From assembly GCA_903917705.1 (NCBI GenBank), contig CAIXBQ010000103.1, positions 36,889 through 100,888 on the forward strand: 64,000 nt of DNA, given 5' to 3'. Below are positions 1-64,000 of the stretch, piece by piece. Origin of the DNA: an uncultured Verrucomicrobia subdivision 3 bacterium (GTDB lineage Bacteria > Verrucomicrobiota > Verrucomicrobiia > Limisphaerales > UBA11358). Numbering within the stretch: the first letter of the stretch is position 1; every line of letters starts with the position of its first letter. The notes below the pieces were generated by a model. That model saw only the letters and a list, made by a program, of their open reading frames with translations. It was not told where the DNA came from and made no database searches. Both the position numbers and the translations under genes were made by a program.

Positions 1-44
1 CAGCCTTGCCGGCGATTTAATCGTCTATTTATTGGACACTTCGG

Positions 45-491
45 CCGGACGGCCGCTTTTCCCATGCTTCCGAAGGTCATTTCCTATTTAGCGGGTGGCT
101 CCGAACGAAGGAAATAGTCTCCGCTATCCAGGAAATGACCTTCGGAAGCAGGAAATAGTCGTTTCCTGGATAGCGGATGGCTTCGAACGAACGAAATGGT
201 CATTTCCTAGATTGCGGACGCCTTCGAATGAATGAAATAGCCATTCAAATTATTTGAACGACATTTTCAATACAGAAATAGTCTCCCCAATTTTTTGAAC
301 GACCTTTTCACGCTTGCAATGCCCTCCGCTAATTTAGCGGGTCGTATTGTATGCTTACAATGGCCTCCGCAATTCCAGCTGGTGGCTTTGTAAGCTTACA
401 AAGATCATTTCCAATTTAGCGGGTCGTATTGTAAGCGTACAATGGTAATTTCCTGTTTGGCGGATGGCATTGTAAGCATGCAATGGTCATC
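45..491. repeat. Degenerate tandem array of ~11 units of ~41 bp. Each unit has a 'TTTAGCGG(G/A)T(G/C)G'-like head, a private short palindrome and a 'GGTCATTTCC'-like tail
   Basis: Read by eye. Unit starts lie near 45, 86, 126, 167, 208, 247, 289, 330, 371, 413 and 454. Units 330-370 and 413-453 are near-identical, giving an ~82-bp higher-order period. There is a perfect palindrome TTTGTAAGCTTACAAA at 387-402 and a hairpin ATTGTA-AGCG-TACAAT at 428-443. Unit 126-166 is inverted relative to its neighbours. Confidence 0.8.
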
Positions 492-599
492 TTTTTGGCC
501 GGAACGACCCAAACAAGCGTTGGAAGGCCATGGTCTGGATTTAGGAGGACTCTGGGAAGGTTCAGGCGGACATCCCGGTTTTCCCCAGGCCGTCCGGCG

Positions 600-1256
600 T
601 CACGGAAGCGCCAAGTGGTTGGTCTCAAGTCCGGTGAGCTGGAGCAATTGGCGCAGACTGGAGGCCATGGTCGCTTGCACGCTGCCGTCGGCCAGGCCGA
701 TATTTCCTGAGTTGATGTGGCGGGTCGCCATCCAGGCGACGGGATCGTTCGTCCCGATTGACCGCAAACCCGGCCGCAGCGGCACGCCGCCAACTTGAAA
801 ATTGCTGTCGCCGGAAAGCATCAACTGCGGATTGACGTCGTTGGTCACATCCAGGCCGACGAAATAGCTGATGTTGGAATTGGAGAGTTCCGCAAAGTTG
901 GTCGCCCCAATCCGCGCCGTATCTTCCGGGCAAACCAGGATCTTCGTTAAGCTCAATTCGTTCGACATCACCTGAAAGACTTGCGCCACATTTCCGGTGG
1001 CGGCCATTTCCATCGCGCCGCCTGACTTTGTGGGAACGGCCATTGGCGACAAGTCGCTATTGTCGCCTTCCCAAATCCGGTAGGCCAGACCGATTTGTTT
1101 CAGGCAATTGGTGCAGCCGAGTTTGGAAGAACGGCGGGTGGCCTTGGACAATGCGGGAAGGAGCAGAACCGCGAGAACCATCACGATGGCGATGACCACG
1201 CCGACTTCAAACAGGGTCATCGCGGCGTTGCGTTGGGAGGAAAGGCGCGGTTGCAT
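600..1256 (-). CDS. Prepilin-type N-terminal cleavage/methylation domain protein with H-X9-DG C-terminal motif (pseudopilin-like)
   Basis: The N-terminus ..NAAMTLFEVGVVIAIVMVLAVLLLPALSKA has a hydrophobic helix with E at +5. The C-terminus RHINSGNIGLADGSV matches H-X9-DG. This family is expanded in Verrucomicrobiota/Planctomycetota. Confidence 0.8.
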   Translation of the reverse strand: MQPRLSSQRNAAMTLFEVGVVIAIVMVLAVLLLPALSKATRRSSKLGCTNCLKQIGLAYRIWEGDNSDLSPMAVPTKSGGAMEMAATGNVAQVFQVMSNELSLTKILVCPEDTARIGATNFAELSNSNISYFVGLDVTNDVNPQLMLSGDSNFQVGGVPLRPGLRSIGTNDPVAWMATRHINSGNIGLADGSVQATMASSLRQLLQLTGLETNHLALP

Positions 1257-1267
1257 GACCGCGGGAG

Positions 1268-1828
1268 TTATTTCGCCATGTTCAGCGCGTAAACGATCAA
1301 ACCGATGATGACGACGCCGACGACAATGCCGATCACCAGGAAAACGCGGTTGGTCTTGTTGGACTTTTTGGAAAAGGCGGCGTTGGTGTCGAAGCCGCCC
1401 ACGCGGGTGCCGCTTTCCTCGAGATCGCTCATCTTGACGCCGCGCGACATGACCATGGTTGCATCCACCGGACTTTTCCGGGGGGCGGGCGGCGGCGGGG
1501 CGGACGGGGCGGACGCGACCGGCGCCGGCGCCGCGACGGGCTTGCCGTCGTCTATCTTCAGTTCCACCTGGCCGAAGCGCAGGGTCTGGCCGGGCTTGAG
1601 GACGATCTCGGTAAACTTTTCGCCGTTGAGATACGAGCCGTTTGTCGAATTGAGATCCTTGATGACGATCTCAGTGCCGCGCAGGATGATCTCGGCGTGA
1701 TGGCTGGAAACCGACGGGTCGGGAATCTGAAAGGTGTTATCCTCCACCCGGCCAACCGTCGTGCGCTCTACGTTCAGCTCGAACGTGCGACCGGTCATGC
1801 CCTGGTTCAGGATAACAAGTTTGGCCAT
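1268..1828 (-). CDS. FHA-domain protein with Pro/Ala-rich linker and C-terminal transmembrane anchor
   Basis: FHA signature TTVGRVEDNTFQIPDPSVSSHHAEI...DLNSTNGSYLNGEK, linker APAPVASAPSAPPPPAP, and C-terminal helix VFLVIGIVVGVVIIGLIVYAL. Confidence 0.8.
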   Translation of the reverse strand: MAKLVILNQGMTGRTFELNVERTTVGRVEDNTFQIPDPSVSSHHAEIILRGTEIVIKDLNSTNGSYLNGEKFTEIVLKPGQTLRFGQVELKIDDGKPVAAPAPVASAPSAPPPPAPRKSPVDATMVMSRGVKMSDLEESGTRVGGFDTNAAFSKKSNKTNRVFLVIGIVVGVVIIGLIVYALNMAK

Positions 1829-1894
1829 AGATTGTTTCGGCAGATTATGAGCGCGGCGGCTTTCAAGTCAAACGCAAATCTGAGGCGGGGTGTT

Positions 1895-3055
1895 TCATCC
1901 GCGCTTTTCGATTAGCTGCCGGAATTCCGCAAACAGCGGCGTGGAATCGTGCGGTCCGGGCGAGGCTTCGGGATGGTATTGCACGCAGAACACCGGTTTG
2001 GTCTTGTGCCGCAATCCTTCGACGGTCTGGTCATTCAAATTGAGGCGGTTCACCGCCACGTCGGCCGGCAGGCTGTCCGGGTCCACGGCGAAACCGTGGT
2101 TTTGCGAGGTGATCTCCACCCGGCCGGATTCCAGGTCCTTCACCGGCTGGTTGCCGCCGCGATGGCCGAATTTCAGCTTGAAGGTTTTCCCGCCGAGCGC
2201 CTGGCCGAGAATCTGGTGGCCGAGACAAATCCCGAAAATCGGGATGCCGCTGTCGAGCAGCGTCTTCACTTCGCGGACGATGTAATCGAGCGCCGCCGGG
2301 TCGCCGGGGCCGTTCGAGAGGAAAATCCCCGCCGGCTTGTGCTTGAGCGCGTCGGCGGCGGTGGCGGTGGCCGGCAGGACCTGCGTCGCGAAACCGTGCT
2401 GCCGCAGCCGGCGCAGGATATTGTACTTCATCCCGTAGTCGAACGCGACAATCGGGATGTCCGCCGGCGGCAGCGGCTGGCGCATGTTGCGCGCGTCGGC
2501 AAATTTGATGCCGCGGACCAGGTCGAACGCCGCGCTCTGCTCGTCCTTTTCGTCCCAGCGGAACGCCTTTTTATGTGTGACTTCCTTGACGTAGTCCACG
2601 CCGACGAAGACGAATTCCTGCGCCCGCTTGACCGCCTCGGCTTCGGTGATCTTTTCGGTGGAAATGAAGCCGTTCAGCGCGCCGCGCACCCGGAGTTTCT
2701 TGGTCAAGGCGCGGGTGTCAATGCCCTGGATGCCGGGGATCCCGTTCTTCTCCAGGTATTCCGCCAGGGAAGCGTCCGCGCGCCAGTTGCTCACGACCGG
2801 CGAGAGTTCGCGGATGACAAAGCCCGCCGCGTGCGGCCGCCACGATTCCACGTCCTGCGAATTGACCCCGTAGTTGCCGATGAGCGGATAGGTCATCGTG
2901 ACAATCTGGCCCTTGTAGGACGGGTCGGTGAGGATTTCCTGGTAGCCCGTCATGGAAGTGTTGAAACATACCTCGCCGCAGGCTGACGCTTTCGCGCCAA
3001 AACCCGTGCCGTGGAAAATGGAACCGTCTTCAAGGGCCAGAATCGCTTTCATCAA
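1895..3055 (-). CDS. carA: Carbamoyl-phosphate synthase small subunit (glutamine amidotransferase)
   Basis: Full-length family pattern: N-terminus MKAILALEDGSIFHGTGFGA; GATase triad region GICLGHQIL, FGHRGGNQPV and QYHPEASPGPHD. Confidence 0.93.
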   Translation of the reverse strand: MMKAILALEDGSIFHGTGFGAKASACGEVCFNTSMTGYQEILTDPSYKGQIVTMTYPLIGNYGVNSQDVESWRPHAAGFVIRELSPVVSNWRADASLAEYLEKNGIPGIQGIDTRALTKKLRVRGALNGFISTEKITEAEAVKRAQEFVFVGVDYVKEVTHKKAFRWDEKDEQSAAFDLVRGIKFADARNMRQPLPPADIPIVAFDYGMKYNILRRLRQHGFATQVLPATATAADALKHKPAGIFLSNGPGDPAALDYIVREVKTLLDSGIPIFGICLGHQILGQALGGKTFKLKFGHRGGNQPVKDLESGRVEITSQNHGFAVDPDSLPADVAVNRLNLNDQTVEGLRHKTKPVFCVQYHPEASPGPHDSTPLFAEFRQLIEKRG

Positions 3056-3106
3056 AATCGCGCTATACTAAAGTCGCGGCGCGGCCGGTTCAAGTTTTAA
3101 CAAAAC

Positions 3107-3131
3107 GGGCGCGGCAGTTTTTGCCGCGCCC
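3107..3131 (-). terminator. Candidate rho-independent terminator after the thioredoxin-like gene
   Basis: Perfect 10-bp stem GGGCGCGGCA / TGCCGCGCCC with a 5-nt loop. On the minus strand it is followed by GTTTTGTTAAAAC. It lies 25 nt downstream of the stop at 3156. Confidence 0.55.
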
Positions 3132-3155
3132 GCACTCCGGCGAACCAGGAGAATC

Positions 3156-3593
3156 TTATTTTTTGAACCCTTCCAGCTTGGCGATGAACGCCTTCGGGCC
3201 GCCTTCCGCATAACCGACCTGCCGGCCGATTTCCTTGCCGTTTTTGTCCAGCACGATCAATGTCGGGAAGCCGCTGATTTTATATTGTTTTTTCAACGCG
3301 GCGTTGGCCGTTTTCAGATCGGCGTCCTGGACTTTCTTGTGCGGATAATCCAGCTCCACCAGCACGACGTTTTTGGCGGCATATTCCTGGAACTCGGGTG
3401 TGTCGAGGACCTCCTTGCGGAACTTGATGCACCAGCCGCACCAGTCCGAGCCGGTGAAATCCATGAGCACGATTTTGTTTTCGGATTTCGCCTGTGCCTG
3501 GGCTTTGGGCAGGTCGGTTAGCCAGGCGGCTTCCGCCGCGTTCACCTGCCAACAAATCGTGGCAGCCACCATTGCAAGGAGCAGTTTTTTCAT
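3156..3593 (-). CDS. Secreted thioredoxin-fold protein (CxxC)
   Basis: Signal peptide MKKLLLAMVAATICWQVNAAEA, redox motif DWCGWCIKF, and GFPTLIVLDKNGKE typical of the thioredoxin fold. Confidence 0.8.
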   Translation of the reverse strand: MKKLLLAMVAATICWQVNAAEAAWLTDLPKAQAQAKSENKIVLMDFTGSDWCGWCIKFRKEVLDTPEFQEYAAKNVVLVELDYPHKKVQDADLKTANAALKKQYKISGFPTLIVLDKNGKEIGRQVGYAEGGPKAFIAKLEGFKK

Positions 3594-3619
3594 AATTGTA
3601 TATAATCCGGCGTCGGAGT

Positions 3620-4996
3620 TTAGACCGCCACCTGGTCCGGTCGTTCAACCAAAACACTTTTACCGGCGACGATCGTGGCCGCCGCCTTGCCCTTGAGCGT
3701 CCAGCCGAAAAACGGATTGTTCTTCGATTTGCTCGCCGAATCGTCGCGGTTGAATACCCATTCCTGTTCCGGGTCAAACACCGTCACATCGGCGTCCGCG
3801 CCGATGCCCAGCGTTCCTTTGTTCAGCTTCAGCAGTCGCGCGGGGTTGATGGTGAACTTCGCGATCATGTCCGTGAGCGAGATCCGTTTCGTGTGGACGA
3901 GTTGCATGAGCGCCAGCGCCAGCTCCGTCTCCAGCCCGGTGATGCCGAACGGGGCATAATCAAATTCGACCTCCTTTTCGAAATCGCAGTGGGGCGCGTG
4001 GTCGCTGCACAAAATATCAATCGTGCCGTCGGCCAGGCCTTCGAGGATCGCCTCGCGGTCCCGGGCTGAGCGGAGCGGGGGATTCATTTTGAAGTTGGTG
4101 TCATATTGCGGCCAGGCCGGCAGCTTGCCGGGTTGCGATTTCGCCAGCAGCTTGCCGTCGTTACTCCAGAATTTATCGCTGCCGGCCACCGCTGCGTCGG
4201 TCAGGGTGAAATGGTGCGGGCAAGCTTCGCCGGAAATGGGGACGCCGCGTTTCTTAGCCGCCCGGATCAGGGCGACGCTGCCGGCCGCGCTGAGGTGCTG
4301 GCAGTGGATTTTCGCGCCGGTCAGTTCTGCCAGCAGGATGTTCCGCGCCACGATCATTTCCTCGCCCGCCGCCGGCCAGCCGCGCAGGCCGAGCGCCGTG
4401 CTCCAATAGCCCTCGTGCATCACGCCGTCGGTCACGAATGAATAATCCTGGCAATGGTCGAACAGGGGCAGGTCGAACATCTTCGCGTATTCGCAGGCGC
4501 GGCGCATGAGGTCGTTGTTCTGCACGCAATGGCCGTCGTCGGTGATGGCCACGACGCCGGCCTTTTTCAAGCCGCCGATCGGCGCCATCTCCTCGCCGGC
4601 GATGCCCTTGGTGATCGCGCCCGTCACAAACACGTTTACGATGCCCTCGCGGGCGGCGCGTTCGTGGATGAGCGCGACGGTGCCGGCATTGTCAATCGCC
4701 GGCGCCGTGTTGGGCATGCAGACGACGGAGGTGAATCCGCCGCGGGCGGCGGCGGCGGTGCCGCTGGCGATGGTTTCTTTCGCGGTTTGGCCGGGTTCGC
4801 GCAGATGGACATGCAAGTCAATGAGGCCGGGCGAAACGATTTTCCCTTTTGCGTCAAGCCGCTCCGCGCCGGTGGGGGCGGGCAGTTTGGCGCCGATGGC
4901 GGAGATTTTGCCGTCGAGGATCAGGACGTCGGCAATGGCATCAAATTTGTTGGCGGGATCAATCACGCGACCGCCGGTGAGAAGCAGCGAATTCAT
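3620..4996 (-). CDS. pyrC: Dihydroorotase
   Basis: Start taken at MNSLLLTGGRVIDP (the ORF track extends to 5032). Metal ligand motifs DLHVHLREPG and CSDHAPH; amidohydrolase length. Confidence 0.9.
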   Translation of the reverse strand: MNSLLLTGGRVIDPANKFDAIADVLILDGKISAIGAKLPAPTGAERLDAKGKIVSPGLIDLHVHLREPGQTAKETIASGTAAAARGGFTSVVCMPNTAPAIDNAGTVALIHERAAREGIVNVFVTGAITKGIAGEEMAPIGGLKKAGVVAITDDGHCVQNNDLMRRACEYAKMFDLPLFDHCQDYSFVTDGVMHEGYWSTALGLRGWPAAGEEMIVARNILLAELTGAKIHCQHLSAAGSVALIRAAKKRGVPISGEACPHHFTLTDAAVAGSDKFWSNDGKLLAKSQPGKLPAWPQYDTNFKMNPPLRSARDREAILEGLADGTIDILCSDHAPHCDFEKEVEFDYAPFGITGLETELALALMQLVHTKRISLTDMIAKFTINPARLLKLNKGTLGIGADADVTVFDPEQEWVFNRDDSASKSKNNPFFGWTLKGKAAATIVAGKSVLVERPDQVAV

Positions 4997-5058
4997 CGGC
5001 GCGAGCGTAGCGCGGCGCGATTGACAAGGCAAGTGCGGGCGCTATGATTTGAGCCGTT

Positions 5059-5132
5059 GCGGGTGTAGTTCAATGGTAGAACGGAAGCCTTCCAAGCTTC
5101 ATACGTGGGTTCGATTCCCATCACCCGCTCCA
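5059..5132 (+). tRNA. tRNA-Gly (anticodon UCC), CCA encoded
   Basis: Manual cloverleaf: acceptor GCGGGTG/CACCCGC, D arm GTTC-AATGGTA-GAAC, anticodon arm GAAGC-CTTCCAA-GCTTC (TCC at positions 34-36), variable ATAC, T arm GTGGG-TTCGATT-CCCAT, then T-CCA. Confidence 0.93.
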
Positions 5133-5157
5133 TTGATTATCAACGACTTGCGAAGCG

Positions 5158-5179
5158 GTGCAAGTAAAGTGCAAGTAAA
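5158..5179. repeat. 11-bp word duplicated in tandem (GTGCAAGTAAA x2)
   Basis: Read directly, 26 nt downstream of the tRNA. Confidence 0.9.
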
Positions 5180-5271
5180 TTAGGGTTTTTTGGAGGGCAC
5201 CGGATTTGCAGTCAACTGGCTCGGATTTCGACCGATTTGGACACATCATTTCGATTTTCAAGGAAGTTTTT

Positions 5272-5601
5272 TTAACCCGCCTCAGCCAAAATTTGAGCCA
5301 AACGACCAGTAAATCTAACGCCGGTTTTCGTTGGGATGGGTCGCTCGGTTTCCGGTTTGGGTGAGGGGGTATCAATGGTGGCTTTCAATCCGGTTTTGGC
5401 GTTACGCCATTGTACAAAGTCTTGCCAAAAAACAACGCCCGAGAAAGAGGGAAAACCCGGTTGTCGAAACCAGGCGCGAGCAGTGGAGTAGGAAACCCCG
5501 GTTAGCACCGCAAACTCCTTGGTGTTTAGCGCCTGATCCAAACGCCGCTTTTCAACGACTTGATCAAGGGCAACATTGAGCAGTTGCTTGTCGCGCGTCA
5601 T
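5272..5601 (-). CDS. Small helix-turn-helix DNA-binding protein (excisionase/MerR-like HTH)
   Basis: LNTKEFAVLTGVSYSTARAWFRQPGFP resembles excisionase-type HTH. The gene sits in a low-GC flank of the tRNA (5161-5220 = 27/60 GC). Confidence 0.55.
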   Translation of the reverse strand: MTRDKQLLNVALDQVVEKRRLDQALNTKEFAVLTGVSYSTARAWFRQPGFPSFSGVVFWQDFVQWRNAKTGLKATIDTPSPKPETERPIPTKTGVRFTGRLAQILAEAG

Positions 5602-5604
5602 GGA

Positions 5605-5877
5605 TCAAACCTTGGTTGTCGTTTCGTCAACGGCAGCTTTTGCAGCATCCACCAACCCGCGAAGCTGCCCATGCCGGTGCGCGAAGAACCAGACACCCAC
5701 GGCCGCGCCGACACCGCCCAAAATCAGAAGTTCATTCCCGACGATCAGCGACGGGAGAATCATCAAGGCGATGCCACCAACCAGAATCGCCGCGCTCGTC
5801 GTCACGCTGCCGATAATGAGCTTCAGGGGCGGATAAAAGATCGACGCTAGGCCGAATAGGAACATGGCCACGCCCAT
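5605..5877 (-). CDS. Small membrane protein (about 3 hydrophobic helices), unknown function
   Basis: Hydrophobic segments MFLFGLASIFYPPLKLIIG, AAILVGGIALMILPSLIVG and LLILGGVGAAVGVWFFA. Its stop is 3 nt from the HTH gene start. Confidence 0.5.
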   Translation of the reverse strand: MGVAMFLFGLASIFYPPLKLIIGSVTTSAAILVGGIALMILPSLIVGNELLILGGVGAAVGVWFFAHRHGQLRGLVDAAKAAVDETTTKV

Positions 5878-6056
5878 CCACCAGACCGGCGCCGGTCTCC
5901 TTGATGAGCGTAAGTGGCATAAAATTTTGGCCCGTCCGTGCTACGGACTCATGCAATGACTTCGAGGCCGAACCGCGCGAGGATCAGCCCTTTGAGCAGG
6001 TGCAAAGCGAACGCCTCAAAGAAAGGCGGGCGTAGCGCCGGACCAAGCCGTCCGGC

Positions 6057-6851
6057 TCAACCGGGCAGGTCCAGTGACGCGGCTTTGGCTGCTGCGCGGC
6101 GGGTGTAGGCGCCCCAGGCGAACCAGATGGCGATGAACAATACGACGGCGCCGAACAGGTAAAGCACCGTGTGCCCCAGGTCCTCTTTGCGCAAGCCGGA
6201 TCCAATCAGGACCATGGGCACGGCCTCGGGAAATAAGCCGAGGCTGGTGCCGAGGAAGAACTCGCGTCGGCGGATGGGCGAGAGGCCGAGCACGATGTTC
6301 GCGACCATCCCCGGAAGTGGAATCTGACGGAAGAGGATCACGGCAGGAACGGTGTTGTGCTTGAGTTTGGCGGCCAGTTTTTCCCAGGCGGGATGCTTGC
6401 GCAGGATCGTCTCCCGCCAGCCTAGTCGGCGCACGGCAAAGAAGACCACGCCGTAACCGATCATGGTGCCGAGGCAACTCCACAGCAAGCCGCCCCAAAA
6501 CGCGAACAGCGCCCCGCCCAGAAAATGAAACGCCAGCCGGGGCAGACCGCATCCCACCAGCACCGCCAGGCTCGCCGTGAACACCACCGGCGCCCACGGA
6601 CCGCAATCATGGATGAACTGTTTAAGGCGCGGCTGGTTGTCTGTGATGAAGTGCCGGACCGGCGGCAGCGAGGTCAGCACTCCCATCACCAGCAACGCGC
6701 CGAGCAGCAGCCCCGCCTGCTTGAAGACTCGGCGCTTGAACTGGGCCGCCGCCTCCGGCTGCGGGTTTGTGTCCGCCAACGCGTCGAGGCCGGCGGTTTC
6801 TTCATCGGCCGCCCGGGGGGCCGGGTTTGGGTTGTCGCTGGGTATCGCCAT
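6057..6851 (-). CDS. TVP38/TMEM64 (DedA-related, SNARE-associated) family membrane protein
   Basis: Multi-TM protein. FRQIPLPGMVANIVLGLSPIRRREFFLGTSLG matches the family signature region. Confidence 0.75.
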   Translation of the reverse strand: MAIPSDNPNPAPRAADEETAGLDALADTNPQPEAAAQFKRRVFKQAGLLLGALLVMGVLTSLPPVRHFITDNQPRLKQFIHDCGPWAPVVFTASLAVLVGCGLPRLAFHFLGGALFAFWGGLLWSCLGTMIGYGVVFFAVRRLGWRETILRKHPAWEKLAAKLKHNTVPAVILFRQIPLPGMVANIVLGLSPIRRREFFLGTSLGLFPEAVPMVLIGSGLRKEDLGHTVLYLFGAVVLFIAIWFAWGAYTRRAAAKAASLDLPG

Positions 6852-7018
6852 TCGTTTTAGTGATGGCGAACACGCTATGCGGCGGCCCGGCCGCAGGCAA
6901 TGGCAAATCGTTGGCCCCAGAGAAAAGACAATTGCGCCGTCAGAGACGGCCTTTCCCGAGGTGGAGTTGAGGCATGAGACAGAACGCGCGTTTGCGTGGT
7001 TGCATACGCGTGAGATTT

Positions 7019-7037
7019 ATCTGTCGGACCGACAGAT
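7019..7037. promoter_or_regulatory. 19-bp palindrome ATCTGTCGG-A-CCGACAGAT, candidate operator upstream of the OMP/glucanase operon
   Basis: Perfect 9-bp arms around one central base, about 240 nt upstream of the 7277 start. Confidence 0.35.
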
Positions 7038-7136
7038 GTCGTATCGCTGGAAGCAGTTTTTGGCTGGGTTTTGCCCTGAAGAAAATCTTGGTTCGCTAAG
7101 GAAATTACTAGGATATCTCGCGTGGCCGTTTCGATT

Positions 7137-7164
7137 GTTTGTTCATGACCGTTTGTTCATGACC
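7137..7164. repeat. 14-bp word duplicated in tandem (GTTTGTTCATGACC x2)
   Basis: Read directly. Confidence 0.9.
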
Positions 7165-7276
7165 GTTACAGTTTCATCTACTACGTGAAACAGGTTTGGC
7201 AAATGGGCAATATCTGGAAAGATCGTGCCAAAAGATGTTCATCGCATGCTCTCGTGAATTGGTAATTTGCATAAGC

Positions 7277-8626
7277 GTGAAACTGAAAATTGAATTATTC
7301 ATTGCCGGCGCCCTTGGAATGTTGTGTTTGGGTGTTTTGTCCGCGCATGCAGTGGAAAAAGTCGTCAATACCCCGCTGCAAAAGCCGGTATGGTTGACGG
7401 ATTGTTCCTTGGCCATAAAGGAAAGCTACGACAACAATGTATTTCTCTCCGGCGTGTATTCGAAATACCTTCCGGCTCCCTACACCGTGCCATCGGGCAG
7501 CGTGGCCGCGGTGAAAAATCTTTCTTCATGGGTCACCACTGTCTCGCCGAAGCTGGGCGTCAACTTTGCGCCGCTGCTGGGGGAGCAGAAAACGCTTCAA
7601 GTCTTGTCACTGGCGTATGCACCAGACCTTGCTGTGTATCACGACCAGGATTCGGAAAATTTTAATGCACATCGGTTTTTGGTCGCAATCAAGGTCCAAG
7701 CGGATCCGGTTTCGTTTGGAGCGGAAAACAGTTTCGTGTTTGTGGACGGCAGTCAATCAGGGCCATTTTATCCCAACGCCTTGTTAAGCGCCTTTGCCAC
7801 GTCAGCGGCGCGAGAACGGCGGGAGCAAATCATGGATCGGGCAAATATTTCGGTTCAGGTTGGCCAGAATCAGTGGTTTGTCCGGACCGTGGCGTCGCTG
7901 CTATATTATGACATGATGACGGATTTACGCAGTCTCAGCGGCTACCAGAATTACGCGGATCGCTATGACGTCAACGGTGGCGTTGATTTCGGATGCAAAA
8001 TCATACCGTCAATGGCGCTCACTCTGGGCTGGCGTTACGGCCATCAATATCAGGAGACATTTGCCTTCGACCCAAGTCATTACAGTTCGACTAGCGATTA
8101 TCAGCGCTTGCTGCTCGGCGTCGAGGGCAGACCGTTGAAATGGCTCGAAGTGAAAATTCAAAGCGGTCCGGATTTCCGCAATTACGGTGTGGCCGCGCCG
8201 GTGAACGACCGGCATCCGGTGAAGTATTACGGGGAGGCTCAATTGACGGCAACGCTCACATCGGCGGACACGCTGACCTTCAAGTGCAAGCAATGGCAAT
8301 GGGTTTCAATGCTCGGCAAGGCTCCGTTTTACGACAGCCTCTGCGACCTGACCTATCACCGCAGGGTCACGGATAAACTTGCCTTGGACTTGAGCGGGCG
8401 ACTGGAGTCATGGGATTATACCTCCGGCAACCTGTCTGCCTGCCAGCGGGACGATTGGCAATACACCGTTTCTGCTGGTTTGGGGTACAACGTCAGCCCG
8501 CACCTCGGCGTCAACCTAGGTTGCGTGTTGAACTTGGGTCGCAATAATCGTGACGGTCTGGCCAATTCGCAGACCCGTGAGTTTGATCAGCAGTTGGTTT
8601 CACTGGGAGCGCTGTGGAAATTTTGA
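7277..8626 (+). CDS. Putative outer-membrane beta-barrel protein
   Basis: A GTG start at 7277 gives the signal peptide VKLKIELFIAGALGMLCLGVLSAHA|VEK (the ORF track starts at 7196). Alternating amphipathic strands and a C-terminal ...SLGALWKF with terminal aromatic residue. Confidence 0.6.
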   Translation: MKLKIELFIAGALGMLCLGVLSAHAVEKVVNTPLQKPVWLTDCSLAIKESYDNNVFLSGVYSKYLPAPYTVPSGSVAAVKNLSSWVTTVSPKLGVNFAPLLGEQKTLQVLSLAYAPDLAVYHDQDSENFNAHRFLVAIKVQADPVSFGAENSFVFVDGSQSGPFYPNALLSAFATSAARERREQIMDRANISVQVGQNQWFVRTVASLLYYDMMTDLRSLSGYQNYADRYDVNGGVDFGCKIIPSMALTLGWRYGHQYQETFAFDPSHYSSTSDYQRLLLGVEGRPLKWLEVKIQSGPDFRNYGVAAPVNDRHPVKYYGEAQLTATLTSADTLTFKCKQWQWVSMLGKAPFYDSLCDLTYHRRVTDKLALDLSGRLESWDYTSGNLSACQRDDWQYTVSAGLGYNVSPHLGVNLGCVLNLGRNNRDGLANSQTREFDQQLVSLGALWKF

Positions 8627-8707
8627 AATAGGGAGCAGGTTGGTCGGGATAAAACCGTTGCGCTTTTCCATTTCGCACCGAACCGCTTCCTGTTAAAACA
8701 TTTTGCG

Positions 8708-11700
8708 GTGGAACCACCCAGCCCAATCATGTCTCCCGCCGCCGGCGATCGCCTTCTGCGCTTTGTCGGCGATAAAATTATCTTTTCAATCCGCGCCGAT
8801 AGTTTTGCCGTGCCAAATAATTGGTCAGCACGCCTTCGCACCAATCTTGGTCGGGCTGCGGTCCGCCGCCGCGAAATCATTGCCGCCCACGCCGGCGGGG
8901 CGGTTGCCGCCGGCGCATCCTGGCGCGACGTGCCGATGCAAAAAAGCGCCACCGGTTGGCAGATCGAGCTACCGCTTGCTGAAGTCGGATATTTCAAGGC
9001 CAAAGCCTATCTGCTCGATGAAAAAAACTGGCAGCATTGGCCGGCGGGTTCCGATGTCGGAATTTCTGTCCATCCCAACTTTGCCCGGACGGCAAACACG
9101 ATTTATTGTGCCTTTACGCGGCTATTCGGCGCGACAAAAAACCTTTCTTCAACCGCCGCCGAAAAATTAGAAGCCCAGCTTAAATCGCTCGAAGTGCTTG
9201 GTTACGCCACGCTGCCGCCGTCGGGGACGTTCCGCGACCTCGCAGCTCAGCTGCCGCATATTGTCAACAGGCTTGGCTGCCGGATCATTCATCTTTTGCC
9301 GGTTCATCCGACGCCCACGACTTATGCGCGTTTCGGGCGCTATGGCAGTCCGTATGCCGCGCTGGATTTGACCGCCGTGGATCCAGCGCTCGTGGAATTT
9401 GATAAGCGTACCACGGGCATTGAACAATTCTGCGAACTTACCTGCGCCGCGCACATGCTCGGGGCGCGCGTGTTTATTGACATCGTCATCAACCACACTG
9501 GCTGGGGCTCGACGTTGCAGGAGAATCACCCGGAATTTTTCCTGAAAAATTCCACCGGTAATTTCGCCAGCCCTGGCGCGTGGGGCACCGTCTGGGAAGA
9601 TCTTGTCGAACTTGAACAGCACGATGTCAAACTTTGGGACCTCATCGCCGATTCGCTGCTTACGTGGTGCCGGCGGGGGGTGGACGGTTTCCGCTGCGAT
9701 GCCGGCTATAAAGTCCCCGTTCCCGCGTGGCAATACATCGTGGCCCGAGTGCAGGAGGATTTTCCTGGAACCATTTTTCTGCTTGAAGGCCTCGGTGGTT
9801 CGTGGGAAGCCACGGAACTGCTATTGACCGAAGGCGGTATGCAGTGGGCCTACTCCGAGTTATTCCAAAATTATTCCGGCCGGGATGTGGCGGGCTATCT
9901 CGACTACGCTATTCGCCAGAATGATCGCGTCGGCAGCTACGTCCACTACAGTGAAACACACGACAATGATCGCCTCGCCAAAAAAGGTCGCGCATGGTCG
10001 CTGCTGCGAAACCAGCTTTGCGCGCTCTCAAGTCCGAGCGGAGGCTTCGGCTTCACTTGCGGCGTGGAATGGCTCGCGGCAGAGAAAATAAAAGTCCATG
10101 GCAATACTGGTTTGTACTGGGATAACCACCACAATATCGTCCCCGAACTGGCGCACCTGAACCAACTTGTCTCCAACCATCCCTGTTTTTTTGATGGAGC
10201 GAAACTCACGCGCCTGAGCGCGCCTGACTCACCCGTTTATGCGCTGCTCCGCGAATCGGCTGACGGCCGGGATGCCGTCTTGGTTCTCATCAATACCGAC
10301 ATGGAAAATGAGAACCCGCTCGCGCTGGATACTTCGGGTGTCCGCCTGCCGCTATCAGATTTTACGCATGACCTGCTCGGCCGGTCGTACCCGGAATGTT
10401 CCGCCAACAAGGGCAAACTCATCTTCACGCTTCCGCCAGGCTCGGCCTTTTGTCTCTCGCCAACGCAAAAGCCCGCCGGTTTGAATGGTGACGATTACCG
10501 ATGTCTTCGTGCCCAGGCCGCCTGGGCGATGGAATCACTGAATCAAATTATCCCCGCCGAAGTCGTGGACGGGTTTGATTGGCGCTGGCTCGCGGAACAA
10601 GTTGTACGTTCGCCAAAGAATTTTCTCGCGGCCGCCAGCGAGTTCGTCGTCCGGGCCGCCCAGATTTCACTCGTTGATATATTGCGAGAAGCTGAAGCCG
10701 GGAAAGTATTTCCATGCGTGGTTGTCTGGACGATGCTCGACGCATGGCGCGTCACGCTGGTGCCGCCTGGTCACTGGCTTTTGGTTGAAGATTCCGTGCC
10801 CTTCCGGGCAACGCTGGCGTCACAGAATTCAGCGGTTCACCTGCAATCCATCGCCGTTGGCGACCGCCACATTGCCAGCTTCGCGCCGCGTGAATCAGCG
10901 ACAGATGCCGAATTGAAATTGGAACGATACGCGGCAACCTCGCAACAGATTCCGGCGGTCGTTCGCTATCTCGCGTCTGAACCGCTGCTTTTGACTGCCC
11001 GCGCTCGTTTGCCTGTACCTGACGCCGTGGTTTTGCTGACCAACGGTATTGGAGGTATGGCGCGGCTCTGTGTTGACTTGGGTCGCGTGAATTCAAAGTA
11101 TGATTGCGTTCTTGGCGCAAACTTGAGTCCCACCATGCCGGTGGATCGCCATGTGTTCGTGAAGCGCATCCGCGCCTGGGTAAACGCTGATGGGTTTCTT
11201 TCGCCCCTCAATTTCAAAAACCTCTCGTCGTTCCAGCCCGGTTCACCTGCCGCATGGAATTTTGTGGCGAATGCCGGGGACGGGCGCACGGTGGAAATTG
11301 AACTTCGAGCGGAAATGCTTGAAGGCAAGAACACCACGGTCTTTAATTTCCGCCGCCCACCGGAAAACCTCGCGTGTGGTAAACAACTGCCAATTGCTGC
11401 TGATGTACGCCTGACCGTGCGGGTGGACATCGAAGACCGGAATTTTCACTGCGAGACCAAGCGCAACGGCGGTGCGGATTTTCATTTCTCATCGAATATC
11501 AGGGAAATCAAAGATTCAATCGCCGCGTCAAAATTGGATGACAGCTGGAATTTGAAGTTGAAAGGCTGTGACGGATTTGAATTCACACCTGCAGCGGATC
11601 GTCATTTGAGTGTGTTTGCCGATGCGGGCGAATACCACCCACAGCCGGAATGGTGCGAAAACATCCCGCATCCCGTGGAACAGACGCGCGGCCAGAACGG

Positions 11701-13114
11701 CAGCGGCGATGCCTACAGTCCCGGCTGGTTTGAACTGCCGCTGGCGAAAGGCGAAACCGTCAAACTCGTAGCCACGGCGGAAACGGGAAGTCCCGGAGAC
11801 ATTTTATTCGCAATGGGTCGTTGTCAAACAGACGCCGGCGACTCGTTTATTTCACGATTAATCCAAGCTGCGGTGCAATTCGTTGTTCGTCGTGATGATC
11901 GCAAGACGGTCATAGCTGGCTATCCATGGTTTCTTGATTGGGGCCGTGATTCGCTGATCTGCGCTCGCGGACTGGTGGCGGCAGGAATGATTGACGAGGT
12001 AAAACAACTGCTGCTCACGTTTGCCAGGTTTGAAAAGGACGGCACACTGCCGAACACTATTCACGGCAACGATGTTTCCAACCGCGACACTTCGGATGCG
12101 CCGCTGTGGTTTGCCGTGGTTTGCGAGGAATTTTCCGAGGTAATCAATAATTCACCTGCAAGTACGAGAGGAAATGCCCAAGCCCAATTAAAGCTTAAAA
12201 AATTCTTCGACACGTCCGTGGATGAAAGTGGCCGCACCATCTGCGACGTGTTGACGAGCATCGCGGACAATTATTCCAAAGGCACGCCTAACGGCATTAG
12301 CATGGACGCAGATTCGGCGTTGATCTGGAGTCCGGGCCATTTCACTTGGATGGATACGAATCATCCCGCCGGCACGCCACGTGAAGGTTATCCGGTCGAG
12401 ATTCAAGTGCTGTGGATGCGCCTGCTCCGGCTGTTGGTAAAAATCAGCAACCCGTCCGATCAAGGGAAATGGCGCGAGCTCGCCGACCACGCGACGGCTT
12501 CATTTGAAAAACTATTCTGGCTTGAGGACAAAGGCTGGTTTGCCGATGTGCTGGTGGCCAGACCGCGTGTTATCGCACGGGATGCGCTGGCCAGCGATGC
12601 GCTGCGGAGTAATTGCCTTTTCGCCATCAGTCTTGGTCTGGTCGCCGGCGAACGCGCAAAACGCTGCGTCGAGGCGGCACAGAAATATCTCATCGTGCCG
12701 GGCGCCCTGCGATCACTGGCGCCGCTGCCGGTGGCGGTGCCTTTGCCGGTTTACCGCAATGGCCAGATCATCAATAATCCATCGGAACCATACTGGCCGC
12801 GTTACGAAGGAGATGAAGACACGCGCCGCAAGCCGGCGTATCACAACGGCACGGCTTGGACATGGACATTTCCAACGTTTTGCGAGGCACTAGCGGCAGC
12901 GTGGGATCATTCTCCTTCTGCGGTCGCGGCGGCGAAAAGTTATCTGGGAAGTTCGGAAAGATTTCTCCAGGAAGGCTGTCTTGGCCAGATCCCTGAAATT
13001 CTCGACGGCGATGTCCCCCACACGCCGCGTGGATGTGACGCGCAAGCGTGGGGCGTGACGGAGGTATTGCGGGTGTGGAAAGGATTGAATTCGCAATGCT
13101 CGCAGGCAAAATGA
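8708..13114 (+). CDS. Fusion protein: N-terminal GH13 alpha-amylase-family catalytic domain plus C-terminal amylo-alpha-1,6-glucosidase (GDE_C, six-hairpin) domain
   Basis: All four GH13 regions are present: DIVINH (9479-9496), GFRCDAGYK with Asp at 9698-9700, FLLEGLGG with Glu at 9785-9787, and YSETHDNDR (His-Asp at 9959-9964). The C-terminal part has GYPWFLDWGRDSLICARGL and GYPVEIQVLW, typical of debranching-enzyme glucosidase domains. No signal peptide. The start could instead be 8729. Confidence 0.8.
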   Translation: MEPPSPIMSPAAGDRLLRFVGDKIIFSIRADSFAVPNNWSARLRTNLGRAAVRRREIIAAHAGGAVAAGASWRDVPMQKSATGWQIELPLAEVGYFKAKAYLLDEKNWQHWPAGSDVGISVHPNFARTANTIYCAFTRLFGATKNLSSTAAEKLEAQLKSLEVLGYATLPPSGTFRDLAAQLPHIVNRLGCRIIHLLPVHPTPTTYARFGRYGSPYAALDLTAVDPALVEFDKRTTGIEQFCELTCAAHMLGARVFIDIVINHTGWGSTLQENHPEFFLKNSTGNFASPGAWGTVWEDLVELEQHDVKLWDLIADSLLTWCRRGVDGFRCDAGYKVPVPAWQYIVARVQEDFPGTIFLLEGLGGSWEATELLLTEGGMQWAYSELFQNYSGRDVAGYLDYAIRQNDRVGSYVHYSETHDNDRLAKKGRAWSLLRNQLCALSSPSGGFGFTCGVEWLAAEKIKVHGNTGLYWDNHHNIVPELAHLNQLVSNHPCFFDGAKLTRLSAPDSPVYALLRESADGRDAVLVLINTDMENENPLALDTSGVRLPLSDFTHDLLGRSYPECSANKGKLIFTLPPGSAFCLSPTQKPAGLNGDDYRCLRAQAAWAMESLNQIIPAEVVDGFDWRWLAEQVVRSPKNFLAAASEFVVRAAQISLVDILREAEAGKVFPCVVVWTMLDAWRVTLVPPGHWLLVEDSVPFRATLASQNSAVHLQSIAVGDRHIASFAPRESATDAELKLERYAATSQQIPAVVRYLASEPLLLTARARLPVPDAVVLLTNGIGGMARLCVDLGRVNSKYDCVLGANLSPTMPVDRHVFVKRIRAWVNADGFLSPLNFKNLSSFQPGSPAAWNFVANAGDGRTVEIELRAEMLEGKNTTVFNFRRPPENLACGKQLPIAADVRLTVRVDIEDRNFHCETKRNGGADFHFSSNIREIKDSIAASKLDDSWNLKLKGCDGFEFTPAADRHLSVFADAGEYHPQPEWCENIPHPVEQTRGQNGSGDAYSPGWFELPLAKGETVKLVATAETGSPGDILFAMGRCQTDAGDSFISRLIQAAVQFVVRRDDRKTVIAGYPWFLDWGRDSLICARGLVAAGMIDEVKQLLLTFARFEKDGTLPNTIHGNDVSNRDTSDAPLWFAVVCEEFSEVINNSPASTRGNAQAQLKLKKFFDTSVDESGRTICDVLTSIADNYSKGTPNGISMDADSALIWSPGHFTWMDTNHPAGTPREGYPVEIQVLWMRLLRLLVKISNPSDQGKWRELADHATASFEKLFWLEDKGWFADVLVARPRVIARDALASDALRSNCLFAISLGLVAGERAKRCVEAAQKYLIVPGALRSLAPLPVAVPLPVYRNGQIINNPSEPYWPRYEGDEDTRRKPAYHNGTAWTWTFPTFCEALAAAWDHSPSAVAAAKSYLGSSERFLQEGCLGQIPEILDGDVPHTPRGCDAQAWGVTEVLRVWKGLNSQCSQAK

Positions 13115-13118
13115 CGTC

Positions 13119-13604
13119 ATGAATTTTCGCAGCAAAATCATCACGTGGGACAAGTTATCGGAGTGGCGAAAGGCTGTCCGGGCGAGCGGCAAACAACTGG
13201 TGGTCACGAATGGCTGCTTTGATATCTTGCACCTCGGCCACGTCACCTATCTGGAGAACGCCCGCAACTTCGGCGACGCGTTGCTTATTGGCGTGAACAG
13301 CGACGCGGCCGTGCGCGGCCTAAAAGGGGCCGGGCGGCCGGTAAATTCCGAGACAGATCGTGCGGCAATCCTCGCGGCGCTGCAAAGCGTGGACGGAGTC
13401 TGTGTTTTCACAGACACGGCCGCCACAAAATTTCTCGCCGCTGCGCAACCGGACATCTATGTCAAGGGCGGTGATTACACCCTGGAAACGTTGAATCAGG
13501 ACGAACGACGCGCGGTCGAGTCGTCCGGCGGTAAAATTGTTCTCGTACCCTTTGTCCCCGGGAAGTCCACGACTTCGCTGCTGGAAAAAATATCGCGGCT
13601 GTGA
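13119..13604 (+). CDS. hldC: D-glycero-beta-D-manno-heptose-1-phosphate adenylyltransferase (stand-alone RfaE domain II)
   Basis: NGCFDILHLGHVTYLENARNFGDALLIGVNSDAAVRGLKGAGRPV...VKGGDY matches the cytidylyltransferase-like RfaE/HldE C-terminal domain. It starts 4 nt after the upstream stop. Confidence 0.85.
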   Translation: MNFRSKIITWDKLSEWRKAVRASGKQLVVTNGCFDILHLGHVTYLENARNFGDALLIGVNSDAAVRGLKGAGRPVNSETDRAAILAALQSVDGVCVFTDTAATKFLAAAQPDIYVKGGDYTLETLNQDERRAVESSGGKIVLVPFVPGKSTTSLLEKISRL

Positions 13605-14665
13605 AAATTCTGGTTATTTCCATGGCCGGCATAGGCGACACCCTGATCGCCACGCCGTTTCTGCACGAACTGCGCGCTAATTTCCCCGACGCGACCATTG
13701 ACGTGCTGGCCATGTGGGCCGGTTCGAGGGATTTGTTGGAGAGCAATCCGCACGTCAGCCGGGTCTTCCAGAAAAACCTGATGAAATGCGGGAAGCTGGA
13801 GGCATTGCGGTTTCTCTGGTCGCTGCGGCGCGAGCACTATCAACTGTCCATTAACACCCATCCGCAGAGCCGTATTCATTACCGTTTAGCGGCTTTTATC
13901 GCAGGTGCGCAGGTGCGCATCAGTCACGAATACGAGTGTTTTAACTGGCTGGACCGCTGGCTTGTCACCGGCACGCTGGCGCAGGATTATTCACGCCATT
14001 CCATTGAAAACAATTTCGACGTGCTGCCGCTCATTGGTGCGAAGCAAAAGCTGCCGACGCATGAAATGGAATTTTACCTGACGCCCGCCGAGGAACGGTT
14101 TGCCGATGATTTCCTGGCGAAACACCAATTGTCCGGGCAGAAGATTCTGGGCATCCATGTCGGTTCCGGCGGCACAAAAAATCTACCGTTGAAACGCTGG
14201 CCGTTAAAAAATCACGCCGGGCTGGTCCGGCAGTTGAACAAGGAACGCCCGGATATCCGCGTGCTCCTGTTCGGCGGCCCGGAAGAGGCGAAAGATCATC
14301 AGGTCGTGCTGGCGCAGGCAAGCCCCGATCTGACCCTGGAAGCGAAGACGAAAAATCTGCGGGAAACCGCGGCGCTGATGAGGCGGTGCAGTTCGTTTTT
14401 AAGCGTGGACACGGCGCTGATGCACATCGCGGCGGCGGTGAAGGTGCCCAATCAGATCGTCATCGAGGCCCCGACGCTGAATGTGACGAACTGGCCTTAT
14501 GGAAATAACTTCACGCTCGTCAAGAATCCCGCAGTGAACGGGCGCGGGTTGGACTTTTACCGCTACGACGGCGGCGACATCAAGGGCACCCGCGAGGAAT
14601 TGATCGCCTGCATGGAGTCGGTAAAGGTTGCGGATGTCTTTGCGGCGGTGACGAAGCTGATTTAA
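13601..14665 (+). CDS. Glycosyltransferase family 9 (heptosyltransferase-like)
   Basis: N-terminus MKILVISMAGIGDTLIATPFLHELRANFPDA and VDTALMHIAAAV are typical of GT9. The GTG start overlaps the hldC stop (GTGA). Confidence 0.8.
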   Translation: MKILVISMAGIGDTLIATPFLHELRANFPDATIDVLAMWAGSRDLLESNPHVSRVFQKNLMKCGKLEALRFLWSLRREHYQLSINTHPQSRIHYRLAAFIAGAQVRISHEYECFNWLDRWLVTGTLAQDYSRHSIENNFDVLPLIGAKQKLPTHEMEFYLTPAEERFADDFLAKHQLSGQKILGIHVGSGGTKNLPLKRWPLKNHAGLVRQLNKERPDIRVLLFGGPEEAKDHQVVLAQASPDLTLEAKTKNLRETAALMRRCSSFLSVDTALMHIAAAVKVPNQIVIEAPTLNVTNWPYGNNFTLVKNPAVNGRGLDFYRYDGGDIKGTREELIACMESVKVADVFAAVTKLI

Positions 14666-15385
14666 TCAGAGCGTAAATCCAGCCGCCTGCGCATCGCTGG
14701 CGAACATCTTCACGGTATCGAGCGAGAGTTCTGCCAGATCCATGCCGGCCATTTTCATCGACTTGCCTAGAATATCGTGCGGCACGGTGACGATGTGAGT
14801 GCCGCAGTCGTTTGCCTGGAAAATGTTCAGCACCTCCCGGACGCTCGCCCAGAGCAGTTCCGCCCGGGGCAGATCTTTAAGAATCGTTTTGCTCTGGGTC
14901 ATGATGGCGACCGGATCAACGCCTGTGTCCGCGATGCGTCCGGCAAAAACGGAGACGACGGCGGGGGCTCTTGGATTCAATGCCGCCGCCACGCCGCTGA
15001 CCTGTTCCAAAGTTAAAATTGCGGTGACATTCAGCTTCACGCCTTCGTGCGCTAGTTCTTTGATGAGCGGCAGCGACGATTCCTGGCGCGTGTTGGTAAT
15101 GGGGATTTTGACGTAAACATTCTTACCCCAGCCGTTGATTTTCAGCGCCTGTCGTTTCATCTCGGAAAATTCGTCGGAAAACACTTCGAGCGACAGCGGT
15201 TTGACCGTGATGGTCTGCAAAATATCGCGAGCGAAGGCCTCAAAATCCGTAAGGCCGGCCTTGCGCATCAGCGTCGGATTGGTGGTCAGGCCCTGAATGA
15301 GCGGATTGGCATTGAGCTGGAGCATGCCGGCTTTGTCCGCGCCGTCGGCGAAAATCTTTATGGTGAGGTCTTTGAGGGTTCGCAT
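14666..15385 (-). CDS. Short-form transaldolase / fructose-6-phosphate aldolase family protein
   Basis: IKIFADGAD, GLTTNPTLMRKAG, and the Schiff-base lysine region NVYVKIPIT. Confidence 0.8.
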   Translation of the reverse strand: MRTLKDLTIKIFADGADKAGMLQLNANPLIQGLTTNPTLMRKAGLTDFEAFARDILQTITVKPLSLEVFSDEFSEMKRQALKINGWGKNVYVKIPITNTRQESSLPLIKELAHEGVKLNVTAILTLEQVSGVAAALNPRAPAVVSVFAGRIADTGVDPVAIMTQSKTILKDLPRAELLWASVREVLNIFQANDCGTHIVTVPHDILGKSMKMAGMDLAELSLDTVKMFASDAQAAGFTL

Positions 15386-15387
15386 GA

Positions 15388-15957
15388 TTAATATGTTTTG
15401 GATTGGCTCAAGATAATGTCCACCGCCCCGGCTAAATTGCGAGCCGAAAAATCAGGTTTCCGCTTCAAATCTTCGGCGTAACCCCGGTCAATGAAAATGG
15501 TTTTACAACCGGCGGCATGGCCGCAGTCCACGTCGCGCCAGCGGTCGCCCACCATCCAGCTTTGTGTCAGATCAATGCCGAGTTCGCGCGCGGCGCGGCG
15601 CAACATCCCCGGTTTGGGTTTGCGGCAATCGCAGTCGGACAAGCCCTGACCGGCATGAAAACAAACCTCCACGTGGTCAATCGGCAAATGCGCCGTCATG
15701 TACGCATGGATCGTATCAACGATTCCTTTCGACAGGGTGCCGCGGCCGACATCCGGCTGATTGGTGGCAACCACCAACAGATAGCCGGCGGTCTTCAGCC
15801 TGGCGCAAGCGGCGGGAACCTCGGGAAGAATTTCAAATTCAGCGAGACTTGTGGGCGGATACGGCTTCTCATCGCGTTCCAAGGCGCGATTAACAACCCC
15901 ATCGCGGTCGAGGAAAACGGCGCGGCAACCAGCCGCTTTCACTTCGTACTTTCCCAT
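15388..15957 (-). CDS. gmhB: D,D-heptose 1,7-bisphosphate phosphatase (HAD-IIIA)
   Basis: VFLDRDGVVN, VATNQPDVGRG, zinc-site pattern VCFHAGQGLSDCDCRKPKPGM, and MVGDRWRD. Confidence 0.88.
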   Translation of the reverse strand: MGKYEVKAAGCRAVFLDRDGVVNRALERDEKPYPPTSLAEFEILPEVPAACARLKTAGYLLVVATNQPDVGRGTLSKGIVDTIHAYMTAHLPIDHVEVCFHAGQGLSDCDCRKPKPGMLRRAARELGIDLTQSWMVGDRWRDVDCGHAAGCKTIFIDRGYAEDLKRKPDFSARNLAGAVDIILSQSKTY

Positions 15958-16535
15958 TTTGTCGGCGCGACTTTGAGCTTGGGATGGGACACGAACAAAT
16001 GCCAGATGACCGCCTGAAACGCCTCGCTGTGCGGCGTGACGTGCGTTGGATTCACGGTTGGCACAATCACGCAGGCGGTCGCCTCCTTTGCGGTGTAACC
16101 GCCGTCGCGTCCGACAATGCCGATGACCGACGCCCCGACTTTTTTGGCGAGCTGAATGGCGCTGACCAGATTCGGGCTGACGTTTTTTTCAAGGCTGCCG
16201 CCGCCGACGGAGAAAATCAGCAGGCCGTCTTTGGCGCCGAGGCGACTGCCCTTGAGCCATTCGGCGAAAATCGTCGGCCAGCCTTCGTCATTGGTGCGCG
16301 CGGTGAGTTCGGAGACATTATCCGTGGGCGCGTAGGCTTCGAAGCCGCAGATTTTGCGAAAATCGTTCACCGCGTGACCGGCGTTGCCGGCGCTGCCGCC
16401 GACGCCAAGAATGAACAGCCGGCCGCCACGCTCCCGGATGGCGGCCAGTTCGCCCGCGCATTTTTCAATCGCGTTCACATCCAGTTGCGCGGTGACTTGC
16501 TGGACCTCGGTCAAAAATTGTCTGGCAAAACTCAT
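15939..16535 (-). CDS. gmhA: Phosphoheptose (sedoheptulose-7-phosphate) isomerase
   Basis: SIS domain: LFILGVGGSAGNAGHAVNDF and LLIFSVGGGS. Confidence 0.88.
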   Translation of the reverse strand: MSFARQFLTEVQQVTAQLDVNAIEKCAGELAAIRERGGRLFILGVGGSAGNAGHAVNDFRKICGFEAYAPTDNVSELTARTNDEGWPTIFAEWLKGSRLGAKDGLLIFSVGGGSLEKNVSPNLVSAIQLAKKVGASVIGIVGRDGGYTAKEATACVIVPTVNPTHVTPHSEAFQAVIWHLFVSHPKLKVAPTKWESTK

Positions 16536-16580
16536 GGGAATGACAAATTACATTTTTCGAAGGCCGAAAGAAAGCAGACT

Positions 16581-17288
16581 TTAACGGGGGTTCAAGATGG
16601 TTTCCAGTTCCGCCAGGCCCGCTGGCGAACCCATTTCATAAAACCGATCACGGACCTCGTAGCCGGCGAGCTGTTTTTTACGGAGGAGGCCGGCCATGAC
16701 TTCGGCCAGGTCAAAAGCCCGATCGGAGGCATATTCGTCGAAGGCCGACGCCTGGAACATGCTTAAGCCGTAATCAATATGATGCATCTCCGGCAGCTTC
16801 GCCTTTTTATCGTAGACCACGATTTCGCCATTCCGGAAAATGACGTTGCTCGCATCGTATTTTCCTTCGTTACAATAAACGGTCATCAAGCCCTGCCGGC
16901 CGCGGCGGTGAAAGGTTTCGGCGACCGGCGCGTATTGAACCGGCAAATACGAATCGCCGTAGAGAATAAAAAACTCGTCACCGAGCCTGGGCAATGCGCG
17001 TTTGATCGCGCCACCGGTGCCGAGCAGCTTATCGCCGTCGAAGGAATAATCCAACTTCACGCCAAAGGCTTCGGCGCCGAAATCGCGCTGGATCAATTCG
17101 CCGAGATGGCCGATGCATAAAACCGCCCGGCGAATGCCGCGCGCGTGGAGCATTTCCAACTGGTGGGCGAGAAACGGGCGACCGGCGACGGGCACGAGCG
17201 ATTTGGGAATCCGTTCCGTGATGGGCCGCAGCCGCGTGGCCAGCCCGCCGGCAAGAATGGCAACCGGAATTTCCAGCGGCTGGTTCAC
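16581..17288 (-). CDS. hddC: Sugar-1-phosphate nucleotidyltransferase, D-glycero-alpha-D-manno-heptose-1-P guanylyltransferase-like
   Basis: VAILAGGLATRLRPITERIPKSLVPVAGRPFL glycine-rich loop. Its ~235-aa size and position between hddA and gmhA fit hddC. Confidence 0.75.
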   Translation of the reverse strand: MNQPLEIPVAILAGGLATRLRPITERIPKSLVPVAGRPFLAHQLEMLHARGIRRAVLCIGHLGELIQRDFGAEAFGVKLDYSFDGDKLLGTGGAIKRALPRLGDEFFILYGDSYLPVQYAPVAETFHRRGRQGLMTVYCNEGKYDASNVIFRNGEIVVYDKKAKLPEMHHIDYGLSMFQASAFDEYASDRAFDLAEVMAGLLRKKQLAGYEVRDRFYEMGSPAGLAELETILNPR

Positions 17289-18265
17289 GAGGCGACCAGT
17301 TTTGTTCCCTCGAAATCGAACCGGAAGCGGACTTCCTTCAAGCCGTGCTGCCGCATCGCGTGACGGAGCCGGGCCTTGTCCTCGGCGTAGAACATCAGGA
17401 AGCCGCCCCCGCCCGCGCCGATAAGCTTGCCGCCCAGCGCGCCGCTCGCCAGCGCGAGGTCATACCATTCATTTATCTTGGGATTGCTCATCCCGCCGCT
17501 GCGCTGCTTTTTGCGCTGCCAGTGAACGTCCATCAGCCGCGCAAACTCGGGCAAATTTCCGGCCTCCAGCGCAGCCTGGCTTTGCAAGCCGAGGTCTTTG
17601 ACAAAGTGCAGATTTTCGAGCATGGCCTGGTCATCCGATTTGGACTTTTGATCCTGCTCCTTCAGGATGGATGACGCGCTCCGGGAATAGCCGGTGAAAA
17701 ACAGCAGCAGATTATCCTCCAGATTGTCGCGCGTTTCATCGGAGACTTTCAACGGCCAGGCCTCGACCTTGCCGCCCGGGTGAAAATTAAAACAGGTCAG
17801 CCCGCCGTAGGCCGCAATATATTGATCCTGTTTGCCGATGGGTTCTTTCAAGCGGTTCAGTTCGATGTCGCAGGCCTGGGCGGCGAGTTCGGCAGGATGC
17901 ACCAGATCTTTTTTCTGCGCATGCAGCGCCTTGAGCAACGCCGTGGTAAAGCTCCCGGACGAGCCAAGTCCCGTTCCGGAGGGAATGTCCGCCATGGAAG
18001 TCACTTCCAACCCCCGCCCGTCCATGCCCAGCAGGCCGAAGGCTTCGCGAATGATGGGATGCTCCAGCTTGCCGGCGTCTTCGACCCGCTCCAGCCGCGA
18101 GTACTTCACGATCAGGTCGGGGGTGAAATTCTCGTGCAAGGTGATGTAAACGTAGCGGTCAATGGCGCCGGCGACGAGAAAGCCGCCGTGCTTTTCATAA
18201 TACGACGGCAGATCGGTGCCACCGCCACCAAGGCTGATGCGAAGAGGGGAGCGCGCAATGATCAT
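17285..18265 (-). CDS. hddA: GHMP-family sugar kinase, D-glycero-alpha-D-manno-heptose-7-phosphate kinase-like
   Basis: PLRISLGGGGTDLPSYY, PSGTGLGSSGSFTTAL (GHMP motif II) and GAGGGGFLMF (motif III). 4-nt overlap with hddC. Confidence 0.8.
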   Translation of the reverse strand: MIIARSPLRISLGGGGTDLPSYYEKHGGFLVAGAIDRYVYITLHENFTPDLIVKYSRLERVEDAGKLEHPIIREAFGLLGMDGRGLEVTSMADIPSGTGLGSSGSFTTALLKALHAQKKDLVHPAELAAQACDIELNRLKEPIGKQDQYIAAYGGLTCFNFHPGGKVEAWPLKVSDETRDNLEDNLLLFFTGYSRSASSILKEQDQKSKSDDQAMLENLHFVKDLGLQSQAALEAGNLPEFARLMDVHWQRKKQRSGGMSNPKINEWYDLALASGALGGKLIGAGGGGFLMFYAEDKARLRHAMRQHGLKEVRFRFDFEGTKLVAS

Positions 18266-18268
18266 AGG

Positions 18269-19255
18269 TTATTTCTGATAAATTTGTTCCACGACAGCCA
18301 GCGCCGCCCGCGCCTCCTTCAAGCCGGGCACGGGCGTCCGTTTCAGTTTGATATCCTCAAAGAATTCCGCCATCTCGATTTTCCACGATTCGTCGCCGCG
18401 CGGGAACTCATAAATAGTCGTCTCCGGCGGGCCCATCTGCGGCAGCATTTTATAATACGTCAGGCGCTCGATGCCGTAGCTGCCGCCGAGGCCCTCCCAG
18501 TGGAGTTTCGCGTCGCGCCCGTAAATTTCGAGGCTGAACAGATTTTTCCATTCGCTGCAACTGACGTGCAGCCAGGCGGTATGGCCCGCCGCATTGCGCA
18601 GGCTCAAAAACGCGTTGTCGTCCACCGGCATTTTCCAAAAATAGGTGGCCGCATGGCCTTCAACCTTGGTGAACTCGCCGAGAAAAATTCCCGCGAGGTC
18701 GATCAGGTGAACCCCCTGGTCAATCAACTCGCCGCCGCCGGAAAGTTTCGGGTCGGCGCGCCATTCTTTTTCGTAGCCCACGCGGCCGCCCTGGCCGTAG
18801 CGGCCCCGCACAAACATCATCGGCCCCAGGGCGCCGCTGCGGAAAATTTCCACCGCCTTCAAACCGGCCGGATGGTAACGGTGATTGTAACCGACGCGGA
18901 CAAGCGCGCCGGTTTTTTTCGCGGCGGCGGCCAATTCGTCCAGTTCGGACACGCTGATGCCGGCGGGTTTTTCAACGAGGACATGCTTGCCGTTTTTGAC
19001 CGCCGCGAGCGCGATCGGCGCGAGCGCGGAATTGACCGTCGCGATCATCACCGCGTCCACGGCTGGCGAGCTGACGGCCGACTCAAAGGATGCCGTGGCG
19101 ACGCACCCGGGGCTTTGCGCGGCCAGCTTTTTGGCGCGCTCAAGCCGGGTGTCGCATGCGACGGTGACGCAGCCGGGCGGCAGCAGGTTCAGCCGCTTTT
19201 GCCCGATGAGGCCACAGCCAATCAGGGCGATGCGATCAAGTTTGGGTTGGCTCAT
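18269..19255 (-). CDS. Gfo/Idh/MocA family NAD(P)-dependent oxidoreductase
   Basis: Rossmann N-terminus IALIGCGLIGQKR and the HVLVEKP motif. Confidence 0.8.
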   Translation of the reverse strand: MSQPKLDRIALIGCGLIGQKRLNLLPPGCVTVACDTRLERAKKLAAQSPGCVATASFESAVSSPAVDAVMIATVNSALAPIALAAVKNGKHVLVEKPAGISVSELDELAAAAKKTGALVRVGYNHRYHPAGLKAVEIFRSGALGPMMFVRGRYGQGGRVGYEKEWRADPKLSGGGELIDQGVHLIDLAGIFLGEFTKVEGHAATYFWKMPVDDNAFLSLRNAAGHTAWLHVSCSEWKNLFSLEIYGRDAKLHWEGLGGSYGIERLTYYKMLPQMGPPETTIYEFPRGDESWKIEMAEFFEDIKLKRTPVPGLKEARAALAVVEQIYQK

Positions 19256-19411
19256 AGCGGTAATCCCGGTTCGACCGGGGCAGATTAGAAAAACGGATTA
19301 GAAATGGGGCGAGGCGGCGACAGCGGCTCAAACGAGCACCCCCGGAAAAAGCATCAGACTGGAACAAGGGAAAAGCCTCATCCCATTTACGGTCAGCGGA
19401 TAGTGGGGGCC

Positions 19412-19473
19412 GGTTTTGGCGCTTTTTGGCGCGATTTGGCGTATTTTGGCGGCTTTTGGCACCCTGTTTTGGC
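19412..19473. repeat. Six T-tract iterons, G(C/G)nTTTTGGC; five are spaced exactly 10 bp apart
   Basis: TTGGC ends at 19420, 19430, 19440, 19450 and 19460, then at 19473. Confidence 0.9.
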
Positions 19474-19542
19474 GCGCGCCCGAATGGGGAAAGGCAGAAG
19501 GAAGAAGGCAGAATGTAGAAAGTGCGTGCCGCACGGGCCATC

Positions 19543-19580
19543 AATTGGCACGAATAGGAAAGGGTCAGAACCTTTACAAC
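19543..19580. repeat. Copy 1 of a ~38-bp direct repeat (AATTGGCRCGAATRGGAAAGGGTCAG..TTTAC)
   Basis: Matches 19771-19810 with a few substitutions. Confidence 0.8.
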
Positions 19581-19770
19581 TCCCCGGGTAAAAACTTTAT
19601 CGCTACCGTTTTCTTTACCACCCCAAGGCTCATCTTTTGTAAGTGCTTGATAGAGGTTAAAAAACTTTACCTTTTCTTTACCACTTTCATTTTTTGAGGG
19701 GTGGTAAAGCGGAAGGGTCGCGCGACGAAAGCGAAGGAGGCGAAGCGGAAAAGCAGACACAAATTGCCCG

Positions 19771-19810
19771 AATTGGCGCGAATGGGAAAGGGTCAGGGAT
19801 TTTACCAACA
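19771..19810. repeat. Copy 2 of the ~38-bp direct repeat
   Basis: AATTGGCGCGAATGGGAAAGGGTCAGGGATTTTACCAACA versus AATTGGCACGAATAGGAAAGGGTCAGAACCTTTACAAC. Confidence 0.8.
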
Positions 19811-19927
19811 ACTGGAGCAGGTTTTGCAAGTGGTTGATGGAATTTTCAAAATTTGACCGTTTCTTGACCCTGGCGAGGCATTTTTTGCACGGTCCGGTTT
19901 TCAGGAGGGGGTGGTGGCCGCGAAGAT

Positions 19928-19962
19928 GACATTTCGTGACATTTCGTGACATTTCGTGACAT
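19928..19962. repeat. 10-bp word GACATTTCGT x3 plus a partial fourth copy
   Basis: Units at 19928-37, 19938-47 and 19948-57, followed by GACAT. Confidence 0.95.
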
Positions 19963-20271
19963 GAATTTGAATTTTGCAACGCCAAGCGCATAGCCGGGAT
20001 GCAAAATTCATCGCCAAGACGCCAGGTGGAACCGGAGACTACGGACGTCAGACCACCGACCGGCGGGTGGCGATCCACGACGGGGCGACACCGGTTGGCA
20101 GACCGGTTAGATGCTGGCGGCACGGTAACCATGCGATATTATGGTCCGATGTTTCGGCGGATGCAAGAAAAATATCTGTACAATAATAATATCATACAAA
20201 CATAGTTGTTTTCATAATGCGGCAGCGTGAGCCTCCGAGGGCGGCCATGTGATTTTGAAAGGGGCGGCATA

Positions 20272-21072
20272 TCAACTCCATTTCCGGCCGCGATCTTCCG
20301 GCAGGATCCGGCGCAGGGTATAAATATCCGACTTCATCAACTCCTCGCGCAAGGCGGCGAGATTTTGCCAGGGATCCCACGGCGCGCTGATGAGCCGGCC
20401 GCTGAGACCATCGCTTTGGGGGGAGAGCAGCAGTTCGACGAGGCTGAGCACTTTTTCGAGTTTGGCGGAATTATCGCGCCCAAGCCGGGCGGCGGATTCA
20501 AATTCCCTGGGTCCGGCAAGGGTTTCGCCACGCGCGAGAACCTCCTCGGTCATTCTGGTGAAAATGGCGCCGGGCGCGATGGCGTTGATATCAGGCGGAC
20601 AACCTGCCCACTCGGCGGCGAGCGTTTCGACGAGGCGAACCACGCCGGTTTTGGCAACGCCGTAAGCGGCAAAATTCGGCCGCGGACTGGTCGAGCCGCC
20701 ACCCGAGAAACAAATCACTTTCGCCCGGGCGGAAGATTTTTTCAGCAACGGATAAAACGCGCGAATGGCGAAGAAAGTTCCGTCCAGATTGACCGCGAGA
20801 TTTTTGCGCCATGCGAGCGGGTCCATTTCCATGGCCGGGCCGATGGGCTCCTGGGTGCCGGCGCAGCAAATGAGCGCATCCGCATTTTCCCAGGCCGCGG
20901 AAACTTTTTTGGCGCACTCTGCCACGGCGCTCCAGTCGGAAACGTCGCACTGAAAACCAAAGCCGGCCTGCGGCGAGCGGGCGAGGCGGCAGACCTCATG
21001 GCCTTTGCCCGCGAGGGAGTCCGCGAGAAACCGGCCGATGCCGCTGCTGCTGCCGGTGAGGACGATTTTCAT
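20272..21072 (-). CDS. Short-chain dehydrogenase/reductase (classical SDR)
   Basis: Start taken at MKIVLTGSSSGIGRF (the ORF track extends to 21234, which would overlap the upstream gene). Catalytic YGVAK. Confidence 0.8.
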   Translation of the reverse strand: MKIVLTGSSSGIGRFLADSLAGKGHEVCRLARSPQAGFGFQCDVSDWSAVAECAKKVSAAWENADALICCAGTQEPIGPAMEMDPLAWRKNLAVNLDGTFFAIRAFYPLLKKSSARAKVICFSGGGSTSPRPNFAAYGVAKTGVVRLVETLAAEWAGCPPDINAIAPGAIFTRMTEEVLARGETLAGPREFESAARLGRDNSAKLEKVLSLVELLLSPQSDGLSGRLISAPWDPWQNLAALREELMKSDIYTLRRILPEDRGRKWS

Positions 21073-21082
21073 AAGGCAAAGC

Positions 21083-21161
21083 GGAAAGTGGAAAGTGGAA
21101 ACCGGCGACGGGAGCACCAAGGGAAAGACCGGTTCCCGAGGTCTGATGTCCGAGGTCCGAT
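21083..21161. repeat. Intergenic stuttered words (GGAAAGT x2 plus GGAAAC; CCGAGGTCTGAT / CCGAGGTCCGAT)
   Basis: Read directly in the 91-nt spacer between two minus-strand genes. Confidence 0.8.
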
Positions 21162-21163
21162 CT

Positions 21164-22138
21164 TCATGTGCGTGTTTCGTAGACCCATTGGTTTTGCTGC
21201 AGCCATTGGAGCGTGCGGCCGATGCCCTGTTCAATCGTCAGGGACGGTTTCCAGCCGGTGCCGCGGATTTTCCGGGTATCGAGGAAGATGAACGGGTTGT
21301 CGCCGACCCAGCCGCGGCTGCCGCCGGTGTATTCCAGTTTCGGCTGCAAACCCAGCGCGCCGCAGAGATAGCCGATGGACTGGTTGACCTGGACGTATTC
21401 GTTGGTGCCGAGATTGTAAATTTCCGCGCCATGCCGGGCGTTTTTGGCCGTCCCGAGGCCCATGACATGGAGCATGGCGCTGACACAGTCCTGAACGTAG
21501 AGATAACTTTTCCGCTGCGAACCGTCGCCGAGCACCTGCAGGCGGCCGGGATGTTCGAGGAGCTGCCGGTAGAAATCAAAAACGTGGCCGTGCGTGTAGC
21601 GCTCGCCGAGGATGGAAACGAACCGGAAAATGTAGCCCTCGAATTTGAAGCCTTCGCAGTAGGATGAGATCATGCCCTCGCCGGCCAGCTTGGAGGCGGC
21701 GTAAAGCGAGGTCTGCACGGGAAACGGCGCGACTTCCGGCGTGGGAATGGTTTCCGCCTCGCCATAAACGCTGCCCGTGGAGGAAAAGGCGATGCGCCGG
21801 ATGCCGTTGGCGCGCATGGCTTCGAGCACGTGGAAGGTGGCGACGGTGTTCTGCTGCAGGTCTTTGGAGGGATGGTCGAGGCCAAAACGGACGTCGGCGT
21901 TCGCGGCCAGATGGAACACGGTGTCGCAGCCGGCCATGGCCTTCGTCAGGGCGGGCAGATCGAGATTGTCGCCTTCGACCAGCTGGAAACGGTCGTGGCC
22001 CAGCGCGCCGGCCAGGAATTTTTGCCGGCCGGTGGAAAAGTTATCCCAGCCGGTGACGGATTTGCCGTCGGCCAGCAGGCGGTCAACCAGATTGCTGCCG
22101 ATAAAACCCGCCGCGCCGGTGACAAAAATTCGTTGCAT
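21164..22138 (-). CDS. NAD-dependent nucleotide-sugar epimerase/dehydratase (extended SDR)
   Basis: VTGAAGFIGSNLVDRL and the catalytic YAASKLAGE. Confidence 0.8.
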   Translation of the reverse strand: MQRIFVTGAAGFIGSNLVDRLLADGKSVTGWDNFSTGRQKFLAGALGHDRFQLVEGDNLDLPALTKAMAGCDTVFHLAANADVRFGLDHPSKDLQQNTVATFHVLEAMRANGIRRIAFSSTGSVYGEAETIPTPEVAPFPVQTSLYAASKLAGEGMISSYCEGFKFEGYIFRFVSILGERYTHGHVFDFYRQLLEHPGRLQVLGDGSQRKSYLYVQDCVSAMLHVMGLGTAKNARHGAEIYNLGTNEYVQVNQSIGYLCGALGLQPKLEYTGGSRGWVGDNPFIFLDTRKIRGTGWKPSLTIEQGIGRTLQWLQQNQWVYETRT

Positions 22139-22531
22139 GATTCAGGCGAACGATAGCAACCCGGGAATCAGGTCGCCAGTATTTTTGGCTCCGGAGCCCA
22201 CGCAAGACCATGGCAGCGGTGCGATCAAAACCGGATTTTCACCGGGCGGGCGCCGGCAAAATCCAACCTTGACGGCACGGACCGGCCGGATAAATTTGTG
22301 TTTCGCTGAGGGATTGCACGGACGGGTTCAAAAATTCAACTTAAAGTTGACGCCCTGACAGGATGAGCACGCCCTTGAAACGGAAGCCGGGGGAGGGCAT
22401 AGCGCACACCGCCGCCGCACCGATTGGAACCGGAGCAGGGCGCAAGCCCCGTTAAATTATAATGAAGACCGCCAATTCGACTGACACATCCTCAGGGGAA
22501 GGCAAGGACAGGCTAAATATAGCCTCCGGCT

Positions 22532-23920
22532 ATGCTATTTAACAGCGGCATATTTTTATTCGCCTTCCTGCCGATCGCCTATCTGGTTTTCTGGCAGCTC
22601 AAAACCAAGCAGCAGCGCTATGTCTGGCTGACGATCACGGGCTACGTTTTTTACTCGTTTTGGAACTACAAGTTTTGCGCGCTGATGGCGTTTTCGACGA
22701 TGGTCAGCTATGTGGCGGGGCTGGGGTTTTTGAAATGGAAGGATCCCCACCGCCGGCGGCTATGCCTGGTCATCCCCATCGCGGTGGACCTCCTGCTGCT
22801 GGGTTTCTTCAAATATGCAAACTTCGTAGTGGAATCAGCGGAGACAATCGCCAAATGGGCGGATTCCCCGTTTCACGCGGCCACGATGTCGATCATCCTG
22901 CCGGTCGGCATTTCATTCTACACATTTCACACGATCACCTACATCGTGGACAGCTATCGCGGCACGATCAAACCGACGAGAAATTTCTTCGAGTTCACAG
23001 CCTATGTGTCGCTTTTTTCCCAATTGGTGGCCGGGCCCATTGTCAGGTTCCGCCAAATCGAGGGCGATCTTGAAAACATCGACCATGCCAACCGCTGGGG
23101 AGCCCGGAGCATCGGCTGGTCCTATTTCATCATCGGAATGGTCAAGAAGGTGCTGATCGCCGACACCATCGCGAGCATGATCAATCCCGGGCTTCATGCC
23201 GATCATCCGATACCCACCGCGACCGCCTGGCTGCTGACGCTGGGCTACACCTACCAGCTCTATTTCGATTTTTCCGGCTATAGCGACATGGCAGTGGGGC
23301 TGGGTCATCTCTTTGGCCTGCGCCTGCCGCAGAATTTCAATTCCCCGTACAAGGCGCTGAATGTGGGCGACTTCTGGCACCGCTGGCACATCTCGCTTTC
23401 CAGTTGCCTGCGTGATTACCTGTATATCCCGATGGGGGGCGGCCGCGGACCCCTATGGAAGGTGAACCGGAACCTGCTGATCACGATGCTGCTGGGCGGG
23501 CTGTGGCACGGGGCGAATTGGACGTTCGTCGTATGGGGGGCGTATCATGGCCTGCTCCTGCTGGTGCATCGGATGATTGCCCCATCCTGGGAACGGCTGC
23601 CCGTCGTGGTGCAGCGGGCCGCGACTTTCCTGCTGGTGATGATCGGCTGGGTTTTCTTCCGCTCGGATAACTTCGGGATGGCGTTCGGGTGGCTGCATTC
23701 CATGTTTTGCTGGGTCCCCGGCAGCGGCCTCCCCTGGGAAGCCGGCCTGCTGGCCATGCTGGCCGCCGCCGGGGCCATCGCTCACTTGGGGCGGAACACC
23801 TTTGAACTGCGCCATGAATGGAATCCATGGTCCAGCCTGGGGCTGGCGGTGCTGTTCACCGCCTGCGTGATGCAGGTGGTTGGCGGACAATGGACCCCGT
23901 TCCTATATTTTCAATTTTGA
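22532..23920 (+). CDS. MBOAT-family membrane O-acyltransferase (AlgI/DltB-like)
   Basis: N-terminus MLFNSGIFLFAFLPIAYLVF, the conserved His region FWHRWHISLSSCLRDYLYIPMGG, and GGLWHGANW. Confidence 0.88.
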   Translation: MLFNSGIFLFAFLPIAYLVFWQLKTKQQRYVWLTITGYVFYSFWNYKFCALMAFSTMVSYVAGLGFLKWKDPHRRRLCLVIPIAVDLLLLGFFKYANFVVESAETIAKWADSPFHAATMSIILPVGISFYTFHTITYIVDSYRGTIKPTRNFFEFTAYVSLFSQLVAGPIVRFRQIEGDLENIDHANRWGARSIGWSYFIIGMVKKVLIADTIASMINPGLHADHPIPTATAWLLTLGYTYQLYFDFSGYSDMAVGLGHLFGLRLPQNFNSPYKALNVGDFWHRWHISLSSCLRDYLYIPMGGGRGPLWKVNRNLLITMLLGGLWHGANWTFVVWGAYHGLLLLVHRMIAPSWERLPVVVQRAATFLLVMIGWVFFRSDNFGMAFGWLHSMFCWVPGSGLPWEAGLLAMLAAAGAIAHLGRNTFELRHEWNPWSSLGLAVLFTACVMQVVGGQWTPFLYFQF

Positions 23921-23929
23921 TTCCCCACC

Positions 23930-25153
23930 ATGGCCAAACCCCTCAAAACCAAATCGCGGTGGCAGCTCGGGACGCTGGCCCCGGTCGTGCTGATCCTCGT
24001 GGCGGCGGCCGATGTGGCATTGCGGTTTCTCCCGATGGATTTCGTGTCTTTCCGGGCCTGGGAAGCCATGGAGTTCAACCGGGTGGAGGGAGTTCCCTTC
24101 CAGGCCTCAAAGGTCTATCACGGCTCACGGTGTTTCGGGGATCTGGCCAACATGGGCAATCTGCCGGCTCAACGTCATTACCGCGCGGAGACCTTTACCA
24201 GCGACCGGTACGGCTTTCGCAACCCGCCCGAGATGGCGGATGGCCCCGCGCCCGAGGTGTTGCTGATGGGCACATCGTATTCGGTGGGGGCGGGGGTCAA
24301 TGATGACGAAACCCTCTCCGCCCAGCTGGGCCGGCTGGCGCAATGCCGGGTGTATAACGCCGCCGGGAGCCTGGTAAAAACCCCCGAGGAAATCCGCTCG
24401 CTCGCCCAGCGGCTGCACATGAAAAGCGGGATCGTGATCTACGAATTTCTCGAAGGCCACTTCGTTTACCCGGAGTTTCAGGATTTTCTAAAAAAGCAGT
24501 ATCCCTGGCTCGTGCGGCCGCCGCCGCCCGAAGCGCCCAAGCCGGTGATCGACCGCGTCCTGCTCCGGGTGGGCGGGACGAACCTGCTGGCAACCTGGCA
24601 GCCGTTGAGCATTTCGCGGTTGCAGATCGTGTCCCAGCAGCTTTACCGCAAGCTCGAGAATGACCGGTTCCTGCCCAACCCGAAGCGAGCCGATATCCTT
24701 GTAAAAAAACTGAGCAACGGCGAAGAAATGCTGTTTGAACCCTGGGAAGCGGTGATGGATCAACAGCCGCGCGACCCCTCCTGGGCGGCGCCGTATTGGA
24801 GCTGGCTGGCGCAGGAATTGAGAAAGGACAATCTCGCATTGTTGGTCCTGCTGGTCCCGCAAAAATACACGATCTACAAACCGCTGCTCCAGGAACCGGC
24901 GCCACCGGCCGTGGAACCCACCGGCTATCTGGAACGGATCGAAGCCGAGCTGCGCAAAGCCGGCGTTCCGGTCGTCAATTTGACGGCGCCGATCAGCGCG
25001 GAAGCCCGAGCGCGGCTGGCACACGGGGAAACCATTTATTTCCCCGATGATTCGCACTGGAACGCCGCCGGGATTTCCATCGCCGCCCAGGTGATCACCA
25101 ATGTCTTTGCCAAACCGGCACCCGCCGGCGCCACCCCGGCCGCTCATCCGTAG
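23930..25153 (+). CDS. AlgX/AlgJ-like SGNH-type polysaccharide O-acetyltransferase partner
   Basis: N-terminal membrane anchor, the IYFPDDSHWNAAG motif, and a position immediately after the MBOAT gene. Confidence 0.65.
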   Translation: MAKPLKTKSRWQLGTLAPVVLILVAAADVALRFLPMDFVSFRAWEAMEFNRVEGVPFQASKVYHGSRCFGDLANMGNLPAQRHYRAETFTSDRYGFRNPPEMADGPAPEVLLMGTSYSVGAGVNDDETLSAQLGRLAQCRVYNAAGSLVKTPEEIRSLAQRLHMKSGIVIYEFLEGHFVYPEFQDFLKKQYPWLVRPPPPEAPKPVIDRVLLRVGGTNLLATWQPLSISRLQIVSQQLYRKLENDRFLPNPKRADILVKKLSNGEEMLFEPWEAVMDQQPRDPSWAAPYWSWLAQELRKDNLALLVLLVPQKYTIYKPLLQEPAPPAVEPTGYLERIEAELRKAGVPVVNLTAPISAEARARLAHGETIYFPDDSHWNAAGISIAAQVITNVFAKPAPAGATPAAHP

Positions 25154-25454
25154 AAGCCGGCGAACACTGTAGCAGTTCTTGGCAACATTGGGGACAGGCA
25201 GGTCGCGCTGCTCCGTGAGCGCCGTCGTGGTGAATACGACCGCGTCGTTGGCAATGGTGGCCGTCTGCAAAGACCGGCTCGCGAGGACGCTCGCCCCACC
25301 AAAGGAACTGAGCTGGTTTCAATATGAACGGCCATGGCCGCAGAATCCGCTTGCCTCCTCCGCCCGCTACCGTGGAAGCTGATGGTTGCGGATGACGCAC
25401 CGAGACCATGATTTTTGCGACCACTGACACATTGCGGCCGGCCGGCCGGCGCGC

Positions 25455-26711
25455 ATGAGCGGCAAACTGCGCATGAGCAGCCTGCTTCAAAGCGGGCTGA
25501 TTTTTTCCGCCGTCAATTTCATCACCGGTCTGGGCAATCTTGCCTTTCAGGGCGTCATGGGGCGGCACCTGGGCGACCAAGGGCAATACGGCAACGCCAA
25601 CAGCGCGCTGGGCGGCTTCATGCCGCTGCTGGGCCTGCTGCCGTGCGTGGCGACGCTGGCAGTCACGCATTACATCGCCCACTACCAGGCCTGCGGCGAC
25701 CACGCGCGGCTGCAGGGGCTGCTGGCCGGCAGCCGGAAATTTCTTTTCCGGTTCACGGTGGTCGGCTCGCTGCTGGCCCTGGCCGCGGTGAAGCCGCTGA
25801 GCGATTTTTTCCATTTCAGCCAGAGCCTGATGCTGGTGTCGCTGGGCTGCACGCTGTTCGGCCTGTGGGGTTCCTATGCCACGGTGCTGTGCCAGGGCTT
25901 CGGGTGGTTCAAGCGGCTCGCGCTCATCGGCCTGCTGGGAATGGCGCTCCGGTTCGGGTTCGGCTGGTTTGTCACGATAAAATGGCCCTCGGCGGAAACC
26001 GCCGTGCTGGCCACCGGTTTTGCGCTGCTGGCAAATCTCGCCCTTCTCTGCTGGCGGAAAGACCTGGTCATCCGCAGCGCGCCGGTCTCGCCCTGGAACC
26101 GCGAGTTCGTACTCTACTTTGTCATCAGCGCGGCGTGCGTGGGCGGCAGCTACTGTTTCTTCCAGGGCGACCTGCTGGTCGCCAAAAAATATTTTTCCGG
26201 GAAGGATCTCGACGCCTACACCGCCGCCGGCCAGCTCGCGCGGGCGCTGCCGATGACGGTGGGGCCGATGCTGACGGTGCTGTTCACCTCGCGCTCAAGC
26301 CAGCGCGCGGGCGGCATCGTGGCGGAGCAGCTAAAGCTGATGGGGATTTATGCGGCCGGCCTGCTTGCCGGCGCGGCCGGCCTGTTTGTGCTGCGGGGTT
26401 TCTGCGTGAAGCTCATCTTCGGCCACGCCCTGCCGGCGGCCGAGGCCATGATCGTCCAGCTTTCGATCACCATGGTATTTGTCGGCCTGCTGCAAGCGCT
26501 GGCGCAATGGGCGCTGGCCAGCCGCTGGACGCGGCTTTCGCTGCTCTACGGCGCCCTGGGCATCGCCTATTGGCTGGTGCTGCTGGCGCTGGGCCGGACC
26601 CCGGCATCCCTCCTGCCCGTCATGGCCGGGGCGACCGGAATCGCGCTGGTCATCCTGCTGGCCGGCTGGCTCATCATGATGTGGCGGCACAAACCGGTCC
26701 CGCAAAGCTGA
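25455..26711 (+). CDS. Polysaccharide flippase-like multi-TM protein (MOP/Wzx superfamily)
   Basis: About 12 hydrophobic helices. The N-terminus SLLQSGLIFSAVNFITGLGNLAFQGVMGRHLG is typical of Wzx-like proteins. Confidence 0.65.
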   Translation: MSGKLRMSSLLQSGLIFSAVNFITGLGNLAFQGVMGRHLGDQGQYGNANSALGGFMPLLGLLPCVATLAVTHYIAHYQACGDHARLQGLLAGSRKFLFRFTVVGSLLALAAVKPLSDFFHFSQSLMLVSLGCTLFGLWGSYATVLCQGFGWFKRLALIGLLGMALRFGFGWFVTIKWPSAETAVLATGFALLANLALLCWRKDLVIRSAPVSPWNREFVLYFVISAACVGGSYCFFQGDLLVAKKYFSGKDLDAYTAAGQLARALPMTVGPMLTVLFTSRSSQRAGGIVAEQLKLMGIYAAGLLAGAAGLFVLRGFCVKLIFGHALPAAEAMIVQLSITMVFVGLLQALAQWALASRWTRLSLLYGALGIAYWLVLLALGRTPASLLPVMAGATGIALVILLAGWLIMMWRHKPVPQS

Positions 26712-26747
26712 TTTGAATTTGTCCACGCCTTCCGCCACACTGGCGGC

Positions 26748-27782
26748 GTGCCGTCCGATTCCGAATCCTTTCACTGGCCCCGCGTCAGCATCATCATGCC
26801 GACGCTGAACGCCGGGGAGCTGCTGGACAATGTGCTCGGCTCCCTCGCGCGCCAGACCTGGCCGCGCGACCGCTATGAGATCATCCTCGCCGACGCCCAT
26901 TCGAAGGACCGCACCCGGGAAATTGCCGCCCAATACGGGGCGATCGTCCTGGACGACAACGGGAAAAACATGGAGGAGGGCAAGCGCCTCGCGCTTCGTC
27001 ACGCCACCGGCGAATACATCGTCTTTGTGGACGCGGACAATGAGATCACCCACCCCGACTACCTGGAGCTTGCGGTGAAGGCGCTCGCGGCGAATCCGCA
27101 GGCGCTCGGGGTGGAGGGCTATTATCTGCCGTCACCGAAAATGAGTTCGTTCTGCGCCTACCTCACGCACCGGCTGCACATCAGCGACCCGATCTGCTGG
27201 CTGATGAGCGCCAATCCGCAGCTCGTGGCGCGCGACGGCGAGGCGGAACGCTGGCGGCTGCCGGGGAATTCCTGCTCGTATCCGCTCGGCGCGAACGGGT
27301 TTGTGTACCGGCGCGCGGATCTGCAGGCGGTGCAGGCCGGCGAAAAATTCCAGGACACGCATGTCGCGCTGTTCCTGATGAAGAACGGGAAGCGCGAATG
27401 GCTGCGGATCCGGGGGCGCGGGGTTCATCATTATTACGTCCAGACGCTGTGGGGCTTCGTGCAGAAGCGCCGCCGCGCCACGGTGCATTTTCTGCGCGTG
27501 CAGGAAGAGATGCCGGTGAACTGGATGAAGGAAAAGCCGCCGGTGCCGCTGTGGCTGGCGGCGGCCTATTGCGTCACTTTTTTCGGCCCGCTCTGGCACA
27601 CGCTGCGCGGAATCGCCCGCGACCGCGACGGGCGGTGGCTCTGGCATCTGCTCGCGAGTCCGGCCAGCGTGCTGGGCAATGCGTGGGGAGTGCTGACCTA
27701 TCGGCGGCGGCGCAACGACCGGGGCACCGGCGGCCAGAGCCTCATCGCCGAACTGCAGGTGAAACAGACTTTGAAGCGGTGA
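26748..27782 (+). CDS. Glycosyltransferase family 2
   Basis: VSIIMPTLNAGELL, ILADAHSKDRT and the FVDADNE (DxD) motif. GTG start. Confidence 0.8.
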   Translation: MPSDSESFHWPRVSIIMPTLNAGELLDNVLGSLARQTWPRDRYEIILADAHSKDRTREIAAQYGAIVLDDNGKNMEEGKRLALRHATGEYIVFVDADNEITHPDYLELAVKALAANPQALGVEGYYLPSPKMSSFCAYLTHRLHISDPICWLMSANPQLVARDGEAERWRLPGNSCSYPLGANGFVYRRADLQAVQAGEKFQDTHVALFLMKNGKREWLRIRGRGVHHYYVQTLWGFVQKRRRATVHFLRVQEEMPVNWMKEKPPVPLWLAAAYCVTFFGPLWHTLRGIARDRDGRWLWHLLASPASVLGNAWGVLTYRRRRNDRGTGGQSLIAELQVKQTLKR

Positions 27783-27795
27783 GGTCGGACGACAA

Positions 27796-27946
27796 AAACA
27801 GAGGTCAGAGATCAGCGGTCAGAGGTCAGACCGCAAGACTACGGACTACGGACCAAATCCGGAATGCGAAAAGCGAAAAGCGGAAGTTAAACACCAAGGC
27901 ACCAAGCATTTCTTAGCCACAGATGGGCATAGATGAAACACGGATT
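27796..27946. repeat. Chain of stuttered words in a convergent spacer
   Basis: Words: GAGGTCAGAG..GGTCAGAGGTCAGA (27796-27830), GACTACG x2 (27837-50), GCGAAAA x2 (27866-79), CACCAAGG/CACCAAGC (27892-27907), and TTAGCCACAGATGGGCATAGATGAAACACGGATT (27913-27946). Confidence 0.9.
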
Positions 27947-27987
27947 CAGGGGAATAAACAAACGCCTCGCAGAACCGGAGCAGACCA

Positions 27988-29049
27988 TTACTTTTTTGGC
28001 CGTTTGGAGTAGTTGAACGTCTGCCGGCCGCGGATGAAGGCGCGCACCATGCTGAGGGCGTAAACCGAAAACATGACGGCTACGGCGAACGGGATCAGGG
28101 GCGCCCGCCAGTCGCGCGTGAGCATGGCCCACCGTCCGTAGTAGGTGGCGAGCGCCAGCAGGAGCACCAGGGAGGTCAGCGAGATGATCGGGACCGGGAT
28201 AAAGATGCCCACCAGCAGGCCCAGCTTCAGGCTGTTGACGATCGTGATCGGCAGGGCGCGCCGCGCCAGCGCCCAGGCCAGGCCATGCTTGCGCAACATT
28301 GCGCCGGCCCCCTCGCCGATCTGGGCATGTTTCCGCAGCGTGGAGCTGAACCGCGACGAGGGCGGATGCAGGTGCGCGTGAATGACGATGACATCGGAAA
28401 AAGCGACCTTGCCGACGGCCAGCAGGCGCTCAACCATGTCCGCATCCTCACCCGCCGAAGCAAAGTGCACCTCATCGTAGCCCCCGATTTTTTCCAGCAC
28501 ATCGCGCCGGATGATGTCAAACTTGTTGGCCAGCCCATGCGCGGGCTTGGCATGGCGAAATTGCGACGAAGTCACCCGGTCCCAAAAGCTCATGGTATCC
28601 CAGTCGCTCTGCGGAATGTCGATCAGCGGCTCGACCGCCACCGCCCCCTCCCGCTCCAGCCAACCCACCTGGCGCAGCAGGGCATTGTCGTCCGGCAGAT
28701 AGCAATCGGGATGCATGTAGCAGACATAGCGCGAACGCGCGGTCTGCCAGCCCAGATTGCAGGCGCCGGCCATCCCCCGGTCCAGACGCTGGACTTTCAC
28801 GATGTCCCAGTGCGAGCCCAGCGGGTGGGCCTGGATGATTTCCAGCGTATCGTCCTGGATGAGGTCGCAGAGGAAAATAATCTCGCAGCGGGAGGGCCCC
28901 TGCTGCCGATGGAGGCTGTCGAGCGCCTTGCCGATCGTGACCCGGCAGCTATGGATGGGCATCACCACGCTGACCCAGGGGGCGGCCGGGTCCGGGGGCG
29001 GTGCGGGGGTGGATTTGGCGGTGGCCGGTTGCTCCATATTGATATTCAT
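27988..29049 (-). CDS. Glycosyltransferase family 2 with C-terminal transmembrane segments
   Basis: Start taken at MNINMEQPA (the ORF track extends to 29160). VSVVMPIHSC, IIFLCDLIQDDT, and three C-terminal hydrophobic helices. Confidence 0.7.
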   Translation of the reverse strand: MNINMEQPATAKSTPAPPPDPAAPWVSVVMPIHSCRVTIGKALDSLHRQQGPSRCEIIFLCDLIQDDTLEIIQAHPLGSHWDIVKVQRLDRGMAGACNLGWQTARSRYVCYMHPDCYLPDDNALLRQVGWLEREGAVAVEPLIDIPQSDWDTMSFWDRVTSSQFRHAKPAHGLANKFDIIRRDVLEKIGGYDEVHFASAGEDADMVERLLAVGKVAFSDVIVIHAHLHPPSSRFSSTLRKHAQIGEGAGAMLRKHGLAWALARRALPITIVNSLKLGLLVGIFIPVPIISLTSLVLLLALATYYGRWAMLTRDWRAPLIPFAVAVMFSVYALSMVRAFIRGRQTFNYSKRPKK

Positions 29050-29071
29050 GGATGAAAGCTGCGGTGCGGGG

Positions 29072-29668
29072 CTATGTCGCAGCCCCGCTTGGAACGGATG
29101 AAGGGTTGATCCGGCGCAGCAGCCTGGCCGGCGCCCCGGCGATGACCGAGCCGGCCCCAAACGATTTTGTCACCACAGAATTCGCCCCCACCACAGAATT
29201 GGCGCCAAGGGTCACGCCGGGCATGATGACCACGTTGCAGCCGATGAAACATTGGTCGCCGATGACGACCGGGCGGCCCGGGGTGAGGCCGCTCGTCACC
29301 GGGCTGAGGCCGGGGCCGGTGACATGCGAATGATCCATCACCGTCACGCGGTAGGAAAGCAGGCAGCCGACGCCGATCTGAATGGCCTGATTGGCGGTGA
29401 TGACAAAATCATTGCCCACGGAAGTGCCCGAACCGATCCGGATTTTCGCCTGGCGATTATCCAGCGGCAGATAAAACCAGCCGCGCCGCCCCAGGCTGAC
29501 GCGGTCGCCGAGCTCCAGATTCCGCACATTGCCCAAAGGCCACTCGATGCCGGCACCGGCGCGCACGCCGCCGCCGGCCCGCAGGCCCAGGCAGCGCGGC
29601 AACAGGAGTCGGAAGAAACTGACGAGTCCGTTCCAGGCACCCAGGATGCGACGAAGAAAATTCACCAT
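29072..29668 (-). CDS. Hexapeptide-repeat (LbH) O-acetyltransferase
   Basis: Repeating [LIV]-G-x4 pattern: [27 protein letters not shown]...[31 protein letters not shown]. Confidence 0.8.
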
Positions 29669-29670
29669 GA

Positions 29671-30870
29671 TTATTTTTTGGGTTTGGTGAAAAACACCGG
29701 GGCGGCCGGCGAAATTGAGGCTTCAATGGCCTGCCACATTGCCCGGGCGCGGGCATTCCAATCCCATTCCAGGCCGGCGGCCAGCGCCTCCCGGCTCGTT
29801 TCGGCGTAGAGTTTTTCGTCGGTGAGCAGGCGGTGGATGCAATCGGCCAGCCCGGCAAAATCGCCCGGCGGCGCTTTCAGCCAGCCGCGCGGATAATAAA
29901 CCCGCAGCGGCGGCAGATCAAAGGACACGCCCGGCAGCCCGCAGCAGAGCGCCTCCGCCGAAGCCATGCCGCCGACCTCAAACACGGCGGGGTAAACCAC
30001 CACGCGGGCCGACTTGATGATCCGGTATTTCTCCACGCCGTCCCGGAAGCCGAAGAATTCCACGTTTTTCGCGAGGCCCAGTTTTTCCGCCCTGGCCTTG
30101 CAGGCGGCGTCCAGCGGGCCCGAGCCGATCATGGCCAGGCGGGCGTCCGGTTTCTTTTGGGTCAAAAGTTTCCAGACGTCCATCAGTTCCAGCGGACCTT
30201 TTTGCGGATGCAGCCGGCTGATGAACACGGCGTCGAAGGTTTTTTGCGCCGGCTCGGGCACGCTTTGCGGGATGGCCAGATCCACGCCGCCCATCACGGC
30301 ATAAGTGGATTCCGGCGAGCGGCCGTCGGCGATCATCAGGTCGCGGTCCTGCGGCACCGTGGTCAGGATCATCTCCGCCTCGCGCAGGGTGCGCCGGTAA
30401 ATCTGCTGCTGGAACGGGCGGTAGGCGGTGAACATCAGGCCGGGGCCGGGCTGGCCGGAAAACCATTTGGGCGCGAAAAAGTAAAGCCCCACCACCAGCG
30501 GAGCCTCGGGATAGCGTTTTTTCAGGCGCATGGCCGGGAGGCAACTTGGATGAAATTCCGACGCGGCCATGATGAGATGCTTTTCGTCCGGCGAGAACCG
30601 GATTTTATCCACGCCCCGGAGGCCCTTGAGCATTTGCATGAACCACCAGAACGGCCGGCCGAATTTTTTCAGATGGTCGGCCGGCCAGGTGACATGTTCG
30701 AGGCCTTTCAGTTCAAACCAGTCGCAAAGCTGCCGGGCGCCTTCATTGCCATAGACCGTGACCCGGTGCTCCCGGCTCCAGCGGCGGATGCACTCCACCA
30801 TGATGCGGTCCCCGCCGCTCAGGGAGATCGGCGGCGGCACCGTGGTGTTGGCGATCCAGTGGATGTGCAT
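29671..30870 (-). CDS. Glycosyltransferase family 4 (GT-B fold)
   Basis: C-terminal [27 protein letters not shown] (E-x7-E-like region). 2-nt gap to the acetyltransferase gene. Confidence 0.75.
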
Positions 30871-30989
30871 TGGCGGGGATAATTTAGCGGCAGAAAAGCG
30901 TCAGTGTCCATCGGCAATTAGTCAAAGCACCGGCTAGCCGCAACCATTTCCCACAGCTGCCCACCGACCCCTCGTGCCACAGAATATGT

Positions 30990-31023
30990 TTAGCCACAGA
31001 TGTGCACAGATGAAACACGGATT
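30990..31023. repeat. Second copy of the CACAGATG module (32/34 identical to 27913-27946)
   Basis: TTAGCCACAGATGTGCACAGATGAAACACGGATT. Confidence 0.9.
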
Positions 31024-31081
31024 GGAGACAACCGACAACGGACCTGAAACCTGCGGTTTAATCAAGACTACCCCAGGCAAC

Positions 31082-31111
31082 CCCGGACGGCGCAGCGCGA
31101 CCGTCCCTACC
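31082..31111. repeat. GGACGG-N10-CCGTCC hairpin module, copy 1
   Basis: CCCGGACGGCGCAGCGCGACCGTCCCTACC. Confidence 0.85.
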
Positions 31112-31166
31112 TAAGCAATGTCAACCCTGCGGCGCAGCACACCATCGACCAAAGCAAACATAATTC

Positions 31167-31195
31167 CCGGACGGCGCAGCGCACCGTCCCTACCA
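31167..31195. repeat. GGACGG-N9-CCGTCC hairpin module, copy 2
   Basis: CCCGGACGGCGCAGCGCACCGTCCCTACC, 85 nt from copy 1 in the same orientation. Confidence 0.85.
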
Positions 31196-31204
31196 TGCCG
31201 ATTG

Positions 31205-34200
31205 CTATTGACCGAGCAGGCGGAAGAACTGCAGGTGCTGGGCGGTGGTGATGGGCACGGTCACGGAGACATTCGCCCCGTTGGTGGTCAGGGGCAGCAC
31301 CAGGGTGGTCCACGGACCCAGCAGGCTATCCGCGCCCTGCACCTGGAAGGTCCCGGCATCCAGCTGCCACGAAAGTTGCATGCCCGAACGGGTGACCGAC
31401 GAAAGCGCCATGACTGGCTGGGGCGGCAATACCACGGCGCCGTTCACATACGCCGTTGAAAGCGCGTTCGCCAGCTTGTCGGCGACTTGCAGCCTGGCCA
31501 CGTTGTTGTCCAGGGTGAGGGTTGCGGAGCCGCTGGCATTGGTGGCGGTGGCAAACCGCAGCACGGCCACCTGATTGGTTCCGGCCGCCAGGGACGCCCC
31601 CGGGGACAAGGCCAGCGCCACCCCGACTTTTCCCGTCAACTGGTTGGAATTAACATTCAGCCGGCCGCTCGGTATGGCTGAGCCGAGGGAGACATTGAGC
31701 AGGGTCAACTGGCTGGGATTGTATCCCACGGTCATGCCGACGGCATTTTCATTGGTCGTGCAGACCAGTTGCACCGGCACATTGATGATCTGACCGCGCT
31801 GCGCCGGCAGGCTGGCGATCTGCAAGGTTCGGGCAGGAGTCTGGCCGCCATGGGGCACCGCCACCAGGTTTGGAGCGACGGGCAAGGTGACCAGGGTCAA
31901 GGGATCGAGCCCGAGCGCATAGCGTCCGGCCTGCACCCAGTCGGCCACGGTCAGGATGGCATCCGGCGCGTTGCGGGGAGCGCAATCCGCCCGCAACATT
32001 TCGTCGCTATTGGTCACCACATCGAGCCCCGCCACCATGCGGCCGACTTCCAGCCAGTCTTGAACACTGACCTGATGGTCGCCATTGGTGCGCGGATAAA
32101 CATCCGCGGCATATTCCGCCGGTATCAGCGAGATGCTCCCGCTTTGATAGATGGCAGGCATGCTGTCCAGATTGTTGTCCCAAACCTGCCGGCCCGTGGG
32201 GAGGTCGCCGAAGGTAAGATTGGCCGTTGTCGAATTGGTCACGGACAGGGCCAGGAAGGTCAGCCGGGCCACTTCCTGGGTACCGGCGGGGATCACCGCG
32301 CCGGTATCCAGCAGGATGGCAAAGCCCACAAAGCCGTTGTTCGTCTGCGAATCCACCTCCTGCAAATAGGCTCCCGCGGTCGCCAGTCCCGGCTGTACGC
32401 TTTGCAGCACCAGTTTGGCCGGGTCATATCCCACGCTGCCCATGAAAGCGTTTTCAAATCCCACGGCGGTCATCATGACCGGAATGGTGATCGTGTTGCC
32501 CGACATGGCGTTGGTGGAACCCAAAGCCAGCACAGTCTGCTGCAGCGTCAGCACCGCCGCGGCGCTGTTGGTCGTGGCATAGGCGTTGCTCACGACCACA
32601 TCGTAATTGCCGGCATCACCAATGGTCGCACTGGCCAGCGTCAAGTTGGTCGTGGTCGATCCGGAAATATTGGCGCCGTCAACCAGCGGGGTCCCGTTTT
32701 TCCGCCAATGATAAGTCAACGGCCCGGTGCCGGTGGCCGCCACCGTAAAGCCGGCGCTGTTGTAGCTTAACACGGACAGGCTTTGCGGCTGCTGGGTGAT
32801 GGTGGGCGGCAATACAACTGTCAGGGTCGCCGCACCACTGTTGGTCGCGCCGACCGGGTTGGTCACCAGCACGGCGTAATCCCCCGCCTGGGTCAACTGA
32901 ATATTGGGAAGAATCAGAGTCGAATTGGTGGCACCGATGAGGTTCGTCCCGTTCCAACTCCATTGATAGGTATACGGGGCTGTCCCGCCGGCCGTCACAT
33001 TAAATGTGGCGGTTGTTCCCAGAAGGTTGGTCTGGTTCTGCGGCTGGGCTGTGATGACTGGAAGCGCCAGCACGTTAAACGGATTGCTGGAGGCGGTATG
33101 ACCGCTGCCATCATTGGCGAGCAACACGACGTTCGTTGCGGGCTGGGTCAGGGTGATGCTGCCATTCCACGCGCCATTGACGAGGTTTCCGGTGTTGGTC
33201 GGCGACAGGGGAAGGTTTGCCGGCAATTGCAGGCTGACGTTGTCAACGTAAGCATCAATATAGCTGTAGGATTCATCCACCCAGAACATCACCCGCACTT
33301 TTTGTCCGGCATAAGCCGTCAGGTTGTAGTTCGTTTGCACCCAGTTGCCCAGCAAGACATTGCCGGGGCTGGTCGTGAACGCCGTGGCCAGAACAGTGTT
33401 GTTCGTATTACATATCCGCACCTGAAATCCCTGAAAGGAATTGAATGAACTGTAATAATTGCGCACGCAATGCGCCCAATTCAAGGTCGCCACAGAGACC
33501 CCGGACGGAATGGTGACGTCCTGATACATATAAAAAACGCCGGAGCCGGTTTCCTGGCCCAAGGCGCTGAAGCTTCCGGCGAAGGGCGCCAGCGCCCCGC
33601 TTGCGCCGGGCGGAATCACCGTTCCGTTGTTGGTGATGAATTTTCCATAGGTGCTGTTCACCAGCGTCCAATTGGTGAGGGTGCCCGTTTCAAATCCACC
33701 GTTCAGAATGGCCCCGCTATTGGTTATCACGCCGGCACTCGAAGCCTGCAATGAAAGAGCACCGGTGTAATTGGTGACAGTCACGTTATTGACATTCTGT
33801 GCCGTGAGGGTGACGCCGAACGGCTGGCTGGCAGCCTGCGGTGAGGCAATCGGGGACCAGGCAAAATGATCCAGGGTCAAGAGCACTGCAAGGGCGGCGT
33901 TGGAACTGACCGTCGAGCCATAGGCATTGGTCACGGAAACAGCGTAATTGCCAGCTTGCGACATTTGCAAATTGGTCAGCGTCAGCGTGGCGTTCGTGGC
34001 ATCGGCAATATCGGTCCCGTTGCAATTCCATTGATAGGTGAACGGCTTCGAGCCGGTGGCGGTCACGGTAAAAGACGCGGTGCCGCCGGCCTGAACCGAC
34101 TGATTGGCAGGCTGGGCCGCAATGGTTGGCGGAACCGTTAAAACAGTCAGGATCGCATTGGTGCTGTTGGTCTGGCCGTAGCCATTCGAGATGAAAGCGG

Positions 34201-35503
34201 CGTAGGCACCCGCATCCGTTGGTTGCACATTGTTCAATGTCAGCGTCGCATTGGTCGCGTTGTCCAGATTCGTCCCATTGATGCTCCATTGATAGCTCAT
34301 CGGCTGCGAACCGTAGGCGCCCACGGTGAAGGCGGTCGCATAACCCGCCACCACCGCCTGGCTAACCGGCTGGCTCGTGATCGAGGGCGGCGTCGCAGGG
34401 AAGATAGTGGTGTTGAACAAGACCGAAAGCGTATTGGCTCCATAGTTCCCACTGATCAAATCCACCCGGCCATCGCCATTCACATCCGCAGCCGCTACGG
34501 TTCCAGGAGCGCTGCCCACGCTTACCGTAGCCGCCAGCCCGAAGGCGCCACTCCCGTCGTTCGTCATCACCGAGAGCGTATTAGTGGTTCCCACATTTGC
34601 GGTGATGAAATCCAGCTTGCCATCCCCGTTTACATCCGCCGCCGCGATCCCGTTTGGCTGGGTGCCGACTGGATAGGAGCCCCGCAGCGCAAAACCGCCG
34701 GAGCCATTATTTGTGAACACATTGATCGTGGAGTTATTATTGTTTGCCGTGATCAAATCCACCTTGCCATCGCCATTGACATCCGCCGCCTTGACCGCAA
34801 CCGGGTAGCCTGCGGCATAGGTGCCACTTAAACCAAAAACGGCGTTGCCGTTATTCGTGAACACCGAAAGAGTGCTGTCACCACTGTTCGCGGAGATCAA
34901 ATCCATCTTGCCATCGCCGTTGACATCGGCCGCCGCGATCCCGCCGGGTGCGCTGCCTGCGCCCAGCGTCGCAGCAAGCAACCAGCCACCGTTCCCATTA
35001 TTCGTAAACACCGTGAGCGTGTTGGCGTCATAGTTCGCGGAGATCAAATCCATCCTGCCATCGCTATTGACATCTGCTGCCGCGACCCAACCTGGCCGGC
35101 TACCTGATCCGGCTGACAGTGTCGCCGCGAGCGCAAAGCCGCCGCTCCCGTTGTTGGTGAACACCGAGAAAGCGCTGCCCCCGGGGGCAGCGTTCCCGGC
35201 GAGTATATCCATTTTGCCATCGCCGTTGACATCCGCCGCTGTGAGTCCTGAGATTCCAATGCCTGAACTCAACGTTGCCGCCAGCACAAACCCACCACTG
35301 CCATTGTTCGTCAAAACCGACACAGTGTTGGCGGCATAGTTCGCGCACATTAAATCCATCTTCCCATCGCCGTTGATATCCCCCGACACGACCCCTTGAG
35401 GTTGGCTACCCACGCCCGGTGAGGATGAAAGTGTAAACGTGACTTGGGCCTGAAGTTGGAAAGTGACGACCCCAAAAATGATAAATGATAGAATTTTTTT
35501 CAT
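31205..35503 (-). CDS. 1432-aa secreted multidomain protein: 7 FG-GAP/VCBS repeats, 4 Ig-like modules, a central jelly-roll-like domain, 2 cohesin-like domains and a dockerin-like segment
   Basis: Signal peptide MKKILSFIIFGVVTFQLQA. Seven D(I/V)N(G/S)DG(K/R)(M/V/L)D motifs (aa ~25-365, nt ~34409-35431). Ig-like modules carry the Y(Q/H)W..NG...ATN.TLTL motif (aa 372-541 and 814-987). Cohesin-like GNTITIPVMM...VGYDPAKLVL (aa 990-1127) and GQIINVPVQL...VGYNPSQLTL (aa 1225-1358). Confidence 0.8.
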   Translation of the reverse strand: MKKILSFIIFGVVTFQLQAQVTFTLSSSPGVGSQPQGVVSGDINGDGKMDLMCANYAANTVSVLTNNGSGGFVLAATLSSGIGISGLTAADVNGDGKMDILAGNAAPGGSAFSVFTNNGSGGFALAATLSAGSGSRPGWVAAADVNSDGRMDLISANYDANTLTVFTNNGNGGWLLAATLGAGSAPGGIAAADVNGDGKMDLISANSGDSTLSVFTNNGNAVFGLSGTYAAGYPVAVKAADVNGDGKVDLITANNNNSTINVFTNNGSGGFALRGSYPVGTQPNGIAAADVNGDGKLDFITANVGTTNTLSVMTNDGSGAFGLAATVSVGSAPGTVAAADVNGDGRVDLISGNYGANTLSVLFNTTIFPATPPSITSQPVSQAVVAGYATAFTVGAYGSQPMSYQWSINGTNLDNATNATLTLNNVQPTDAGAYAAFISNGYGQTNSTNAILTVLTVPPTIAAQPANQSVQAGGTASFTVTATGSKPFTYQWNCNGTDIADATNATLTLTNLQMSQAGNYAVSVTNAYGSTVSSNAALAVLLTLDHFAWSPIASPQAASQPFGVTLTAQNVNNVTVTNYTGALSLQASSAGVITNSGAILNGGFETGTLTNWTLVNSTYGKFITNNGTVIPPGASGALAPFAGSFSALGQETGSGVFYMYQDVTIPSGVSVATLNWAHCVRNYYSSFNSFQGFQVRICNTNNTVLATAFTTSPGNVLLGNWVQTNYNLTAYAGQKVRVMFWVDESYSYIDAYVDNVSLQLPANLPLSPTNTGNLVNGAWNGSITLTQPATNVVLLANDGSGHTASSNPFNVLALPVITAQPQNQTNLLGTTATFNVTAGGTAPYTYQWSWNGTNLIGATNSTLILPNIQLTQAGDYAVLVTNPVGATNSGAATLTVVLPPTITQQPQSLSVLSYNSAGFTVAATGTGPLTYHWRKNGTPLVDGANISGSTTTNLTLASATIGDAGNYDVVVSNAYATTNSAAAVLTLQQTVLALGSTNAMSGNTITIPVMMTAVGFENAFMGSVGYDPAKLVLQSVQPGLATAGAYLQEVDSQTNNGFVGFAILLDTGAVIPAGTQEVARLTFLALSVTNSTTANLTFGDLPTGRQVWDNNLDSMPAIYQSGSISLIPAEYAADVYPRTNGDHQVSVQDWLEVGRMVAGLDVVTNSDEMLRADCAPRNAPDAILTVADWVQAGRYALGLDPLTLVTLPVAPNLVAVPHGGQTPARTLQIASLPAQRGQIINVPVQLVCTTNENAVGMTVGYNPSQLTLLNVSLGSAIPSGRLNVNSNQLTGKVGVALALSPGASLAAGTNQVAVLRFATATNASGSATLTLDNNVARLQVADKLANALSTAYVNGAVVLPPQPVMALSSVTRSGMQLSWQLDAGTFQVQGADSLLGPWTTLVLPLTTNGANVSVTVPITTAQHLQFFRLLGQ

Positions 35504-35757
35504 AATTTACTCCAAATTATTGTAGATACCGTTGCGTGACTGTGAAGATTCGAATGACTCTGATCCCGGTCGGTCGTGGCTGTGGAATGCGCCCGAAGCC
35601 CATAAAGCCACTGTTGCCGGCTGCCCAAACCATTAAATTAACGGCCCTTACACTCACGATACTATTACGAACATAAATAAGCCGCCGTGTCAACTATTTT
35701 TTGATCTTGCTTTCATGCCCGCAGTGACGGGGTTTGGATTGGTCGGCCCTCAATCCA

Positions 35758-35786
35758 TTGACGCTTCTTTTTCAACCAGCTAACTT
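35758..35786 (+). promoter_or_regulatory. Sigma70-like promoter candidate TTGACG-17 nt-TAACTT, only 7 nt before the rmlD-like ATG
   Basis: Hexamers at 35758-63 and 35781-86 with a 17-nt spacer. Would imply a leaderless or near-leaderless mRNA. Confidence 0.3.
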
Positions 35787-35793
35787 TGCGCGC

Positions 35794-36663
35794 ATGGAAA
35801 AAATTCTCGTCACCGGCGGCGATGGGCTGCTGGCGCATCAACTAAAAACCATCGCACCGGCCGGTTTTGAATTTTCATTTCTAGGCCGGGCGGAATTCGA
35901 CCTGACCCAAAAGGAATTGATGGCGCGGCGGCTGGCGGAACTGCGGCCGCAGGCGGTCATCAACACGGCCGCCTACAATCTGGTGGACCGCTGCGAAATC
36001 GAGCGCGACCTTTCCTGGGCGGTCAATGCCACGGGACCGGAAACGCTCGCCAGCCTGTGCGCGGAAAAAAACATCCGGCTGGTCCACTACGGGACGGACT
36101 ATGTTTTCGACGGCGCAAAAAAATCGCCCTATTCGGAGGCCGACGCGCCCCATCCGCTGAACCATTACGCCGCCGGGAAATCCGCGGGCGAGCAGGCGGT
36201 GCTCCGGGCCTCGCCGGAGCATCTGGTGCTGCGCACGAGCTGGGTGTTCGGCTGGCATCCGACGCAGACGAAATCCTTTGTCCACACGATTTTGCGGGCC
36301 GCGCGCGAGGGCCGCGCCTTGAAATCCACCACCGACCAGATTTCCGTCCCGACCTTCGCCCCGGATCTGGCGCAGTGGACCCTGGAACTGCTGCAGGGGA
36401 ATGCCGGGGGATTGTTCCACGCGGTCAACGATGAAGGCGTCAGCCGGTTTGACTGGGCGAAAATCATTCTGGAGGAAGCGGCCGGGGCCGGGCTGATTCC
36501 CGCCGCCCCGCCGGTTGAGCCGGTGCTGAGTTCGTTTTTCAACGCCACCATGCGCCGGCCGGATTACACGGTGCTCGACAACGGGAAACTGGTGAAGTCG
36601 GTGGGGCATCCCGCCGGGTCATGGCGCTCCGGCCTGAAGAAAATGCTCGCCCAGATGAAATGA
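35794..36663 (+). CDS. rmlD: dTDP-4-dehydrorhamnose reductase-like NDP-sugar 4-ketoreductase
   Basis: Start taken at MEKILVTGGDGLL (the ORF track starts at 35734). RmlD pattern: INTAAYNLVDRCE, HYGTDYVFDG and NHYAAGKSAGE. Confidence 0.75.
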   Translation: MEKILVTGGDGLLAHQLKTIAPAGFEFSFLGRAEFDLTQKELMARRLAELRPQAVINTAAYNLVDRCEIERDLSWAVNATGPETLASLCAEKNIRLVHYGTDYVFDGAKKSPYSEADAPHPLNHYAAGKSAGEQAVLRASPEHLVLRTSWVFGWHPTQTKSFVHTILRAAREGRALKSTTDQISVPTFAPDLAQWTLELLQGNAGGLFHAVNDEGVSRFDWAKIILEEAAGAGLIPAAPPVEPVLSSFFNATMRRPDYTVLDNGKLVKSVGHPAGSWRSGLKKMLAQMK

Positions 36664-36684
36664 TTTTGGGTAGTCTTCGCAAAC

Positions 36685-37200
36685 ATGTCCACTGTCTGGC
36701 AACCAGTTGAAGTTCGCGGAATTGTTGAGATTCCCGGGCTGCCGGGCGTGCGCGTGGAGGCGCTGCCGGTTTTCAAGGACGCGCGCGGCAGCCTGCATGA
36801 GCTGTTCCGCGTGGACGAAATCCCCGCCGGCTTTCAGCCGCTGATGGCCTGTTCCTCGTGGTCGCATCCGGGCGTGACGCGCGGGCCGCACCAGCACGTG
36901 GGGCAGGACGATTATTTCACGTTTGCCGGGCCATCCGATTTCACGGTTTATCTCTGGGATGACCGCCCCGGCGCGGCCGGCCCCGCCAAGGGCTGGTTCA
37001 TCAACACCGGCGAGCAGGCGCCGACGCGCATCCATGTCCCGCGCGGCGTGGTCCATGCCTATCGCAACACCGGAAGCGCTTTTGGCCTCGTGGTGACCGT
37101 CACCAGCCTGCTGTTCAAAGGCGCCGGCCGGCGCGATCCCGTGGATGAAATCCGCCACGAACTGAATCCGAATTCACCCTACCAACCCCCACCGATATGA
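36685..37200 (+). CDS. RmlC-like cupin (NDP-4-keto-6-deoxyhexose epimerase/isomerase family)
   Basis: FKDARGSLHELF, TRGPHQH and VPRGVVHAYRN in a cupin-sized protein. Confidence 0.65.
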   Translation: MSTVWQPVEVRGIVEIPGLPGVRVEALPVFKDARGSLHELFRVDEIPAGFQPLMACSSWSHPGVTRGPHQHVGQDDYFTFAGPSDFTVYLWDDRPGAAGPAKGWFINTGEQAPTRIHVPRGVVHAYRNTGSAFGLVVTVTSLLFKGAGRRDPVDEIRHELNPNSPYQPPPI

Positions 37201-38444
37201 TCCAAGAACGCACCCATTGCCGCACCTGCGGCTCGAAAAACCTCAAGCTCATCCTCGACCTCGGCAAGACGGCGCTGGTGAATGATTTTCTCAAGCCGGA
37301 GGAAGTGGCCAATTACAAAATCTCCCTGCCGCTGCGCGTGGTGCTTTGCCCGGACTGCTCGCTGGTGCAGCTTGGCGACACGGTGGATCCCAAAATCCTC
37401 TATTCGCACTACGCGTACGTCACCTCCACCTCCAAGACGATGGATACGCATCTGGACAACATGATGTCGCACCTGCTGGCGACGGCCCGGCTCGGGTCCG
37501 GCTCGAAGGTGCTGGAGATTGCGTCGAACACCGGCGTGTTCCTGAAAAAGTTCAAGGAGCAGGGCTGCGAAGTGCTGGGCGTGGAGCCGGCCGGCAACAT
37601 CGCCGATGTGGCCCTGGCCACGGCCATCCCTACGCGCAAGGAATTTTTCAACGCGGCCACCGCGAAAAAGCTGCGGGCCGAGTGGGGCGCGGCGGATCTG
37701 ATCATGGGTCGCCATGTGTTCGCGCACATCGACGACCTGCGCGACCTGGTGGCAGGGCTGGAGGCGATTTCGCATGCGGACACCCTGATCGCGTTTGAGG
37801 TTCCGTACGTGGTGGACTTCTTTGAGCACACGGAATACGACACGATTTATCACGAGCATCTGTCCTACATTTCCATCCGCGCGGTCGAGGCGCTGGTGAA
37901 GGATTCGGCGTTTATGGTGTCGCGCGTGGATCATTATCCCATCCATGGCGGCTCGATTTTATTCCATCTGCGGCATCGTTCCTCCAAAGCCGTGCCGCAT
38001 GCGAGCGTGGCGGCGGCGCTGGAAAAGGAAAAGCAGATGAAGCTGGCCGAGCCGGCGACCTGGGAGGCTTTCGCGCAGCGCGTGAACCACATCCGCACCG
38101 AACTGCCCGCGCTGCTGCGCAAATTGAAGGCGCAGGGCAAGCGCATCATCGGCTACGGGGCGTCGGCGAAGGGCAACACGCTGCTGAACACCTGCGGCCT
38201 GAGCACGAAGGAACTGGACTACATCATCGACAACACGCCGTTCAAGCAGAACAAGATCGCGCCCGGCTCGTGGATCCCGGTGCGGCCGCCGGAAATGCTG
38301 CTGAAGGACCAGCCGGATTACGCGCTGCTGCTGGCGTGGAATTTTGCGCCGGAAATCATCAAGCGCGAGACGGAATTCCAGAAGCGCGGCGGCCGTTTCA
38401 TTGTGCCGATACCGGAGCCGAAGATTGTGGAGCCGGCGGCGTAG
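37197..38444 (+). CDS. NDP-hexose C-methyltransferase-like SAM-dependent methyltransferase (TylCIII/C-methyltransferase family)
   Basis: N-terminal 4-Cys zinc ribbon (CRTCGS...CPDCSLVQL), a class I SAM fold (VLEIASNTGVF) and a C-terminal C-methyltransferase-type domain. The start overlaps the upstream stop (ATGA). Confidence 0.7.
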   Translation: MIQERTHCRTCGSKNLKLILDLGKTALVNDFLKPEEVANYKISLPLRVVLCPDCSLVQLGDTVDPKILYSHYAYVTSTSKTMDTHLDNMMSHLLATARLGSGSKVLEIASNTGVFLKKFKEQGCEVLGVEPAGNIADVALATAIPTRKEFFNAATAKKLRAEWGAADLIMGRHVFAHIDDLRDLVAGLEAISHADTLIAFEVPYVVDFFEHTEYDTIYHEHLSYISIRAVEALVKDSAFMVSRVDHYPIHGGSILFHLRHRSSKAVPHASVAAALEKEKQMKLAEPATWEAFAQRVNHIRTELPALLRKLKAQGKRIIGYGASAKGNTLLNTCGLSTKELDYIIDNTPFKQNKIAPGSWIPVRPPEMLLKDQPDYALLLAWNFAPEIIKRETEFQKRGGRFIVPIPEPKIVEPAA

Positions 38445-38480
38445 GGAAAAGGGGCAAAGCGAAAATCGGAAATATAAAGA

Positions 38481-38630
38481 GTTGGCAGTCGTCAGTTGGC
38501 AGTTGGCAGCAAATGCGGGACCAACGGACCGCGGACCGGGACCAAGACCTGAAGGGGGCAAAGGGGAAAGTGGAAAGGGGGCGTGCGAAGAGGGCGGGAG
38601 GCAGGAGGCAGGAGTTAGGAGTTTGGAGCG
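38481..38630. repeat. Chain of stuttered words in a convergent spacer
   Basis: GTTGGCAGTCGTCAGTTGGCAGTTGGCAGC; GGGACCAACGGACCGCGGACCGGGACCAAGACC; GGGGAAAGTGGAAAGGGG; GGAGGCAGGAGGCAGGAGTTAGGAGTTTGGAG. Confidence 0.85.
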
Positions 38631-38724
38631 AGAAGGGGCAGGCCCAGGACCGCAAAGCGGCTAGAATTGCACAAACCTCAAAATGGCCGGGAAGCGGCCG
38701 GTGTGGCAACGGTTCGCCAATGTT

Positions 38725-39834
38725 TTACTCGGTGCAGAGGGACTGAATCTCCGGGGCAGAGAGCGCCCGGTTGTAGATGCCAATCTCGTCCATCGCTCCT
38801 GAAAACACGCTTCTCGGATTGGCCACGGAGCCGTAAGTTGTCCGGGCACCAAACAGTAAATAAGGAAAGCTCGTTTGAGGAACTATGCTTCCGACGTTCG
38901 CCTGCGCTTCTACGGTTCCGTTGAGATACAACGAGGCTGCCCCGGATGCTTTATCATAGGAGAAGGCAACATGTTGCCAAATGCCAGGAATCAACAGGTC
39001 CGGTCGTGAAACAAATGTATGGCCGGTTCCGTTGTCAGCATCCAGAACATTGGCACACAGGTGCCACCCGCCTGATCCATCAACTTGTTGTATGGTAAAA
39101 TCGATCCCGACATCTGAACCATTCGCTGTCCCAAGTATTCTCTCATATTCAGCAATGATGGTCTCCGTTATTGATGTTGCCGGCTTAAGCCACGCTACGA
39201 TGGTAAATCCGTCTCCCGCCCCGATGTTCAAGACTGGTTTGGTGGGAACGAGCAGAAAGGCTCTACCCCGACTAAATCTGGCATCCGGGAACCCGGTGCC
39301 CCTGCCACTTTCATTCAGGCTGAATGCCTGACCAACTTTGCCCGGGGTGAAACCGGCCCCGTTGACCAGTTGCCCGTGGCAACCGCCCACGCTGTCTTCG
39401 GCGTTGCCCTCGCCCGACCAGAGCGCCACCAGACCTTCCAGCGTCCGGCCCGGATGCCCCGGGGCGGATACCGACAGATGCCGGATGGCAGCCACCGGCA
39501 ACTCCACTTTGCCGAAGCCGGTGATGACGCGCAGTTCGGAATTCACGAACCGGACGGTCAAGACGTCGCCATTGGCGGTTGTCAATTTTGCCGAGTTGGT
39601 CGCGCCAAACTCAACAGTTCGCATGTCTTTCACCGCCAGTTTCAATTCGCCCAGAAGCAATGATTGAAATTTGAACGTGTCTTCCGCGGTTTGCCCGACA
39701 ACCCGCGAGCCGTCCCGCAGATCAATGGTCAGCCGGGCGGCGGATTCCTTGGAGTCGGCGGGAGCCGCCGGGACGGAATGGAGGCCAAACGCAAAGATAC
39801 AAAACGCGCAGAGATAACCCAGAAAGCCTTTCAT
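38725..39834 (-). CDS. Secreted LamG/concanavalin-A-like lectin domain protein
   Basis: Signal peptide MKGFLGYLCAFCIFAFGLHSVPA. The C-terminal half has LamG-type features: WQHVAFSYD, LYLNG and the terminal MDEIGIYNRALSAPEIQ. Confidence 0.7.
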   Translation of the reverse strand: MKGFLGYLCAFCIFAFGLHSVPAAPADSKESAARLTIDLRDGSRVVGQTAEDTFKFQSLLLGELKLAVKDMRTVEFGATNSAKLTTANGDVLTVRFVNSELRVITGFGKVELPVAAIRHLSVSAPGHPGRTLEGLVALWSGEGNAEDSVGGCHGQLVNGAGFTPGKVGQAFSLNESGRGTGFPDARFSRGRAFLLVPTKPVLNIGAGDGFTIVAWLKPATSITETIIAEYERILGTANGSDVGIDFTIQQVDGSGGWHLCANVLDADNGTGHTFVSRPDLLIPGIWQHVAFSYDKASGAASLYLNGTVEAQANVGSIVPQTSFPYLLFGARTTYGSVANPRSVFSGAMDEIGIYNRALSAPEIQSLCTE

Positions 39835-39906
39835 AATGGTTTGAATCTGTGTCCGGCCGCCCGGACAGTCAAGCGGATTAAGCCATTTTAGTCACAGATG
39901 GCTACA

Positions 39907-39940
39907 AAACAGAGGTCAGAGATCGGAGGTCAGAGGTCAG
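39907..39940. repeat. Second copy of the GAGGTCAGAG module (about 32/35 identical to 27796-27830)
   Basis: AAACAGAGGTCAGAGATCGGAGGTCAGAGGTCAG, preceded by TTAGTCACAGATGGCTACA, a partial CACAGATG module. Confidence 0.9.
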
Positions 39941-40036
39941 CAAACCATGAAAGCGGAAAGTGTGTGCCACACGGGCAACCCCTAAAACACGAAAGCAGAA
40001 ATTCACTACCAAGGGGCGAAAATGCTAAGAACACGG

Positions 40037-40068
40037 ACAACTGACAACTGACGACTGACGACTGACGG
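40037..40068. repeat. 7-bp stutter ACAACTG x2, ACGACTG x2
   Basis: Read directly. Confidence 0.9.
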
Positions 40069-40201
40069 CTATAACGAACTCAAAACTTGAAATCCGAAAC
40101 TCCCAAGGGACTGCGGTCTGGGTTTATTTCGGATTTCCGTTTTGGTTTTGCTCCGGTAAAGTTCGCGGATGTCATCTGTCCGTCCCAACTCCGGCGAAGC
40201 C

Positions 40202-41269
40202 ATGAAGCAGGTCGTGCTGCTGGTGGGCATCGGCAACAATGACCGGGGTTCCGCGCAACTTGCCTCCGCCTTCGGCCGCGCGGTGCTGATGCAGGATGCC
40301 TACATCGAGCATCGGGAAATCTGGGAGCGGGGCCAGCGGGTGTTCAACGGCCCGGAAACCAAAATCCAACAGCCCCGCCTGGTGGGGGAGCTGACCTTCG
40401 GGCTGTTTTCCGCCTTGCGGATCCTGAAAAGATACCGCGCGGACATGGCCGGACAATCCTGCGACCTGGTCATCACGAGCGCCTATGTCCAGACCGTGGT
40501 CGGCCTCTGGCTGCGGGCCACCGGCAAAACGCGCAAGGTGGTCTGCGTGATCTCCGATTACCTGCCGCCCCGGGGCCGGCTGATCGTGCGGATACACCGC
40601 CGCATCACCGGCGGGCTGACGCGGCTGGTGGCGCGGCTGGCCGATGAAGTCTGGGCGGTTTCGCCGCGGATTCCGACCGCCCGGGCCAACCCGCGGAATT
40701 TCGTCATGCCGTTGCTGATTGACAACAACCGCACGCTGCCGGACGGTCGCGATGAGATCGGCTACATCGGGTTTCCCTCGCCGGACCATGCGCTGGACGT
40801 GCTGTTTGAGATCTGCCGCAAGCATGGGTTCAAGCTGAATGTGTTCGGGGATTCACCGTATCTGCAGTCCATCCGGCCGCTGGCGCCGCCCGGCACGGTT
40901 TTTCACGGGATCACCAACGACAATGTGAAGATCGGCAGCGTGCTCGCGCGCTGCTTCTGCGGCTATGCGGTGTATCGGGACACCAGCCCGAACAGCTACA
41001 GCCACTACGGGATACCGTCGAAGTGCCTCCAGCTTTTTGCGAGCAACGTGCCGGTGGTGACGACCAACACGGCGCATTTCACCCAATACATCGCGCAGTC
41101 CGGCGCGGGCTGCGTGGTGGAGCCGGCACCGGCGGAAATTGAAAAAGCCGTGCTCGACATCCGGGCGCGCTTTCCCGTCTATTACGAGGCCATCAACCGC
41201 TTTCGCGAAACCTGGAACGCCGGCGTGGAAAAATTTCATCACGAGCGAATCGGCGGGTTATTGAAGTAA
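40202..41269 (+). CDS. Putative divergent GT-B-fold glycosyltransferase
   Basis: Start taken at MKQVVLLVGIG. The C-terminal GIPSKCLQLFASNVPVVTTNTAHFTQYIAQSGAGCVVEP resembles the GT4 donor-binding region with the acidic residue substituted. The assignment is weak. Confidence 0.45.
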   Translation: MKQVVLLVGIGNNDRGSAQLASAFGRAVLMQDAYIEHREIWERGQRVFNGPETKIQQPRLVGELTFGLFSALRILKRYRADMAGQSCDLVITSAYVQTVVGLWLRATGKTRKVVCVISDYLPPRGRLIVRIHRRITGGLTRLVARLADEVWAVSPRIPTARANPRNFVMPLLIDNNRTLPDGRDEIGYIGFPSPDHALDVLFEICRKHGFKLNVFGDSPYLQSIRPLAPPGTVFHGITNDNVKIGSVLARCFCGYAVYRDTSPNSYSHYGIPSKCLQLFASNVPVVTTNTAHFTQYIAQSGAGCVVEPAPAEIEKAVLDIRARFPVYYEAINRFRETWNAGVEKFHHERIGGLLK

Positions 41270-41395
41270 CTCTCAAGATAGATTGGGGTGGTTGTTATCA
41301 TTCTTCAAGTTGGGAATACGTAGCCTCAAATGGTCATAATATTGATTAATGTTTTGTTTTCTAACGTCGATGCGGCATAAAATCTGAGCATAAAT

Positions 41396-42415
41396 ATGAA
41401 AGTCAGTGTTGTCATAGTCACCTATAATAGTGCGCCATTTCTTCCTCGCTTGTTCGAGTCGATTCGGAACCAGACAGCCTTTGATGATTTGGAGGTGATC
41501 GTCATGGATAATGGATCTTCTGACGATACGGTGGCGTTATGTCGTCAGCTTTCGGCGGCGTGGCCGAGAGCCGCCCGGATCGAGCCGCGCGGGCAAAACT
41601 TTGGTTATGCCGTTTCGTCGGAGGCTGGTGTAAAACTTGCGACCGGCGAGTATATATTAAATTCAAACGCGGATACCTGGCTGGAGCCGGATTGTCTTGA
41701 AAAACTGCTTTACGCCATAGAGGATGCCAAGGCTGCGTCCGCGTGTGCCACCGAGGCAGAAATGGATTCAAACAAGACAGCTGCTCCATCTCCTGGCGGC
41801 TTTGACATTTTTGGGCGGCCAACCTGGACTGAATTAGTGCCCAACACCCGCTCGGATTCTCGCCAATGGGACTTTTGTTTTATGGTTGCGGGAGCAGCGT
41901 TTCTGACCCGTCGTGATGTTTGGAATCAACTTGGAGGTTATGATTACAAACATTTCATGTATGCCGAGGATGATGACATTTCGTGGAAGCTCTGGCTGGC
42001 TGGCTACCAGAACATTTCCGTCAAAAGTGCCATTGTGCATCATCGCTCCGGCCGAGGATGGGAAATAAAGGAATTCACTCGTTATCTCGTAAACCGGAAC
42101 AGCCTGATCGTGGTGCTCAAGAACGCGCAGCATATATTGCTGCTGTGCGCCTTTCTGCAAGTTCTGATGTTGATCGGTGAGGCAATGCTGTTATTGGTCA
42201 TCAGCCGGAGGTGGAAATTCGTCTGGAACAGCTATTTCAAGGCCATCATTGACGCTTTCAAAATGTGGCGACATATCCTTGAAAAGAGAAAATTCAACCG
42301 TCGGATCCGGCACCGTTCGGATTGGGCCATGGCCCGGATGTTCCTACGGTTCCGCATCAATCGATGGGATAGGGTTAAAGACTTTTTCAAGGGCAAGCGG
42401 CCCGTGGTGAAATAG
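41396..42415 (+). CDS. Glycosyltransferase family 2 (low-GC gene)
   Basis: VSVVIVTYNSAPFL, VMDNGSSDDT and NADTW/EDDD motifs. 41401-41460 is 27/60 GC. Confidence 0.8.
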   Translation: MKVSVVIVTYNSAPFLPRLFESIRNQTAFDDLEVIVMDNGSSDDTVALCRQLSAAWPRAARIEPRGQNFGYAVSSEAGVKLATGEYILNSNADTWLEPDCLEKLLYAIEDAKAASACATEAEMDSNKTAAPSPGGFDIFGRPTWTELVPNTRSDSRQWDFCFMVAGAAFLTRRDVWNQLGGYDYKHFMYAEDDDISWKLWLAGYQNISVKSAIVHHRSGRGWEIKEFTRYLVNRNSLIVVLKNAQHILLLCAFLQVLMLIGEAMLLLVISRRWKFVWNSYFKAIIDAFKMWRHILEKRKFNRRIRHRSDWAMARMFLRFRINRWDRVKDFFKGKRPVVK

Positions 42416-42619
42416 ATCCCAGACCTCCCGCCCTTTTGGCGGGTAGGGTGGGAAGATTCGTGTTTCTGGTAAGCGAGTGGCCCCGCGAGCCGCGCCTTAC
42501 GGCGGGTCACCTTGGGGGAACCGGCTCGCGAGTACGCTCCCCCACCGCACCTGGTGGATGGCCACCTTCAGGCAATCCTAGCCCGCCGTGGGTGAGGCAT
42601 GGCAACCGGACGGCTCGGT

Positions 42620-42649
42620 GGTAGGGACGGCACGCAGCGCGCCGTCCCC
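42620..42649. repeat. GGACGG/CCGTCC hairpin module, copy 3, in inverse orientation
   Basis: GGTAGGGACGGCACGCAGCGCGCCGTCCCC, compared with the reverse complement of 31082-31111 (GGTAGGGACGGTCGCGCTGCGCCGTCCGGG). Confidence 0.75.
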
Positions 42650-42721
42650 ACCGACTCCGGTTTTCGGGTCAAACCCCGTGTGCGACGTGATTGACTTGCG
42701 CGGGGGAAAGCTTATTTTGTC

Positions 42722-43012
42722 ATGGCTGTGACAACTATTGAACAGTCTGTTCCCCTCGTCCGCCTGGACGAACTGCCGCCGCGCGTCTGCGCCGTGGTGC
42801 GCAGCGTGGCGACCGACGACGAGGACACGCAGCGCCTCAAGACGCTTGGCGTCTGCCTGGGCCGCCGCGTGGAGCTCGTCCGCGCGGGCGATCCCCTTAT
42901 TTTGAAAGTCTTCGGCTCGCGGCTCGGGATCTCCGCCGAGCTGGCCCGGCGCGTCCGGGTGGAAATCTGCCAGCCCGGCCACTGCGCCCTGCGCGAAAAC
43001 GACTGCGCATGA
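42722..43012 (+). CDS. feoA: FeoA-domain protein
   Basis: SH3-like FeoA pattern: VPLVRLDELPPRVCAVVRSV...LGVCLGRRVELVRAGDPLILKVFGSRLGI. 4-nt overlap with feoB. Confidence 0.85.
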   Translation: MAVTTIEQSVPLVRLDELPPRVCAVVRSVATDDEDTQRLKTLGVCLGRRVELVRAGDPLILKVFGSRLGISAELARRVRVEICQPGHCALRENDCA

Positions 43013-45039
43013 ACGGGTGTCATGAAACTCCGGCGGCGCCGGCCGGCGCCGCGCCGCATCATCACGCCTTCACCCTGGCGCTGGTCGGCAACCCGAACGC
43101 CGGCAAGACCACCCTGTTCAACGCGCTGACCGGCCTGCGCGCGAAGACCGCGAATTTCCCCGGCACCACCGTGGAGCGAAAAGTCGGCCGCCTGCACCTG
43201 GACCACCGGCAGATTGTGGTGGTGGACCTGCCGGGGCTGTACAGCCTGGACAGCAAATCCCCGGATGAGAAGCTGGCCGCCGACGCGCTGCAGGGGAAGC
43301 TGGAACACACCGCGCCCGACGCCGTGCTCGTGGTGGTGGACGCGACGAACTTGGAGCGAAACCTGTTCCTGGCGAGCCAGGTGCTGGAATTGAAATGTCC
43401 CGTGGTGGTGGCGCTGAACATGATGGACATGGCGCGGCGCGACGGCATCCGGATCGATGTGGCCAAACTGCGCGACGAACTCGGCTGCGTGGTGGTGCCC
43501 ATCGCCGCGCGCAACGGCGACGGCCTGGACGAGCTCAAGCAGGAGCTGAACCGCCTCGTCGCCGGCGCCATGCCGGAAGCGGTGGATCACGTGGACCCGA
43601 ACTGCGCCGGCTGCACAGGCTGCACGTTCCAGGCGCGCTACGAATGGACGGAGCAGATCTCCACGCGGGTCATGGATGCCGTCATCATCCAGCGCTCGGC
43701 GTGGACGGACCGGCTGGACGATATCTTCACGCATCCGGTCTTCGGCGTCATCGTGTTCAACCTGGTGATGATCGCGCTGTTCGGGCTGATCTTCTGGGCG
43801 GCAAAAATCCCGATGGAGCTGATCGACCACGGGTTCACGGGCATCGGCAAATGGGTCGGCGCGCACATGGCGCCGGGCGACTGGCAAAGCCTGCTGGTGG
43901 ACGGCGTCATCGGCGGCGTGGGCGGCATCCTGGTGTTCCTGCCGCAGATCTGCATCCTGTTTTTCGCGCTGTCGCTGCTGGAGGACACCGGCTACCTCTC
44001 CCGCGCCGCGTTTGTGATGGACAAGATCATGCGGAAGCTCGGCCTGCCGGGGAAGGCCTTCGTGCCGCTGCTCTCGGCGCACGCCTGCGCGATCCCCGCC
44101 ATCATGTCCGCGCGCGTCATCGAAAATCCGCGCGACCGGCTGCTGACGATCCTGATCACGCCGCTGATGACCTGCTCGGCGCGCATCCCGGTCTATGCCA
44201 TGGTCACGGCCCTGCTGTTCCCGCATTCGCCGCTGAAGGCGGCGCTCGTGTTCACCGCGGCCTACGGCGTGGGGGTGGCGGCGGCGCTGGGCGCGGCGCT
44301 CGTCTTCCGCCGCACCATCCTGCCGGGCGGCAGCAAGCCGCTGATGATCGAGCTGCCGCAATACCGCGTGCCCGGACTGCGGACGGCCCTGCTGCACACG
44401 TTCGACCGCGCGAAGATATTTGTGAAGCAGGCGGGGACGATCATCCTGGTGATCTCGCTGGTGCTGTGGGCCCTGGCGCATTATCCGAAATCCGCCGCGC
44501 CGGCGGCGGCGGCGAGCCTGACCGCGCAGGCCGCGCAGCTGGAAACGGCCGGCGACGCGAAGCAGGCGGCGAAACTCCAGGCAGAAGCCGGCCGGCTGAC
44601 CGCGCAGTCCTCGCTCCAGAATTCCTATGCCGGCAGGATCGGGCACTGGCTGGAGCCCGCCATCGCGCCGCTCGGCTACGACTGGCAGATCGGCATCGGC
44701 ATCGTAAGTTCGTTCGCGGCGCGCGAGGTGATCGTCTCGACGCTGGCGATCGTCTACGGCGTGGGCGACGACGGGAAGGGCGACGACCGCACCTCGCTTT
44801 ACGATTCGCTGCGGCGCGCCACCCGCACGGATGGCACGCCAATCTTCAACACCGCGACCTGCGCCAGCCTGCTGGTGTTTTACATCCTGGCGGCGCAATG
44901 CCTGTCCACCACGGCGGTGGTGCGGCGCGAGACCAACAGCTGGAAATGGGCGCTGTTCCAGATCGCCTACATGACGGGGCTGGCGTATGTGGCGGCGTTC
45001 CTGGTCTATCAGGGGCTGCGCCATTTCGGCCATCTGTAA
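43009..45039 (+). CDS. feoB: Ferrous iron transporter B
   Basis: G-domain LALVGNPNAGKTTLFNALTG, DLPGLYSL and a polytopic C-terminal gate domain. Confidence 0.93.
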   Translation: MNGCHETPAAPAGAAPHHHAFTLALVGNPNAGKTTLFNALTGLRAKTANFPGTTVERKVGRLHLDHRQIVVVDLPGLYSLDSKSPDEKLAADALQGKLEHTAPDAVLVVVDATNLERNLFLASQVLELKCPVVVALNMMDMARRDGIRIDVAKLRDELGCVVVPIAARNGDGLDELKQELNRLVAGAMPEAVDHVDPNCAGCTGCTFQARYEWTEQISTRVMDAVIIQRSAWTDRLDDIFTHPVFGVIVFNLVMIALFGLIFWAAKIPMELIDHGFTGIGKWVGAHMAPGDWQSLLVDGVIGGVGGILVFLPQICILFFALSLLEDTGYLSRAAFVMDKIMRKLGLPGKAFVPLLSAHACAIPAIMSARVIENPRDRLLTILITPLMTCSARIPVYAMVTALLFPHSPLKAALVFTAAYGVGVAAALGAALVFRRTILPGGSKPLMIELPQYRVPGLRTALLHTFDRAKIFVKQAGTIILVISLVLWALAHYPKSAAPAAAASLTAQAAQLETAGDAKQAAKLQAEAGRLTAQSSLQNSYAGRIGHWLEPAIAPLGYDWQIGIGIVSSFAAREVIVSTLAIVYGVGDDGKGDDRTSLYDSLRRATRTDGTPIFNTATCASLLVFYILAAQCLSTTAVVRRETNSWKWALFQIAYMTGLAYVAAFLVYQGLRHFGHL

Positions 45040-45049
45040 GACCATCATC

Positions 45050-45077
45050 GTTGAAGGTTGCAAGTTGAAGGTTGCAG
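45050..45077. repeat. 14-bp word duplicated in tandem (GTTGAAGGTTGCAA / GTTGAAGGTTGCAG)
   Basis: Read directly, 10 nt after the feoB stop. Confidence 0.9.
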
Positions 45078-45078
45078 G

Positions 45079-45119
45079 TTTAGCGGTTTGGTGGCTTTGC
45101 CTTCGGATATCCGATTCCC
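45079..45119. repeat. Solitary unit resembling the 41-bp array unit of 45-491
   Basis: TTTAGCGGTTTGGTGGCTTTGCCTTCGGATATCCGATTCCC has the TTTAGCGG..GGTGGC head, an internal palindrome CGGATATCCG (45103-45112) and a TTCC tail. Confidence 0.55.
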
Positions 45120-45164
45120 GGGAATTTGTTTCCGCCGCCGTACGCCAGTGTTTATCCTGAAGCC

Positions 45165-45842
45165 ATGAAACGCCTCCTCCGGTTGCTGCCCCTGGTCTGC
45201 CTGTCCGCCTGGTGCCTGTCCGCCGCGTCCGGCGCGGAGACCAACCACAATTTTGCCAGGTGGGAAAAGGAGATTGCCGCCTATGAGCGGGCGGACCAGA
45301 CCAATCCGCCGCCCAAGGGGGCGATCGTGTTCACCGGCTCTTCGACCATCGCCCGCTGGAAGACCCTGGCCCAGGATTTTCCGTCGGCGCCGGTGATCAA
45401 CCGGGGGTTCGGCGGTTCGGAGATCGTGGATGCCACCCATTTTGCGGATCGGATTGTTTTTCCGCCGGCGCCGCGGATGGTGTGCCTGCGCGCGGGCGGC
45501 AACGATTTGTGGGCGGGCAAATCACCGGCCCGGGTCGCGGCTGATTTCACGGAATTCGCGGAGCGCGTCCACGCGCGGCTGCCGGAGACGGAGATCGTGT
45601 TCATATCATTAAGCCCCAGCGGGTCGCGCTGGCGGCAGCATGAGCAGGAAAAAGCCGTGAACACGCTGGTCCGCGAATATATCCAGGGCAAGGACCACTT
45701 GAAATATATCGAAACCTACGACCTGCCGCTGGACGCCGCCGGCAAGCCGCGACCGGAATTGTTCGTGGCGGACCAGCTGCATTTTAACGCCGCCGGCTAC
45801 CGGTTGCTGGCGGCGCGGGTGCGTCCGTATCTGCCCCATTGA
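45165..45842 (+). CDS. Secreted SGNH/GDSL-family hydrolase (esterase)
   Basis: Start taken at MKRLLRLLPLVCLSAWCLSAASG. Block I is FTGSSTI, block III is GGNDL and block V is DQLHFN. Confidence 0.75.
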   Translation: MKRLLRLLPLVCLSAWCLSAASGAETNHNFARWEKEIAAYERADQTNPPPKGAIVFTGSSTIARWKTLAQDFPSAPVINRGFGGSEIVDATHFADRIVFPPAPRMVCLRAGGNDLWAGKSPARVAADFTEFAERVHARLPETEIVFISLSPSGSRWRQHEQEKAVNTLVREYIQGKDHLKYIETYDLPLDAAGKPRPELFVADQLHFNAAGYRLLAARVRPYLPH

Positions 45843-46308
45843 TTGCCGGCGCGCAGGCCGGTTGACCCAGACGGTGGCGGGGCCAATCTGAAAGCGACCG
45901 GTTTTTCCAGACGGACATTTTTAACCGGCCTGGGAAAAAATCAACAGGGCGGTTCCGCTTTCGCCGGTCAAACCCCGTCCATTTCCAAGCAAATCGGCCC
46001 AGGGCGCGGCTGGCATCGCGCTTGCTTGGCTGGCGGAGGTTGAATTTGGGTGGGGAACCGGGCTGCCGGCGGATATTTTGCGGGGACTGAAATCCGGCCG
46101 GCAGCACGGACAAGCCCAAGGAGGAACACGGCGCACGCGCCGGGTTGTTTGGCCGGTAATCCGGCCGCGCCTGATGGAGGAGGCGGCGGCAACTGCGGCC
46201 GAATGGATCCGGCGCGTGCGGGCGGGTTTCGGTTACTAATATGCCGCTATTGGTTTATCTCAATCTTCTCGTCGTGACACTGCGCAAGGCGTGGTTTAAT
46301 TTTCGCGG

Positions 46309-47160
46309 ATGCAACAAACGACTTTGACGCTGGGCCACTCGCCCGACCCCGATGATGCGTTCATGTTTTACGCGCTGGCGAAGGATCTCATTCCCACGCA
46401 CGGCTTCCGGTTCCAGCACATTTTGCAGGATATCCAGACGCTGAACGAACGCGCCACGCGCGGCGAACTCGACATCACCGCAGTCAGCATCCACGCCTAC
46501 GCCCATGTCTCCGGCCAATACGCGCTGCTCCCGAGCGGCGCCAGCATGGGCGACGGCTACGGCCCGATGCTGGTGGCCAGACAGAAGTTTTCCCGCGAGG
46601 AAATTGCTAAGAAAAAAATCGCGGTGCCCGGCACCATGACCAGCGCGTTTCTGGCGCTGCAGCTCTGGCTGGGCAAGCCGGCGAAGGAATTCAATTTTGT
46701 GGTGGTGCCGTTCGACCAGATTTTTGCCGCCGTGAAAAATGGCGCGGCGGAAATCGGCCTCATCATCCACGAAGGGCAGCTGACCTATCAAAACGAAGGG
46801 CTCGTCGTGTGCGAAGACCTGGGCGTCTGGTGGGGGAAACAAAACGACGGGCTGCCGCTGCCGCTCGGCGGGAACGTCATTCACAAAAAATTTGAGATCG
46901 CCACGCGCCGGCGGATCTCCGACACGCTGACCGCGAGCATCCAGTTCAGCCTGGACCACCGCCCGGAAGCCGTGCAGCATGCGCTGCAATACGCCCGCGA
47001 CATGGGGCGCGACCTCGCGGACAAGTTCGTGGGGATGTACGTCAACCACTGGACGCTCGATTACGGCGACAAGGGCCGCGAGAGCATCCGCCGTTTTCTC
47101 GGCCAGGCGTTTGAGCGCGGGCTGATCCCGCACCGGCAGGAACTGGAGTTTGTCGTTTAG
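46309..47160 (+). CDS. mqnD: MqnA/MqnD-family protein, likely 1,4-dihydroxy-6-naphthoate synthase (futalosine pathway)
   Basis: LGHSPDPDDAFMFYAL, GLIIHEGQLTY and DLGVWWGKQNDGLPLPLG follow the MqnD pattern as I recall it. Confidence 0.65.
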   Translation: MQQTTLTLGHSPDPDDAFMFYALAKDLIPTHGFRFQHILQDIQTLNERATRGELDITAVSIHAYAHVSGQYALLPSGASMGDGYGPMLVARQKFSREEIAKKKIAVPGTMTSAFLALQLWLGKPAKEFNFVVVPFDQIFAAVKNGAAEIGLIIHEGQLTYQNEGLVVCEDLGVWWGKQNDGLPLPLGGNVIHKKFEIATRRRISDTLTASIQFSLDHRPEAVQHALQYARDMGRDLADKFVGMYVNHWTLDYGDKGRESIRRFLGQAFERGLIPHRQELEFVV

Positions 47161-48080
47161 AAATCCAGCTTTTCACCCTTGGGCTTCAAGCTGAAGAGGT
47201 AGGCGGCCAGGTCGCTCATTTCGGCGTCATTGATGATGGGATCCCACTTGGGCATGAAATGCGGCGGTTCGGGGCCGTTTGGATTCATGCGCGGAATGAC
47301 GCGCTCGCCGCGCTTGACGAAGGCAATCAGCTCGGCCTGGTTGTAGCCGTCGGCCACATAGACCAGGCTGGGAACCTGCTCCGCGGTCTTGGCGTTGGGG
47401 TTGGTCACGCCGCCTTTGCCGTCCTCGCCGTGACATTGAAAACAGCCGTATTTTTTGAAAACCGCATGGCCGCGTTCCGCCGGCGTCATTTTGGCCAGGT
47501 CGGCGGCGGAAGGCGAATTGCCGCTGATGGCGGCGCGGGCGGCCTTCATGTCGGCTTCGGAAACGGGACTGCCCTGGTTGCCCCAGGCGGCGCGGATGTA
47601 AGTCAGCACGGCGGCCAGATCGGCGTCGGACAACCCCGCGCCCATCGGCGCCATCGAAAGGTTCCATTCGTGACCCGCCACTTGAATCGGCCCGTTGAGG
47701 CCGGCGAGCGGCACCCGGGCTAGGGAATTGACATCCCGGGTGACCCATTCGGAAGCCGCGAGCGGCGGAGCCTGGCCGGGTTTGCCGAGGCCATCGCCGC
47801 CGTGGCAGATGCCGCAGACGCTGTCATACACCGACTTGCCCCGCGCGGCCAGCGCGGCCGCGCCGGATTTAGGCTGATAAAACGCCAGGGTTTCGGCGGA
47901 GGAATAGGGCGCAAAAACCTGCCGGTCAAACCAGCCGCTGTGCCGGTCGAAGTACACCGCGCCAAGAAACACCAGCGCGAGGGTGAGGACGACCAGCCAA
48001 ACCGGAACCGGCGCGCTGGCGGCGGTCGGCTCGCCGTCGGGTGGACGACAGCAATTCGGCTCGTCATTCATGGCGGGCAA
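47157..48080 (-). CDS. Membrane-anchored dihaem c-type cytochrome
   Basis: N-terminal TM helix VPVWLVVLTLALVFLGAVYF and two CxxCH motifs (CGICH, CFQCH). Confidence 0.85.
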   Translation of the reverse strand: MPAMNDEPNCCRPPDGEPTAASAPVPVWLVVLTLALVFLGAVYFDRHSGWFDRQVFAPYSSAETLAFYQPKSGAAALAARGKSVYDSVCGICHGGDGLGKPGQAPPLAASEWVTRDVNSLARVPLAGLNGPIQVAGHEWNLSMAPMGAGLSDADLAAVLTYIRAAWGNQGSPVSEADMKAARAAISGNSPSAADLAKMTPAERGHAVFKKYGCFQCHGEDGKGGVTNPNAKTAEQVPSLVYVADGYNQAELIAFVKRGERVIPRMNPNGPEPPHFMPKWDPIINDAEMSDLAAYLFSLKPKGEKLDF

Positions 48081-48125
48081 GGCGGCAACAGCCGGAACGG
48101 AAAAATCCCGGCGGACATCCGCTGA

Positions 48126-48611
48126 TCATTTGGCGTCGTATTGATCGCGGACTTTTTTGATGGCGGCTTCAGCGGTGGCCTTGTCTTCGGCGCTGGCTTT
48201 GGCGAGCTTCTCGTCGAGCTTCGTTTTTTTGCGGACGCTCGAGTCATAGACGAGGAACTCGTAAATCTTCTTGCCGTCGGAGCTGGAGATGCCGGAGCCG
48301 GGTTTGTGCATCATCCGCTTGACGTAGCGCGACCATTCGTCGGGCAGGACGTAATCGGAGTTGATGGGGCGGCTCAGCTTGTGGCATTGCGTGCATTTCT
48401 GGCTGAACAGCTCGTAATTATCCTTCAGCGCTTCCGGATACTTGGAGATGTCAATCGTGGCGGGGCCTTTTTCAAACGCATCAAGGCGCGCCTTGGTGGC
48501 GGCGTCAACCGGGTCTTCGGCGCGAGCCGCCCCCGCCCCGGTCAGGGCGAGGGCGGTCGCGGCGAACAACAAGGCACGGACGGAAACAGAGAGGTTCATT
48601 TTCATGATCAC
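48126..48611 (-). CDS. Periplasmic monohaem c-type cytochrome
   Basis: Signal peptide ending ..LTGAGAARA and CTQCH at nt 48381-48395. Confidence 0.75.
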   Translation of the reverse strand: MIMKMNLSVSVRALLFAATALALTGAGAARAEDPVDAATKARLDAFEKGPATIDISKYPEALKDNYELFSQKCTQCHKLSRPINSDYVLPDEWSRYVKRMMHKPGSGISSSDGKKIYEFLVYDSSVRKKTKLDEKLAKASAEDKATAEAAIKKVRDQYDAK

Positions 48612-48633
48612 TTAATGACGGTTTAAATTTGTT

Positions 48634-49947
48634 TTAGAATCCGTAGGAGAGCTGGAATATCAGCTGGTTGGCCGGCACATTCAAATCGTTGCTGTGCAGC
48701 CATTCGTAATCGCCCTCAAACAACAGCGTGTTGGTGAGGTAATAGACATAGCCAAAAGTGTAGCGCCGGGTGCTGGTGCCCTGGCCGTTGCTTTCCTTGT
48801 CATAGCGGCCGATCAACTCGACGTCGCTGATGACCGGCAGGTCGAGGTTGAGTCCGGCCAGCTTGTAACCGGCCTGCGCCCAGACGGCCCACGGATGAAC
48901 CGTGCCCGCGTCGGTGGTGCCAAACCAGGAATTGATGAATTCACCCTTGAGTTCAAAGCTCGGCCCGATGTGCAGCGAGGCATCCAGCACGCCGGCGGAC
49001 CAGTAATGATCGCCCGCGTCATCCCAGACGCCGCTCTGGCCGGAGATGCCGATTTCCAGGTCTTTGTGCGCCCCGCCCCACGGAATGAACCAGCCGATGC
49101 GCCCGCCGCCGCTGGGCGCGGAATGGAGGTTGCCGGTGGATCCGTCGGACAGCAGCCCCACGTTGCCGCCCAGGTCCAGGCTGCCGGCCAGGGCCGTGTT
49201 ATCAATGGAACTGGGGCCGTTCGCGCCATAGACGGAATAGGTGATCATCTGGCCGGAATCGCCGATCGCAAACGCGCCGCGCAGTTGCGCGCCGGCGCCG
49301 GCCCCCGGCAAAAATTCGCGGCCGAGCGGATCATCGGGAATCTTGTTCAACATGCCGGCTGCGCGCTCGCTGTAAGTGCCCAGGGGAAGCAGCATGTAGC
49401 CGCCGACGAACGTCATATAGTCGTTCATCACGTAATCCAATTGCGCGAAGCTGATGCCCACCGAGGTGGAACTGCTGTTTTCATGGCCGGAAACCGAGCC
49501 ATTATTCAGCATCATGTCAAAACCGGCCTCGAACAAAACATTGTCATTCGCCCGGTAGAGGAAAATCGGCGCGAAATCCGCCAGCAGGAAACCGTTGCGG
49601 TGCGGGTTGCCGTTGGGGTCCGTGGCGCCGCCGAACGTCTTGGCGTATTGAACCTCGGCATCGCCGACCATGGTGAAATTATGCAGCGCATTGCGGATGG
49701 TCGAGGAAGACTGCGCCTGCACGGCGGCGTCGGTCTTCTGGACCTGGGTCTGCGTGTCGCCGAGCTGCTGCTGCAGCTTTTGAATCTGCTGCTGGTCCTG
49801 GTCGTGGGCCTGCTGCAACTGCTGAACCACATTCTTCAGCGCGTTAAAATCCTCGTCGCTGACGGCGGCGGAGGAGCGTGGGGAGGCGGACAGGCCCAGC
49901 ACGCAGGTGGCGGCGGTCGTTCCGAGGAAGCGGGAATTGATTTTCAT
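48634..49947 (-). CDS. Outer-membrane porin with N-terminal coiled-coil (OprO/P-like architecture)
   Basis: Signal peptide, Q-rich coiled coil ALKNVVQQLQQAHDQDQQQIQKLQQQLGDTQTQVQ, beta-strand-rich body and a C-terminal FQLSYGF. No CxxCH motif. Confidence 0.75.
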   Translation of the reverse strand: MKINSRFLGTTAATCVLGLSASPRSSAAVSDEDFNALKNVVQQLQQAHDQDQQQIQKLQQQLGDTQTQVQKTDAAVQAQSSSTIRNALHNFTMVGDAEVQYAKTFGGATDPNGNPHRNGFLLADFAPIFLYRANDNVLFEAGFDMMLNNGSVSGHENSSSTSVGISFAQLDYVMNDYMTFVGGYMLLPLGTYSERAAGMLNKIPDDPLGREFLPGAGAGAQLRGAFAIGDSGQMITYSVYGANGPSSIDNTALAGSLDLGGNVGLLSDGSTGNLHSAPSGGGRIGWFIPWGGAHKDLEIGISGQSGVWDDAGDHYWSAGVLDASLHIGPSFELKGEFINSWFGTTDAGTVHPWAVWAQAGYKLAGLNLDLPVISDVELIGRYDKESNGQGTSTRRYTFGYVYYLTNTLLFEGDYEWLHSNDLNVPANQLIFQLSYGF

Positions 49948-49988
49948 TTATGGCAGGATAAAGGTTGGTTGATTGGTGGAACGGGGGC

Positions 49989-50318
49989 TTAGCCGCCGGC
50001 TTCTTCCTTCAGATATTTCAAAATCTCCTTCGCCTGCTTCGCGGGCAAATTGGCGCGCACCCGCATGTGGGTGATCAGCGTCTGCCACTGGGCGGAATTA
50101 AACTCCGTGGGATACCGCTCCTGATGGCAGCGGTTGCAATTGATCGCGTAAAGCTCGGAACCGGTCAGTTTCTTTTTAGCCGGCCCGGTCTTTTTGGCCG
50201 CGGCCGCGGGTTCGGCGGCCAGCAGGGTGGCGGCGAGCCCGCCGAGGAGGGCGGCCGCGAGGATGAGCCGGCCGGCCGGGCGGATGACGATATTGGAGAA
50301 GCACCGGATGGTTTTCAT
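49989..50318 (-). CDS. Small secreted monohaem c-type cytochrome
   Basis: Signal peptide and CNRCH at nt 50124-50138. Shares a CxxCH...W....HM pattern with the 161-aa cytochrome. Confidence 0.75.
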   Translation of the reverse strand: MKTIRCFSNIVIRPAGRLILAAALLGGLAATLLAAEPAAAAKKTGPAKKKLTGSELYAINCNRCHQERYPTEFNSAQWQTLITHMRVRANLPAKQAKEILKYLKEEAGG

Positions 50319-50635
50319 TTTATTATAGTTTTCTTAACTAGAAGTTATAATGGTGCAGGTTGGCAGAAAGGCCAAACATATTTTGCTAAATTAATGTACA
50401 AATATTGCTAATCCCGTCCGGGCGGCCGGGCCGGGGGCGGCTGCAAGATTGGGATTGCCACGGGCGCATTCTCCGGTATTATCACCGGCTCGCTGCGACT
50501 GGCGACAGTGGCGGCGGATAACGGCCTTATGCCGGTGCCTTCGAGTGGAGGCGGGCGGGCCATAACAACACCAAACCATAATCCCGTGTTCCGCGGGATG
50601 CTTCGGGCAGCCGGAGTTTTAACCAAAGGAAAATT

Positions 50636-51409
50636 GTGAGCACTATCGGAGTAAAAGAACTGTTGGAAGCCGGCGTCCATTTTGGACATCAGACGAAACG
50701 TTGGAACCCCAAGATGAAGCCGTTCATCTTCGACGCGCGGAACGGCATTCACATCATCAATTTGAGCAAGACCGAGGAGCAGCTGCAGGCCGCTTTGAGC
50801 TATCTTGCCACCACCGTCCGCAAGGGCGGCCGGATCCTCTTTGTCGGCACCAAGAAGCAGGCCCAGATCTGCGTCAAGGAAACCGCCAAGGAAACCGGGC
50901 AGATGTTCGTCACCGAGCGCTGGCTCGGCGGCACCCTGACCAATTTCACCACCGTCAAGACCTCCATCAAGCGCCTCAAGGAGATTGAGAAGTGGGACAC
51001 CGACGGCACGCTCGCCGGTTACGGCAAGCAGGAACAGGCCAGCATCCGCCGCGAAGGCGCGCGGCTGTTCAAGTATTTCGACGGCCTCCGCGATCTCGAC
51101 AAGATGCCCGGCGCCCTCTTCGTGGTGGACGTCAAGCGCGAGCACAACGCCGTGGCCGAAGCCAAGAAGCTCGGCATCCCCGTCGTGGCGCTGGTGGACA
51201 CCAACAGCGATCCCGAGGACGCGACCTATCCGATCGCCGCCAACGACGACGCCATCCGCTCCGTCCGGCTGCTGCTCGGCGCCGTCTCCGGGGCCATCAC
51301 GCAGGCCCGCGCGGAATTCGAATCCAAGAAGGCCCGCCGCGTGAACGAGGAAGCCGCGCCCGCTCCGGCCCCCGCCGAAGCCCCGGCGCCCGCGCCCGCC
51401 GCCGCCTGA
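50636..51409 (+). CDS. rpsB: 30S ribosomal protein S2
   Basis: GTG start. LLEAGVHFGHQTKRWNPKM and the C-terminal Ala/Pro-rich tail. Confidence 0.95.
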   Translation: MSTIGVKELLEAGVHFGHQTKRWNPKMKPFIFDARNGIHIINLSKTEEQLQAALSYLATTVRKGGRILFVGTKKQAQICVKETAKETGQMFVTERWLGGTLTNFTTVKTSIKRLKEIEKWDTDGTLAGYGKQEQASIRREGARLFKYFDGLRDLDKMPGALFVVDVKREHNAVAEAKKLGIPVVALVDTNSDPEDATYPIAANDDAIRSVRLLLGAVSGAITQARAEFESKKARRVNEEAAPAPAPAEAPAPAPAAA

Positions 51410-51421
51410 TTGATTTAAACT

Positions 51422-51466
51422 GGCGGGCGGAAAACCACCCTTTCCGTCCGCCGCAACCTTTTGTTT
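51422..51466 (+). terminator. Possible weak terminator/attenuator between rpsB and tsf
   Basis: Imperfect stem GGCGGGCGGAAA / TTTCCGTCCGCC followed by GCAACCTTTTGTTT. Confidence 0.35.
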
Positions 51467-51489
51467 ACAACCTTTAATCCCTAACTGAT

Positions 51490-52335
51490 ATGGCTGAAAT
51501 CACCGCCGCCAATGTGGCCAAGCTCCGCGAGATGACGGGCGTTGGCATGATGGAATGCAAGAAGGCCCTCGTCGAAGCGCAGGGCAGCATCGAGACCGCC
51601 GTGGACCTGCTCCGCAAATCCGGCGCCGCGAGCGCCGCCAAGAAGGCCACCCGCGAGGCCCGCGAAGGCGTCATCGCCCAGTTCATCGCCGCCGGCGGCA
51701 AGTCCGGCGTCCTCGTCGAAGTCAACTGTGAGACCGACTTCGTCGCCCGCAACGAAGGCTTCCGCGCCTTTGCCGACGACATCGCCCGCAAAGTCGCCGC
51801 CGACGCCAGCGTCAATCTCGAAGCCGACCGCGAAGCCGCCGTGGGCAAGATGGGGGAAAACATCAAGATCACCCGCAACGCCCGCCTGGACGTCACCGGC
51901 AACGGCCTCGTGGCCGCCTACATCCACACCGGCGCCAAAGTCGGCGTGCTCGTGGAAGTCGGCGCCGGCAAGGCCGAGACCACCGGCCGGGACGAATTCA
52001 AGCAGCTCGTCAAGGACATCACCCTGCAGATTGCCGCCGGCCAGCCGCACGTGGTTTCCCGCGAAAACGTCGCGCCCGAGGTCATTGCCAAGGAGCGCGA
52101 GATTGCCGCCAACTCCGACCGGCTCAAGGGCAAGCCCGCCGCCGCCATGGAGAAGATTCTCGCCGGCGTGCTGGACAAGTTTTTCCAGACCTACTGCCTC
52201 GTGGACCAGGGCTTTGTGAAGCGCAACTCCGAAGTGAGCGTCAAGGAGCACGTCGCGCAGATCAGCAAGCAGCTGGGCGACGACGTGACCATCCGCCGGT
52301 TCGTGCGGTTCCAGGTGGGCGAAGCCACGGCGTGA
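51490..52335 (+). CDS. tsf: Translation elongation factor Ts
   Basis: MAEITAANVAKLREMTGVGMMECKKALVEA. Confidence 0.95.
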   Translation: MAEITAANVAKLREMTGVGMMECKKALVEAQGSIETAVDLLRKSGAASAAKKATREAREGVIAQFIAAGGKSGVLVEVNCETDFVARNEGFRAFADDIARKVAADASVNLEADREAAVGKMGENIKITRNARLDVTGNGLVAAYIHTGAKVGVLVEVGAGKAETTGRDEFKQLVKDITLQIAAGQPHVVSRENVAPEVIAKEREIAANSDRLKGKPAAAMEKILAGVLDKFFQTYCLVDQGFVKRNSEVSVKEHVAQISKQLGDDVTIRRFVRFQVGEATA

Positions 52336-52356
52336 GCCGCGGCGGACAACGATTAC

Positions 52357-52390
52357 AAGGCGTCCGGCAACGGACGCCTTTTTTGTTTTT
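52357..52390 (+). terminator. Rho-independent terminator of rpsB-tsf
   Basis: Perfect 10-bp stem AAGGCGTCCG-GCAA-CGGACGCCTT followed by TTTTGTTTTT. Confidence 0.88.
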
Positions 52391-52636
52391 GCCGGGGATG
52401 GCAAAGGCGCCGAAGCTGCGGTTCTTCGCTGTATTCAGTGGAATTGATCCTGGGAATGGTGGCAGCCTTCGGAAGGTCCCGGAGGGACCTTGGATATTAG
52501 CCGAGGGCAAGACCGCTTCAGCGGTTGCCGCCCCCGGTAACGGCCACCCATGGGTCAGCGTCCTGAAAGGGACGCCGGAACGAGCTGTCCACCAATCTTC
52601 CGCCGCCCCGCCGGGGCGGACTCCCAGGGTGGGCCA

Positions 52637-53074
52637 TCACGGTTTGCCGGCTTCCTTGGTGTAGGCGCTGAGCAGCTTGATATTGGCCTGCTTGGCCAGG
52701 TCCATCACGCTGACAATCTTGCCCCAGGGCGCCTGCTTGTCGGCGCGCACGGCCAGCTTCACTTCCTGACCGGTGGCCCGCGCCTTCTCGGCCTGGATGA
52801 GCAGCTGGTTGCGCAACTGCTCCAGGCTCATGGGCGTGCCGTCCGGACCAAACCGGAAGACGCCGTTGGCCTCGATGCTCACGACCATGGGCGGGTTTTC
52901 GTTGGCGCCGGACTTGAGGGCCTGGGTGGATTCGGGCAGCGCCAGCCGCAGCGACGGCTGCTGCTTGAACGTGGTGGTGACCAGCAGGAAGATCACCAGC
53001 ACGATGAGCACGTCGATCAGCGCCACGATGATGACGGCGGGCGCGGTGCGGCGTTTATGGACGAGAAACTTCAT
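52637..53074 (-). CDS. exbD: ExbD/TolR biopolymer transport protein
   Basis: Start taken at MKFLVHKRR. TM helix AVIIVALIDVLIVLVIFLLV followed by a periplasmic domain. Confidence 0.85.
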   Translation of the reverse strand: MKFLVHKRRTAPAVIIVALIDVLIVLVIFLLVTTTFKQQPSLRLALPESTQALKSGANENPPMVVSIEANGVFRFGPDGTPMSLEQLRNQLLIQAEKARATGQEVKLAVRADKQAPWGKIVSVMDLAKQANIKLLSAYTKEAGKP

Positions 53075-53664
53075 TTCCGTTCGCGGTATTGGCGGCGGAT
53101 GAATTCGTCGCACAAGGTTTCGAGCTCAACGGCGAGGACTTCGACCTTCTTGCTGTAGTAGCTCCAGAAGATGAGCGAGGGGATGGCGATGAGCAGGCCG
53201 ATGAGCGTGGCGTTCAGGATGAGGGCGATGCCCTTGGCCAGCCGCGCGGCGTCGCTCAACCCGCTTTGCCCGATGTCGCCGAACAGCGTCATCATGCCGG
53301 CGATGGTGCCGACGAGGCCGAGCAGCGGGGCGATGCCGACGATGATCTCCAGCACGACGAGGCCGCGCTCGAGCCGGACGATCTCATGGCGCGCGGCGGT
53401 TTCGAGCGAGTCCACGTTGTCGGCCTTGGGCCAGTCGAGATGGTCGGCGGCGAGCAGCAGGAGGCGGCCGAGGGGCGAGGCGTGATTCTGGCAGAGCTGG
53501 CGCAGGGCCTTGACGTCGTCCGCCGTGCGGCAGCCGGCGAGCGAACCGGCGATGGCCGGGGGCACGACCTTATTCCAGCGCAGCATCCAGCCGCGCCAGA
53601 GGACCACGCCCAGGCCGACCACGGAGGTCAGCGCGAGCAACGTATATACGACGGTAGTTTCCAT
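53071..53664 (-). CDS. exbB: MotA/TolQ/ExbB proton-channel protein
   Basis: Three TM helices. GIAPLLGLVGTIAGMM and ALILNATLIGLLIAIPSLIFW. Confidence 0.88.
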   Translation of the reverse strand: METTVVYTLLALTSVVGLGVVLWRGWMLRWNKVVPPAIAGSLAGCRTADDVKALRQLCQNHASPLGRLLLLAADHLDWPKADNVDSLETAARHEIVRLERGLVVLEIIVGIAPLLGLVGTIAGMMTLFGDIGQSGLSDAARLAKGIALILNATLIGLLIAIPSLIFWSYYSKKVEVLAVELETLCDEFIRRQYRERK

Positions 53665-53685
53665 AAATGCTTGGCCGGAGCCGGT

Positions 53686-54678
53686 TCAATAATAGTAAAA
53701 GGTGAAGGTGATTTCCCGAAAATTCGCGCCGATCATCCGCCGCATGTCGTCCGGCCATTTCTCAAAGGGCGCGGATTGCTGGATGGCTTCGGAGCAGACG
53801 TAGCCGAGCATTTCGCCGACGGTGTTTTCAAGGGTGTTCATCTCCTCGACGGAGCCGTCATATTTCAGCTTGAACCGCAGGATGACCTTGCCGGTGCGGT
53901 CCTGCGCGAAGTGCCGGCTGTCGAGCAGGTCATACCAGTGCTGGGTCACGGCCTCGACAATCTTCCGGTCGTAATCGCCGAACGCGGTGGCCTTGGCATC
54001 GAGCGAGGACCAGACCGCGTGCCGCCGCACGCCGCCGTCCTGCCGCATCTGCTGGCCGGGGAGCGATGGCTGCGCCATCGCCTCCTTCAACGTGCGCGGC
54101 CGCTTGGGCGCCGGCGGGTTCGGCGCCGGCTGCGGCTGCGACTGGCTGGCGGCGGTGCCGTCCGCCGGCTTGGACAGCTTCAAATCGCCGAGGTTCATCG
54201 CGGAGGAGAGATGCACGGGCTCGGCGGGCTTGACCTCCGGCGCGGGCTGCGGCGGCGGCGGGGTGGGCTGGAGTTTCGGCAGGCGCGGCACGTCCTCGGT
54301 CTTGGGCACGTCCCGCTGCTTGCCGGTCAGCTTGGGCTGGTTCGAGTCAACGGTGGTGTCGGGATTGGCGGCGCGGGAATTCTTATTGGAATAATACCGG
54401 GTCTGTTTGGGCGCGTCGGTTTCGGCGTGGGAGACGTCCACGAACGTGGCGGGTTCGGCGGTCTGGGCCACGAGCATGGTGGGCGCCGGCTGCTTCTCCG
54501 CCCGGTGCAGCCACGCGGGCGGATGGAGCTGCTGCCACCAGCCGAATTTCACGCCGGCTTCATAGCCCCCATAGGCGCCCAGATGCACGAGCAGCGACAG
54601 TAATAGCGCCGCCGTCAGCCGCCCGATTTCGAGCCGGCTGAAGCGCAGGGAACCAAGCCCGGTGTCATCGCGAACCAT
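53686..54678 (-). CDS. TonB-like energy transducer (TM anchor, Pro-rich spacer, C-terminal domain)
   Basis: TM helix LTAALLLSLLVHLGAYGG, Pro-rich KLQPTPPPPQPAPEVKPAEP / QPQPAPNPPAPKRP, and operon position before exbB-exbD. Confidence 0.65.
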   Translation of the reverse strand: MVRDDTGLGSLRFSRLEIGRLTAALLLSLLVHLGAYGGYEAGVKFGWWQQLHPPAWLHRAEKQPAPTMLVAQTAEPATFVDVSHAETDAPKQTRYYSNKNSRAANPDTTVDSNQPKLTGKQRDVPKTEDVPRLPKLQPTPPPPQPAPEVKPAEPVHLSSAMNLGDLKLSKPADGTAASQSQPQPAPNPPAPKRPRTLKEAMAQPSLPGQQMRQDGGVRRHAVWSSLDAKATAFGDYDRKIVEAVTQHWYDLLDSRHFAQDRTGKVILRFKLKYDGSVEEMNTLENTVGEMLGYVCSEAIQQSAPFEKWPDDMRRMIGANFREITFTFYYY

Positions 54679-54772
54679 GAATGGTTATCTTGCCTCACCC
54701 CTGCGGACGGGGCAACTGCTAGATTTTTATTTGGCGGAAGCCGGGCTTATGTTACGTTCTGATTATCGCCTT

Positions 54773-55021
54773 ATGTCTCATACCGCACATGCCACCGCCG
54801 ACTATATTGTCGTGGTCAGCAATGAAGATGATTACCACACGGGATTCCACCATTTCGCCGACAAGGTGAACCGCAAGCTCAAGGCCGGCTACCAGCTCCA
54901 CGGCCAGCCGTTCAACATCAATCACATACTCTGCCAGGCCATGGTGCGGTCGGAAGGCCCGTCCACGGTCGGTGACACGGCCATTTTTTATCACCAGGCG
55001 CCCGTCGCACACCATTCCTGA
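54773..55021 (+). CDS. Small hypothetical protein (82 aa)
   Basis: ORF with protein-like composition (MSHTAHATADYIVVVSNEDDYHTGFHHFADKVNRKLKAGYQLHG..). No family assignment that I can support. Confidence 0.4.
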   Translation: MSHTAHATADYIVVVSNEDDYHTGFHHFADKVNRKLKAGYQLHGQPFNINHILCQAMVRSEGPSTVGDTAIFYHQAPVAHHS

Positions 55022-55084
55022 CGGTTGGCGGCCCGGCGGAATTTCCCGCCTTGCAGTTTGGCGGCGATTTGATTTCATCGCGCC

Positions 55085-55846
55085 ATGCCGAAAACATCCC
55101 TCGCCGCCATCGTCAGCCACTGCGACCAGATTCTGCGCACCCGGGAAACCGGCGACTACGACGGCGCGGTCAACGGCCTGCAGATGGAAAATGCCGGCAC
55201 GGTCACGCGGATCGCCGCCACCGTGGATGCCAGCCTGGCCACCGTGCAGCTCGCCATCGCCGCGAAAGCCGACCTGCTCATCGTCCACCACGGCCTGTTC
55301 TGGTCGCCCGCGCAGCCGTGGACCGGCCGGAAATACGAGCTGGTCCGGCTGCTGGTGGAAAACAACCTGGCGGTTTACAGCTCGCATCTGCCGCTCGACG
55401 CGCATCCCCGGCTCGGCAATAACGCGCTGCTCGCCGCCGCGCTCGGTCTGAAACCCTTGAAGCCCTTCTTCGAGAGCCACGGCCAGCCCATCGGCTGGCA
55501 GGCGCGCCGGAAGATTTCCCGGGCGGCGCTGGCCCAAAAAGTGGAGCGCGCGACCGGGGCGAAAACATTGCTGATTCCCGGCGGCCGGGAAATGTGCGAC
55601 CGCATCGGCATCGTCACCGGCGGCGCGGGCGGCGACTTGAAGCTGGCGGCGGCGGCCGGCGTGGACACCTTCATCACCGGCGAAGGCCCGCACTGGACGT
55701 ACGCGCTGGCGGAGGAGCTGGGGATGAATGTCATTTACGGCGGCCACTACGCCACGGAAACCTTCGGCGTGAAGGCGCTGGCGGCGGCGCTGGCGAAAAA
55801 ATTCAGGCTGCCGTGGGAATTTCTGGATCACCCGACGGGATTGTAA
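55085..55846 (+). CDS. Nif3-like dinuclear metal centre protein (GTP cyclohydrolase 1 type 2 homologue)
   Basis: LIVHHGLFW, YSSHLPLDAHP and GGHYATE motifs. Confidence 0.85.
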   Translation: MPKTSLAAIVSHCDQILRTRETGDYDGAVNGLQMENAGTVTRIAATVDASLATVQLAIAAKADLLIVHHGLFWSPAQPWTGRKYELVRLLVENNLAVYSSHLPLDAHPRLGNNALLAAALGLKPLKPFFESHGQPIGWQARRKISRAALAQKVERATGAKTLLIPGGREMCDRIGIVTGGAGGDLKLAAAAGVDTFITGEGPHWTYALAEELGMNVIYGGHYATETFGVKALAAALAKKFRLPWEFLDHPTGL

Positions 55847-56760
55847 AACTTCACGAACCGGTCCCAGGCTTTTTTTTCGCTCCACCCGGGCGCGAGCCGG
55901 GCGGCGGGCTCGGTGTTGACCCGGAACCGCGGCTCACTGAAAACCTCCTGCTTTGACAGTTTCACGTCGCAAACCCAGCCGGTGCGGGCGCTCACCTCGC
56001 GCGCGATGCGCTGCGCAAATTCGCCCTGGCTTTCGCGGTAGCCGGCGGGATTGAGTTTGAGACTTCCAGTTTTATCGGCGGCGGCATCCCCGGCGAACTT
56101 CGCGTAGGCCAGCGCCAGCAAATCCACATGGATATTGTCCCGGACGTAGTCGGGCGTCATCACTCCGGCAACTTTGCCGTCCCGCCAGCTTTGCATCAGG
56201 TGCCCCGTGAAGCGCGGTTCTTCCAGCGGCCCGAACGGATTCGGCAGGACGAATTTCCCGAGCGTCACGGCGGCCTTGCGGCAGTGCCGCTGGAAGGCCT
56301 GAAAGGTCAGCGCCTTGGACTGGCTGTAGGGCGAAAACGCCCGGAGCGGCTCGTCGCCCGCGCCCTCGTCCGGCTCAAAATAGGTGCCGGTCAGCACGAC
56401 GGCTTTCAACCCGTTCGATCGCAGGGCCGCCAGCACGCGGGGCAGGTTATGCGTGTTGTTCCGGAGCGCGGCGGCGGCATCGAAGTCCGGGCTTTTGTAA
56501 TTGGTCACGTCCGCGCCGTGGTGGCAGAGCAGGTCGAAGGATTCCCCGCCCGCCAGCCTGAGGAAATCCTCCGAGCCGAACGGGGCCCGGGGCACAAAGC
56601 GGCAGAGCGGCTTCAGCAGCCGGACCCGCTGCTGGCGCGTGCCGGTGTAGGCGGCCAGATCCCCGGTGATCGGGCAAACAAGCTCATGCCCGGCGGCGGC
56701 CAGCTTTTTGACGAACCAAAATCCAGTGAACGAGCTTGCGCCGGTGAAAAGGATTTTCAT
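55828..56760 (-). CDS. NAD-dependent epimerase/dehydratase-family reductase (candidate CDP-dideoxyhexose 4-reductase)
   Basis: MKILFTGASSFTGFWF Rossmann N-terminus, PYSQSKALT catalytic region, and position at the end of the ddh operon. Confidence 0.65.
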   Translation of the reverse strand: MKILFTGASSFTGFWFVKKLAAAGHELVCPITGDLAAYTGTRQQRVRLLKPLCRFVPRAPFGSEDFLRLAGGESFDLLCHHGADVTNYKSPDFDAAAALRNNTHNLPRVLAALRSNGLKAVVLTGTYFEPDEGAGDEPLRAFSPYSQSKALTFQAFQRHCRKAAVTLGKFVLPNPFGPLEEPRFTGHLMQSWRDGKVAGVMTPDYVRDNIHVDLLALAYAKFAGDAAADKTGSLKLNPAGYRESQGEFAQRIAREVSARTGWVCDVKLSKQEVFSEPRFRVNTEPAARLAPGWSEKKAWDRFVKFYNPVG

Positions 56761-56766
56761 GCGACT

Positions 56767-57303
56767 TCAAAACGGCGAGGCGAAATCGCGGAGCGCGGGG
56801 AATCGGGTGTCGCGCGCAGACAGGACGGGGTTCGTCACCGGCCAGTCGAAACCGAAGCTGTCCCAGCGCACCCCGGCGTCGTGCGCCGGCGAATGGACGG
56901 AGCTGGTCTGATAAACCATCGTCGCGCCGTCCGCCAGCGCCAGGAAGCCGTGGGCGAAACCGGCGGGGATGAAAAACATTTCGCGGTTGGCGGCGCTTAA
57001 TTCGCGCGCGCAACTGCGGCCGAACGACGGGGAATTTTTCCGCAGGTCCAGCACGACATCCAGGACGCTGCCGGCGATGCAATAAACCAGCTTCGCATGG
57101 GCGGCCGGCGGCAGTTGGAAGTGCATCCCGCGCAAGACGCCTTTCGCCGAGGTGGAGAAAAATTCCTCGCGCGGCTCGAAGTCCAGGCCGCGTTCGCGAA
57201 ACCGGTCGCGGTGAAAGGTTTTGACGAAGCTGCCGCGCCCGTCCCGGAATATGGGGGGACGGATCAGTTGCAGGCCGGGCAGTTCAGTCGGGACGAGTTC
57301 CAT
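56767..57303 (-). CDS. RmlC-family NDP-4-keto-6-deoxyhexose 3,5- (or 5-) epimerase
   Basis: FRDGRGSFVKTF, LRGMHFQ, KLVYCIAGSVLDVVLDLR and FIPAGFAHGF. Confidence 0.8.
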   Translation of the reverse strand: MELVPTELPGLQLIRPPIFRDGRGSFVKTFHRDRFRERGLDFEPREEFFSTSAKGVLRGMHFQLPPAAHAKLVYCIAGSVLDVVLDLRKNSPSFGRSCARELSAANREMFFIPAGFAHGFLALADGATMVYQTSSVHSPAHDAGVRWDSFGFDWPVTNPVLSARDTRFPALRDFASPF

Positions 57304-57306
57304 GCG

Positions 57307-58716
57307 TCAATGGCTTTTAACGAAGCGGCGGATGGTGTCCACCATGTAATCCAGCATGGCCGGCGTCAGGCCGGGATAAGTGCCCACGAACACCGCCTCG
57401 TTCATGATACGATCCGCCCCGGCCAGGTCGCCGACAACGCGAAAGGCGCCGGGCGACTGCCGCCGCAGGGTGACGAACGCCGGCTGGCGGACCAGATTGC
57501 CGCCGAACAGCATCCGGTTGCCAATCTTCGCCCCGTCGAGGTGTTTGACGAATTCGGTGCGCGTGAACGGCGCGCTGCTTCTGACGAGCATCATGAAGCC
57601 GAACCAGGAGCACTCCGTCCGGTGGCCGGACGGATCCCAAGTAAAACCCTGCGGCGACCAGGCGGTGGCGTGCGTCGGCAGCTGGAACTGGAAAAATTCC
57701 TCCAGTCCGGCGAGCGCCGCGCGGAGATAATCCCAGTTGTCCATGCGCGCCTGGATGAACGCGGGCAACTTCTTCAACTGCTGCCGGCCAATCGCCGCCT
57801 GCGGGTCGAGCGGCTTCAGGTTGTAGCCGAGATGCGAATAAATGTATTTGTGGTCGTAGCCGGCGGGCAGTTCGCCGAGCTGCCAGCCGAAGCGCTTGTG
57901 GCAGGTGTCGTCCTTGCCGCTCGGACACCAGCAGTCGCGGCCCCAGTCGCGGAAACTTTCGGCCAGCACCTTCAATTTCATGTCGCGCACCACGTTCACC
58001 GCGCCGCCTTCGCCCATCGTGAGGTGATGCGGCGGATAAAAGCTCTGCGTGGAAAGGTCGCCGAACGTGCCGGTGAATTTCCCGTCATAGCGGCAGCCGA
58101 GCGCGTCGCAGTTGTCCTCGATCAGCCAGAGGTTGTGCCGGCGGCAAAAATCCGTGGTGGCCGCGAGATCGAAAGGGTTGCCGAGCGTGTGCGCCATCAT
58201 CACGGCCTTGGTTTTGCCGGGCGCGAAAGCGGCGGCCAGCTGGTCGGCGCGGCCGTTCAGCGTGGCCGGGTCGTTGTCGATGAACACCGGCACGCAGCCG
58301 CTCTGTAAAATCGGCGCGACGGTCGTGGGAAAACCGGCGGCGACCGTGATGACCTCGTCGCCGGGGCGGAGCTGGCGGTCACCGAGCTTCGGGCTGGTGA
58401 GCGCGGCCAGGGCGACGAGATTGGCGGAGGAGCCGGAGTTGACGAGGATGGATTTTTTGACGCCGAGCAGCGCGGCGAGCTCGGTTTCAAAGGCGTCGCC
58501 TTCGGGGCCGAGCGTCAGCCAGAAATCCAGCGTGGCGGAAACGGCGGCCTCCACTTCGTCTTCGGTGAACACGCGGCCCGCATAAGGCACGGTGGTCTGG
58601 CCGGGGACAAAGGCGGGGCGCCGGGGATCCGCGCCGGGCCGGTTGGCGGCGTGGGTGGCGGCGGAGAACTCGCGGGTGAGGCGGAGGATTTCGGCTTTGA
58701 TTTCAGCGGGATTCAT
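57307..58716 (-). CDS. ddhC: CDP-6-deoxy-L-threo-D-glycero-4-hexulose-3-dehydrase (E1, RfbH/DdhC)
   Basis: Near end-to-end resemblance to Rfb[15 protein letters not shown] has His where aminotransferases carry the PLP Lys (nt 58027-58029). The Fe-S motif C-x-C-x7-[13 protein letters not shown], lies at nt 57901-57933. Confidence 0.88.
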
Positions 58717-58733
58717 TTTATCAGGGAAATTTT

Positions 58734-58816
58734 ACCATGAAGGGCATGGAGGATATGAAGGGTTTTTAAGGGATTTTTCCAGCTTTAGGCTTCAGGTTCC
58801 TCATGTTCTTCATGGT
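58734..58816. repeat. Left hairpin of the GxxExxY cassette (ACCATGAAG...CTTCATGGT)
   Basis: Arm ACCATGAAGGGCATGGAGGATATGAAGG (58734-61) and arm CCTCATGTTCTTCATGGT (58799-816). Confidence 0.8.
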
Positions 58817-58819
58817 GGA

Positions 58820-59194
58820 TTAATTCAAGAAACTCCTCAAACCATCCTTGAGCAACCGGACGTTGAAGTTGATCAGCAAACCCTGTTTGAGTTTTGCCAG
58901 CTTGAGATAGCTGATGATCTGGGCTTCGTGGATGGGATGGACTTCATCCACGCTCTTGAGTTCCAGCAAAAGGGAATCCGCCACAACCATGTCCATGCGA
59001 TAGGCGCAGTCAATCGTCATGCCCTTGTATTCAAAAGTGAGCGGAGCCTGCCGGCGGAAGGGGGTGTTGCAAAGTTCCAGTTCCCGGCACAGGCAGGCCT
59101 CATAGGCCGACTCCAAGAGTCCGGGGCCAAGGACCTTGTGAACTTCAATGGCAGCACCGATAACCTGGGAAACCAGCGGATTATCTTTTAACAT
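58820..59194 (-). CDS. GxxExxY-family protein (PD-(D/E)XK-like fold)
   Basis: LGPGLLESAYEACL is the GxxExxY motif; 124 aa, the typical family size. Confidence 0.85.
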   Translation of the reverse strand: MLKDNPLVSQVIGAAIEVHKVLGPGLLESAYEACLCRELELCNTPFRRQAPLTFEYKGMTIDCAYRMDMVVADSLLLELKSVDEVHPIHEAQIISYLKLAKLKQGLLINFNVRLLKDGLRSFLN

Positions 59195-59206
59195 AAAACG
59201 GATTTA

Positions 59207-59299
59207 ACCATGAAGAACATGGAGGACATGAAGAAATTACCTGAGTGATTCTGGAAAGCCCGTTTTCCCTACCTTCATGTGCTTCATGCTCTTCATGGT
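59207..59299. repeat. Right hairpin of the GxxExxY cassette (27-nt arms, 24/27 complementary)
   Basis: ACCATGAAGAACATGGAGGACATGAAG (59207-33) pairs with CTTCATGTGCTTCATGCTCTTCATGGT (59273-99). Confidence 0.85.
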
Positions 59300-59305
59300 A
59301 ATGTT

Positions 59306-60409
59306 TCAGTCCGCGGCCCACGCGATGCGCGCGGCGCGGGCGGCAGCCTCGTATTCGGCAATCTGGTGGAGGGTCAGGCTTTCAGCCGTTGCCGGGCGAT
59401 CGTTCACACCGCGATACCAGGCCACGGTGCGGGCGATGGCGGTCTCAAATTGCCACGTCGGCTGCCAACGCAGAATCTTTTTGGCCTTGGCGGTCGAGAG
59501 CATGAGCAGTTTTGCCTCGTGCAGCGCGTGCGGATCGCTCCGGTCTTCCCACCGGCCCGGCCAGCTTTTCAAAACTTCGCGGACGAGGTCGCCGACGTTG
59601 CGGTTGGCCTCTTTTTCCGGGCCGAAGTTGAACGCGGTCAGCAGGTCGCCAGCCTCGGCGGCCACCAGTTCCGGCTGCGCGAGCGCCGCGGCCAGCCAGA
59701 GATAACCGCTCAAGGGCTCGAGGACATGCTGCCACGGGCGCGTGGCGGCAGGATTCCGGATGGGAATCGCCGCGTCGCGCTGCAGGGCGCGGATGCAGTC
59801 GGGCACAATCCGGTCGAGCGCCCAGTCGCCGCCGCCAATGACGTTGCCCGCGCGGGCGCTGGCGATGCGGACGGGCGACCGGCCGAAGAAGGAGCGGCGA
59901 TAAGCGCTGGTGACGATTTCCGCGGCGCCTTTGCTGGAACTGTAAGGATCATGGCCGCCGAGGTGATCCTCCTCGGCGTAAGCGTAATCCCGCTCGCGGT
60001 TCTCGTAGCATTTGTCGGTGGTGACAATGACGGCGGCGCAGGGTTTTTCCAGCGAGCGCAAGGCCTCCAGGACGTGCGCGGTGCCCATGACGTTCGTGGC
60101 GTAAGTCTCCAGCGGGTGTTCGTACGAATAACGGACGAGCGCCTGGGCGGCGAGGTGAAAGATAAAATCCGGCTGGACGCGGAGGATCGACTGTTGCACC
60201 GCGCCGGCATCGCGCACGTCGGCGATTTCGTGGCCGATGGTTGAGGCCAGGCCGAGCTGTTCAAAAACCGACGGCGTGGTGGCCGGCGGCCGGGCGAAGC
60301 CATGGACGCGGGCGCCAAGCCGGACGAGCCAGCGCGCGAGCCACGCGCCCTTGAATCCGGTGTGGCCGGAGAGCCAGATGGTTTTGCCCTGAAAGAGGTT
60401 GGCGAACAT
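59306..60409 (-). CDS. ddhB: CDP-glucose 4,6-dehydratase
   Basis: GKTIWLSGHTGFKGAWLARWL and DPYSSSKGAAE. Confidence 0.9.
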   Translation of the reverse strand: MFANLFQGKTIWLSGHTGFKGAWLARWLVRLGARVHGFARPPATTPSVFEQLGLASTIGHEIADVRDAGAVQQSILRVQPDFIFHLAAQALVRYSYEHPLETYATNVMGTAHVLEALRSLEKPCAAVIVTTDKCYENRERDYAYAEEDHLGGHDPYSSSKGAAEIVTSAYRRSFFGRSPVRIASARAGNVIGGGDWALDRIVPDCIRALQRDAAIPIRNPAATRPWQHVLEPLSGYLWLAAALAQPELVAAEAGDLLTAFNFGPEKEANRNVGDLVREVLKSWPGRWEDRSDPHALHEAKLLMLSTAKAKKILRWQPTWQFETAIARTVAWYRGVNDRPATAESLTLHQIAEYEAAARAARIAWAAD

Positions 60410-60418
60410 CGGGAAGGT

Positions 60419-61210
60419 TTATTTGAGCCACGGCGCCTGGCCGGATTCGGCGAGCTGGGTGAGATAGTCCCGGTCGCGCTGGGTGTCCATGCAGCCCCAG
60501 AAACCCTGGTGCTTGTGCATGTTCAACTGGCCGTCGCGCGCCAGTTGCACGAGCGGGCCGCGCTCGAGGACGCAACCTTCATCCTCCGGCAGCCGCTTGA
60601 GAAAATCGCGGTGGAAGAAAAAGAAGCCGCCATTGATCCAGTGACCTTCGAGGTCGGGCTTCTCGGCGAATTCAACCACCCGGTTGCCATCCACCTTGAT
60701 TTCGCCGAAGCGCGACGGCGGGCAGACGCCGAGGACGGTGCCGAGTTTCCGTTCCGCGAGGTGGTGGCGGAATTCATCCGCAAGGTTGGCATCGGTCAGG
60801 CCGTCGCCGTAGGTCACGGCAAAATGTTCCGCGGCGCCGAGGTATTTGCGGGCGGCCTGGGCGACGCGGCTGCCGGTCATGTTTTTTTCGCCGGTGAAGG
60901 CGAGCGTGACTTCCCAGTCCAGCGCGTGCTGGTGTTCGTGAACGGTGACCTGGTTGGTCTTGAGATTGATGGTGGTATCGGCATTGCGGAGGTGGAAATT
61001 ACTGAAATAATCCTTCACCACATCGGCCTTGAAACCGAGACAGAGCACAAAGCGGCGAAAACCGTGCCGCGCATAGCTCTGCATGACGTGCCAGAGGATC
61101 GGATGTTCGCCGATGGGGACCATGGGTTTGGGGCGAAACTCGGTTTCTTCCTTGAGCCGCGTGCCGAGGCCGCCGCACAGGATGAAGACGGGAATGTCCG
61201 TTGTGTTCAT
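60419..61210 (-). CDS. ddhA: Glucose-1-phosphate cytidylyltransferase
   Basis: Start taken at MNTTDIPVFILCGGLGTRLKEETEFRPKPMVPIGEHPILWHVM (the ORF track extends to 61240). Confidence 0.9.
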   Translation of the reverse strand: MNTTDIPVFILCGGLGTRLKEETEFRPKPMVPIGEHPILWHVMQSYARHGFRRFVLCLGFKADVVKDYFSNFHLRNADTTINLKTNQVTVHEHQHALDWEVTLAFTGEKNMTGSRVAQAARKYLGAAEHFAVTYGDGLTDANLADEFRHHLAERKLGTVLGVCPPSRFGEIKVDGNRVVEFAEKPDLEGHWINGGFFFFHRDFLKRLPEDEGCVLERGPLVQLARDGQLNMHKHQGFWGCMDTQRDRDYLTQLAESGQAPWLK

Positions 61211-61267
61211 GCGCCCATGCTGGCGAAATCCTGCCGGCAATGAAAGCCGGAACTTGTCGTCACCCGC

Positions 61268-62263
61268 GTGGTTCGCCTAAGCTGGCGGGGCGTGAACTCC
61301 CGAATCATCACCGCCATCCCCGTCTTCAACGGGGAGGCGTTCATTGCGCAGACGCTGGCATCCGTTGCCCGCCAGACGCTGCGCCCGGACCGAGTCGTGG
61401 TGCTGGACAACGGCTCGACGGACCGCACGGCGGAAATCGTCAGCCATTTCCCGGACTTAAAGTGCGAGTTTATCCGCAACCCAAAAAACCTCGGCCTGTT
61501 CGGGAATCTGAACCGCTGTCTGGAGTTTGCGCCGGAGACGGAATTTTTGCATCTGCTCCATGCCGACGACCTGATCCAACCGGAATATTATGAAGTGATG
61601 ACGGGCCTTTTTGCCGGCGGCGCGGGACGCGGGCTGGCGTGGTGCCTCGATGAGCGGATTGACGAGCAGAACCGGCGTTTGAGCGTTTCCGGCCGGGCGG
61701 ACGGGAATATCGAGACGGTTGGCCGCGATGCTTTTTTGCGGCGCAAGGCCGAACTGGGCAACCAGGCCTTTTGCGCGACGCTGCTGCGGACGGATGGACA
61801 GCCGTCGCCGGTCACCTTTCGCGAAGACTTTCCCATCATGGGCGACACGCTGTTCTGGGCGGCCTTCGGCGCCGGCTGCGAAAAAATCATCCATGTCCAC
61901 CGCGCGCTGGCCCAATACCGCTGGCACGGCAGCAATGAAACCTCGCTGCACGCGCCGGTCATTCAATCCCTGGTGCTCGACGAATGGCGGACCATGGAAA
62001 CAAATGAACGGCTGCGCGGCCGGGGCTGGAGCGGACCGCGAAAATTAAAATTAACGGGTTTGTTTGCCGTGCGTTCCGCCATCAAAGCCAAACGAGTCCG
62101 TCAGAACGGGGATGCGGCCGGGGCGGGGGAAATCACCCGGGCGGCGCGCGGCATCACCGGCTGGCCACCCTGGCTGGCGGGGAAAATCCTGGTCGAATTG
62201 CGCGACTTTTATTTGTTTGCCATCCTCCGGCGCGCCCGGCATCCGAAAAACATTTATGGCTGA
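61268..62263 (+). CDS. Glycosyltransferase family 2
   Basis: ITAIPVFNGEAFIAQTLASVARQT, VVLDNGSTDRT and LLHADD. GTG start at 61268 or 61292. Confidence 0.75.
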   Translation: MVRLSWRGVNSRIITAIPVFNGEAFIAQTLASVARQTLRPDRVVVLDNGSTDRTAEIVSHFPDLKCEFIRNPKNLGLFGNLNRCLEFAPETEFLHLLHADDLIQPEYYEVMTGLFAGGAGRGLAWCLDERIDEQNRRLSVSGRADGNIETVGRDAFLRRKAELGNQAFCATLLRTDGQPSPVTFREDFPIMGDTLFWAAFGAGCEKIIHVHRALAQYRWHGSNETSLHAPVIQSLVLDEWRTMETNERLRGRGWSGPRKLKLTGLFAVRSAIKAKRVRQNGDAAGAGEITRAARGITGWPPWLAGKILVELRDFYLFAILRRARHPKNIYG

Positions 62264-64000
62264 GCGGGCCGGTTTTTGCGCGTGGCGGCAAAAAGCAGGC
62301 CGGCGAGCAGGAGGCCCGCGCCCAGCGAGGCCAGCGTGATGTAGAACGGGCGGTTCGGCAGGCTGAAATTAAATTCCACCTTATGCCGGCCCGCCGGCAC
62401 CGCCACCCCGCGCATGAGGAAATTGCAGCGCAGCAGTGCCGCCGGCTGGCCGTCCACGGTGACGCGCCAGTTTGGATCATAGTGATCGTTGAGCAGCAAT
62501 ACGGATGGTGCGGCGGCGTTGGCGGCCAGCACGATGTGTTTGGGCGAGTAACTGGTAAATTCCACCGTGCCGGCATTCTGGTTGGTGGCGGCGGAGGCCG
62601 ACGCGAGCGGGGCCGACAGCAGAACGGTTTGTTCGGGATCGAAATCCGGGGCCGCCAGTTTTTTCAGCGTTAAAAAACCATTCGTGCCCACGCCGGCGAG
62701 GGTGTTCTGATCGAAATCGCCCAGCCCATTGGTCGAAAAATCCTTCAGCTCGCCGGCGCTGACCGTTTCCCAGCGGGAATACAGCTTGGCGCGGGGCAGG
62801 GCGCCGGTGAATTCAAAGAGCGCGAGGTCGCCATCGGGGCTTGCCACGGCGGTGAGGTCTTCCAGTTGCGCCACCTGGGTGACCCCCGGCTTGGGGGTGA
62901 TGTCGAAGCGTTGCTTGATGTGGAAACGGCGCTGGACGGGGTCGAGCTGGAGGTTGAGGGCGTCGAGGTATCCGGCGGCGGCGAGGATATAGCGGGTGTT
63001 GGTGAGCTGCCATTCGCGCGCGGGCCGCGGCGCAAACGTGCCCAAAAAGGCCTTGATGTCGGCCGCGGCGCGGGGCATCTGGATCACATCGAGGCACTGG
63101 ATGTTATAGTAAAGGAAATGGTGCTGGGTCCATTCGATGCGGTAAATGCCGCTGCCGCCGAAATAATTGTCATACCCGCGCAGGGACTGCGGATTTTCCG
63201 GAAGGCCGACCACGCGGTGTTCGTAGGACTTGTCGCGCAAAATTTCCAGGATGGGGTTCAATTCGCCGACCTCGTATTTGTGCTTGTAGTCCCAGTGAAT
63301 GACGAACGGCAGATTGGCCCGGCCCAGGTCAAAGATCAAAAAGGCGCCAAGCAGGACGGCTCCGGCCTTGGCGCGCGGGCCGGAGAAAAACCCTTTCGCC
63401 GTGAGCGCGATCAATCCGCTCGCACCCGCCAGCAGGAAAACCAACCAGCCCGCCTGGCCGATGCTGAAACCGGCGATGTCCCGGGAGAAGTTTTCGTCGC
63501 CGAAGCCGACCTTCTGGAGATATTGAATCAGCTGCGGCTTTTGCGCGGAGTAAACCAGCCAGCCCAGGGCGGCGGCGGCGGCAACTCCGGCGAGGCCAAA
63601 AACCAGCCGGCGGTCGAACCCGTCCCATTGAATCGGGCGGCCTTTCACCGGCGACGCCACCAGATAGCGGCGGTTCAACGCGTCAATACCATAGGCAAAC
63701 AGCACGGCCAGCGCCCATTGGGTGAAGATCAGGAACTTGGCCGGGTTGCGGATGTCAGAAAAATGCGGGATTTTGTAAAGCAGGGCGTAGAAGAGCGGGC
63801 CGTCCGGCGTCCCGGAACCCGGCGCGAACCGGCCCCACGCCAGCGGCAGGGCCAAGGCGAAAGCGGCCAGCCAGAAGTAGATGAGTTTTTTCTGCGCGCC
63901 GCTGAAAATGTCGTCCTGTCGGCGGAATACCTGGGCGACCGACCAGAGCGCCACCAGCACCACGAGGATGCCACAATAGAATCCGGCGTAACCAAACCGC
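62254..64000 (-). CDS. YfhO-like polytopic membrane protein, 5' end beyond the window
   Basis: The frame stays open upstream of the GTG at 63963 to the window edge. Many TM helices, and the C-terminal YDPNWRVTVDGQPAALLRCNFLMRGVAVPAGRHKVEFNF is typical of the YfhO family. Confidence 0.6.
   Translation of the reverse strand, partial: RFGYAGFYCGILVVLVALWSVAQVFRRQDDIFSGAQKKLIYFWLAAFALALPLAWGRFAPGSGTPDGPLFYALLYKIPHFSDIRNPAKFLIFTQWALAVLFAYGIDALNRRYLVASPVKGRPIQWDGFDRRLVFGLAGVAAAAALGWLVYSAQKPQLIQYLQKVGFGDENFSRDIAGFSIGQAGWLVFLLAGASGLIALTAKGFFSGPRAKAGAVLLGAFLIFDLGRANLPFVIHWDYKHKYEVGELNPILEILRDKSYEHRVVGLPENPQSLRGYDNYFGGSGIYRIEWTQHHFLYYNIQCLDVIQMPRAAADIKAFLGTFAPRPAREWQLTNTRYILAAAGYLDALNLQLDPVQRRFHIKQRFDITPKPGVTQVAQLEDLTAVASPDGDLALFEFTGALPRAKLYSRWETVSAGELKDFSTNGLGDFDQNTLAGVGTNGFLTLKKLAAPDFDPEQTVLLSAPLASASAATNQNAGTVEFTSYSPKHIVLAANAAAPSVLLLNDHYDPNWRVTVDGQPAALLRCNFLMRGVAVPAGRHKVEFNFSLPNRPFYITLASLGAGLLLAGLLFAATRKNRPAQP

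What the first reader, a model, noticed from the sequence alone, without database searches (positions are those of the whole stretch)
45..491. Centromere-like (sopC-style) array of ~11 tandem 41-bp units, each with its own palindrome
Each unit pairs a fairly conserved frame (TTTAGCGG..GG at the head, GGTCATTTCC at the tail) with a central 12-16 nt palindrome. The palindromes differ between unit subfamilies: TTCGAA-type in units 86-246, and TGTAAGC..TACA-type in units 330-491 (for example TTTGTAAGCTTACAAA and ATTGTA-AGCG-TACAAT). Both arms change together, so the palindromic or hairpin character is kept while the sequence drifts. The best known analogue is F-plasmid sopC, which has 12 tandem 43-bp repeats each holding a 7-bp inverted repeat bound by SopB. 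Here the array sits on what looks like a chromosome, since carA, rpsB and tsf are in the same window. Possible roles are a protein-loading array, a multi-hairpin RNA, or an expanding REP-like element.
Basis: partly seen in the sequence, partly recalled or inferred. Interest (0 to 1): 0.6.

Follow-up and report, generated by a model that had tools for sequence, protein, structure and literature searches.

The report
Decayed 41-bp intergenic tandem-repeat array
About twelve 41-base repeats between two converging chromosomal genes of an uncultured verrucomicrobium are a worn copy of a small dispersed repeat family, not a plasmid-style centromere, so the finding is real but of modest interest.

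Summary
The 41-bp periodicity is real and far beyond chance. There are 11-12 units at window 46-538. The "own palindrome in every unit, arms co-varying" part does not hold: only four units (333-496) carry a 14-18 bp central palindrome, the others have at most TTCGAA, and a covariation test on 19 units is no better than shuffles.

The array fills a 682-bp gap between convergent genes: the ccsA/resB operon and an H-X9-DG pseudopilin-FHA-carA string. The closest syntenic relative has 4 bp there. No ParA/ParB, transposase or RAYT is in the window or in the gene map to its left.

A second array of the same family was found in another metagenome, in an unrelated context upstream of a DUF2975-HTH_26 operon. 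It has 9.5 head-to-tail units, 86% alike. It shares the same two unit subtypes: a (not palindromic) and b (palindromic). It has no excess folding (z -1.2 and -1.8), whereas the window array folds strongly (z -8.6 and -10.7) only because some units are inverted.

Best reading: an old, decaying copy of a lineage-restricted dispersed minisatellite, MIRU/BIME-like. The sopC-style centromere reading is not supported. How the family spreads, and whether any protein binds it, remain open.

The parts
46..250 (+). Five a-type units (46-86 partial, 87-127, 128-168, 169-209, 210-250). The head is (G/T)AT(A/T)GCGG, the centre is CTTCGAAnGAAnGAAAT(A/G)G and the tail is GTCATTTCC. The junction at 115-140 is inverted.
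   Evidence: They match the a-type consensus of array B at 21-32 of 41 positions; the null 99.9th percentile is 21. Model R1 hits at 56-85, 88-125, 137-167, 170-208 and 211-245.
251..291 (+). Strongly degenerate unit, in register with its neighbours.
   Evidence: It keeps the 41-bp register. R1 gives 10.1 bits, E=0.061. It is 66% identical to unit 292-332.
292..332 (-). Inverted unit. With the next unit it forms the head-to-head palindrome CCGCTAATTTAGCGG at 326-340.
   Evidence: The best probe is b-type on the minus strand, 25/41. R1 on the minus strand gives 23.1 bits at 298-331. Palindrome listed.
333..496 (+). Four b-type units (333, 374, 415, 456). Each has a central palindrome of the type ATTGTAAGCnTACAAT: 346-361, 386-403, 428-443, and an imperfect one at 467-484.
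   Evidence: 27-34 of 41 matches to the b-type consensus of array B. R1 gives 23.6-29.7 bits. Palindromes.
497..538 (-). Possible twelfth unit: inverted, a-like, very degenerate.
   Evidence: 21/41 to the reverse complement of the a-type consensus, which is at the null 99.9th percentile. Inverted repeat I18, 303-316 / 514-527. Weak; it may not be a unit.
64..151 (.). Long hairpin or cruciform made by two oppositely oriented tail-head junctions: arms 65-94 and 121-150, 30 nt, 90% complementary.
   Evidence: Repeat I1. It dominates the minimum-energy fold. It is the source of the sub-threshold microRNA-precursor hit in Rfam, 26.4 bits against a gathering score of 110.
11..35 (+). Terminator-like hairpin plus T-run, lying before the array. 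It is the likely end of the ccsA/resB transcript coming from the left.
   Evidence: Consensus scan only. The ccsA stop is inferred at about window -82 from the gene map.
600..1256 (-). H-X9-DG prepilin-type protein gene. Its 3' end faces the array.
   Evidence: ORF. Homologues are named 'prepilin-type processing-associated H-X9-DG protein' by JGI. Its C-terminus ...LALP matches the orthologues.

Best explanation
Window 46-538 is an old, decaying copy of a lineage-restricted family of 41-bp extragenic tandem repeats. This makes it a bacterial dispersed minisatellite, closest in behaviour to MIRU loci and to tandemly reiterated REP/BIME clusters.

The family has two unit subtypes. Both share the tail-head frame AATGGTCATTTCC-TRG-AT(N)GCGG.
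- a-type: GCGGACGCC-TTCGCACGCTTRCAATGG. It is not palindromic.
- b-type: GCGG(G/A)TGGC-ATTGTAAGCTTACAATG. Here the left half of the centre has become the complement of the right half.

Shown:
- The array occupies a spacer between convergent genes that is only 4 bp long in the nearest syntenic relative.
- The same family, with the same two subtypes, forms a second array in an unrelated context in another assembly.
- That second array is homogeneous, strictly head-to-tail and not unusually structured.
- The window copy has diverged to about 49% identity between units and contains inverted segments.

Inferred:
- A seed of at least one a unit and one b unit arrived in the spacer. The route is unknown.
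- It was amplified by replication slippage or unequal recombination.
- It was then scrambled by inversions between its own palindromic or oppositely oriented parts, and by point mutation.
- The palindromes and the strong folding are by-products of this history, not the selected feature.
- Any present-day effect is most likely incidental. Read-through transcripts from either convergent gene would fold into long hairpins (64-151, 300-490) that could stall transcription or exonucleases.
For: - Periodicity and unit content.
- Lineage-specific presence. The source contig has a 682-bp gap between ccsA and the pseudopilin gene in two assemblies. The syntenic loci L001-L003 (pseudopilin 67% identical) have a 4-bp gap and no R1 match.
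- Second array. It lies at L055:865-1122, L061:246-632 and L060:97-483, 25-30 bp upstream of the -35 hexamer of a DUF2975-HTH_26 operon. Relatives whose DUF2975 gene is 91-93% identical in DNA (L059, L065-L070) lack it.
- Subtypes are shared across arrays. Window b-units are 76-80% identical to b-units of array B, but only 61% to a-units of their own array. Window a-unit 169 is 76-78% identical to a-units of B.
- Decay. Mean pairwise identity is 49% in the window against 86% in array B.
- Structure is not conserved. RNA-fold z is -10.7 and -8.6 for the window array, but -1.8 and -1.2 for array B. Single a-type units of B fold no better than shuffles, z +0.2 to +1.1. Covariation is not significant.
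- No partition, transposase or Y1 gene among 57 window ORFs scanned against Pfam.
- No similarity to plasmids, phages, viral contigs or Rfam families.
- Contigs from five assemblies break in or next to array B, and one breaks about 70 bp from the window array. This fits an assembly-breaking repeat.
Against: - Only two loci of the family are known, and neither whole genome could be read. 'Dispersed' therefore rests on n=2.
- The collection scans used one exact pattern that matches only some junctions. It matched one site in array B, and the collections did not return the window's own locus.
- No copy-number difference between samples was seen. The gap is 682 bp in two assemblies and array B is identical in five. 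The classic minisatellite signature is therefore missing.
- The relatedness of the two host genomes is unknown. If they are distant, 76-80% identity of non-coding units would argue for constraint or active copying rather than neutrality.
- The central region shows more dyad symmetry in register than when slid: 62.6% paired against 32-45%. Some family-wide palindromic tendency therefore exists.
- Array B sits just upstream of a promoter, a position where a bound protein could matter.
Confidence: 0.6

Rival explanations
1. REP/BIME-type element. The unit, or its b-type stem-loop, would be the substrate of a REP-associated Y1 transposase (RAYT) encoded elsewhere in the genome, which copies it to new extragenic sites. 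Clusters would then arise by repeated insertion and tandem reiteration.
For: - Extragenic location, at the 3' ends of convergent genes in the window.
- Two unit subtypes in one cluster, some units in opposite orientation, and whole-unit dyads at 87-127, 128-168 and 333-373.
- The same family at two unrelated loci.
- REP clusters 'reiterated in tandem' and GTAG-type REPs in the PVC group, including Opitutus terrae with a GTGG tag variant, are described in PMC3733652.
- b-type units of array B, and window unit 374, have GTGG directly before the stem.
Against: - No GTAG or CTAC anywhere in the window array.
- The majority a-type units have no stem-loop.
- Array B is strictly head-to-tail at an exact 41-bp period. 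PMC3733652 calls head-to-tail dimers negligible among CGTC repeats, and for GTAG repeats says only that head-head dimers predominate.
- No further copy, not even a single unit, in the other 63.5 kb of the window.
- No Y1_Tnp hit among the window ORFs.
- O. terrae REP-encoded peptides indicate GC-rich, unrelated sequences.
Confidence: 0.15
2. Protein-loading array. This covers a centromere-like site in the manner of sopC, or an array of operator or nucleoid-protein sites. A DNA-binding protein would recognise the conserved 24-bp tail-head frame or the central palindrome. The 41-bp spacing, about four helical turns, would put the sites on roughly one face of the helix.
For: - Format similar to sopC: 12 direct 43-bp repeats, each with a 16-bp inverted repeat bound by SopB (PMC3177203 abstract).
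- The tail-head core is the best-kept part and occurs nowhere else in the window.
- Array B lies immediately upstream of a promoter and next to an HTH_26 gene.
Against: - No ParA/ParB or other candidate binder is shared by the two loci.
- The HTH_26/DUF2975 pair exists without the array in close relatives.
- The palindrome is absent from most units.
- The window copy has lost the core at 4 of 10 junctions.
- The array is absent at the orthologous site of the nearest relative.
- No match in 72,556 plasmid records.
Confidence: 0.08
3. Selected RNA-level element. The array would be transcribed as the shared 3' region of the convergent genes, and its hairpins would act as a bidirectional terminator or as exonuclease barriers that stabilise the upstream mRNAs, as proposed for REPs in E. 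coli.
For: - Very strong folding of both strands of the window array: z -10.7 and -8.6, with 0 of 100 shuffles as stable.
- Position between two 3' ends.
- One terminator-like hairpin inside the array on the minus strand, at 262-240.
Against: - Array B has no excess structure and lies upstream of a promoter, not at a 3' end.
- No compensatory changes.
- Terminator-like sites are not more frequent than in shuffles: 3 against 2.3.
- No Rfam family matches.
- The relative with a 4-bp gap does without the array.
Confidence: 0.1

Closest known systems
MIRU-type bacterial minisatellites. MIRUs are mycobacterial interspersed repetitive units: 46-101 bp tandem repeats at 41 loci of M. tuberculosis H37Rv (PMC3914561).
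   Same: Head-to-tail arrays of a unit of roughly 40-100 bp. Intergenic location. The same unit family at more than one locus. Presence or absence differs between related genomes. No linked gene is known.
   Different: The sequence is unrelated and the phylum is different. Only two loci are known here. No copy-number variation has been seen yet. Some units are palindromic or inverted. There is no sign of the small overlapping ORFs described for MIRUs (that last point is from my own knowledge, not checked in a paper).
REP clusters / BIMEs of proteobacteria and GTAG-tagged REPs of the PVC group (PMC3733652; PMC2817692 abstract).
   Same: Extragenic location, often between convergent genes. Unit size of about 35-40 bp. 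Two unit types within one cluster. Partial dyad symmetry. Clusters can be tandemly reiterated.
   Different: There is no GTAG or CGTC tag. Most units lack a stem-loop. The period is an exact 41 bp and array B is entirely head-to-tail, rather than alternating in orientation. Local density is low. No RAYT has been seen.
sopC centromere of plasmid F: 12 direct 43-bp repeats, each with a 16-bp inverted repeat bound by SopB (PMC3177203 abstract).
   Same: Number of units (11-12) and unit length (41 against 43 bp). Some units have a 14-18 bp inverted repeat.
   Different: The setting is chromosomal. There is no sopA/sopB-type operon. The inverted repeat is neither present in all units nor conserved. 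Units are only 49% alike. The array is absent from the nearest relative, and a second copy sits in an unrelated context.

Membership tests
sopC-type partition site (ParB/SopB centromere) | Direct tandem repeats of about 43 bp | tested here: met
   Period of 41 bp, 11-12 units.
sopC-type partition site (ParB/SopB centromere) | Every repeat carries the same 16-bp inverted-repeat binding motif | tested here: not met
   Central palindromes occur only in units 333-496. a-type units have none. The pairing and covariation test is not significant.
sopC-type partition site (ParB/SopB centromere) | Adjacent partition operon (ParA-type ATPase plus ParB-type binder) | tested here: not met
   The neighbours are ccsA/resB on one side and pseudopilin, FHA, carA, thioredoxin and pyrC on the other. 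There is no ParA/ParB Pfam hit in the 57 window ORFs scanned.
sopC-type partition site (ParB/SopB centromere) | Specific binding by the partition protein | not testable with these tools
   This needs EMSA, ChIP or DAP-seq.
REP / BIME (RAYT-associated extragenic palindromes) | Each element is a 20-40 bp imperfect palindrome (stem 5-13 bp) | tested here: not met
   b-type units have an 8-9 bp stem. a-type units, the majority in array B, fold no better than shuffles, z +0.2 to +1.1.
REP / BIME (RAYT-associated extragenic palindromes) | Conserved unpaired GTAG (or CGTC) tag at one end of the stem | tested here: not met
   No GTAG or CTAC in 46-537. GACG occurs only at 48 and 217. GTGG precedes the stem in units B2, B6 and w374, which is a lead only.
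REP / BIME (RAYT-associated extragenic palindromes) | Many dispersed copies per genome, including singletons and inverted pairs | tested here: inconclusive
   No other unit in 63.5 kb of the window. One further array was found elsewhere. The whole genomes could not be read.
REP / BIME (RAYT-associated extragenic palindromes) | A Y1 (RAYT) transposase gene in the genome, usually flanked by its REPs | tested here: inconclusive
   None among the window ORFs. The rest of the genome is unavailable.
Dispersed bacterial minisatellite (MIRU-like) | Head-to-tail tandem array of a 40-100 bp unit in intergenic DNA | tested here: met
Dispersed bacterial minisatellite (MIRU-like) | Same unit family at several unlinked loci | tested here: met
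   Two loci in unrelated gene contexts share the a and b subtypes. The sample size is only 2.
Dispersed bacterial minisatellite (MIRU-like) | Copy number varies between strains | tested here: inconclusive
   The 682-bp gap is the same in two assemblies. Array B is identical in L055 and L060-L063. Only presence or absence between relatives was seen.
CRISPR array | Repeats separated by unique spacers of similar length | tested here: not met
   The units abut each other without spacers.
Any curated RNA family (Rfam 15) | Match at or above the family's gathering score | tested here: not met
   Only a hairpin-type hit to MIR7526, 26.4 bits against 110. Nothing on array B.

The most novel reading that the evidence does not exclude
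The 41-bp family may be an actively maintained element rather than junk. It could be a new kind of REP-like substrate copied as head-to-tail arrays by an unknown enzyme. It could instead be a phased array (about four helical turns per unit) that loads a dedicated DNA-binding protein on the conserved tail-head frame in uncultured subdivision-3-type Verrucomicrobia. In either case 76-80% identity of the unit subtypes between two genomes would reflect constraint or ongoing copying.
Probability: 0.12. Interest if true: 0.6.

Novelty: new member of a known kind. Interest (0 to 1): 0.27.

Why it matters
Intergenic repeat families are almost undescribed in uncultured Verrucomicrobia. This one shows that MIRU/BIME-like arrays exist there. 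It also shows that they appear and vanish between close relatives, and that they break short-read assemblies, which is a practical point for MAG quality.

The window also holds many heptamer-periodic intergenic repeats, so this lineage may be a good place to study how bacterial satellites arise.

As it stands there is no evidence of a cellular function. The finding mainly removes a tempting but wrong centromere analogy.

Tried and rejected
1. Source DNA left of the window. The gene map was available but the DNA was not. Further look-ups with the FHA protein and the P0243 variant gave only contigs that stop before the array.

2. Exact-pattern scans of 185,579 species genomes and of the metagenome collection with RGTCATTTCCTNKWTWGCGGR. 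There were 16 and 38 single chance matches. Neither collection returned the window's own locus, and only L055 proved to be a true relative.

3. Search of 5.8 billion predicted proteins with the conceptual translation of the array, on the idea that gene callers might have called spurious ORFs on such arrays. The unit is open in all three forward frames. No hit.

4. blastn against plasmids and phages, and three pattern scans of viral contigs. Nothing related; the three viral matches were chance.

5. Rfam on both arrays. Nothing above threshold.

6. MITE idea. A perfect 11-nt inverted pair at 44-54 / 588-598 brackets the array, but 6.6% of other 700-bp windows have such a pair and there is no target duplication. 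Treated as chance.

7. L071, a contig 100% identical to window 610-4342 that diverges at 609. It looked like an empty or alternative site. The orthologues show that the window's C-terminus is the ancestral one, so L071 carries the derived change. Its 72 novel bases match nothing held.

8. Origin or terminus idea. GC skew is positive throughout the window with no switch.

9. Relation to Opitutus terrae GTGG-tagged REPs. The REP-encoded peptides in the paper's supplement point to GC-rich, unrelated sequences.

Full report
**1. What is in the sequence**

Reading window 1-1500 and laying it out in 41-base lines shows a strictly phased array from 46 to about 538.
- Self-identity at lag 41 is 55.7% (49.5% at 82, 45.5% at 123). 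The highest value at any lag was 34.7% in 2000 shuffles and 41.9% in any other 492-bp stretch of the window.
- TRF finds period 41 at 139-245, 312-444 and 331-490, with 72-77% matches. The repeat finder gives families with 41-bp spacing.

Each unit has three parts:
- a head, (T/G)(T/A)T(A/T)GCGG(G/A)(T/C)G(G/C);
- a centre of about 18 nt;
- a tail, GGTCATTTCC.

The tail-head core TTTCC-N4-T-N-GCGG occurs five times on the + strand (80, 162, 203, 408, 449) and once on the - strand (121). It occurs nowhere else in the 64 kb.

The array is not uniform.
- Units 46-250 have a centre of the type CTTCGAAnGAAnGAAATAG.
- Units 333-496 have ATTGTAAGCnTACAAT.
- Unit 251-291 is almost unrecognisable.
- The junction at 115-140, the unit at 292-332 and perhaps 497-538 are inverted.

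Mean pairwise identity between units is only 49%.

**2. The palindrome claim**

Short perfect-arm hairpins are more frequent than in shuffles: 11 entries at 6 sites against 2.4 +/- 1.7. Only three of the six sites are unit centres (346-361, 386-403, 428-443), plus one imperfect centre at 467-484. Two are junctions where like ends meet (244-258, 326-340).

The 'TTCGAA-type palindromes' of units 87-246 are just that hexamer, followed by direct CGAA repeats.

I aligned the 11 window units with 8 units of a second array and counted pairs for the dyad about the unit centre.
- Central stem: 62.6% of cells paired against 61.4% in shuffles (146/500 shuffles reach it). The covariation score is reached by 58/500 shuffles.
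- Whole-unit dyad: 55.0% against 55.9%.
- The register does pair better than slid registers (32-45%). The consensus therefore has some dyad symmetry, but there is no evidence that the arms change together.

**3. Context**

The window starts inside an intergenic gap. The gene map of the source contig (an ENA metagenome assembly; no DNA available) shows 682 bp between the stop of a ccsA (Cytochrom_C_asm)/resB operon coming from the left and the stop of the gene at 600-1256 (-). The length is identical in two assemblies.
- The gene at 600-1256 is an H-X9-DG prepilin-type protein.
- Behind it lie an FHA-domain protein, carA, a thioredoxin-like protein and dihydroorotase.
- The rest of the window is ordinary chromosome: glycogen debranching enzyme, transaldolase, rpsB and a large polysaccharide cluster.
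- No ParA/ParB, Y1 transposase or other mobility domain was found.
- The homologues point to subdivision-3-type Verrucomicrobia.
- The array is AT-rich for this genome: 45% GC against 60%.
- GC skew shows no switch in the window.

**4. Comparison at the same locus**

The closest relatives of the pseudopilin in 5.8 billion proteins are only 67-68% identical. The best one (L001-L003) has the same gene order, carA-FHA-pseudopilin facing ccsA-resB, but only 4 bp between the two stops and no match to the unit model. The 682-bp spacer and its array are therefore specific to the window's lineage.

A contig from another study (L071) is 100% identical to window 610-4342 and then diverges at 609. Orthologue C-termini show that the window version (...LALP) is ancestral. 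L071 therefore carries a later change and is not an 'empty site'.

**5. A second member of the family**

One exact junction pattern was scanned over the species-genome collection and the metagenome collection. It gave only single chance matches, and the window's own locus was not returned by either. Comparing all fetched loci with the array singled out L055.

L055 and the longer copies L060 and L061 hold 9.5 units of the same 41-mer. All are head-to-tail and 71-98% alike, with a mean of 86%.
- This 'array B' lies 25-30 bp upstream of a TTGACA-17-TAGCAT promoter of a DUF2975-HTH_26 operon.
- None of its genes are in the window.
- Loci whose DUF2975 gene is 91-93% identical in DNA have no array.
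- Several assemblies end inside or next to array B, as expected for a repeat that breaks short-read assemblies.

Array B contains two unit types:
- a-type: GATCGCGGACGCC TTCGCACGCTTRCAATGG TCATTTCCTG
- b-type: GATCGCGGGTGGC ATTGTAAGCTTACAATGG TCATTTCCTR

They share the right half. Only in the b-type is the left half of the centre complementary to the right half.

The window's units fall into the same two types.
- Window b-units are 76-80% identical to B's b-units, but only 61% to window a-unit 169.
- Window a-unit 169 is 76-78% identical to B's a-units.

The two subtypes therefore predate the two arrays. Both arrays descend from a source that already had both types, rather than arising by local duplication of local sequence.

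**6. Structure**

The window array folds far better than shuffles on both strands: z -10.7 and -8.6. The stems are long-range pairings between oppositely oriented units, for example 65-94 with 121-150, and 300-330 with 455-490.

Array B has no inverted units and shows no excess: z -1.8 and -1.2. Its a-type units fold no better than shuffles.

Hairpin formation is thus a property of this particular scrambled copy and of the b-subtype. It is not a property of the family. Rfam has nothing for either array.

**7. Interpretation**

The evidence fits a dispersed minisatellite family.
- The arrays are head-to-tail with an exact period.
- They are extragenic.
- They occur at unrelated loci.
- They are present or absent between relatives.
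- They are homogeneous when young (array B) and decayed and rearranged when old (the window).

Amplification by slippage or unequal recombination, and inversion within the array, are inferred from this pattern and not shown.

*The sopC analogy.* sopC is 12 direct 43-bp repeats, each with a 16-bp SopB site (PMC3177203). The analogy holds only for format. The binding-site, gene-neighbourhood and replicon criteria are all not met.

*A REP/BIME relationship.* This is the most serious rival. REP clusters reiterated in tandem, and REPs in the PVC group, are documented (PMC3733652). Against it: the GTAG/CGTC tag is absent, most units have no stem, array B is purely head-to-tail, and no further copy lies in 63.5 kb.

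*A selected RNA or terminator role.* This is weakened by array B's position upstream of a promoter and by its lack of structure.

**8. Limits**

- Only two arrays are known, and neither genome could be scanned.
- The relatedness of the two hosts is unknown. They do share another 30-nt intergenic motif, which suggests kinship.
- No copy-number variation was observed.
- The scan pattern was narrow.
- The dispersal mechanism, and the possibility of a binding protein, therefore remain open. I put about 0.12 on an actively maintained or bound element.

**9. Verdict**

The centromere interpretation is not supported. The element is a new member of a known kind, a bacterial extragenic tandem-repeat family, and is of modest interest.

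Noticed in passing
window 27799-27882, 38480-38628, 39910-40067, 45050-45080, 21034-21160: Several intergenic spacers are filled with runs of different tandem heptamers: CAGAGGT, GACTACG, GCGAAAA, AGTTGGC, CGGACCG, GAAAGGG, GGCAGGA, GACGACT and others. The same CAGAGGT run occurs at two spacers. This resembles the short tandemly repeated heptamers known from cyanobacteria (from my own knowledge).
   Followed up: partly
window 19300-21700: A stretch of about 2.4 kb whose ORFs have no Pfam hit. It contains tandem 10-mers: TTTTGGCGCA x4.7 at 19414-19460 and TGACATTTCG x3.6 at 19927-19962. It looks non-coding or repeat-rich.
   Followed up: no
window 19491-19520; L060:1180-1209 and 1531-1564: A purine-rich 30-nt motif, GGCAGAAGGAAGAAGGCAGAATGTAGAA, is shared at 97% and 88% identity with the contig that carries array B. 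There it forms an inverted-repeat hairpin after genes. This is a second intergenic repeat family common to the two genomes.
   Followed up: partly
window 609/610; L071:3733-3805: A contig from another study is 100% identical to window 610-4342 and then diverges. This changes the pseudopilin C-terminus from LALP* to LAAKAVPD*. The contig ends 72 bp later, and the new sequence matches nothing held. It is a strain-level structural variant about 70 bp from the array.
   Followed up: partly
L061:25-245 (next to array B): A MITE-like element of about 190 bp with 16-bp terminal inverted repeats, GGCGTGTTTTCAAAAT. It contains CACCGGGCTGAAGCCCGGTG hairpins. It gives a weak sub-threshold Rfam hit to Acido-Lenti-1 RNA, 17.3 bits against a gathering score of 37.
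   Followed up: no
window 58745-59297: A PD-(D/E)XK nuclease family gene (PDDEXK_3, 58820-59194, minus strand) is flanked on both sides by inverted runs of 9-mers: CTTCATGnn and CATGAAGAA. It sits inside a sugar-nucleotide gene cluster and looks like a small inserted cassette.
   Followed up: no
window 5059-5601: The only tRNA gene in the window, tRNA-Gly(tcc) at 5059-5132, is followed by a 109-aa ORF (5272-5601, minus strand) without a Pfam match. This may be a remnant of an integration site.
   Followed up: no
window 44-54 and 588-598: A perfect 11-nt inverted pair, GCCGGACGGCC / GGCCGTCCGGC, brackets the whole array. 6.6% of other 700-bp windows have such a pair, so it may be chance.
   Followed up: yes

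Follow-up and report, generated by a model that had tools for sequence, protein, structure and literature searches.

The intergenic spacers of the window (a stretch of 64,000 nt from an uncultured Verrucomicrobia subdivision 3 bacterium) hold a mixture of small repeat elements, not a single family. At least four classes can be distinguished: GTAG-tagged REPs, 9–10-mer arms of GxxExxY genes, heptamer arms of four-helix-bundle genes, and other arrays. The first-pass annotation had described one family whose function and spreading mechanism could not be named. The kind of element can now be named: on balance, the stuttered arrays probably belong to intervening-sequence-like cassettes, as arms, hairpins without a gene or solo remnants, and REPs accompany them. 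The earlier reserve about spread stands, mobility being, like cleavage by RNase III, a putative part of this reading.

Tandem arrays in the spacers

The typical array comprises two to five tandem copies of a 7–14-nt word, 25–35 nt in total. Tandem Repeats Finder (TRF), used for all arrays located here, places one at every coordinate where the first-pass annotation had noticed stuttered words, and three that were absent from its list (19414–19460, 19491–19513 and 19927–19962). Of 14 period-7 arrays 13 lie in the non-coding 13.3% of the window (binomial p = 4.8e-11), as do 22 of the 32 with a period that is not a multiple of three (p = 8e-13), and the spacers contain 25 arrays against 2.2 ± 1.6 in first-order Markov resampling of the same spacers. 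The length of period-7 arrays has a sharp peak at 30–33 nt (25 of 71), with one longer. The words are present as claimed, but the spacers do not all consist largely of them; the array at 5158 takes up 22 of 921 nt of its spacer and that at 7137 takes up 31 of 344 nt. Over 116 loci, co-directional spacers account for 71 arrays, divergent ones for 17 and convergent ones for 14, in agreement with the earlier description. The array-rich spacers of the window contain no hairpin-plus-T-tract terminator, again as described; a clean example 3′ of tsf (52357–52380) shows that the genome does use them.

Arrays are given without strand unless stated. GTGCAAGTAAA (×2, 5158–5179) is 26 nt 3′ of tRNA-Gly (5059–5132), the 14-mer GTTTGTTCATGACC (×2.2, 31 nt, 7137–7167) is 29 nt 5′ of an ORF starting at 7196, and GTTGAAGGTTGCAA (×2.2, 31 nt, 45050–45080) begins 11 nt past the feoB stop codon. 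A stretch of ∼1 kb without a convincing gene (19256–20271; its 298-aa ORF has a GC3 of 0.53 and no Pfam match) includes TTTTGGCGCN (×4.7, 19414–19460), AAGGCAG (×3.3, 19491–19513) followed by the module GAAAGTGCGTGCCGCACGGGC (the whole at 19491–19538), and a perfect TGACATTTCG array (×3.6, 19927–19962). AAAGTGG (×3.4, 21078–21101) and CCGAGGT (×3.6, 21136–21160) occupy the 91-nt spacer separating two minus-strand genes. GACTACG (×2.4, 27837–27853) is followed by GCGAAAA (×2.4, 27866–27882), and 9-mer arrays are found at 58790, 59209 and 59273. About half of the arrays (GACTACG, GCGAAAA, CGGACCG, GAAAGGG, AGGAGTT, AAAGTGG, CCGAGGT, TTTTGGCGC, TGACATTTCG and the 11- and 14-mers) lack a partner within the window as well as any match in ∼1 Mb of related DNA; they can be traced to cassette arms only by analogy. 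The repeats are not an assembly artefact, since positions 31063–40651 recur with 100% identity in a contig from a different sample.

Cassette genes bracketed by arrays

The window encodes a GxxExxY protein of the PD-(D/E)XK type (124 aa; 58820–59194, minus strand; PF13366 E = 2.9e-39, TIGR04256 E = 1.6e-40). On either side of its gene is a segmented hairpin with arms of the 9-mer CATGAAGNN. The 3′ hairpin (58726–58822) has predicted folding energies of −27.4 (minus strand) and −39.7 (plus) kcal/mol, with z of −5.9 and −6.4, and the 5′ hairpin (59198–59307) of −38.6 and −42.8 kcal/mol (z −5.4 and −6.2). Their outer arms are predicted to pair across the gene (−34 to −49 kcal/mol). These hairpins are the arms of a GxxExxY gene cassette. 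Orthologues of 82–88% identity occupy the same dehydratase/DegT site and homologues of 66–69% identity lie in other genomic contexts, and all have CATGAAGNN or GTGAAGNN arrays at their ends. Arrays of 9–10-mers occur at GxxExxY genes in every context examined, in five phyla: the gene of KSB1 locus L022 is flanked by the CACAGATGNN module, that of Gemmatirosa has a CGCAGAGGNN hairpin, that of Bernardetia has arrays of CACAGAGANN / TCTCTGTGNN, and in Sphingomonas the array is on the upstream side only. The association with GxxExxY cassettes that the first-pass annotation suggested testing is borne out. Some cassettes (L138, L022) are flanked by direct, not inverted, arrays, which counts against the cassette-arm reading.

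Genes for four-helix-bundle (S23p) proteins (TIGR02436) are bracketed by inverted heptamer arrays of 30–35 nt in Verrucomicrobia and Nostocales, at L005 and its orthologues L140–L142, at L017, and on Nostoc and Trichormus plasmids (L143–L145), where the arrays have 3.4–5.0 units (24–35 nt). The arm segments are predicted to form duplexes of −31 (L017) and −37 kcal/mol (L005), and longer windows (L005, L140–L142, L143–L145) give −42 to −59 kcal/mol. Neither a four-helix-bundle gene nor traces of one, or of another GxxExxY gene, can be detected in the array-rich spacers of the window, a further point against the cassette-arm reading.

Inverted matches of at least 20/24 between the two ends of a gene are found for 9 of 18 cassette genes and 2 of 611 others (Fisher p = 6e-14), and a tandem array at one or both ends for 10 of 18 against 43 of 611 (p = 2e-7); the 18 contexts are partly orthologous, ∼12 being judged independent. 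The arm duplexes have no systematic stability advantage in the sense orientation of the gene they enclose; sense is favoured in just 3 of 10 pairs, which yields no positive evidence that the mRNA fold is under selection. The cassette genes examined are stable at orthologous sites and no recent jump was caught, which also counts against the cassette-arm reading.

Shared modules, REPs and inserted blocks

A module AAAA(CAGAGGT)n, with GTCAGRR-type words, is present twice on the plus strand, at 27795–27830 (×4.6; array 27799–27830) and 39906–39940 (×4.4). The copies share 94% identity over 35 nt (27795–27829 against 39906–39940), so that one imperfect array recurs 12 kb away with the same variant units and unrelated flanks; such recurrence bears out the description of discrete miniature intergenic elements and of a module shared by these sites. 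Related arrays occur in locus L092. By a manual ungapped count, 24 of 32 positions of the module at 27795–27830, written as (GGTCAGA)n, agree with the Nostoc 5′ arm (AGTCAGR)n, and the core GTCAG is invariant.

The 34-nt CACAGATGNN module, with three 10-nt units, is solo and on the minus strand at 27913–27946, its outer end (GGCTAA) pointing left, and at 30990–31023, its outer end toward the start of the GT1 gene at 30870. Both match the earlier pattern exactly, with no match in 100 shuffles. The partial copy reported at 39886 exists, but as a one-unit remnant of the CACAGATG module of just ∼13–15 nt (GCCATCTGTGACTAAAAT on the minus strand, 39886–39900), 52 nt 5′ of the LamG start codon. The CACAGATG module is found, nearly identical across phyla, in 46 loci from genome bins of Verrucomicrobia, Planctomycetes, KSB1, Acidobacteria and Chloroflexi. 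With GTCAGRR heptamers common to Nostoc plasmids as well, the elements are not lineage-specific, as had been supposed. Of 43 GGCTAAA ends of the CACAGATG module, 20 lie ≤31 nt from the neighbouring gene, compared with 4 of 44 opposite ends (p = 0.002).

The reported module GAAAGTG(C/T)GTGCC(G/A)CACGGGC matches at both 19518 and 39956, the copies differing by a C-G to T-A double change within GTGCG...CGCAC; the fold of the 19491–19538 element is no better than that of shuffles. The second copy of the GCGGAAAGTGTGTGCCACACGGGC module is at 39953–39976. GCGGAAAGTG, listed at 21081 and 39952, is present at both sites, the latter correctly 39953; finding a 10-mer twice is only marginally unusual (3 of 100 shuffles).

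The GGACGG/CCGTCC hairpins belong to the known superfamily of GTAG-tagged REPs; they are ordinary members of it and a minor class of spacer elements here. GTAGGGACGG is found at all three reported sites (31082, 31167 and 42620), at 31101 (minus), 31184 (minus) and 42621 (plus). The first hairpin (GTAG-GGACGG...CCGTCC; 31083–31111, minus; −14.7 kcal/mol, z −3.1) is followed head-to-tail by the second (31167–31194, minus); the third (42617–42652, plus), of the same family, has GTAG as the tag of one strand and GTGG as that of the opposite strand.

Array-rich spacers flank two minus-strand genes that are missing in relatives. A block of 30930–35770 (edges approximate) carries an FG-GAP/Ig gene (31205–35503), as delimited from the synteny of 78 related loci, junction comparison with L049 and Pfam; relatives without it have the GT1 gene directly next to that for RmlD, ∼95 nt apart. 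The CACAGATGNN copy at 30990 is ∼50 nt inside its left edge. The LamG block (38445–40170, edges approximate; gene 38725–39834) is missing in at least 14 relatives, in which the methyltransferase and GT1b genes are separated by ∼60 nt. Its outermost arrays, AGTTGGC on the left (×4.3, 38480–38509) and GACAACT/GACGACT on the right (×4.6, 40036–40067), are reverse complements with a predicted duplex of −34.5 to −40.4 kcal/mol (z about −6). Further inward from the left one are unassigned solo arrays of CGGACCG (×2.9), GAAAGGG (×4.1), GGCAGGA (×3.1) and AGGAGTT (×2.7) at 38525–38628. That units slip is seen in four near-identical contigs, which differ by a single 7-nt unit. In an orthologous array the word is changed in every unit and the copy number is kept.

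Proposed cassette arms and alternative origins

We read the arrays as the arms of miniature cassettes in which a small gene is bracketed by two mutually reverse-complementary arrays, of heptamers for four-helix-bundle genes and of 9–10-mers for GxxExxY nuclease genes. The arms take three forms: flanking a gene, placed back to back in segmented hairpins of 60–110 nt that hold no gene, and solo. They sit at the edges of DNA inserted between conserved genes and evolve fast, by whole-unit slippage and probably by conversion between copies. If both arms are transcribed they may pair into an imperfect duplex of ∼28–33 bp, which RNase III could cut outside rRNA too; within an operon, such cleavage would excise the transcript of the inserted cassette or insulate it. 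The solo arrays of the window would descend from such arms.

Alternatively, the arrays might be neutral long-unit simple-sequence repeats arising in place by replication slippage, with the heptamer as the favoured step and no mobility, partner or function. The one-unit polymorphism, the concerted change of word and the restriction of most heptamer words to the window all agree with this, as does the documented excess of intergenic heptamer repeats in bacteria, ascribed to polymerase slippage (PMC4692102). Yet slippage does not account for the same imperfect array and variant units at unrelated sites 12 kb apart and in other species, for the near-identity of the CACAGATG module across phyla, for reverse-complement pairs around particular gene families far above other genes, or for array lengths that peak at 30–33 nt with no steady fall-off. 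It is part of the explanation that we favour but cannot be the whole, and as a full account is unlikely. We regard it as likewise unlikely that the elements are DNA-level miniature transposons (REPIN- or MITE-like), whose single-stranded hairpins are mobilized in trans, by a RAYT for the GTAG REPs and perhaps by the GxxExxY nuclease for the stuttered hairpins, with no RNA processing. No RAYT or other transposase is among ∼45 window proteins scanned, the arrays are not GTAG-tagged, neither target-site duplications nor empty sites are documented, the cassettes seen stay at orthologous positions, and the 124-aa protein has no demonstrated transposase activity. On the other side are the GTAG-tagged REPs themselves (PMC3733652), gene-less two-arm hairpins (L001, L016 and the window), arms without sense-strand preference, the distribution across phyla, and L128, where several arrays together with truncated GxxExxY gene fragments fit the expectation of repeated insertions into a single site. 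A nuclease gene amid its own repeats also resembles the RAYT/REP arrangement (PMC3116915).

Least probable, and distinctly so, are cis-regulatory modules, either promoter or 5′-leader elements or Rho-dependent terminators or insulators replacing hairpin terminators. TAACTGA repeats of Beggiatoaceae are proposed translational control sites (PMC4679880), and the window array at 40036 (CAACTGA/CGACTGA) is one base different. The reverse complement of the CACAGATG module terminates in GCTAAAAT/GCTAAATT and, with no Shine–Dalgarno sequence, precedes the start codons of hisH (four genomes) and recF (three) by 8–31 nt; intrinsic terminators are absent from array-rich spacers, and the minus strand of 38445–38724 is C-rich and G-poor. 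Nevertheless, the modules fail to score as σ70 promoters, and the 30990 copy is parted from its gene by a distinct promoter-like site. The outer end abuts gene ends (18) as well as starts (25), the 27913 copy is in a convergent spacer, the distance to the start codon ranges from 2 to >100 nt, and the downstream genes have no common function. Arrays in 71 co-directional spacers have no sense-strand purine/pyrimidine bias (37 versus 31, p = 0.68), which speaks against a role as Rho loading sites or as leader elements.

Many of the repeated words match the paired ends of miniature selfish gene cassettes common to soil Verrucomicrobia and cyanobacteria, of a kind known from rRNA intervening sequences, and cassette arms may explain long-puzzling seven-base repeats of bacterial genomes. 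The CAGAGGT module of the window shares its GTCAGRR words with the arms of four-helix-bundle cassettes on Nostoc plasmids. [quoted passage not shown]

Array-rich spacers of the window

The window has a composition of about 60% G+C. It carries genes for polysaccharide synthesis (many glycosyltransferases, RmlD, a C-methyltransferase and DegT), encodes large FG-GAP/Ig and LamG proteins, and includes the housekeeping genes carA, rpsB, tsf and feoAB. The one tRNA-Gly is the sole match of an Rfam scan of the window, with no rRNA or other known RNA family. Related sequences come from Verrucomicrobia bins (subdivision 3, Limisphaerales) and from peat and soil metagenomes. Region 31063-40651 recurs with 100% identity in a contig assembled from another sample, which rules out an assembly artefact as the origin of the repeats; this is the sole other contig, and it displays no strain polymorphism of the window spacers.

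The gene map, curated from ORFs, Pfam matches and gene calls, leaves 13.3% of the window non-coding. This fraction holds 13 of the 14 period-7 arrays (p = 4.8e-11), and of the 32 arrays with periods not divisible by three, 22 are likewise non-coding (p = 8e-13). The first-pass annotation had described spacers filled with stuttered words and with modules shared over long distances. Tandem Repeats Finder calls an array at each place that it had listed, plus several that it had not, and the words are commoner in spacers than composition predicts (25 arrays, compared with 2.2 ± 1.6 when these spacers are resampled under a first-order Markov model). The long-range modules at 27913/30990, 27795/39906 (35 nt, 94%) and 19518/39956 are confirmed, as are three GGACGG hairpins; the 10-mer GCGGAAAGTG, put forward as a further shared module, is marginally unusual at best. 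The reported scarcity of terminators also holds, with no hairpin-plus-T terminator in the array-rich spacers and a textbook example after tsf at 52357-52380. About half of the window arrays have neither a partner in the window nor a relative in about 1 Mb of related DNA.

Synteny was compared across 78 related loci. The GT1 and RmlD genes of relatives are normally divergent neighbours about 95 nt apart, and the methyltransferase and GT1b genes are normally separated by about 60 nt. Within the window the FG-GAP gene (block ~30930-35770) is inserted at the GT1|RmlD junction and the LamG gene (block ~38445-40170) at the methyltransferase|GT1b junction, and the array-rich spacers are the flanks of these two insertions. 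The outermost arrays of the LamG block, located at 38480-38509 and 40036-40067, are mutual reverse complements. The one relative that shares LamG (locus L049) has quite different spacer words, including a hairpin with TAATCC/TAATCG arms of ~32 nt. Both the FG-GAP/Ig/dockerin and the LamG genes are lineage-specific insertions on the opposite strand of a conserved GT1|RmlD-p171-methyltransferase-GT1b-GT2 operon backbone. The longest-ORF start of GT1b is probably wrong at 40169-40201, since orthologues begin MKQ(I/V)V; this places the start at 40202.

Further repeats were seen in passing. Region 75-490, upstream of a minus-strand ORF (600-1256), is filled by a 41-nt unit that contains palindromes (ATTGTAAGCTTACAAT, GGAAATGACC...GGTCATTTCC) and is repeated about 10 times, an architecture unlike that of the short-word arrays. 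About 1 kb at 19256-20271 has no convincing gene, its 298-aa ORF having no Pfam match and a GC3 of 0.53; within it lie three arrays, a single GAAAGTG module and a 35-nt direct repeat whose copies (19543/19771) are 228 nt apart. Other dispersed repeats, at 900-3020 of the related locus L028 and at 42420-42560 of the window, are unrelated to the stuttered words and read as ORF fragments, for example ...LDCGGRALAATPLSRA... and ...ESGVALRFPPQS....

Small genes bracketed by complementary arms

The gene at 58820-59194 encodes a 124-aa GxxExxY protein of the PD-(D/E)XK type (PF13366, TIGR04256). It sits between two segmented hairpins, the arms of which are three CATGAAGNN units. These hairpins fold with -27 to -43 kcal/mol (z -5.4 to -6.4), and the outer arms of the cassette pair in a duplex of -34 to -49 kcal/mol. 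Orthologues with 82-88% identity occupy the same dehydratase|DegT junction in other species and homologues with 66-69% identity lie in unrelated contexts; each of these genes has TTTACCATGAAGnnCATGAAG, CTTCATGnnCTTCATGGTAAA or both (or GTGAAG variants) at its ends. Beyond Verrucomicrobia the arms keep the design and change the word: a KSB1 bin has CACAGATGNN, Gemmatirosa a CGCAGAGGNN hairpin, Bernardetia CACAGAGANN / TCTCTGTGNN, and Sphingomonas CGCGAAGNN on the upstream side only. The suspected link of the elements to GxxExxY cassettes is thus upheld by 9-10-mer arrays at GxxExxY gene ends in several phyla. In the related locus L128 extra arrays are joined to C-terminal fragments of GxxExxY genes. 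Two 43-aa ORFs of this locus (2075-2206 and 2897-3028) fuse MKSMKDMK, which is the translated CATGAAG array, to the last ~35 GxxExxY residues; they are truncated cassette copies stacked beside an intact GxxExxY gene. A GxxExxY profile and a four-helix-bundle query run on the array-rich spacers of the window found no decayed cassette gene.

The second kind of cassette is found in related loci. A four-helix-bundle gene occupies 7020-7433 of locus L005. Its family, TIGR02436, is that of the '23S rRNA intervening sequence protein' and has the retroelement protein Avd as a relative. The gene fits precisely into the space from the prfA stop codon to the next gene start, and is bracketed by (CCAGAAG/TCAGGAG)n and its complement. 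Three orthologues at the same site (78-87% identity) keep the heptamer arms while individual units differ, and an unrelated copy in locus L017 has arms of the AAGGAGT type. A protein search for plasmid homologues returned 27 records, nearly all from heterocystous cyanobacteria; their amino acid identity to the protein of Verrucomicrobia reaches 73%. On plasmids of Nostoc sp. ATCC 53789, N. punctiforme and Trichormus variabilis the 5′ arm is (TCAGGAG/TCAGAAG)x4.6-5.0, ending 3-5 nt before the start codon, and the complementary 3′ arm, (TTCTGAC/TCCTGAC)x3.4-4.7, lies over the stop codon; the arm duplexes have -42 to -59 kcal/mol. Across cassettes, heptamer arrays end 3-5 nt before the four-helix-bundle start codon or overlap it. 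The plasmid arm words match those of the verrucomicrobial four-helix-bundle cassettes, and the (GGTCAGA)n module of the window (27799, 39910) shares 24 of 32 positions with them, including an invariant GTCAG core (our ungapped count). The proteins of L005 and of the three plasmids share 66-73% amino acid identity in addition to the common arm words, and this combination in Verrucomicrobia and Nostocales points to transfer of the whole cassette between the phyla. A literature search found no paper linking four-helix-bundle proteins with STRRs, the heptanucleotide repeats of cyanobacteria.

The bracketing was measured against a uniform control, in which ungapped inverted matches were counted between the ends of 18 cassette genes and of 611 other genes from the same loci. 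At least 20 inverted matches in 24 occur between the two ends of 9/18 cassette genes and 2/611 others (Fisher p = 6e-14), and a strict tandem array is present at one or both ends of 10/18 and 43/611 respectively (p = 2e-7). These p-values refer to the full 18 contexts, which are partly orthologous; about 12 are judged independent, and six of those pass the inverted-match test. Match counting replaced the duplex energy over 110-nt gene ends, a statistic that is uninformative in G+C-rich DNA (background median -48 kcal/mol). The arm duplexes themselves have -34.5 to -40.4 kcal/mol for LamG and -37.4 kcal/mol for L005, and the z scores of the GxxExxY, LamG and L005 arms are -3.5 to -9. No sense-strand advantage in arm-duplex stability was found.

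Gene-less modules and array turnover

The 34-nt CACAGATG module (27913, 30990) is composed of three 10-nt units. A pattern scan with one genome per species places it in 46 loci, mostly of Verrucomicrobia and also of Planctomycetes, KSB1, Acidobacteria and Chloroflexi bins, some of these bin labels being clearly unreliable. In about 10 loci the module is followed by its imperfect complement, giving hairpins with 8-10-bp stems and internal loops of 2-3 nt between them. It is kept upstream of hisH in four genomes and of recF in three. The GGCTAAA end lies within 31 nt of a neighbouring gene in 20/43 cases, compared with 4/44 for the other end (p = 0.002), a polarity that is expected of the outer end of an inserted element. 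A role as promoter or leader agrees poorly with the low sigma-70 score of the module, with its abutting gene ends as often as starts, and with its presence in a convergent spacer. A direct association with GxxExxY genes was also rejected, since the KSB1 locus alone among the 46 has such a gene; most copies there are therefore solo or hairpin forms. No paper containing the module sequence was found in the literature searched. A promoter-like site, TGGACA-18-TAAATT (30881-30910, minus strand), ends 10 nt before the GT1 start codon at 30870, and in relatives TAAATT/TAAAAT lies 6 nt before the GTG of hisH and recF. Very short or absent leaders may be common in the lineage of the window.

The GGACGG modules are of another kind. 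Each, on the appropriate strand, reads GTAG-GGACGG-loop-CCGTCC. Sequence matching locates the GTAG-tagged GTAGGGACGG at 31101-31110 and 31184-31193 on the minus strand and at 42621-42630 on the plus strand, together with a GTGG variant tag at 42642-42651 (minus strand). The stems have 6-7 bp and fold with -13.1 to -14.7 kcal/mol, the criteria for a REP of this superfamily being an unpaired GTAG (or GYRG-type) tetranucleotide at one palindrome end, a 6-13 bp stem, a loop that is short or structured, and 20-40 nt in total. A palindrome with a terminal GTAG tag belongs to a known kind, the REP superfamily. There are three copies in 64 kb, all extragenic, and one loose match (L018) among ~1 Mb of related loci. 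No RAYT gene (IS200-like Y1 transposase) was found among the window proteins scanned.

Several other explanations of the modules and words were weighed. For sigma-70 promoters and intrinsic terminators there is neither enrichment nor a match on the modules. A CAG core common to all heptamer words occurs in ~11/53 units (our count), roughly the chance rate. The small hairpin within the GAAAGTGYGTGCCRCACGGGC module (19518, 39956) has a suggestive double change, but its fold equals that of shuffles (z about 0). All 13 non-coding period-7 arrays of the window (19491-45080) are purine-rich (0.52-0.93) on the plus strand, whatever the orientation of the flanking genes, and this strand has a positive GC skew. 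A replication-strand bias was rejected, there being no correlation with local GC skew over 115 arrays in 116 loci (rho = 0.06, p = 0.52). A bias of the transcribed strand fares no better: on the sense strand of co-directional spacers, pyrimidine-rich arrays number 37 and purine-rich ones 31 (p = 0.68).

The lengths of period-7 arrays are bimodal, with a sharp mode at 30-33 nt (25/71) and a single longer case; the Coxiella element, with its 28-bp stem, comes near this mode. Among four near-identical contigs (17 variable columns over 5.4 kb), a (GGAAAGC)n array varies by precisely one 7-nt unit. The indel falls at columns 4297-4303 of their alignment (L131-L134), and it alters the DegT call, which has 519 aa in three contigs and falls into two pieces (422 + 95 aa) in the remaining one; slippage of an array can thus change the 3′ end of a neighbouring ORF. 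An array of 32-33 nt also lies in frame within a gene fusing an RluA pseudouridine synthase to a SAM methyltransferase, just before methyltransferase motif I (L027 643-674, L033 5787-5819, L039 6405-6436). One species has the word GATTGCG there and two others have GATTTCC; the change affects every unit and leaves the copy number as it was. The translation is SAIRNPQSAI in one species, SEIGNRKSEI in a second. In a CATGAAG array, the differences between two close relatives fall mainly on the variable dinucleotides. The unit indel, the concerted word change and the dinucleotide variation together show that slippage and homogenisation act on the arrays. No transposition or excision event was seen in the cassettes and arrays compared.

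Interpretation and comparison with known systems

The first-pass annotation was right to see discrete elements and to suspect GxxExxY cassettes; a single family confined to one lineage does not survive, as the CACAGATG module and the arm words occur in several phyla and the elements are of several kinds. The best reading is that they are intervening-sequence-like cassette arms, gene-less hairpins, solo remnants and ordinary GTAG REPs. Array turnover proceeds by unit slippage, and by analogy with Coxiella the molecular action would most likely be RNase III processing of the paired arms. We know of no accepted origin or function for the intergenic tandem heptamer arrays catalogued in bacteria since 1990 (STRRs, Xanthomonas GGGAATC, Beggiatoa TAACTGA, a general heptamer excess), and the literature searched yielded no paper that connects cassettes of the four-helix-bundle or GxxExxY kind in general with heptamer arrays or STRRs. 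The window and its relatives offer a concrete, testable link, namely that array words also form the paired arms around genes of two small gene families that are very widespread, with at least 8,000 protein-search matches each. If this holds genome-wide, a large share of the 'junk' spacer in Verrucomicrobia, Planctomycetes and Cyanobacteria would be explained, arrays would mark the insertion points of accessory genes in operons, and the four-helix-bundle and GxxExxY proteins would have a candidate substrate. In practice, gene callers turn arrays into spurious ORFs and false N- or C-terminal extensions. A much wider proposal is improbable when all its parts are taken jointly: that S23p/Avd-like and GxxExxY genes with stuttered inverted arms are one ancient, horizontally spreading class of mini-cassette, for which 23S intervening sequences are merely the best-known landing site; that the unexplained arrays of heptamers and 8-11-mers in large bacterial genomes (STRRs, Beggiatoa TAACTGA, Verrucomicrobia/Planctomycetes arrays) derive from its gene-less hairpins and solo arms; and that the proteins it encodes work on the arm duplex or hairpin, thereby spreading or maintaining the element.

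STRRs of heterocystous cyanobacteria were reportedly described by Mazel et al. in 1990, a study that PMC4692102 cites. Their named words are CCCCAGT, TTGGTCA and CAACAGT. Like the window, they show many different heptamer words in short intergenic tandem arrays, and the GTCAGRR words of the window are the four-helix-bundle arm words on Nostoc/Trichormus plasmids. The window host, in contrast, is a verrucomicrobium of 60% G+C with verrucomicrobial gene content and related loci, and no window unit equals a named STRR word or its complement. Array length has a ceiling near 33 nt here, whereas cyanobacterial arrays reach dozens of units (PMC4692102, PMC4679880).

The TAACTGA repeats of Beggiatoaceae, Cyanobacteria and Bacteroidetes (PMC4679880) and GGGAATC of Xanthomonas (PMC4692102) are also intergenic heptamer arrays, of 2-6 units (mostly four in Xanthomonas), with some inverted pairs and a patchy distribution across phyla. 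The window has the similar CAACTGA/CGACTGA x4.6 (40036-40067). Those genomes are dominated by one word, unlike the many found here, and TAACTGA arrays lie in forward orientation a few nucleotides from start codons, whereas the CAACTGA/CGACTGA array is 135 nt upstream of the GT1b start (40202). The G-quadruplex explanation is inapplicable to words that lack G runs.

GTAG-tagged REPs are the largest REP superfamily and are reported in Opitutus and Rhodopirellula (PMC3733652). The window hairpins share with GTAG REPs and REPINs the tag, the G+C-rich stem of 6-7 bp and the extragenic location, and two of them form a head-to-tail dimer (PMC3733652, PMC3116915). A RAYT gene flanked by REPs (PMC3116915) resembles the window-type gene flanked by its own repeats. 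The stuttered arrays differ in having no GTAG tag, and in place of simple palindromes they have arms built of tandem words, interrupted by internal loops at regular intervals.

A further close comparison is with 23S rRNA intervening sequences (Coxiella burnetii, Leptospira; PMC4990558). That of C. burnetii is a 428-nt selfish element with an S23p (four-helix-bundle) ORF; depending on the strain, three or four GACAGAT heptamers stand in tandem in its 5′ arm, immediately ahead of the start codon, and its stem is an RNase III site (PMC4990558). Common to these elements and the cassettes are the small S23p-family ORF (in L005, its orthologues L140-L142, L017 and the plasmids L143-L145), terminal inverted repeats of ~28-33 nt that form a stem, 5′-arm tandem heptamers just before the start codon that vary in unit number between strains, and a sporadic distribution pointing to horizontal spread. 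They differ in location, the intervening sequences being in helix 9, 25 or 45 and the cassettes here all between protein-coding genes. The window cassette, moreover, encodes GxxExxY with 9-mer arms, with no four-helix-bundle ORF in the window; most window arrays are gene-less or solo, and RNase III cleavage is known from Coxiella. To judge from sequence, the cassettes described here are the anatomy of the Coxiella intervening sequence placed outside rRNA.

Follow-up and report, generated by a model that had tools for sequence, protein, structure and literature searches.

In Cyc2, a cytochrome that oxidises Fe(II), the haem-binding part and the porin form one polypeptide; the porin part is 16-stranded with OprO/OprP as its nearest solved structures, and the haem motif CxxCH is framed by a signature, AxPxFAR[Q/K][T/Y] 5 aa before it and PxL 4 aa after it (PMC8406198). 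The iron-oxidase porin Cyc572 of Leptospirillum has an electronegative pore (PMC10654088). In MtrAB, MtoAB and PioAB (~26 strands, decahaem) and in the Pcc-type systems of Geobacter, the porin gene adjoins genes for periplasmic c-type cytochromes, and barrels of 20-26 or more strands sheathe cytochromes of 8-10 haems, giving a continuous haem wire. Verrucomicrobial clusters of this sort place a porin of at least 20 strands beside a periplasmic cytochrome of about eight haems (He et al. 2017, PMC5615132). We found no published description of a split module in which monohaem cytochromes accompany a separate porin.

The locus described here shares with the multihaem systems the adjacency of porin and cytochrome genes, but its porin has a predicted 16 strands and an internal loop, and its cytochromes are small, with one, one and two haem motifs. 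A haem wire through the membrane is not possible in such a module, whose barrel is 16-stranded with a loop inside and whose small cytochromes hold one haem apiece. Synteny, natural fusions, cytochrome neighbours, respiratory wiring, fold, electrostatics and conservation instead suggest, at slightly less than even confidence, that cytA and the porin may be a split counterpart of the fused cytochrome-porins Cyc2 and Cyc572.

Four minus-strand genes (Table 1) were recovered by ORF listing with the sizes and haem motifs given in a sequence-only reading of this DNA, and the ORF coordinates agree with its gaps of 41, 22 and 45 nt; the ATG starts of public gene callers give cytB 159 aa and cytC 304 aa, with gaps of 41, 28 and 54 nt. 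All four ORFs carry a strong coding signature (GC3 0.78-0.81 vs GC2 0.42-0.50), and no further CxxCH ORF was present among the ORFs called as gene-like in the window, the whole 64-kb stretch of DNA that was analysed. The operon boundaries are clean, with divergent rpsB/tsf upstream beyond a 317-nt intergenic region and a convergent VitK2_biosynth (mqnA-like) gene downstream, and the gene spacing bears out the earlier description of the four genes as a tight operon. Within the 317-nt region, promoter-like matches were at consensus level only and no Fur-box-like site rose above the window background; no iron-linked regulation of the operon, through a Fur box or otherwise, was found.

Table 1. 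Positions of the operon, its features and neighbouring genes within the window
Feature	Positions	Strand	Basis or remark
cytA, 109 aa, CNRCH at residues 61-65	49989-50318	minus	ORF listing
cytA CNRCH haem motif	50124-50138	minus	
cytA HMRVRA, invariant, holds probable Met ligand	50064-50069	minus	
Porin, 437 aa, without CxxCH	48634-49947	minus	ORF listing
Porin N-terminal conserved motif VSDEDFNALK	49834-49866	minus	
Porin Q-rich coiled coil, residues 31-78	49714-49857	minus	AF2 helix
Porin 16-stranded barrel, residues 90-437	48637-49680	minus	AF2
Porin long inter-strand loop at L3 position, residues 186-216, LLPLGTYSERAAGMLNKIPDDPLGREFLPGA	49300-49392	minus	
cytB, 161 aa, CTQCH at residues 73-77	48126-48611	minus	ORF listing
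cytB CTQCH haem motif	48381-48395	minus	
cytC, 307 aa, CGICH at 89-93, CFQCH at 213-217	47157-48080	minus	ORF listing
cytC N-terminal TM anchor, VPVWLVVLTLALVFLGAVYF	47949-48008	minus	Read from sequence, without predictor
cytC CGICH	47802-47816	minus	
cytC CFQCH	47430-47444	minus	
Intergenic region, 317 nt, common to divergent rpsB; presumed operon promoter region	50319-50635		
feoA/feoB	42722-45039	plus	2.1 kb from operon

The porin ORF is without CxxCH, as had been read from the sequence, and its only cysteine lies in the signal peptide; the C-terminus, ...SYGF, is usual for outer-membrane proteins. The AF2 model (pLDDT 66) shows a helix at residues 31-78, which supports the N-terminal coiled coil proposed earlier, followed by 16 strands. 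Foldseek placed OprP (2o4v) and OprO (4rjw) at the top (E ~3e-11), followed by OmpC/F-type porins and OmpM1, and the sequence had no match in Pfam, NCBIfam or the PDB. More than 1674 homologues were found, most of them metagenome proteins, and all those with a taxon label were from Verrucomicrobiota; the 120 closest are 302-478 aa long and none is fused to a cytochrome. Judged from alignment A1 (mean column identity 63%), conservation is unusually high for a porin and the L3-like loop is invariant or nearly so; its hallmark W(L/I)NK(I/L)PDDPL, which served as the scan pattern for porin relatives, is also kept in a 29%-identical subfamily. The barrel is acidic (D+E 36 vs K+R 15), and the lumen-facing strand residues, predicted from strand periodicity rather than from coordinates, comprise 17 acidic and 7 basic.

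With OprP and OprO as the best structural matches, the porin could be taken for an ordinary phosphate or anion porin, an OprO/OprP orthologue with cytochrome genes adjacent by chance. Nine of 18 members of a distant subfamily (A5; 29% identity, hhalign E 6e-53) do match Porin_O_P (PF07396), but since these nine matches are weak (best E 4.8e-8), the kinship is remote, at the level of a superfamily rather than of membership. The window protein itself matches neither Porin_O_P, at E<=1, nor the sequence of any solved porin; its lumen is acidic instead of a basic Arg/Lys ladder, it carries a coiled coil, and its context is one of cytochromes rather than phosphate-starvation genes, with no pho or pst genes in the neighbourhoods examined. 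More than 150 cytochrome-linked loci, together with fusions, exclude coincidence, and we regard this orthology as extremely improbable and effectively refuted by the synteny with cytochromes. This is in line with the sequence-only reading, which depended on the porin not being a clear phosphate/anion-porin orthologue with unlinked cytochromes: there is no Pfam match, the protein is acidic and the cytochromes are tightly linked. We tentatively place the porin in a PVC-type branch, strongly acidic and highly conserved, of OprO/OprP-like 16-stranded porins.

The linkage of cytochrome and porin is also seen well outside the window. All of the 85 related Limisphaerales loci, which take in 80 different GTDB species genomes, have a cytA homologue directly upstream of the porin, and in 78 of the 85 the ORF after the porin contains CxxCH. 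In 67 of 72 assessable loci of the distant subfamily A5, the porin gene is directly followed by a cytA homologue (E between 1e-15 and 1e-24; about half with a lipobox), and a class I cytochrome is upstream of, or fused to, the porin in 41 of 54 distant loci. Natural fusions of a class I cytochrome domain, a coiled coil and a porin were found as proteins of 511-615 aa (P0367, P0389, P0325 and ~10 more), and in P0385 (E 8e-9) and P0384 a cytA-like domain is joined to the porin N-terminus. Across these loci the pairing is far beyond chance. Two fused relatives with a cytA-like domain have lost both haem-binding cysteines, which shows that the cytA fold can act at the porin without haem, in a structural capacity.

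Such Cys-less domains joined to porins would also fit a porin that is an OmpM-like stalked tether or scaffold for periplasmic cytochromes, its pore an ordinary diffusion channel, with cytA, cytB or the fused class I domains merely shuttling electrons among inner-membrane complexes. Like the OmpM-type porins of diderm Firmicutes (PDB 8byt, 8bys), the window porin has a periplasmic coiled-coil stalk ahead of a 16-stranded barrel, and its model is structurally similar to OmpM1 and to general porins; in addition, the N-terminus of P0340 is AMIN-like (peptidoglycan-associated) by eye and replaces the cytochrome, and in the fused proteins long Pro/Ala linkers and the coiled coil separate the cytochrome from the barrel, as in a shuttle on a tether. 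In contrast to OmpM, however, the window porin has no SLH or other N-terminal Pfam domain, the tip of its stalk is the short conserved motif VSDEDFNALK (relatives have a cytochrome there, or what seems to be an AMIN-like domain), and its partner is a cytochrome. Electron transfer from one inner-membrane complex to another has no obvious need of an outer-membrane barrel. Conservation of the barrel and of its L3-like loop goes far beyond that of a generic diffusion porin, and the strong acidity of the lumen suggests a particular cation as the solute. We consider this tether-and-shuttle reading unlikely.

CytA is predicted to have a signal peptide, a linker rich in Lys (KKTGPAKKKLTG) and a haem domain of ~58 aa with three helices. 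This signal peptide, like that of cytB, was read from the sequence, without a predictor. CxxCH is kept in 85 of 85 cytA orthologues, and because its His and one Met are invariant (C61, C64, H65 and M85 in alignment A4), His/Met ligation of the haem is probable. Profile searches returned weak family matches (SorB, TorC C-terminal, DHC), and the AF2 model of three helices, of low confidence (pLDDT 62), had no structural neighbours. The signal peptide in the window's clade is of the ordinary type with no lipobox and, if uncleaved, would tether cytA to the inner and not the outer membrane. Mature cytA is basic (13 K/R vs 7 D/E) and thus complements the acidic barrel in charge. For the paralogy of cytA and cytB proposed earlier, hhalign gives only weak support (probability 65%, E 6e-5, 20% identity over 56 columns).

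The split cytochrome-porin reading compares with Cyc2 as follows. Both systems have one haem per unit, a 16-stranded porin closest to OprO/OprP and a cytochrome expected on the periplasmic side, and the pore is electronegative as in Cyc572. In place of the single Cyc2 polypeptide there are two ORFs here, one for cytA and one for the porin, with 41 nt between them, and fusions are seen only in distant relatives, with a different cytochrome domain. The Cyc2 motif AxPxFAR[QK][TY] is absent from the cytA sequence upstream of the haem site; around that site cytA reads KKKLTGSELYAINCNRCHQERYPTE, with a Pro at a Cyc2-like distance followed by T-E, not x-L. The window porin also differs in having an N-terminal coiled-coil stalk and a highly conserved barrel, where Cyc2 barrels are poorly conserved; Fe(II) oxidation, a trait of Cyc2, is a candidate activity of the present module.

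There is no room for a cytochrome inside a barrel of 16 strands with an L3-like loop, as modelled here, and any redox chemistry would therefore need a solute to enter or traverse the pore. With confidence just short of even, we propose that the four genes form one operon for a periplasm-spanning electron relay ending at the outer-membrane porin. The porin, carrying its periplasmic coiled-coil stalk, would form an obligate pair with the minimal cytochrome cytA. The acidic pore would admit a small cation or complex with redox activity, most likely Fe(II) or a metal/humic-type donor, and at the periplasmic mouth this solute and cytA would exchange an electron. The next carrier would be cytB, a soluble protein, and from it the electron would reach dihaem cytC in the membrane and then a terminal oxidase; in paralogous loci cytA-porin-cytB would be wired to a Rieske/cytochrome b complex with an NAD(P)-binding FeS-flavoprotein subunit. 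Within this scheme, the formation of a cytA-porin complex, the location of cytA at the porin, a flow of electrons towards the cell interior and the nature of the substrate are inferred.

The acidic pore fits metal cations, and the sequence-only reading had also pointed to feoAB nearby, both of which would suit an assimilatory route in which Fe(III) chelates enter the porin, cytA reduces them and FeoAB imports the Fe(II). The distance of about 2 kb stands, but the proximity does not extend to relatives, as feoAB was absent from the neighbourhoods of the four relatives examined and was also not found beside the module in the relatives examined when judging the iron-uptake reading; the proximity came up again only in the contig matching the window. 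The partners of the module are respiratory complexes, not transporters, the upstream region has no Fur-box-like site, and monohaem His/Met cytochromes are usually of high potential and thus poor Fe(III) reductants. Iron assimilation is therefore a very unlikely role.

Finally, the electron relay proposed above is consistent with the nature of cytB, cytC and their neighbours. CytB, a predicted periplasmic monohaem cytochrome whose C-terminal helix is charged and which carries the motif KRMMHKPGSGIS, keeps CxxCH in 54 of 55 orthologues. CytC is dihaem and inner-membrane-anchored, as had been described, with two motifs and a TM helix read from the sequence, and is a class I cytochrome with two Pfam Cytochrom_C (PF00034) stretches (E 3.8e-25, 89.5 bits vs a 21.3 cut-off). 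An orthologue of cytC follows cytB in 18 of 80 loci; cytB is found with an FeS-flavoprotein, Rieske protein, cytochrome b and multihaem c in 20 loci, and a dihaem cytochrome of ~270 aa lies downstream in 23. In one distant locus the module comes last in an ACIII-like operon, and in another it adjoins an FMN_bind membrane protein and a Fer2/FAD/NAD reductase. The downstream partners of the cytA-porin pair are thus respiratory. In A. ferrooxidans, electrons pass through a periplasmic or membrane dihaem cytochrome to an oxidase, or to a bc-type complex, and the downstream chain of the present module resembles that of the Cyc2 system in this organism.

CytA and cytB also weakly match SorB, the cytochrome subunit of sulfite dehydrogenase, and the C-terminal domain of TorC, two proteins that dock onto molybdoenzymes. 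CytA and cytB might instead be dedicated electron acceptors of some periplasmic dehydrogenase whose gene lies elsewhere, such as one oxidising sulfite or another small molecule, with the porin as its substrate-uptake channel. These matches all fall far under curated cut-offs, no catalytic enzyme is conserved beside the pair in ~160 loci of very different contexts, and an acidic pore poorly suits anions such as sulfite, so that we find this explanation quite improbable. CytC was considered as CcoP (cbb3 oxidase subunit III) and rejected, as it is CcoP-like yet under the NCBIfam TIGR00782 cut-off (48.2 vs 179.95 bits) and no ccoNO genes occur within the 64-kb window. Domain 1 of cytC is similar to the cytochrome domain found in Ralstonia Cu-nitrite reductase (3e-20), and also to Thermus c552. 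CytB matches Pfam PF10643 under the cut-off (E 3.5e-4, 20.6 vs 27.1 bits) and, weakly, the haem domain of green-sulfur-bacterial PscC (cytochrome c-z; PDB 3a9f, 7uea; E ~2e-3), with which it shares a KRM..PGSGIS motif in the alignment.

The ORF list places four consecutive minus-strand genes, here called cytA, porin, cytB and cytC, where the sequence-only reading had put them, with the same intergenic gaps of 41, 22 and 45 nt and with feoAB, as it had also stated, about 2 kb away (2.1 kb). In the public gene calls for a matching contig, which has the same gene order as the window and a porin 100% identical to the window porin, ATG starts 6 and 9 nt further in shorten cytB and cytC to 159 and 304 aa. 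All four ORFs carry the GC3-rich coding signature of other window genes, and no CxxCH was found in any other gene-like ORF called across the 64-kb window. As the block is bounded by divergent rpsB/tsf on one side and by a convergent mqnA-like gene on the other, it is a self-contained operon. The mqnA-like gene (VitK2_biosynth), assigned to the futalosine pathway of menaquinone synthesis, runs towards cytC, with a 4-nt overlap between the ends of the two genes. In the 317-nt upstream region the best Fur-box match was 11/19, not above window background, and scans for promoters and terminators gave no informative signal. The proximity to feoAB recurs in the contig matching the window and is absent from the four neighbourhoods of relatives that were read, so a functional link between the operon and feoAB was rejected. 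Assimilatory Fe(III) reduction feeding FeoAB is likewise one of the weaker explanations of the operon.

Coordinates of the operon, of other window genes and of the loci of relatives described in the text
Feature	Description	Sequence	Coordinates	Strand	Source
cytA	monohaem cytochrome, 109 aa, CNRCH	window	49989-50318	-	ORF list
porin	437 aa, without haem motif	window	48634-49947	-	ORF list
cytB	monohaem cytochrome, 161 aa, CTQCH	window	48126-48611	-	ORF list
cytC	307 aa, CGICH and CFQCH, N-terminal hydrophobic helix	window	47157-48080	-	ORF list
mqnA-like	VitK2_biosynth	window	46309-47160	+	
feoA-feoB		window	42722-45039	+	
ExbD, ExbB/MotA, TonB-like	158, 197 and 330 aa	window	52637-54678	-	
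1432-aa ORF	signal-peptide-like start	window	31205-35503	-	
Rieske/cytochrome b operon		L003	7855-12928		
Rieske/cytochrome b operon		L086	11832-16905		
dihaem protein	~270 aa	L033	7406-8212		
porin-cytA, FMN_bind protein, reductase		L092	6656-9500		

More than 1674 close homologues of the porin were recovered, all annotated as hypothetical; those with a taxon label are all from Verrucomicrobiota, and most of the homologues are unnamed metagenome proteins. The module is thus frequent, with 201 hits among GTDB species genomes. Loci were compared from 80 different GTDB species genomes, together with five others; the 80 are essentially all peat, bog, soil and humic-lake MAGs labelled Limisphaerales/subdivision 3. 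In 85/85 of these loci the gene immediately upstream of the porin, in the same orientation, is a cytA homologue whose CxxCH is intact, and in 78 of them the ORF immediately downstream of the porin has at least one CxxCH. What follows the cytA-porin pair varies among the 80 GTDB loci: cytB and dihaem cytC, as in the window (18); cytB followed directly by a Rieske/cytochrome b operon comprising a 640-aa FeS-flavoprotein with an NAD(P)-binding fold, a Rieske protein, cytochrome b and a multihaem cytochrome c (20); a dihaem cytochrome of ~270 aa without cytB (23); cytB on a contig that ends before its partner is visible (10); cytB in another arrangement (3); or no directly adjoining same-strand cytochrome (6). 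At least one genome (assembly CAWDPX) has two copies of differing architecture (loci L016 and L022).

At L003 and L086, two of the relatives' loci, the 640-aa protein before the Rieske/cytochrome b genes combines GltD-like NAD(P)/FAD and several 4Fe-4S domains, and a multihaem cytochrome of 462 aa comes after them; this arrangement resembles the unusual Rieske/b complexes proposed for anammox planctomycetes. The ~270-aa protein, seen at L033 and 22 similar loci, joins a C-terminal class I domain to an N-terminal CSRCH domain (YLRDIQPIFMGSCSRCH…WLDY…) reminiscent of planctomycete-type cytochrome domains.

The pairing extends well beyond these relatives. An exhaustive profile search returned at least 1000 cluster representatives (clusters at 50% identity) at E<=1e-3, 122 of them at E<=1e-30. 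Within it, a distant subfamily shows unambiguous homology to the window porin along both the stalk and the barrel (hhalign E 6e-53, 29% identity), and both subfamilies carry the N-terminal motif VS(R/D)E(E/D)(Y/F)..LK and the loop motif W(I/L)NK(L/I)PDDPL. In five annotated contexts from this subfamily, a cytA homologue of ~100 aa, with a lipobox in 5/5, lies directly downstream of the porin. Two of these contexts encode fused cytochrome-porins, a third has a separate class I cytochrome upstream, the fourth comes last in an ACIII-like operon (multihaem cytochrome, Fer4_11, NrfD, monohaem cytochrome), and in the fifth an FMN_bind membrane protein and a Fer2/FAD/NAD reductase adjoin porin-cytA. 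In a sample of 80 metagenome loci, cytA is directly downstream of the distant porin in 67/72 assessable loci, and a class I cytochrome is upstream of or fused to the porin in 41/54. For the distant subfamily as a whole, the only taxon label is that of one planctomycete-labelled bin. Since porin and cytA stay together over ~70% sequence divergence and in either gene order, the invariant unit is the porin with cytA; a second cytochrome usually stands alongside and a quinol-oxidising complex often does. The proposal that cytochromes and porin form a functional unit wired to respiration is thus supported by the synteny in 85/85 and 67/72 loci and by the respiratory downstream partners. At one distant locus, L092, porin-cytA is followed by an FMN_bind membrane protein and then by a Fer2/FAD_binding_6/NAD_binding_1 reductase, an arrangement suggestive of electron export driven by NAD(P)H.

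Profile searches of the porin against Pfam, NCBIfam and PDB sequences gave only coiled-coil noise. An AF2 model (24 homologues, pLDDT 66) has a helix (residues 31-78) and, after it, 16 beta-strands, the fifth and sixth of which are connected by a long loop, and the C-terminus, ...SYGF, is typical of outer-membrane proteins. Foldseek matched the model to trimeric porins, with OprP and OprO at the top (E ~3e-11) and then OmpC/OmpF types and the stalked OmpM1. The Porin_O_P HMM did not match the window porin and matched 9/18 members of the distant subfamily weakly (best E 4.8e-8), which together with the fold places the family as a remote branch of the OprO/OprP-like superfamily. A phosphate porin was rejected given the missing HMM match, the acidic barrel and the lack of phosphate-starvation genes in the neighbourhoods read; a plain anion porin, and an uptake porin for an unlinked periplasmic dehydrogenase, are both weaker explanations. 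Neither orthology to phosphate or anion porins nor cytochromes unlinked in relatives was found, the combination that the sequence-only reading had named as telling against it. The barrel is strongly acidic (D+E 36 vs K+R 15). Acidic residues also prevail on the lumen side as predicted from the periodicity of the strands (17 acidic vs 7 basic), and mature cytA is basic (13 K/R vs 7 D/E), which makes cytA and barrel electrostatically complementary. Conservation is unusually high for a porin, at 63% mean column identity, and the L3-like loop is almost invariant.

Natural fusions occur within the family. Among the best 150 matches, P0367, P0389 and P0325, all porin relatives, begin with a class I cytochrome c domain and continue through linkers and a coiled coil to the barrel, and searching with P0367 recovered roughly a dozen fused cytochrome-porins, 511-615 aa long. 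Two others, P0385 and P0384, carry a cytA-like domain at the N-terminus (E 8e-9 and 2e-4) in which both haem-binding cysteines are replaced (LYYQEYGRAMHRERL vs LYAINCNRCHQERY) and the Met of HM is lost; from these residues the domain could be either a haem-free structural cytochrome fold or a non-covalent haem site. In P0340, the N-terminal domain is AMIN-like by eye and precedes a coiled coil and a family barrel. These heads suggest that the stalked-porin scaffold may accept differing periplasmic head domains: cytochrome, cytA-like and possibly AMIN. A further candidate, P0287, was discarded as a porin-cytB fusion on finding a frameshifted read-through. The main rival to a split cytochrome-porin redox unit is that the stalked porin only tethers or organises periplasmic cytochromes. 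This would fit the cytA domains that lack cysteines, the member apparently fused to an AMIN domain, and the length and flexibility of the linkers in the fusions; we consider it rather unlikely.

Among the cytochromes, cytC is a standard membrane-anchored dihaem class I protein (Pfam Cytochrom_C twice, E 3.8e-25), CcoP-like yet far under the equivalog cut-off, and similar in its first domain to Thermus c552 and to the cytochrome domain of Cu-nitrite reductase. Neither cytA nor cytB matched a Pfam or NCBIfam family above threshold. Weak matches of cytA were to SorB, the TorC C-terminal domain and DHC; its AF2 model is a low-confidence three-helix bundle for which Foldseek returned no meaningful structural neighbours, and its signature is CxRCH...HMR(V/I)RA. 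In the window's clade the signal peptide of cytA lacks a lipobox, whereas a lipobox is present in about half of its distant homologues. The paralogy of cytA and cytB, proposed earlier from a shared motif pattern, survives as a remote relationship at best (hhalign probability 65%, E 6e-5). A weak likeness links cytB to the haem domain of green-sulfur-bacterial PscC, with a KRM..PGSGIS motif common to both. PscC is the donor to the green-sulfur reaction centre, and it would be an unexpected relative for a Verrucomicrobial periplasmic cytochrome. The cytB motif VKRMMHKPGSGISSSDGKKIY has a close counterpart, VKRMQGFPGSGISDDDAKTI, in cytochrome c-z of Chlorobaculum (PscC, PDB 3a9f).

The mechanism judged most likely, at a little less than an even chance, is a redox unit split between cytochrome and porin. 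The acidic pore would admit a small, positively charged redox species, which would exchange an electron with cytA at, or close to, the periplasmic opening of the pore. From there cytB would pass the electron to anchored dihaem cytC, and cytC to a terminal oxidase whose genes lie elsewhere; at paralogous loci the cytA-porin-cytB unit would instead connect to the Rieske/cytochrome b complex. Inward flow, from Fe(II) or reduced organic-metal complexes, is the favoured direction, because the cytochromes have invariant His and Met, usually a high-potential type, and because the layout parallels the Cyc2 to Cyc1 to oxidase branch, and the bc1 branch, of Acidithiobacillus. Trans-envelope electron transfer and Fe(II) as donor are both put forward as hypotheses.

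Cyc2, as described by Keffer et al. (PMC8406198), is a porin of 16 strands that is structurally very similar to OprO/OprP, and the monohaem domain fused to its N-terminus presumably closes the pore on the periplasmic side, in which case Fe2+ has to come into the pore; Cyc572 is a second fused cytochrome-porin with an electronegative pore (PMC10654088). The cytA-porin unit has the same fold class, haem count and predicted charge, but differs from Cyc2 in being split over two genes, in the absence of the Cyc2 motif AxPxFAR[QK][TY] from cytA, in the coiled-coil stalk of the window porin and in its family's highly conserved barrel. The unit does not belong with the Mtr/Mto/Pio or Pcc conduits, whose barrels have 20-26 strands round multihaem wires; the same holds for the porin-multihaem clusters from Verrucomicrobia in He et al. 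2017 (PMC5615132), and identity with the Pcc of that study was rejected for its larger barrel and multihaem cytochromes. A limited literature search, which is not proof of absence, found no published description of the cytA-porin module; it returned nothing beyond Cyc2, Mto/Pcc and a porin-multihaem cluster of another kind from Verrucomicrobia.

A broader proposition, which we regard as rather unlikely, is that cytA-porin may be a new, widespread PVC outer-membrane redox class, an independent two-component analogue of Cyc2 built from OprO/P-like porins. Through it the abundant Limisphaerales, and soil lineages related to them, would draw on Fe(II) or on humic/metal complexes in reduced form as electron donors. 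These electrons would then pass to oxygen via cytB and cytC, or to the Rieske/cytochrome b complex with its NAD(P)-binding subunit. Subdivision 3 Verrucomicrobiota are abundant in peatlands and humic lakes, where the turnover of carbon and the release of methane depend on the redox cycling of iron and humic matter, and are annotated as plain heterotrophs; if the proposition is true, the Limisphaerales of peat, soil and humic lakes, presumed polysaccharide degraders, have gone unrecognised in that cycling. Present marker-gene tools recognise Cyc2, Mto/Pio/Mtr and Pcc types and, to our knowledge, would miss a split monohaem cytochrome and a porin without a Pfam family. The module is sharply defined (cytA-porin pair, WxNKxPDDPL loop, CxRCH...HMR(V/I)RA cytochrome) and small enough to express heterologously. 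As a redox conduit it would provide a new, easily searchable marker and a second example, independent of the first, in which porins have recruited cytochromes with a single haem; as a cytochrome-tethering scaffold it would represent a new principle of periplasmic organisation.

Elsewhere in the window, genes for ExbD, ExbB/MotA and a Pro-rich TonB-like protein (Pfam calls from the matching public contig) lie just past rpsB/tsf, and, apart from the ORF of 1432 aa, nucleotide-sugar and glycosyltransferase genes predominate in the window.
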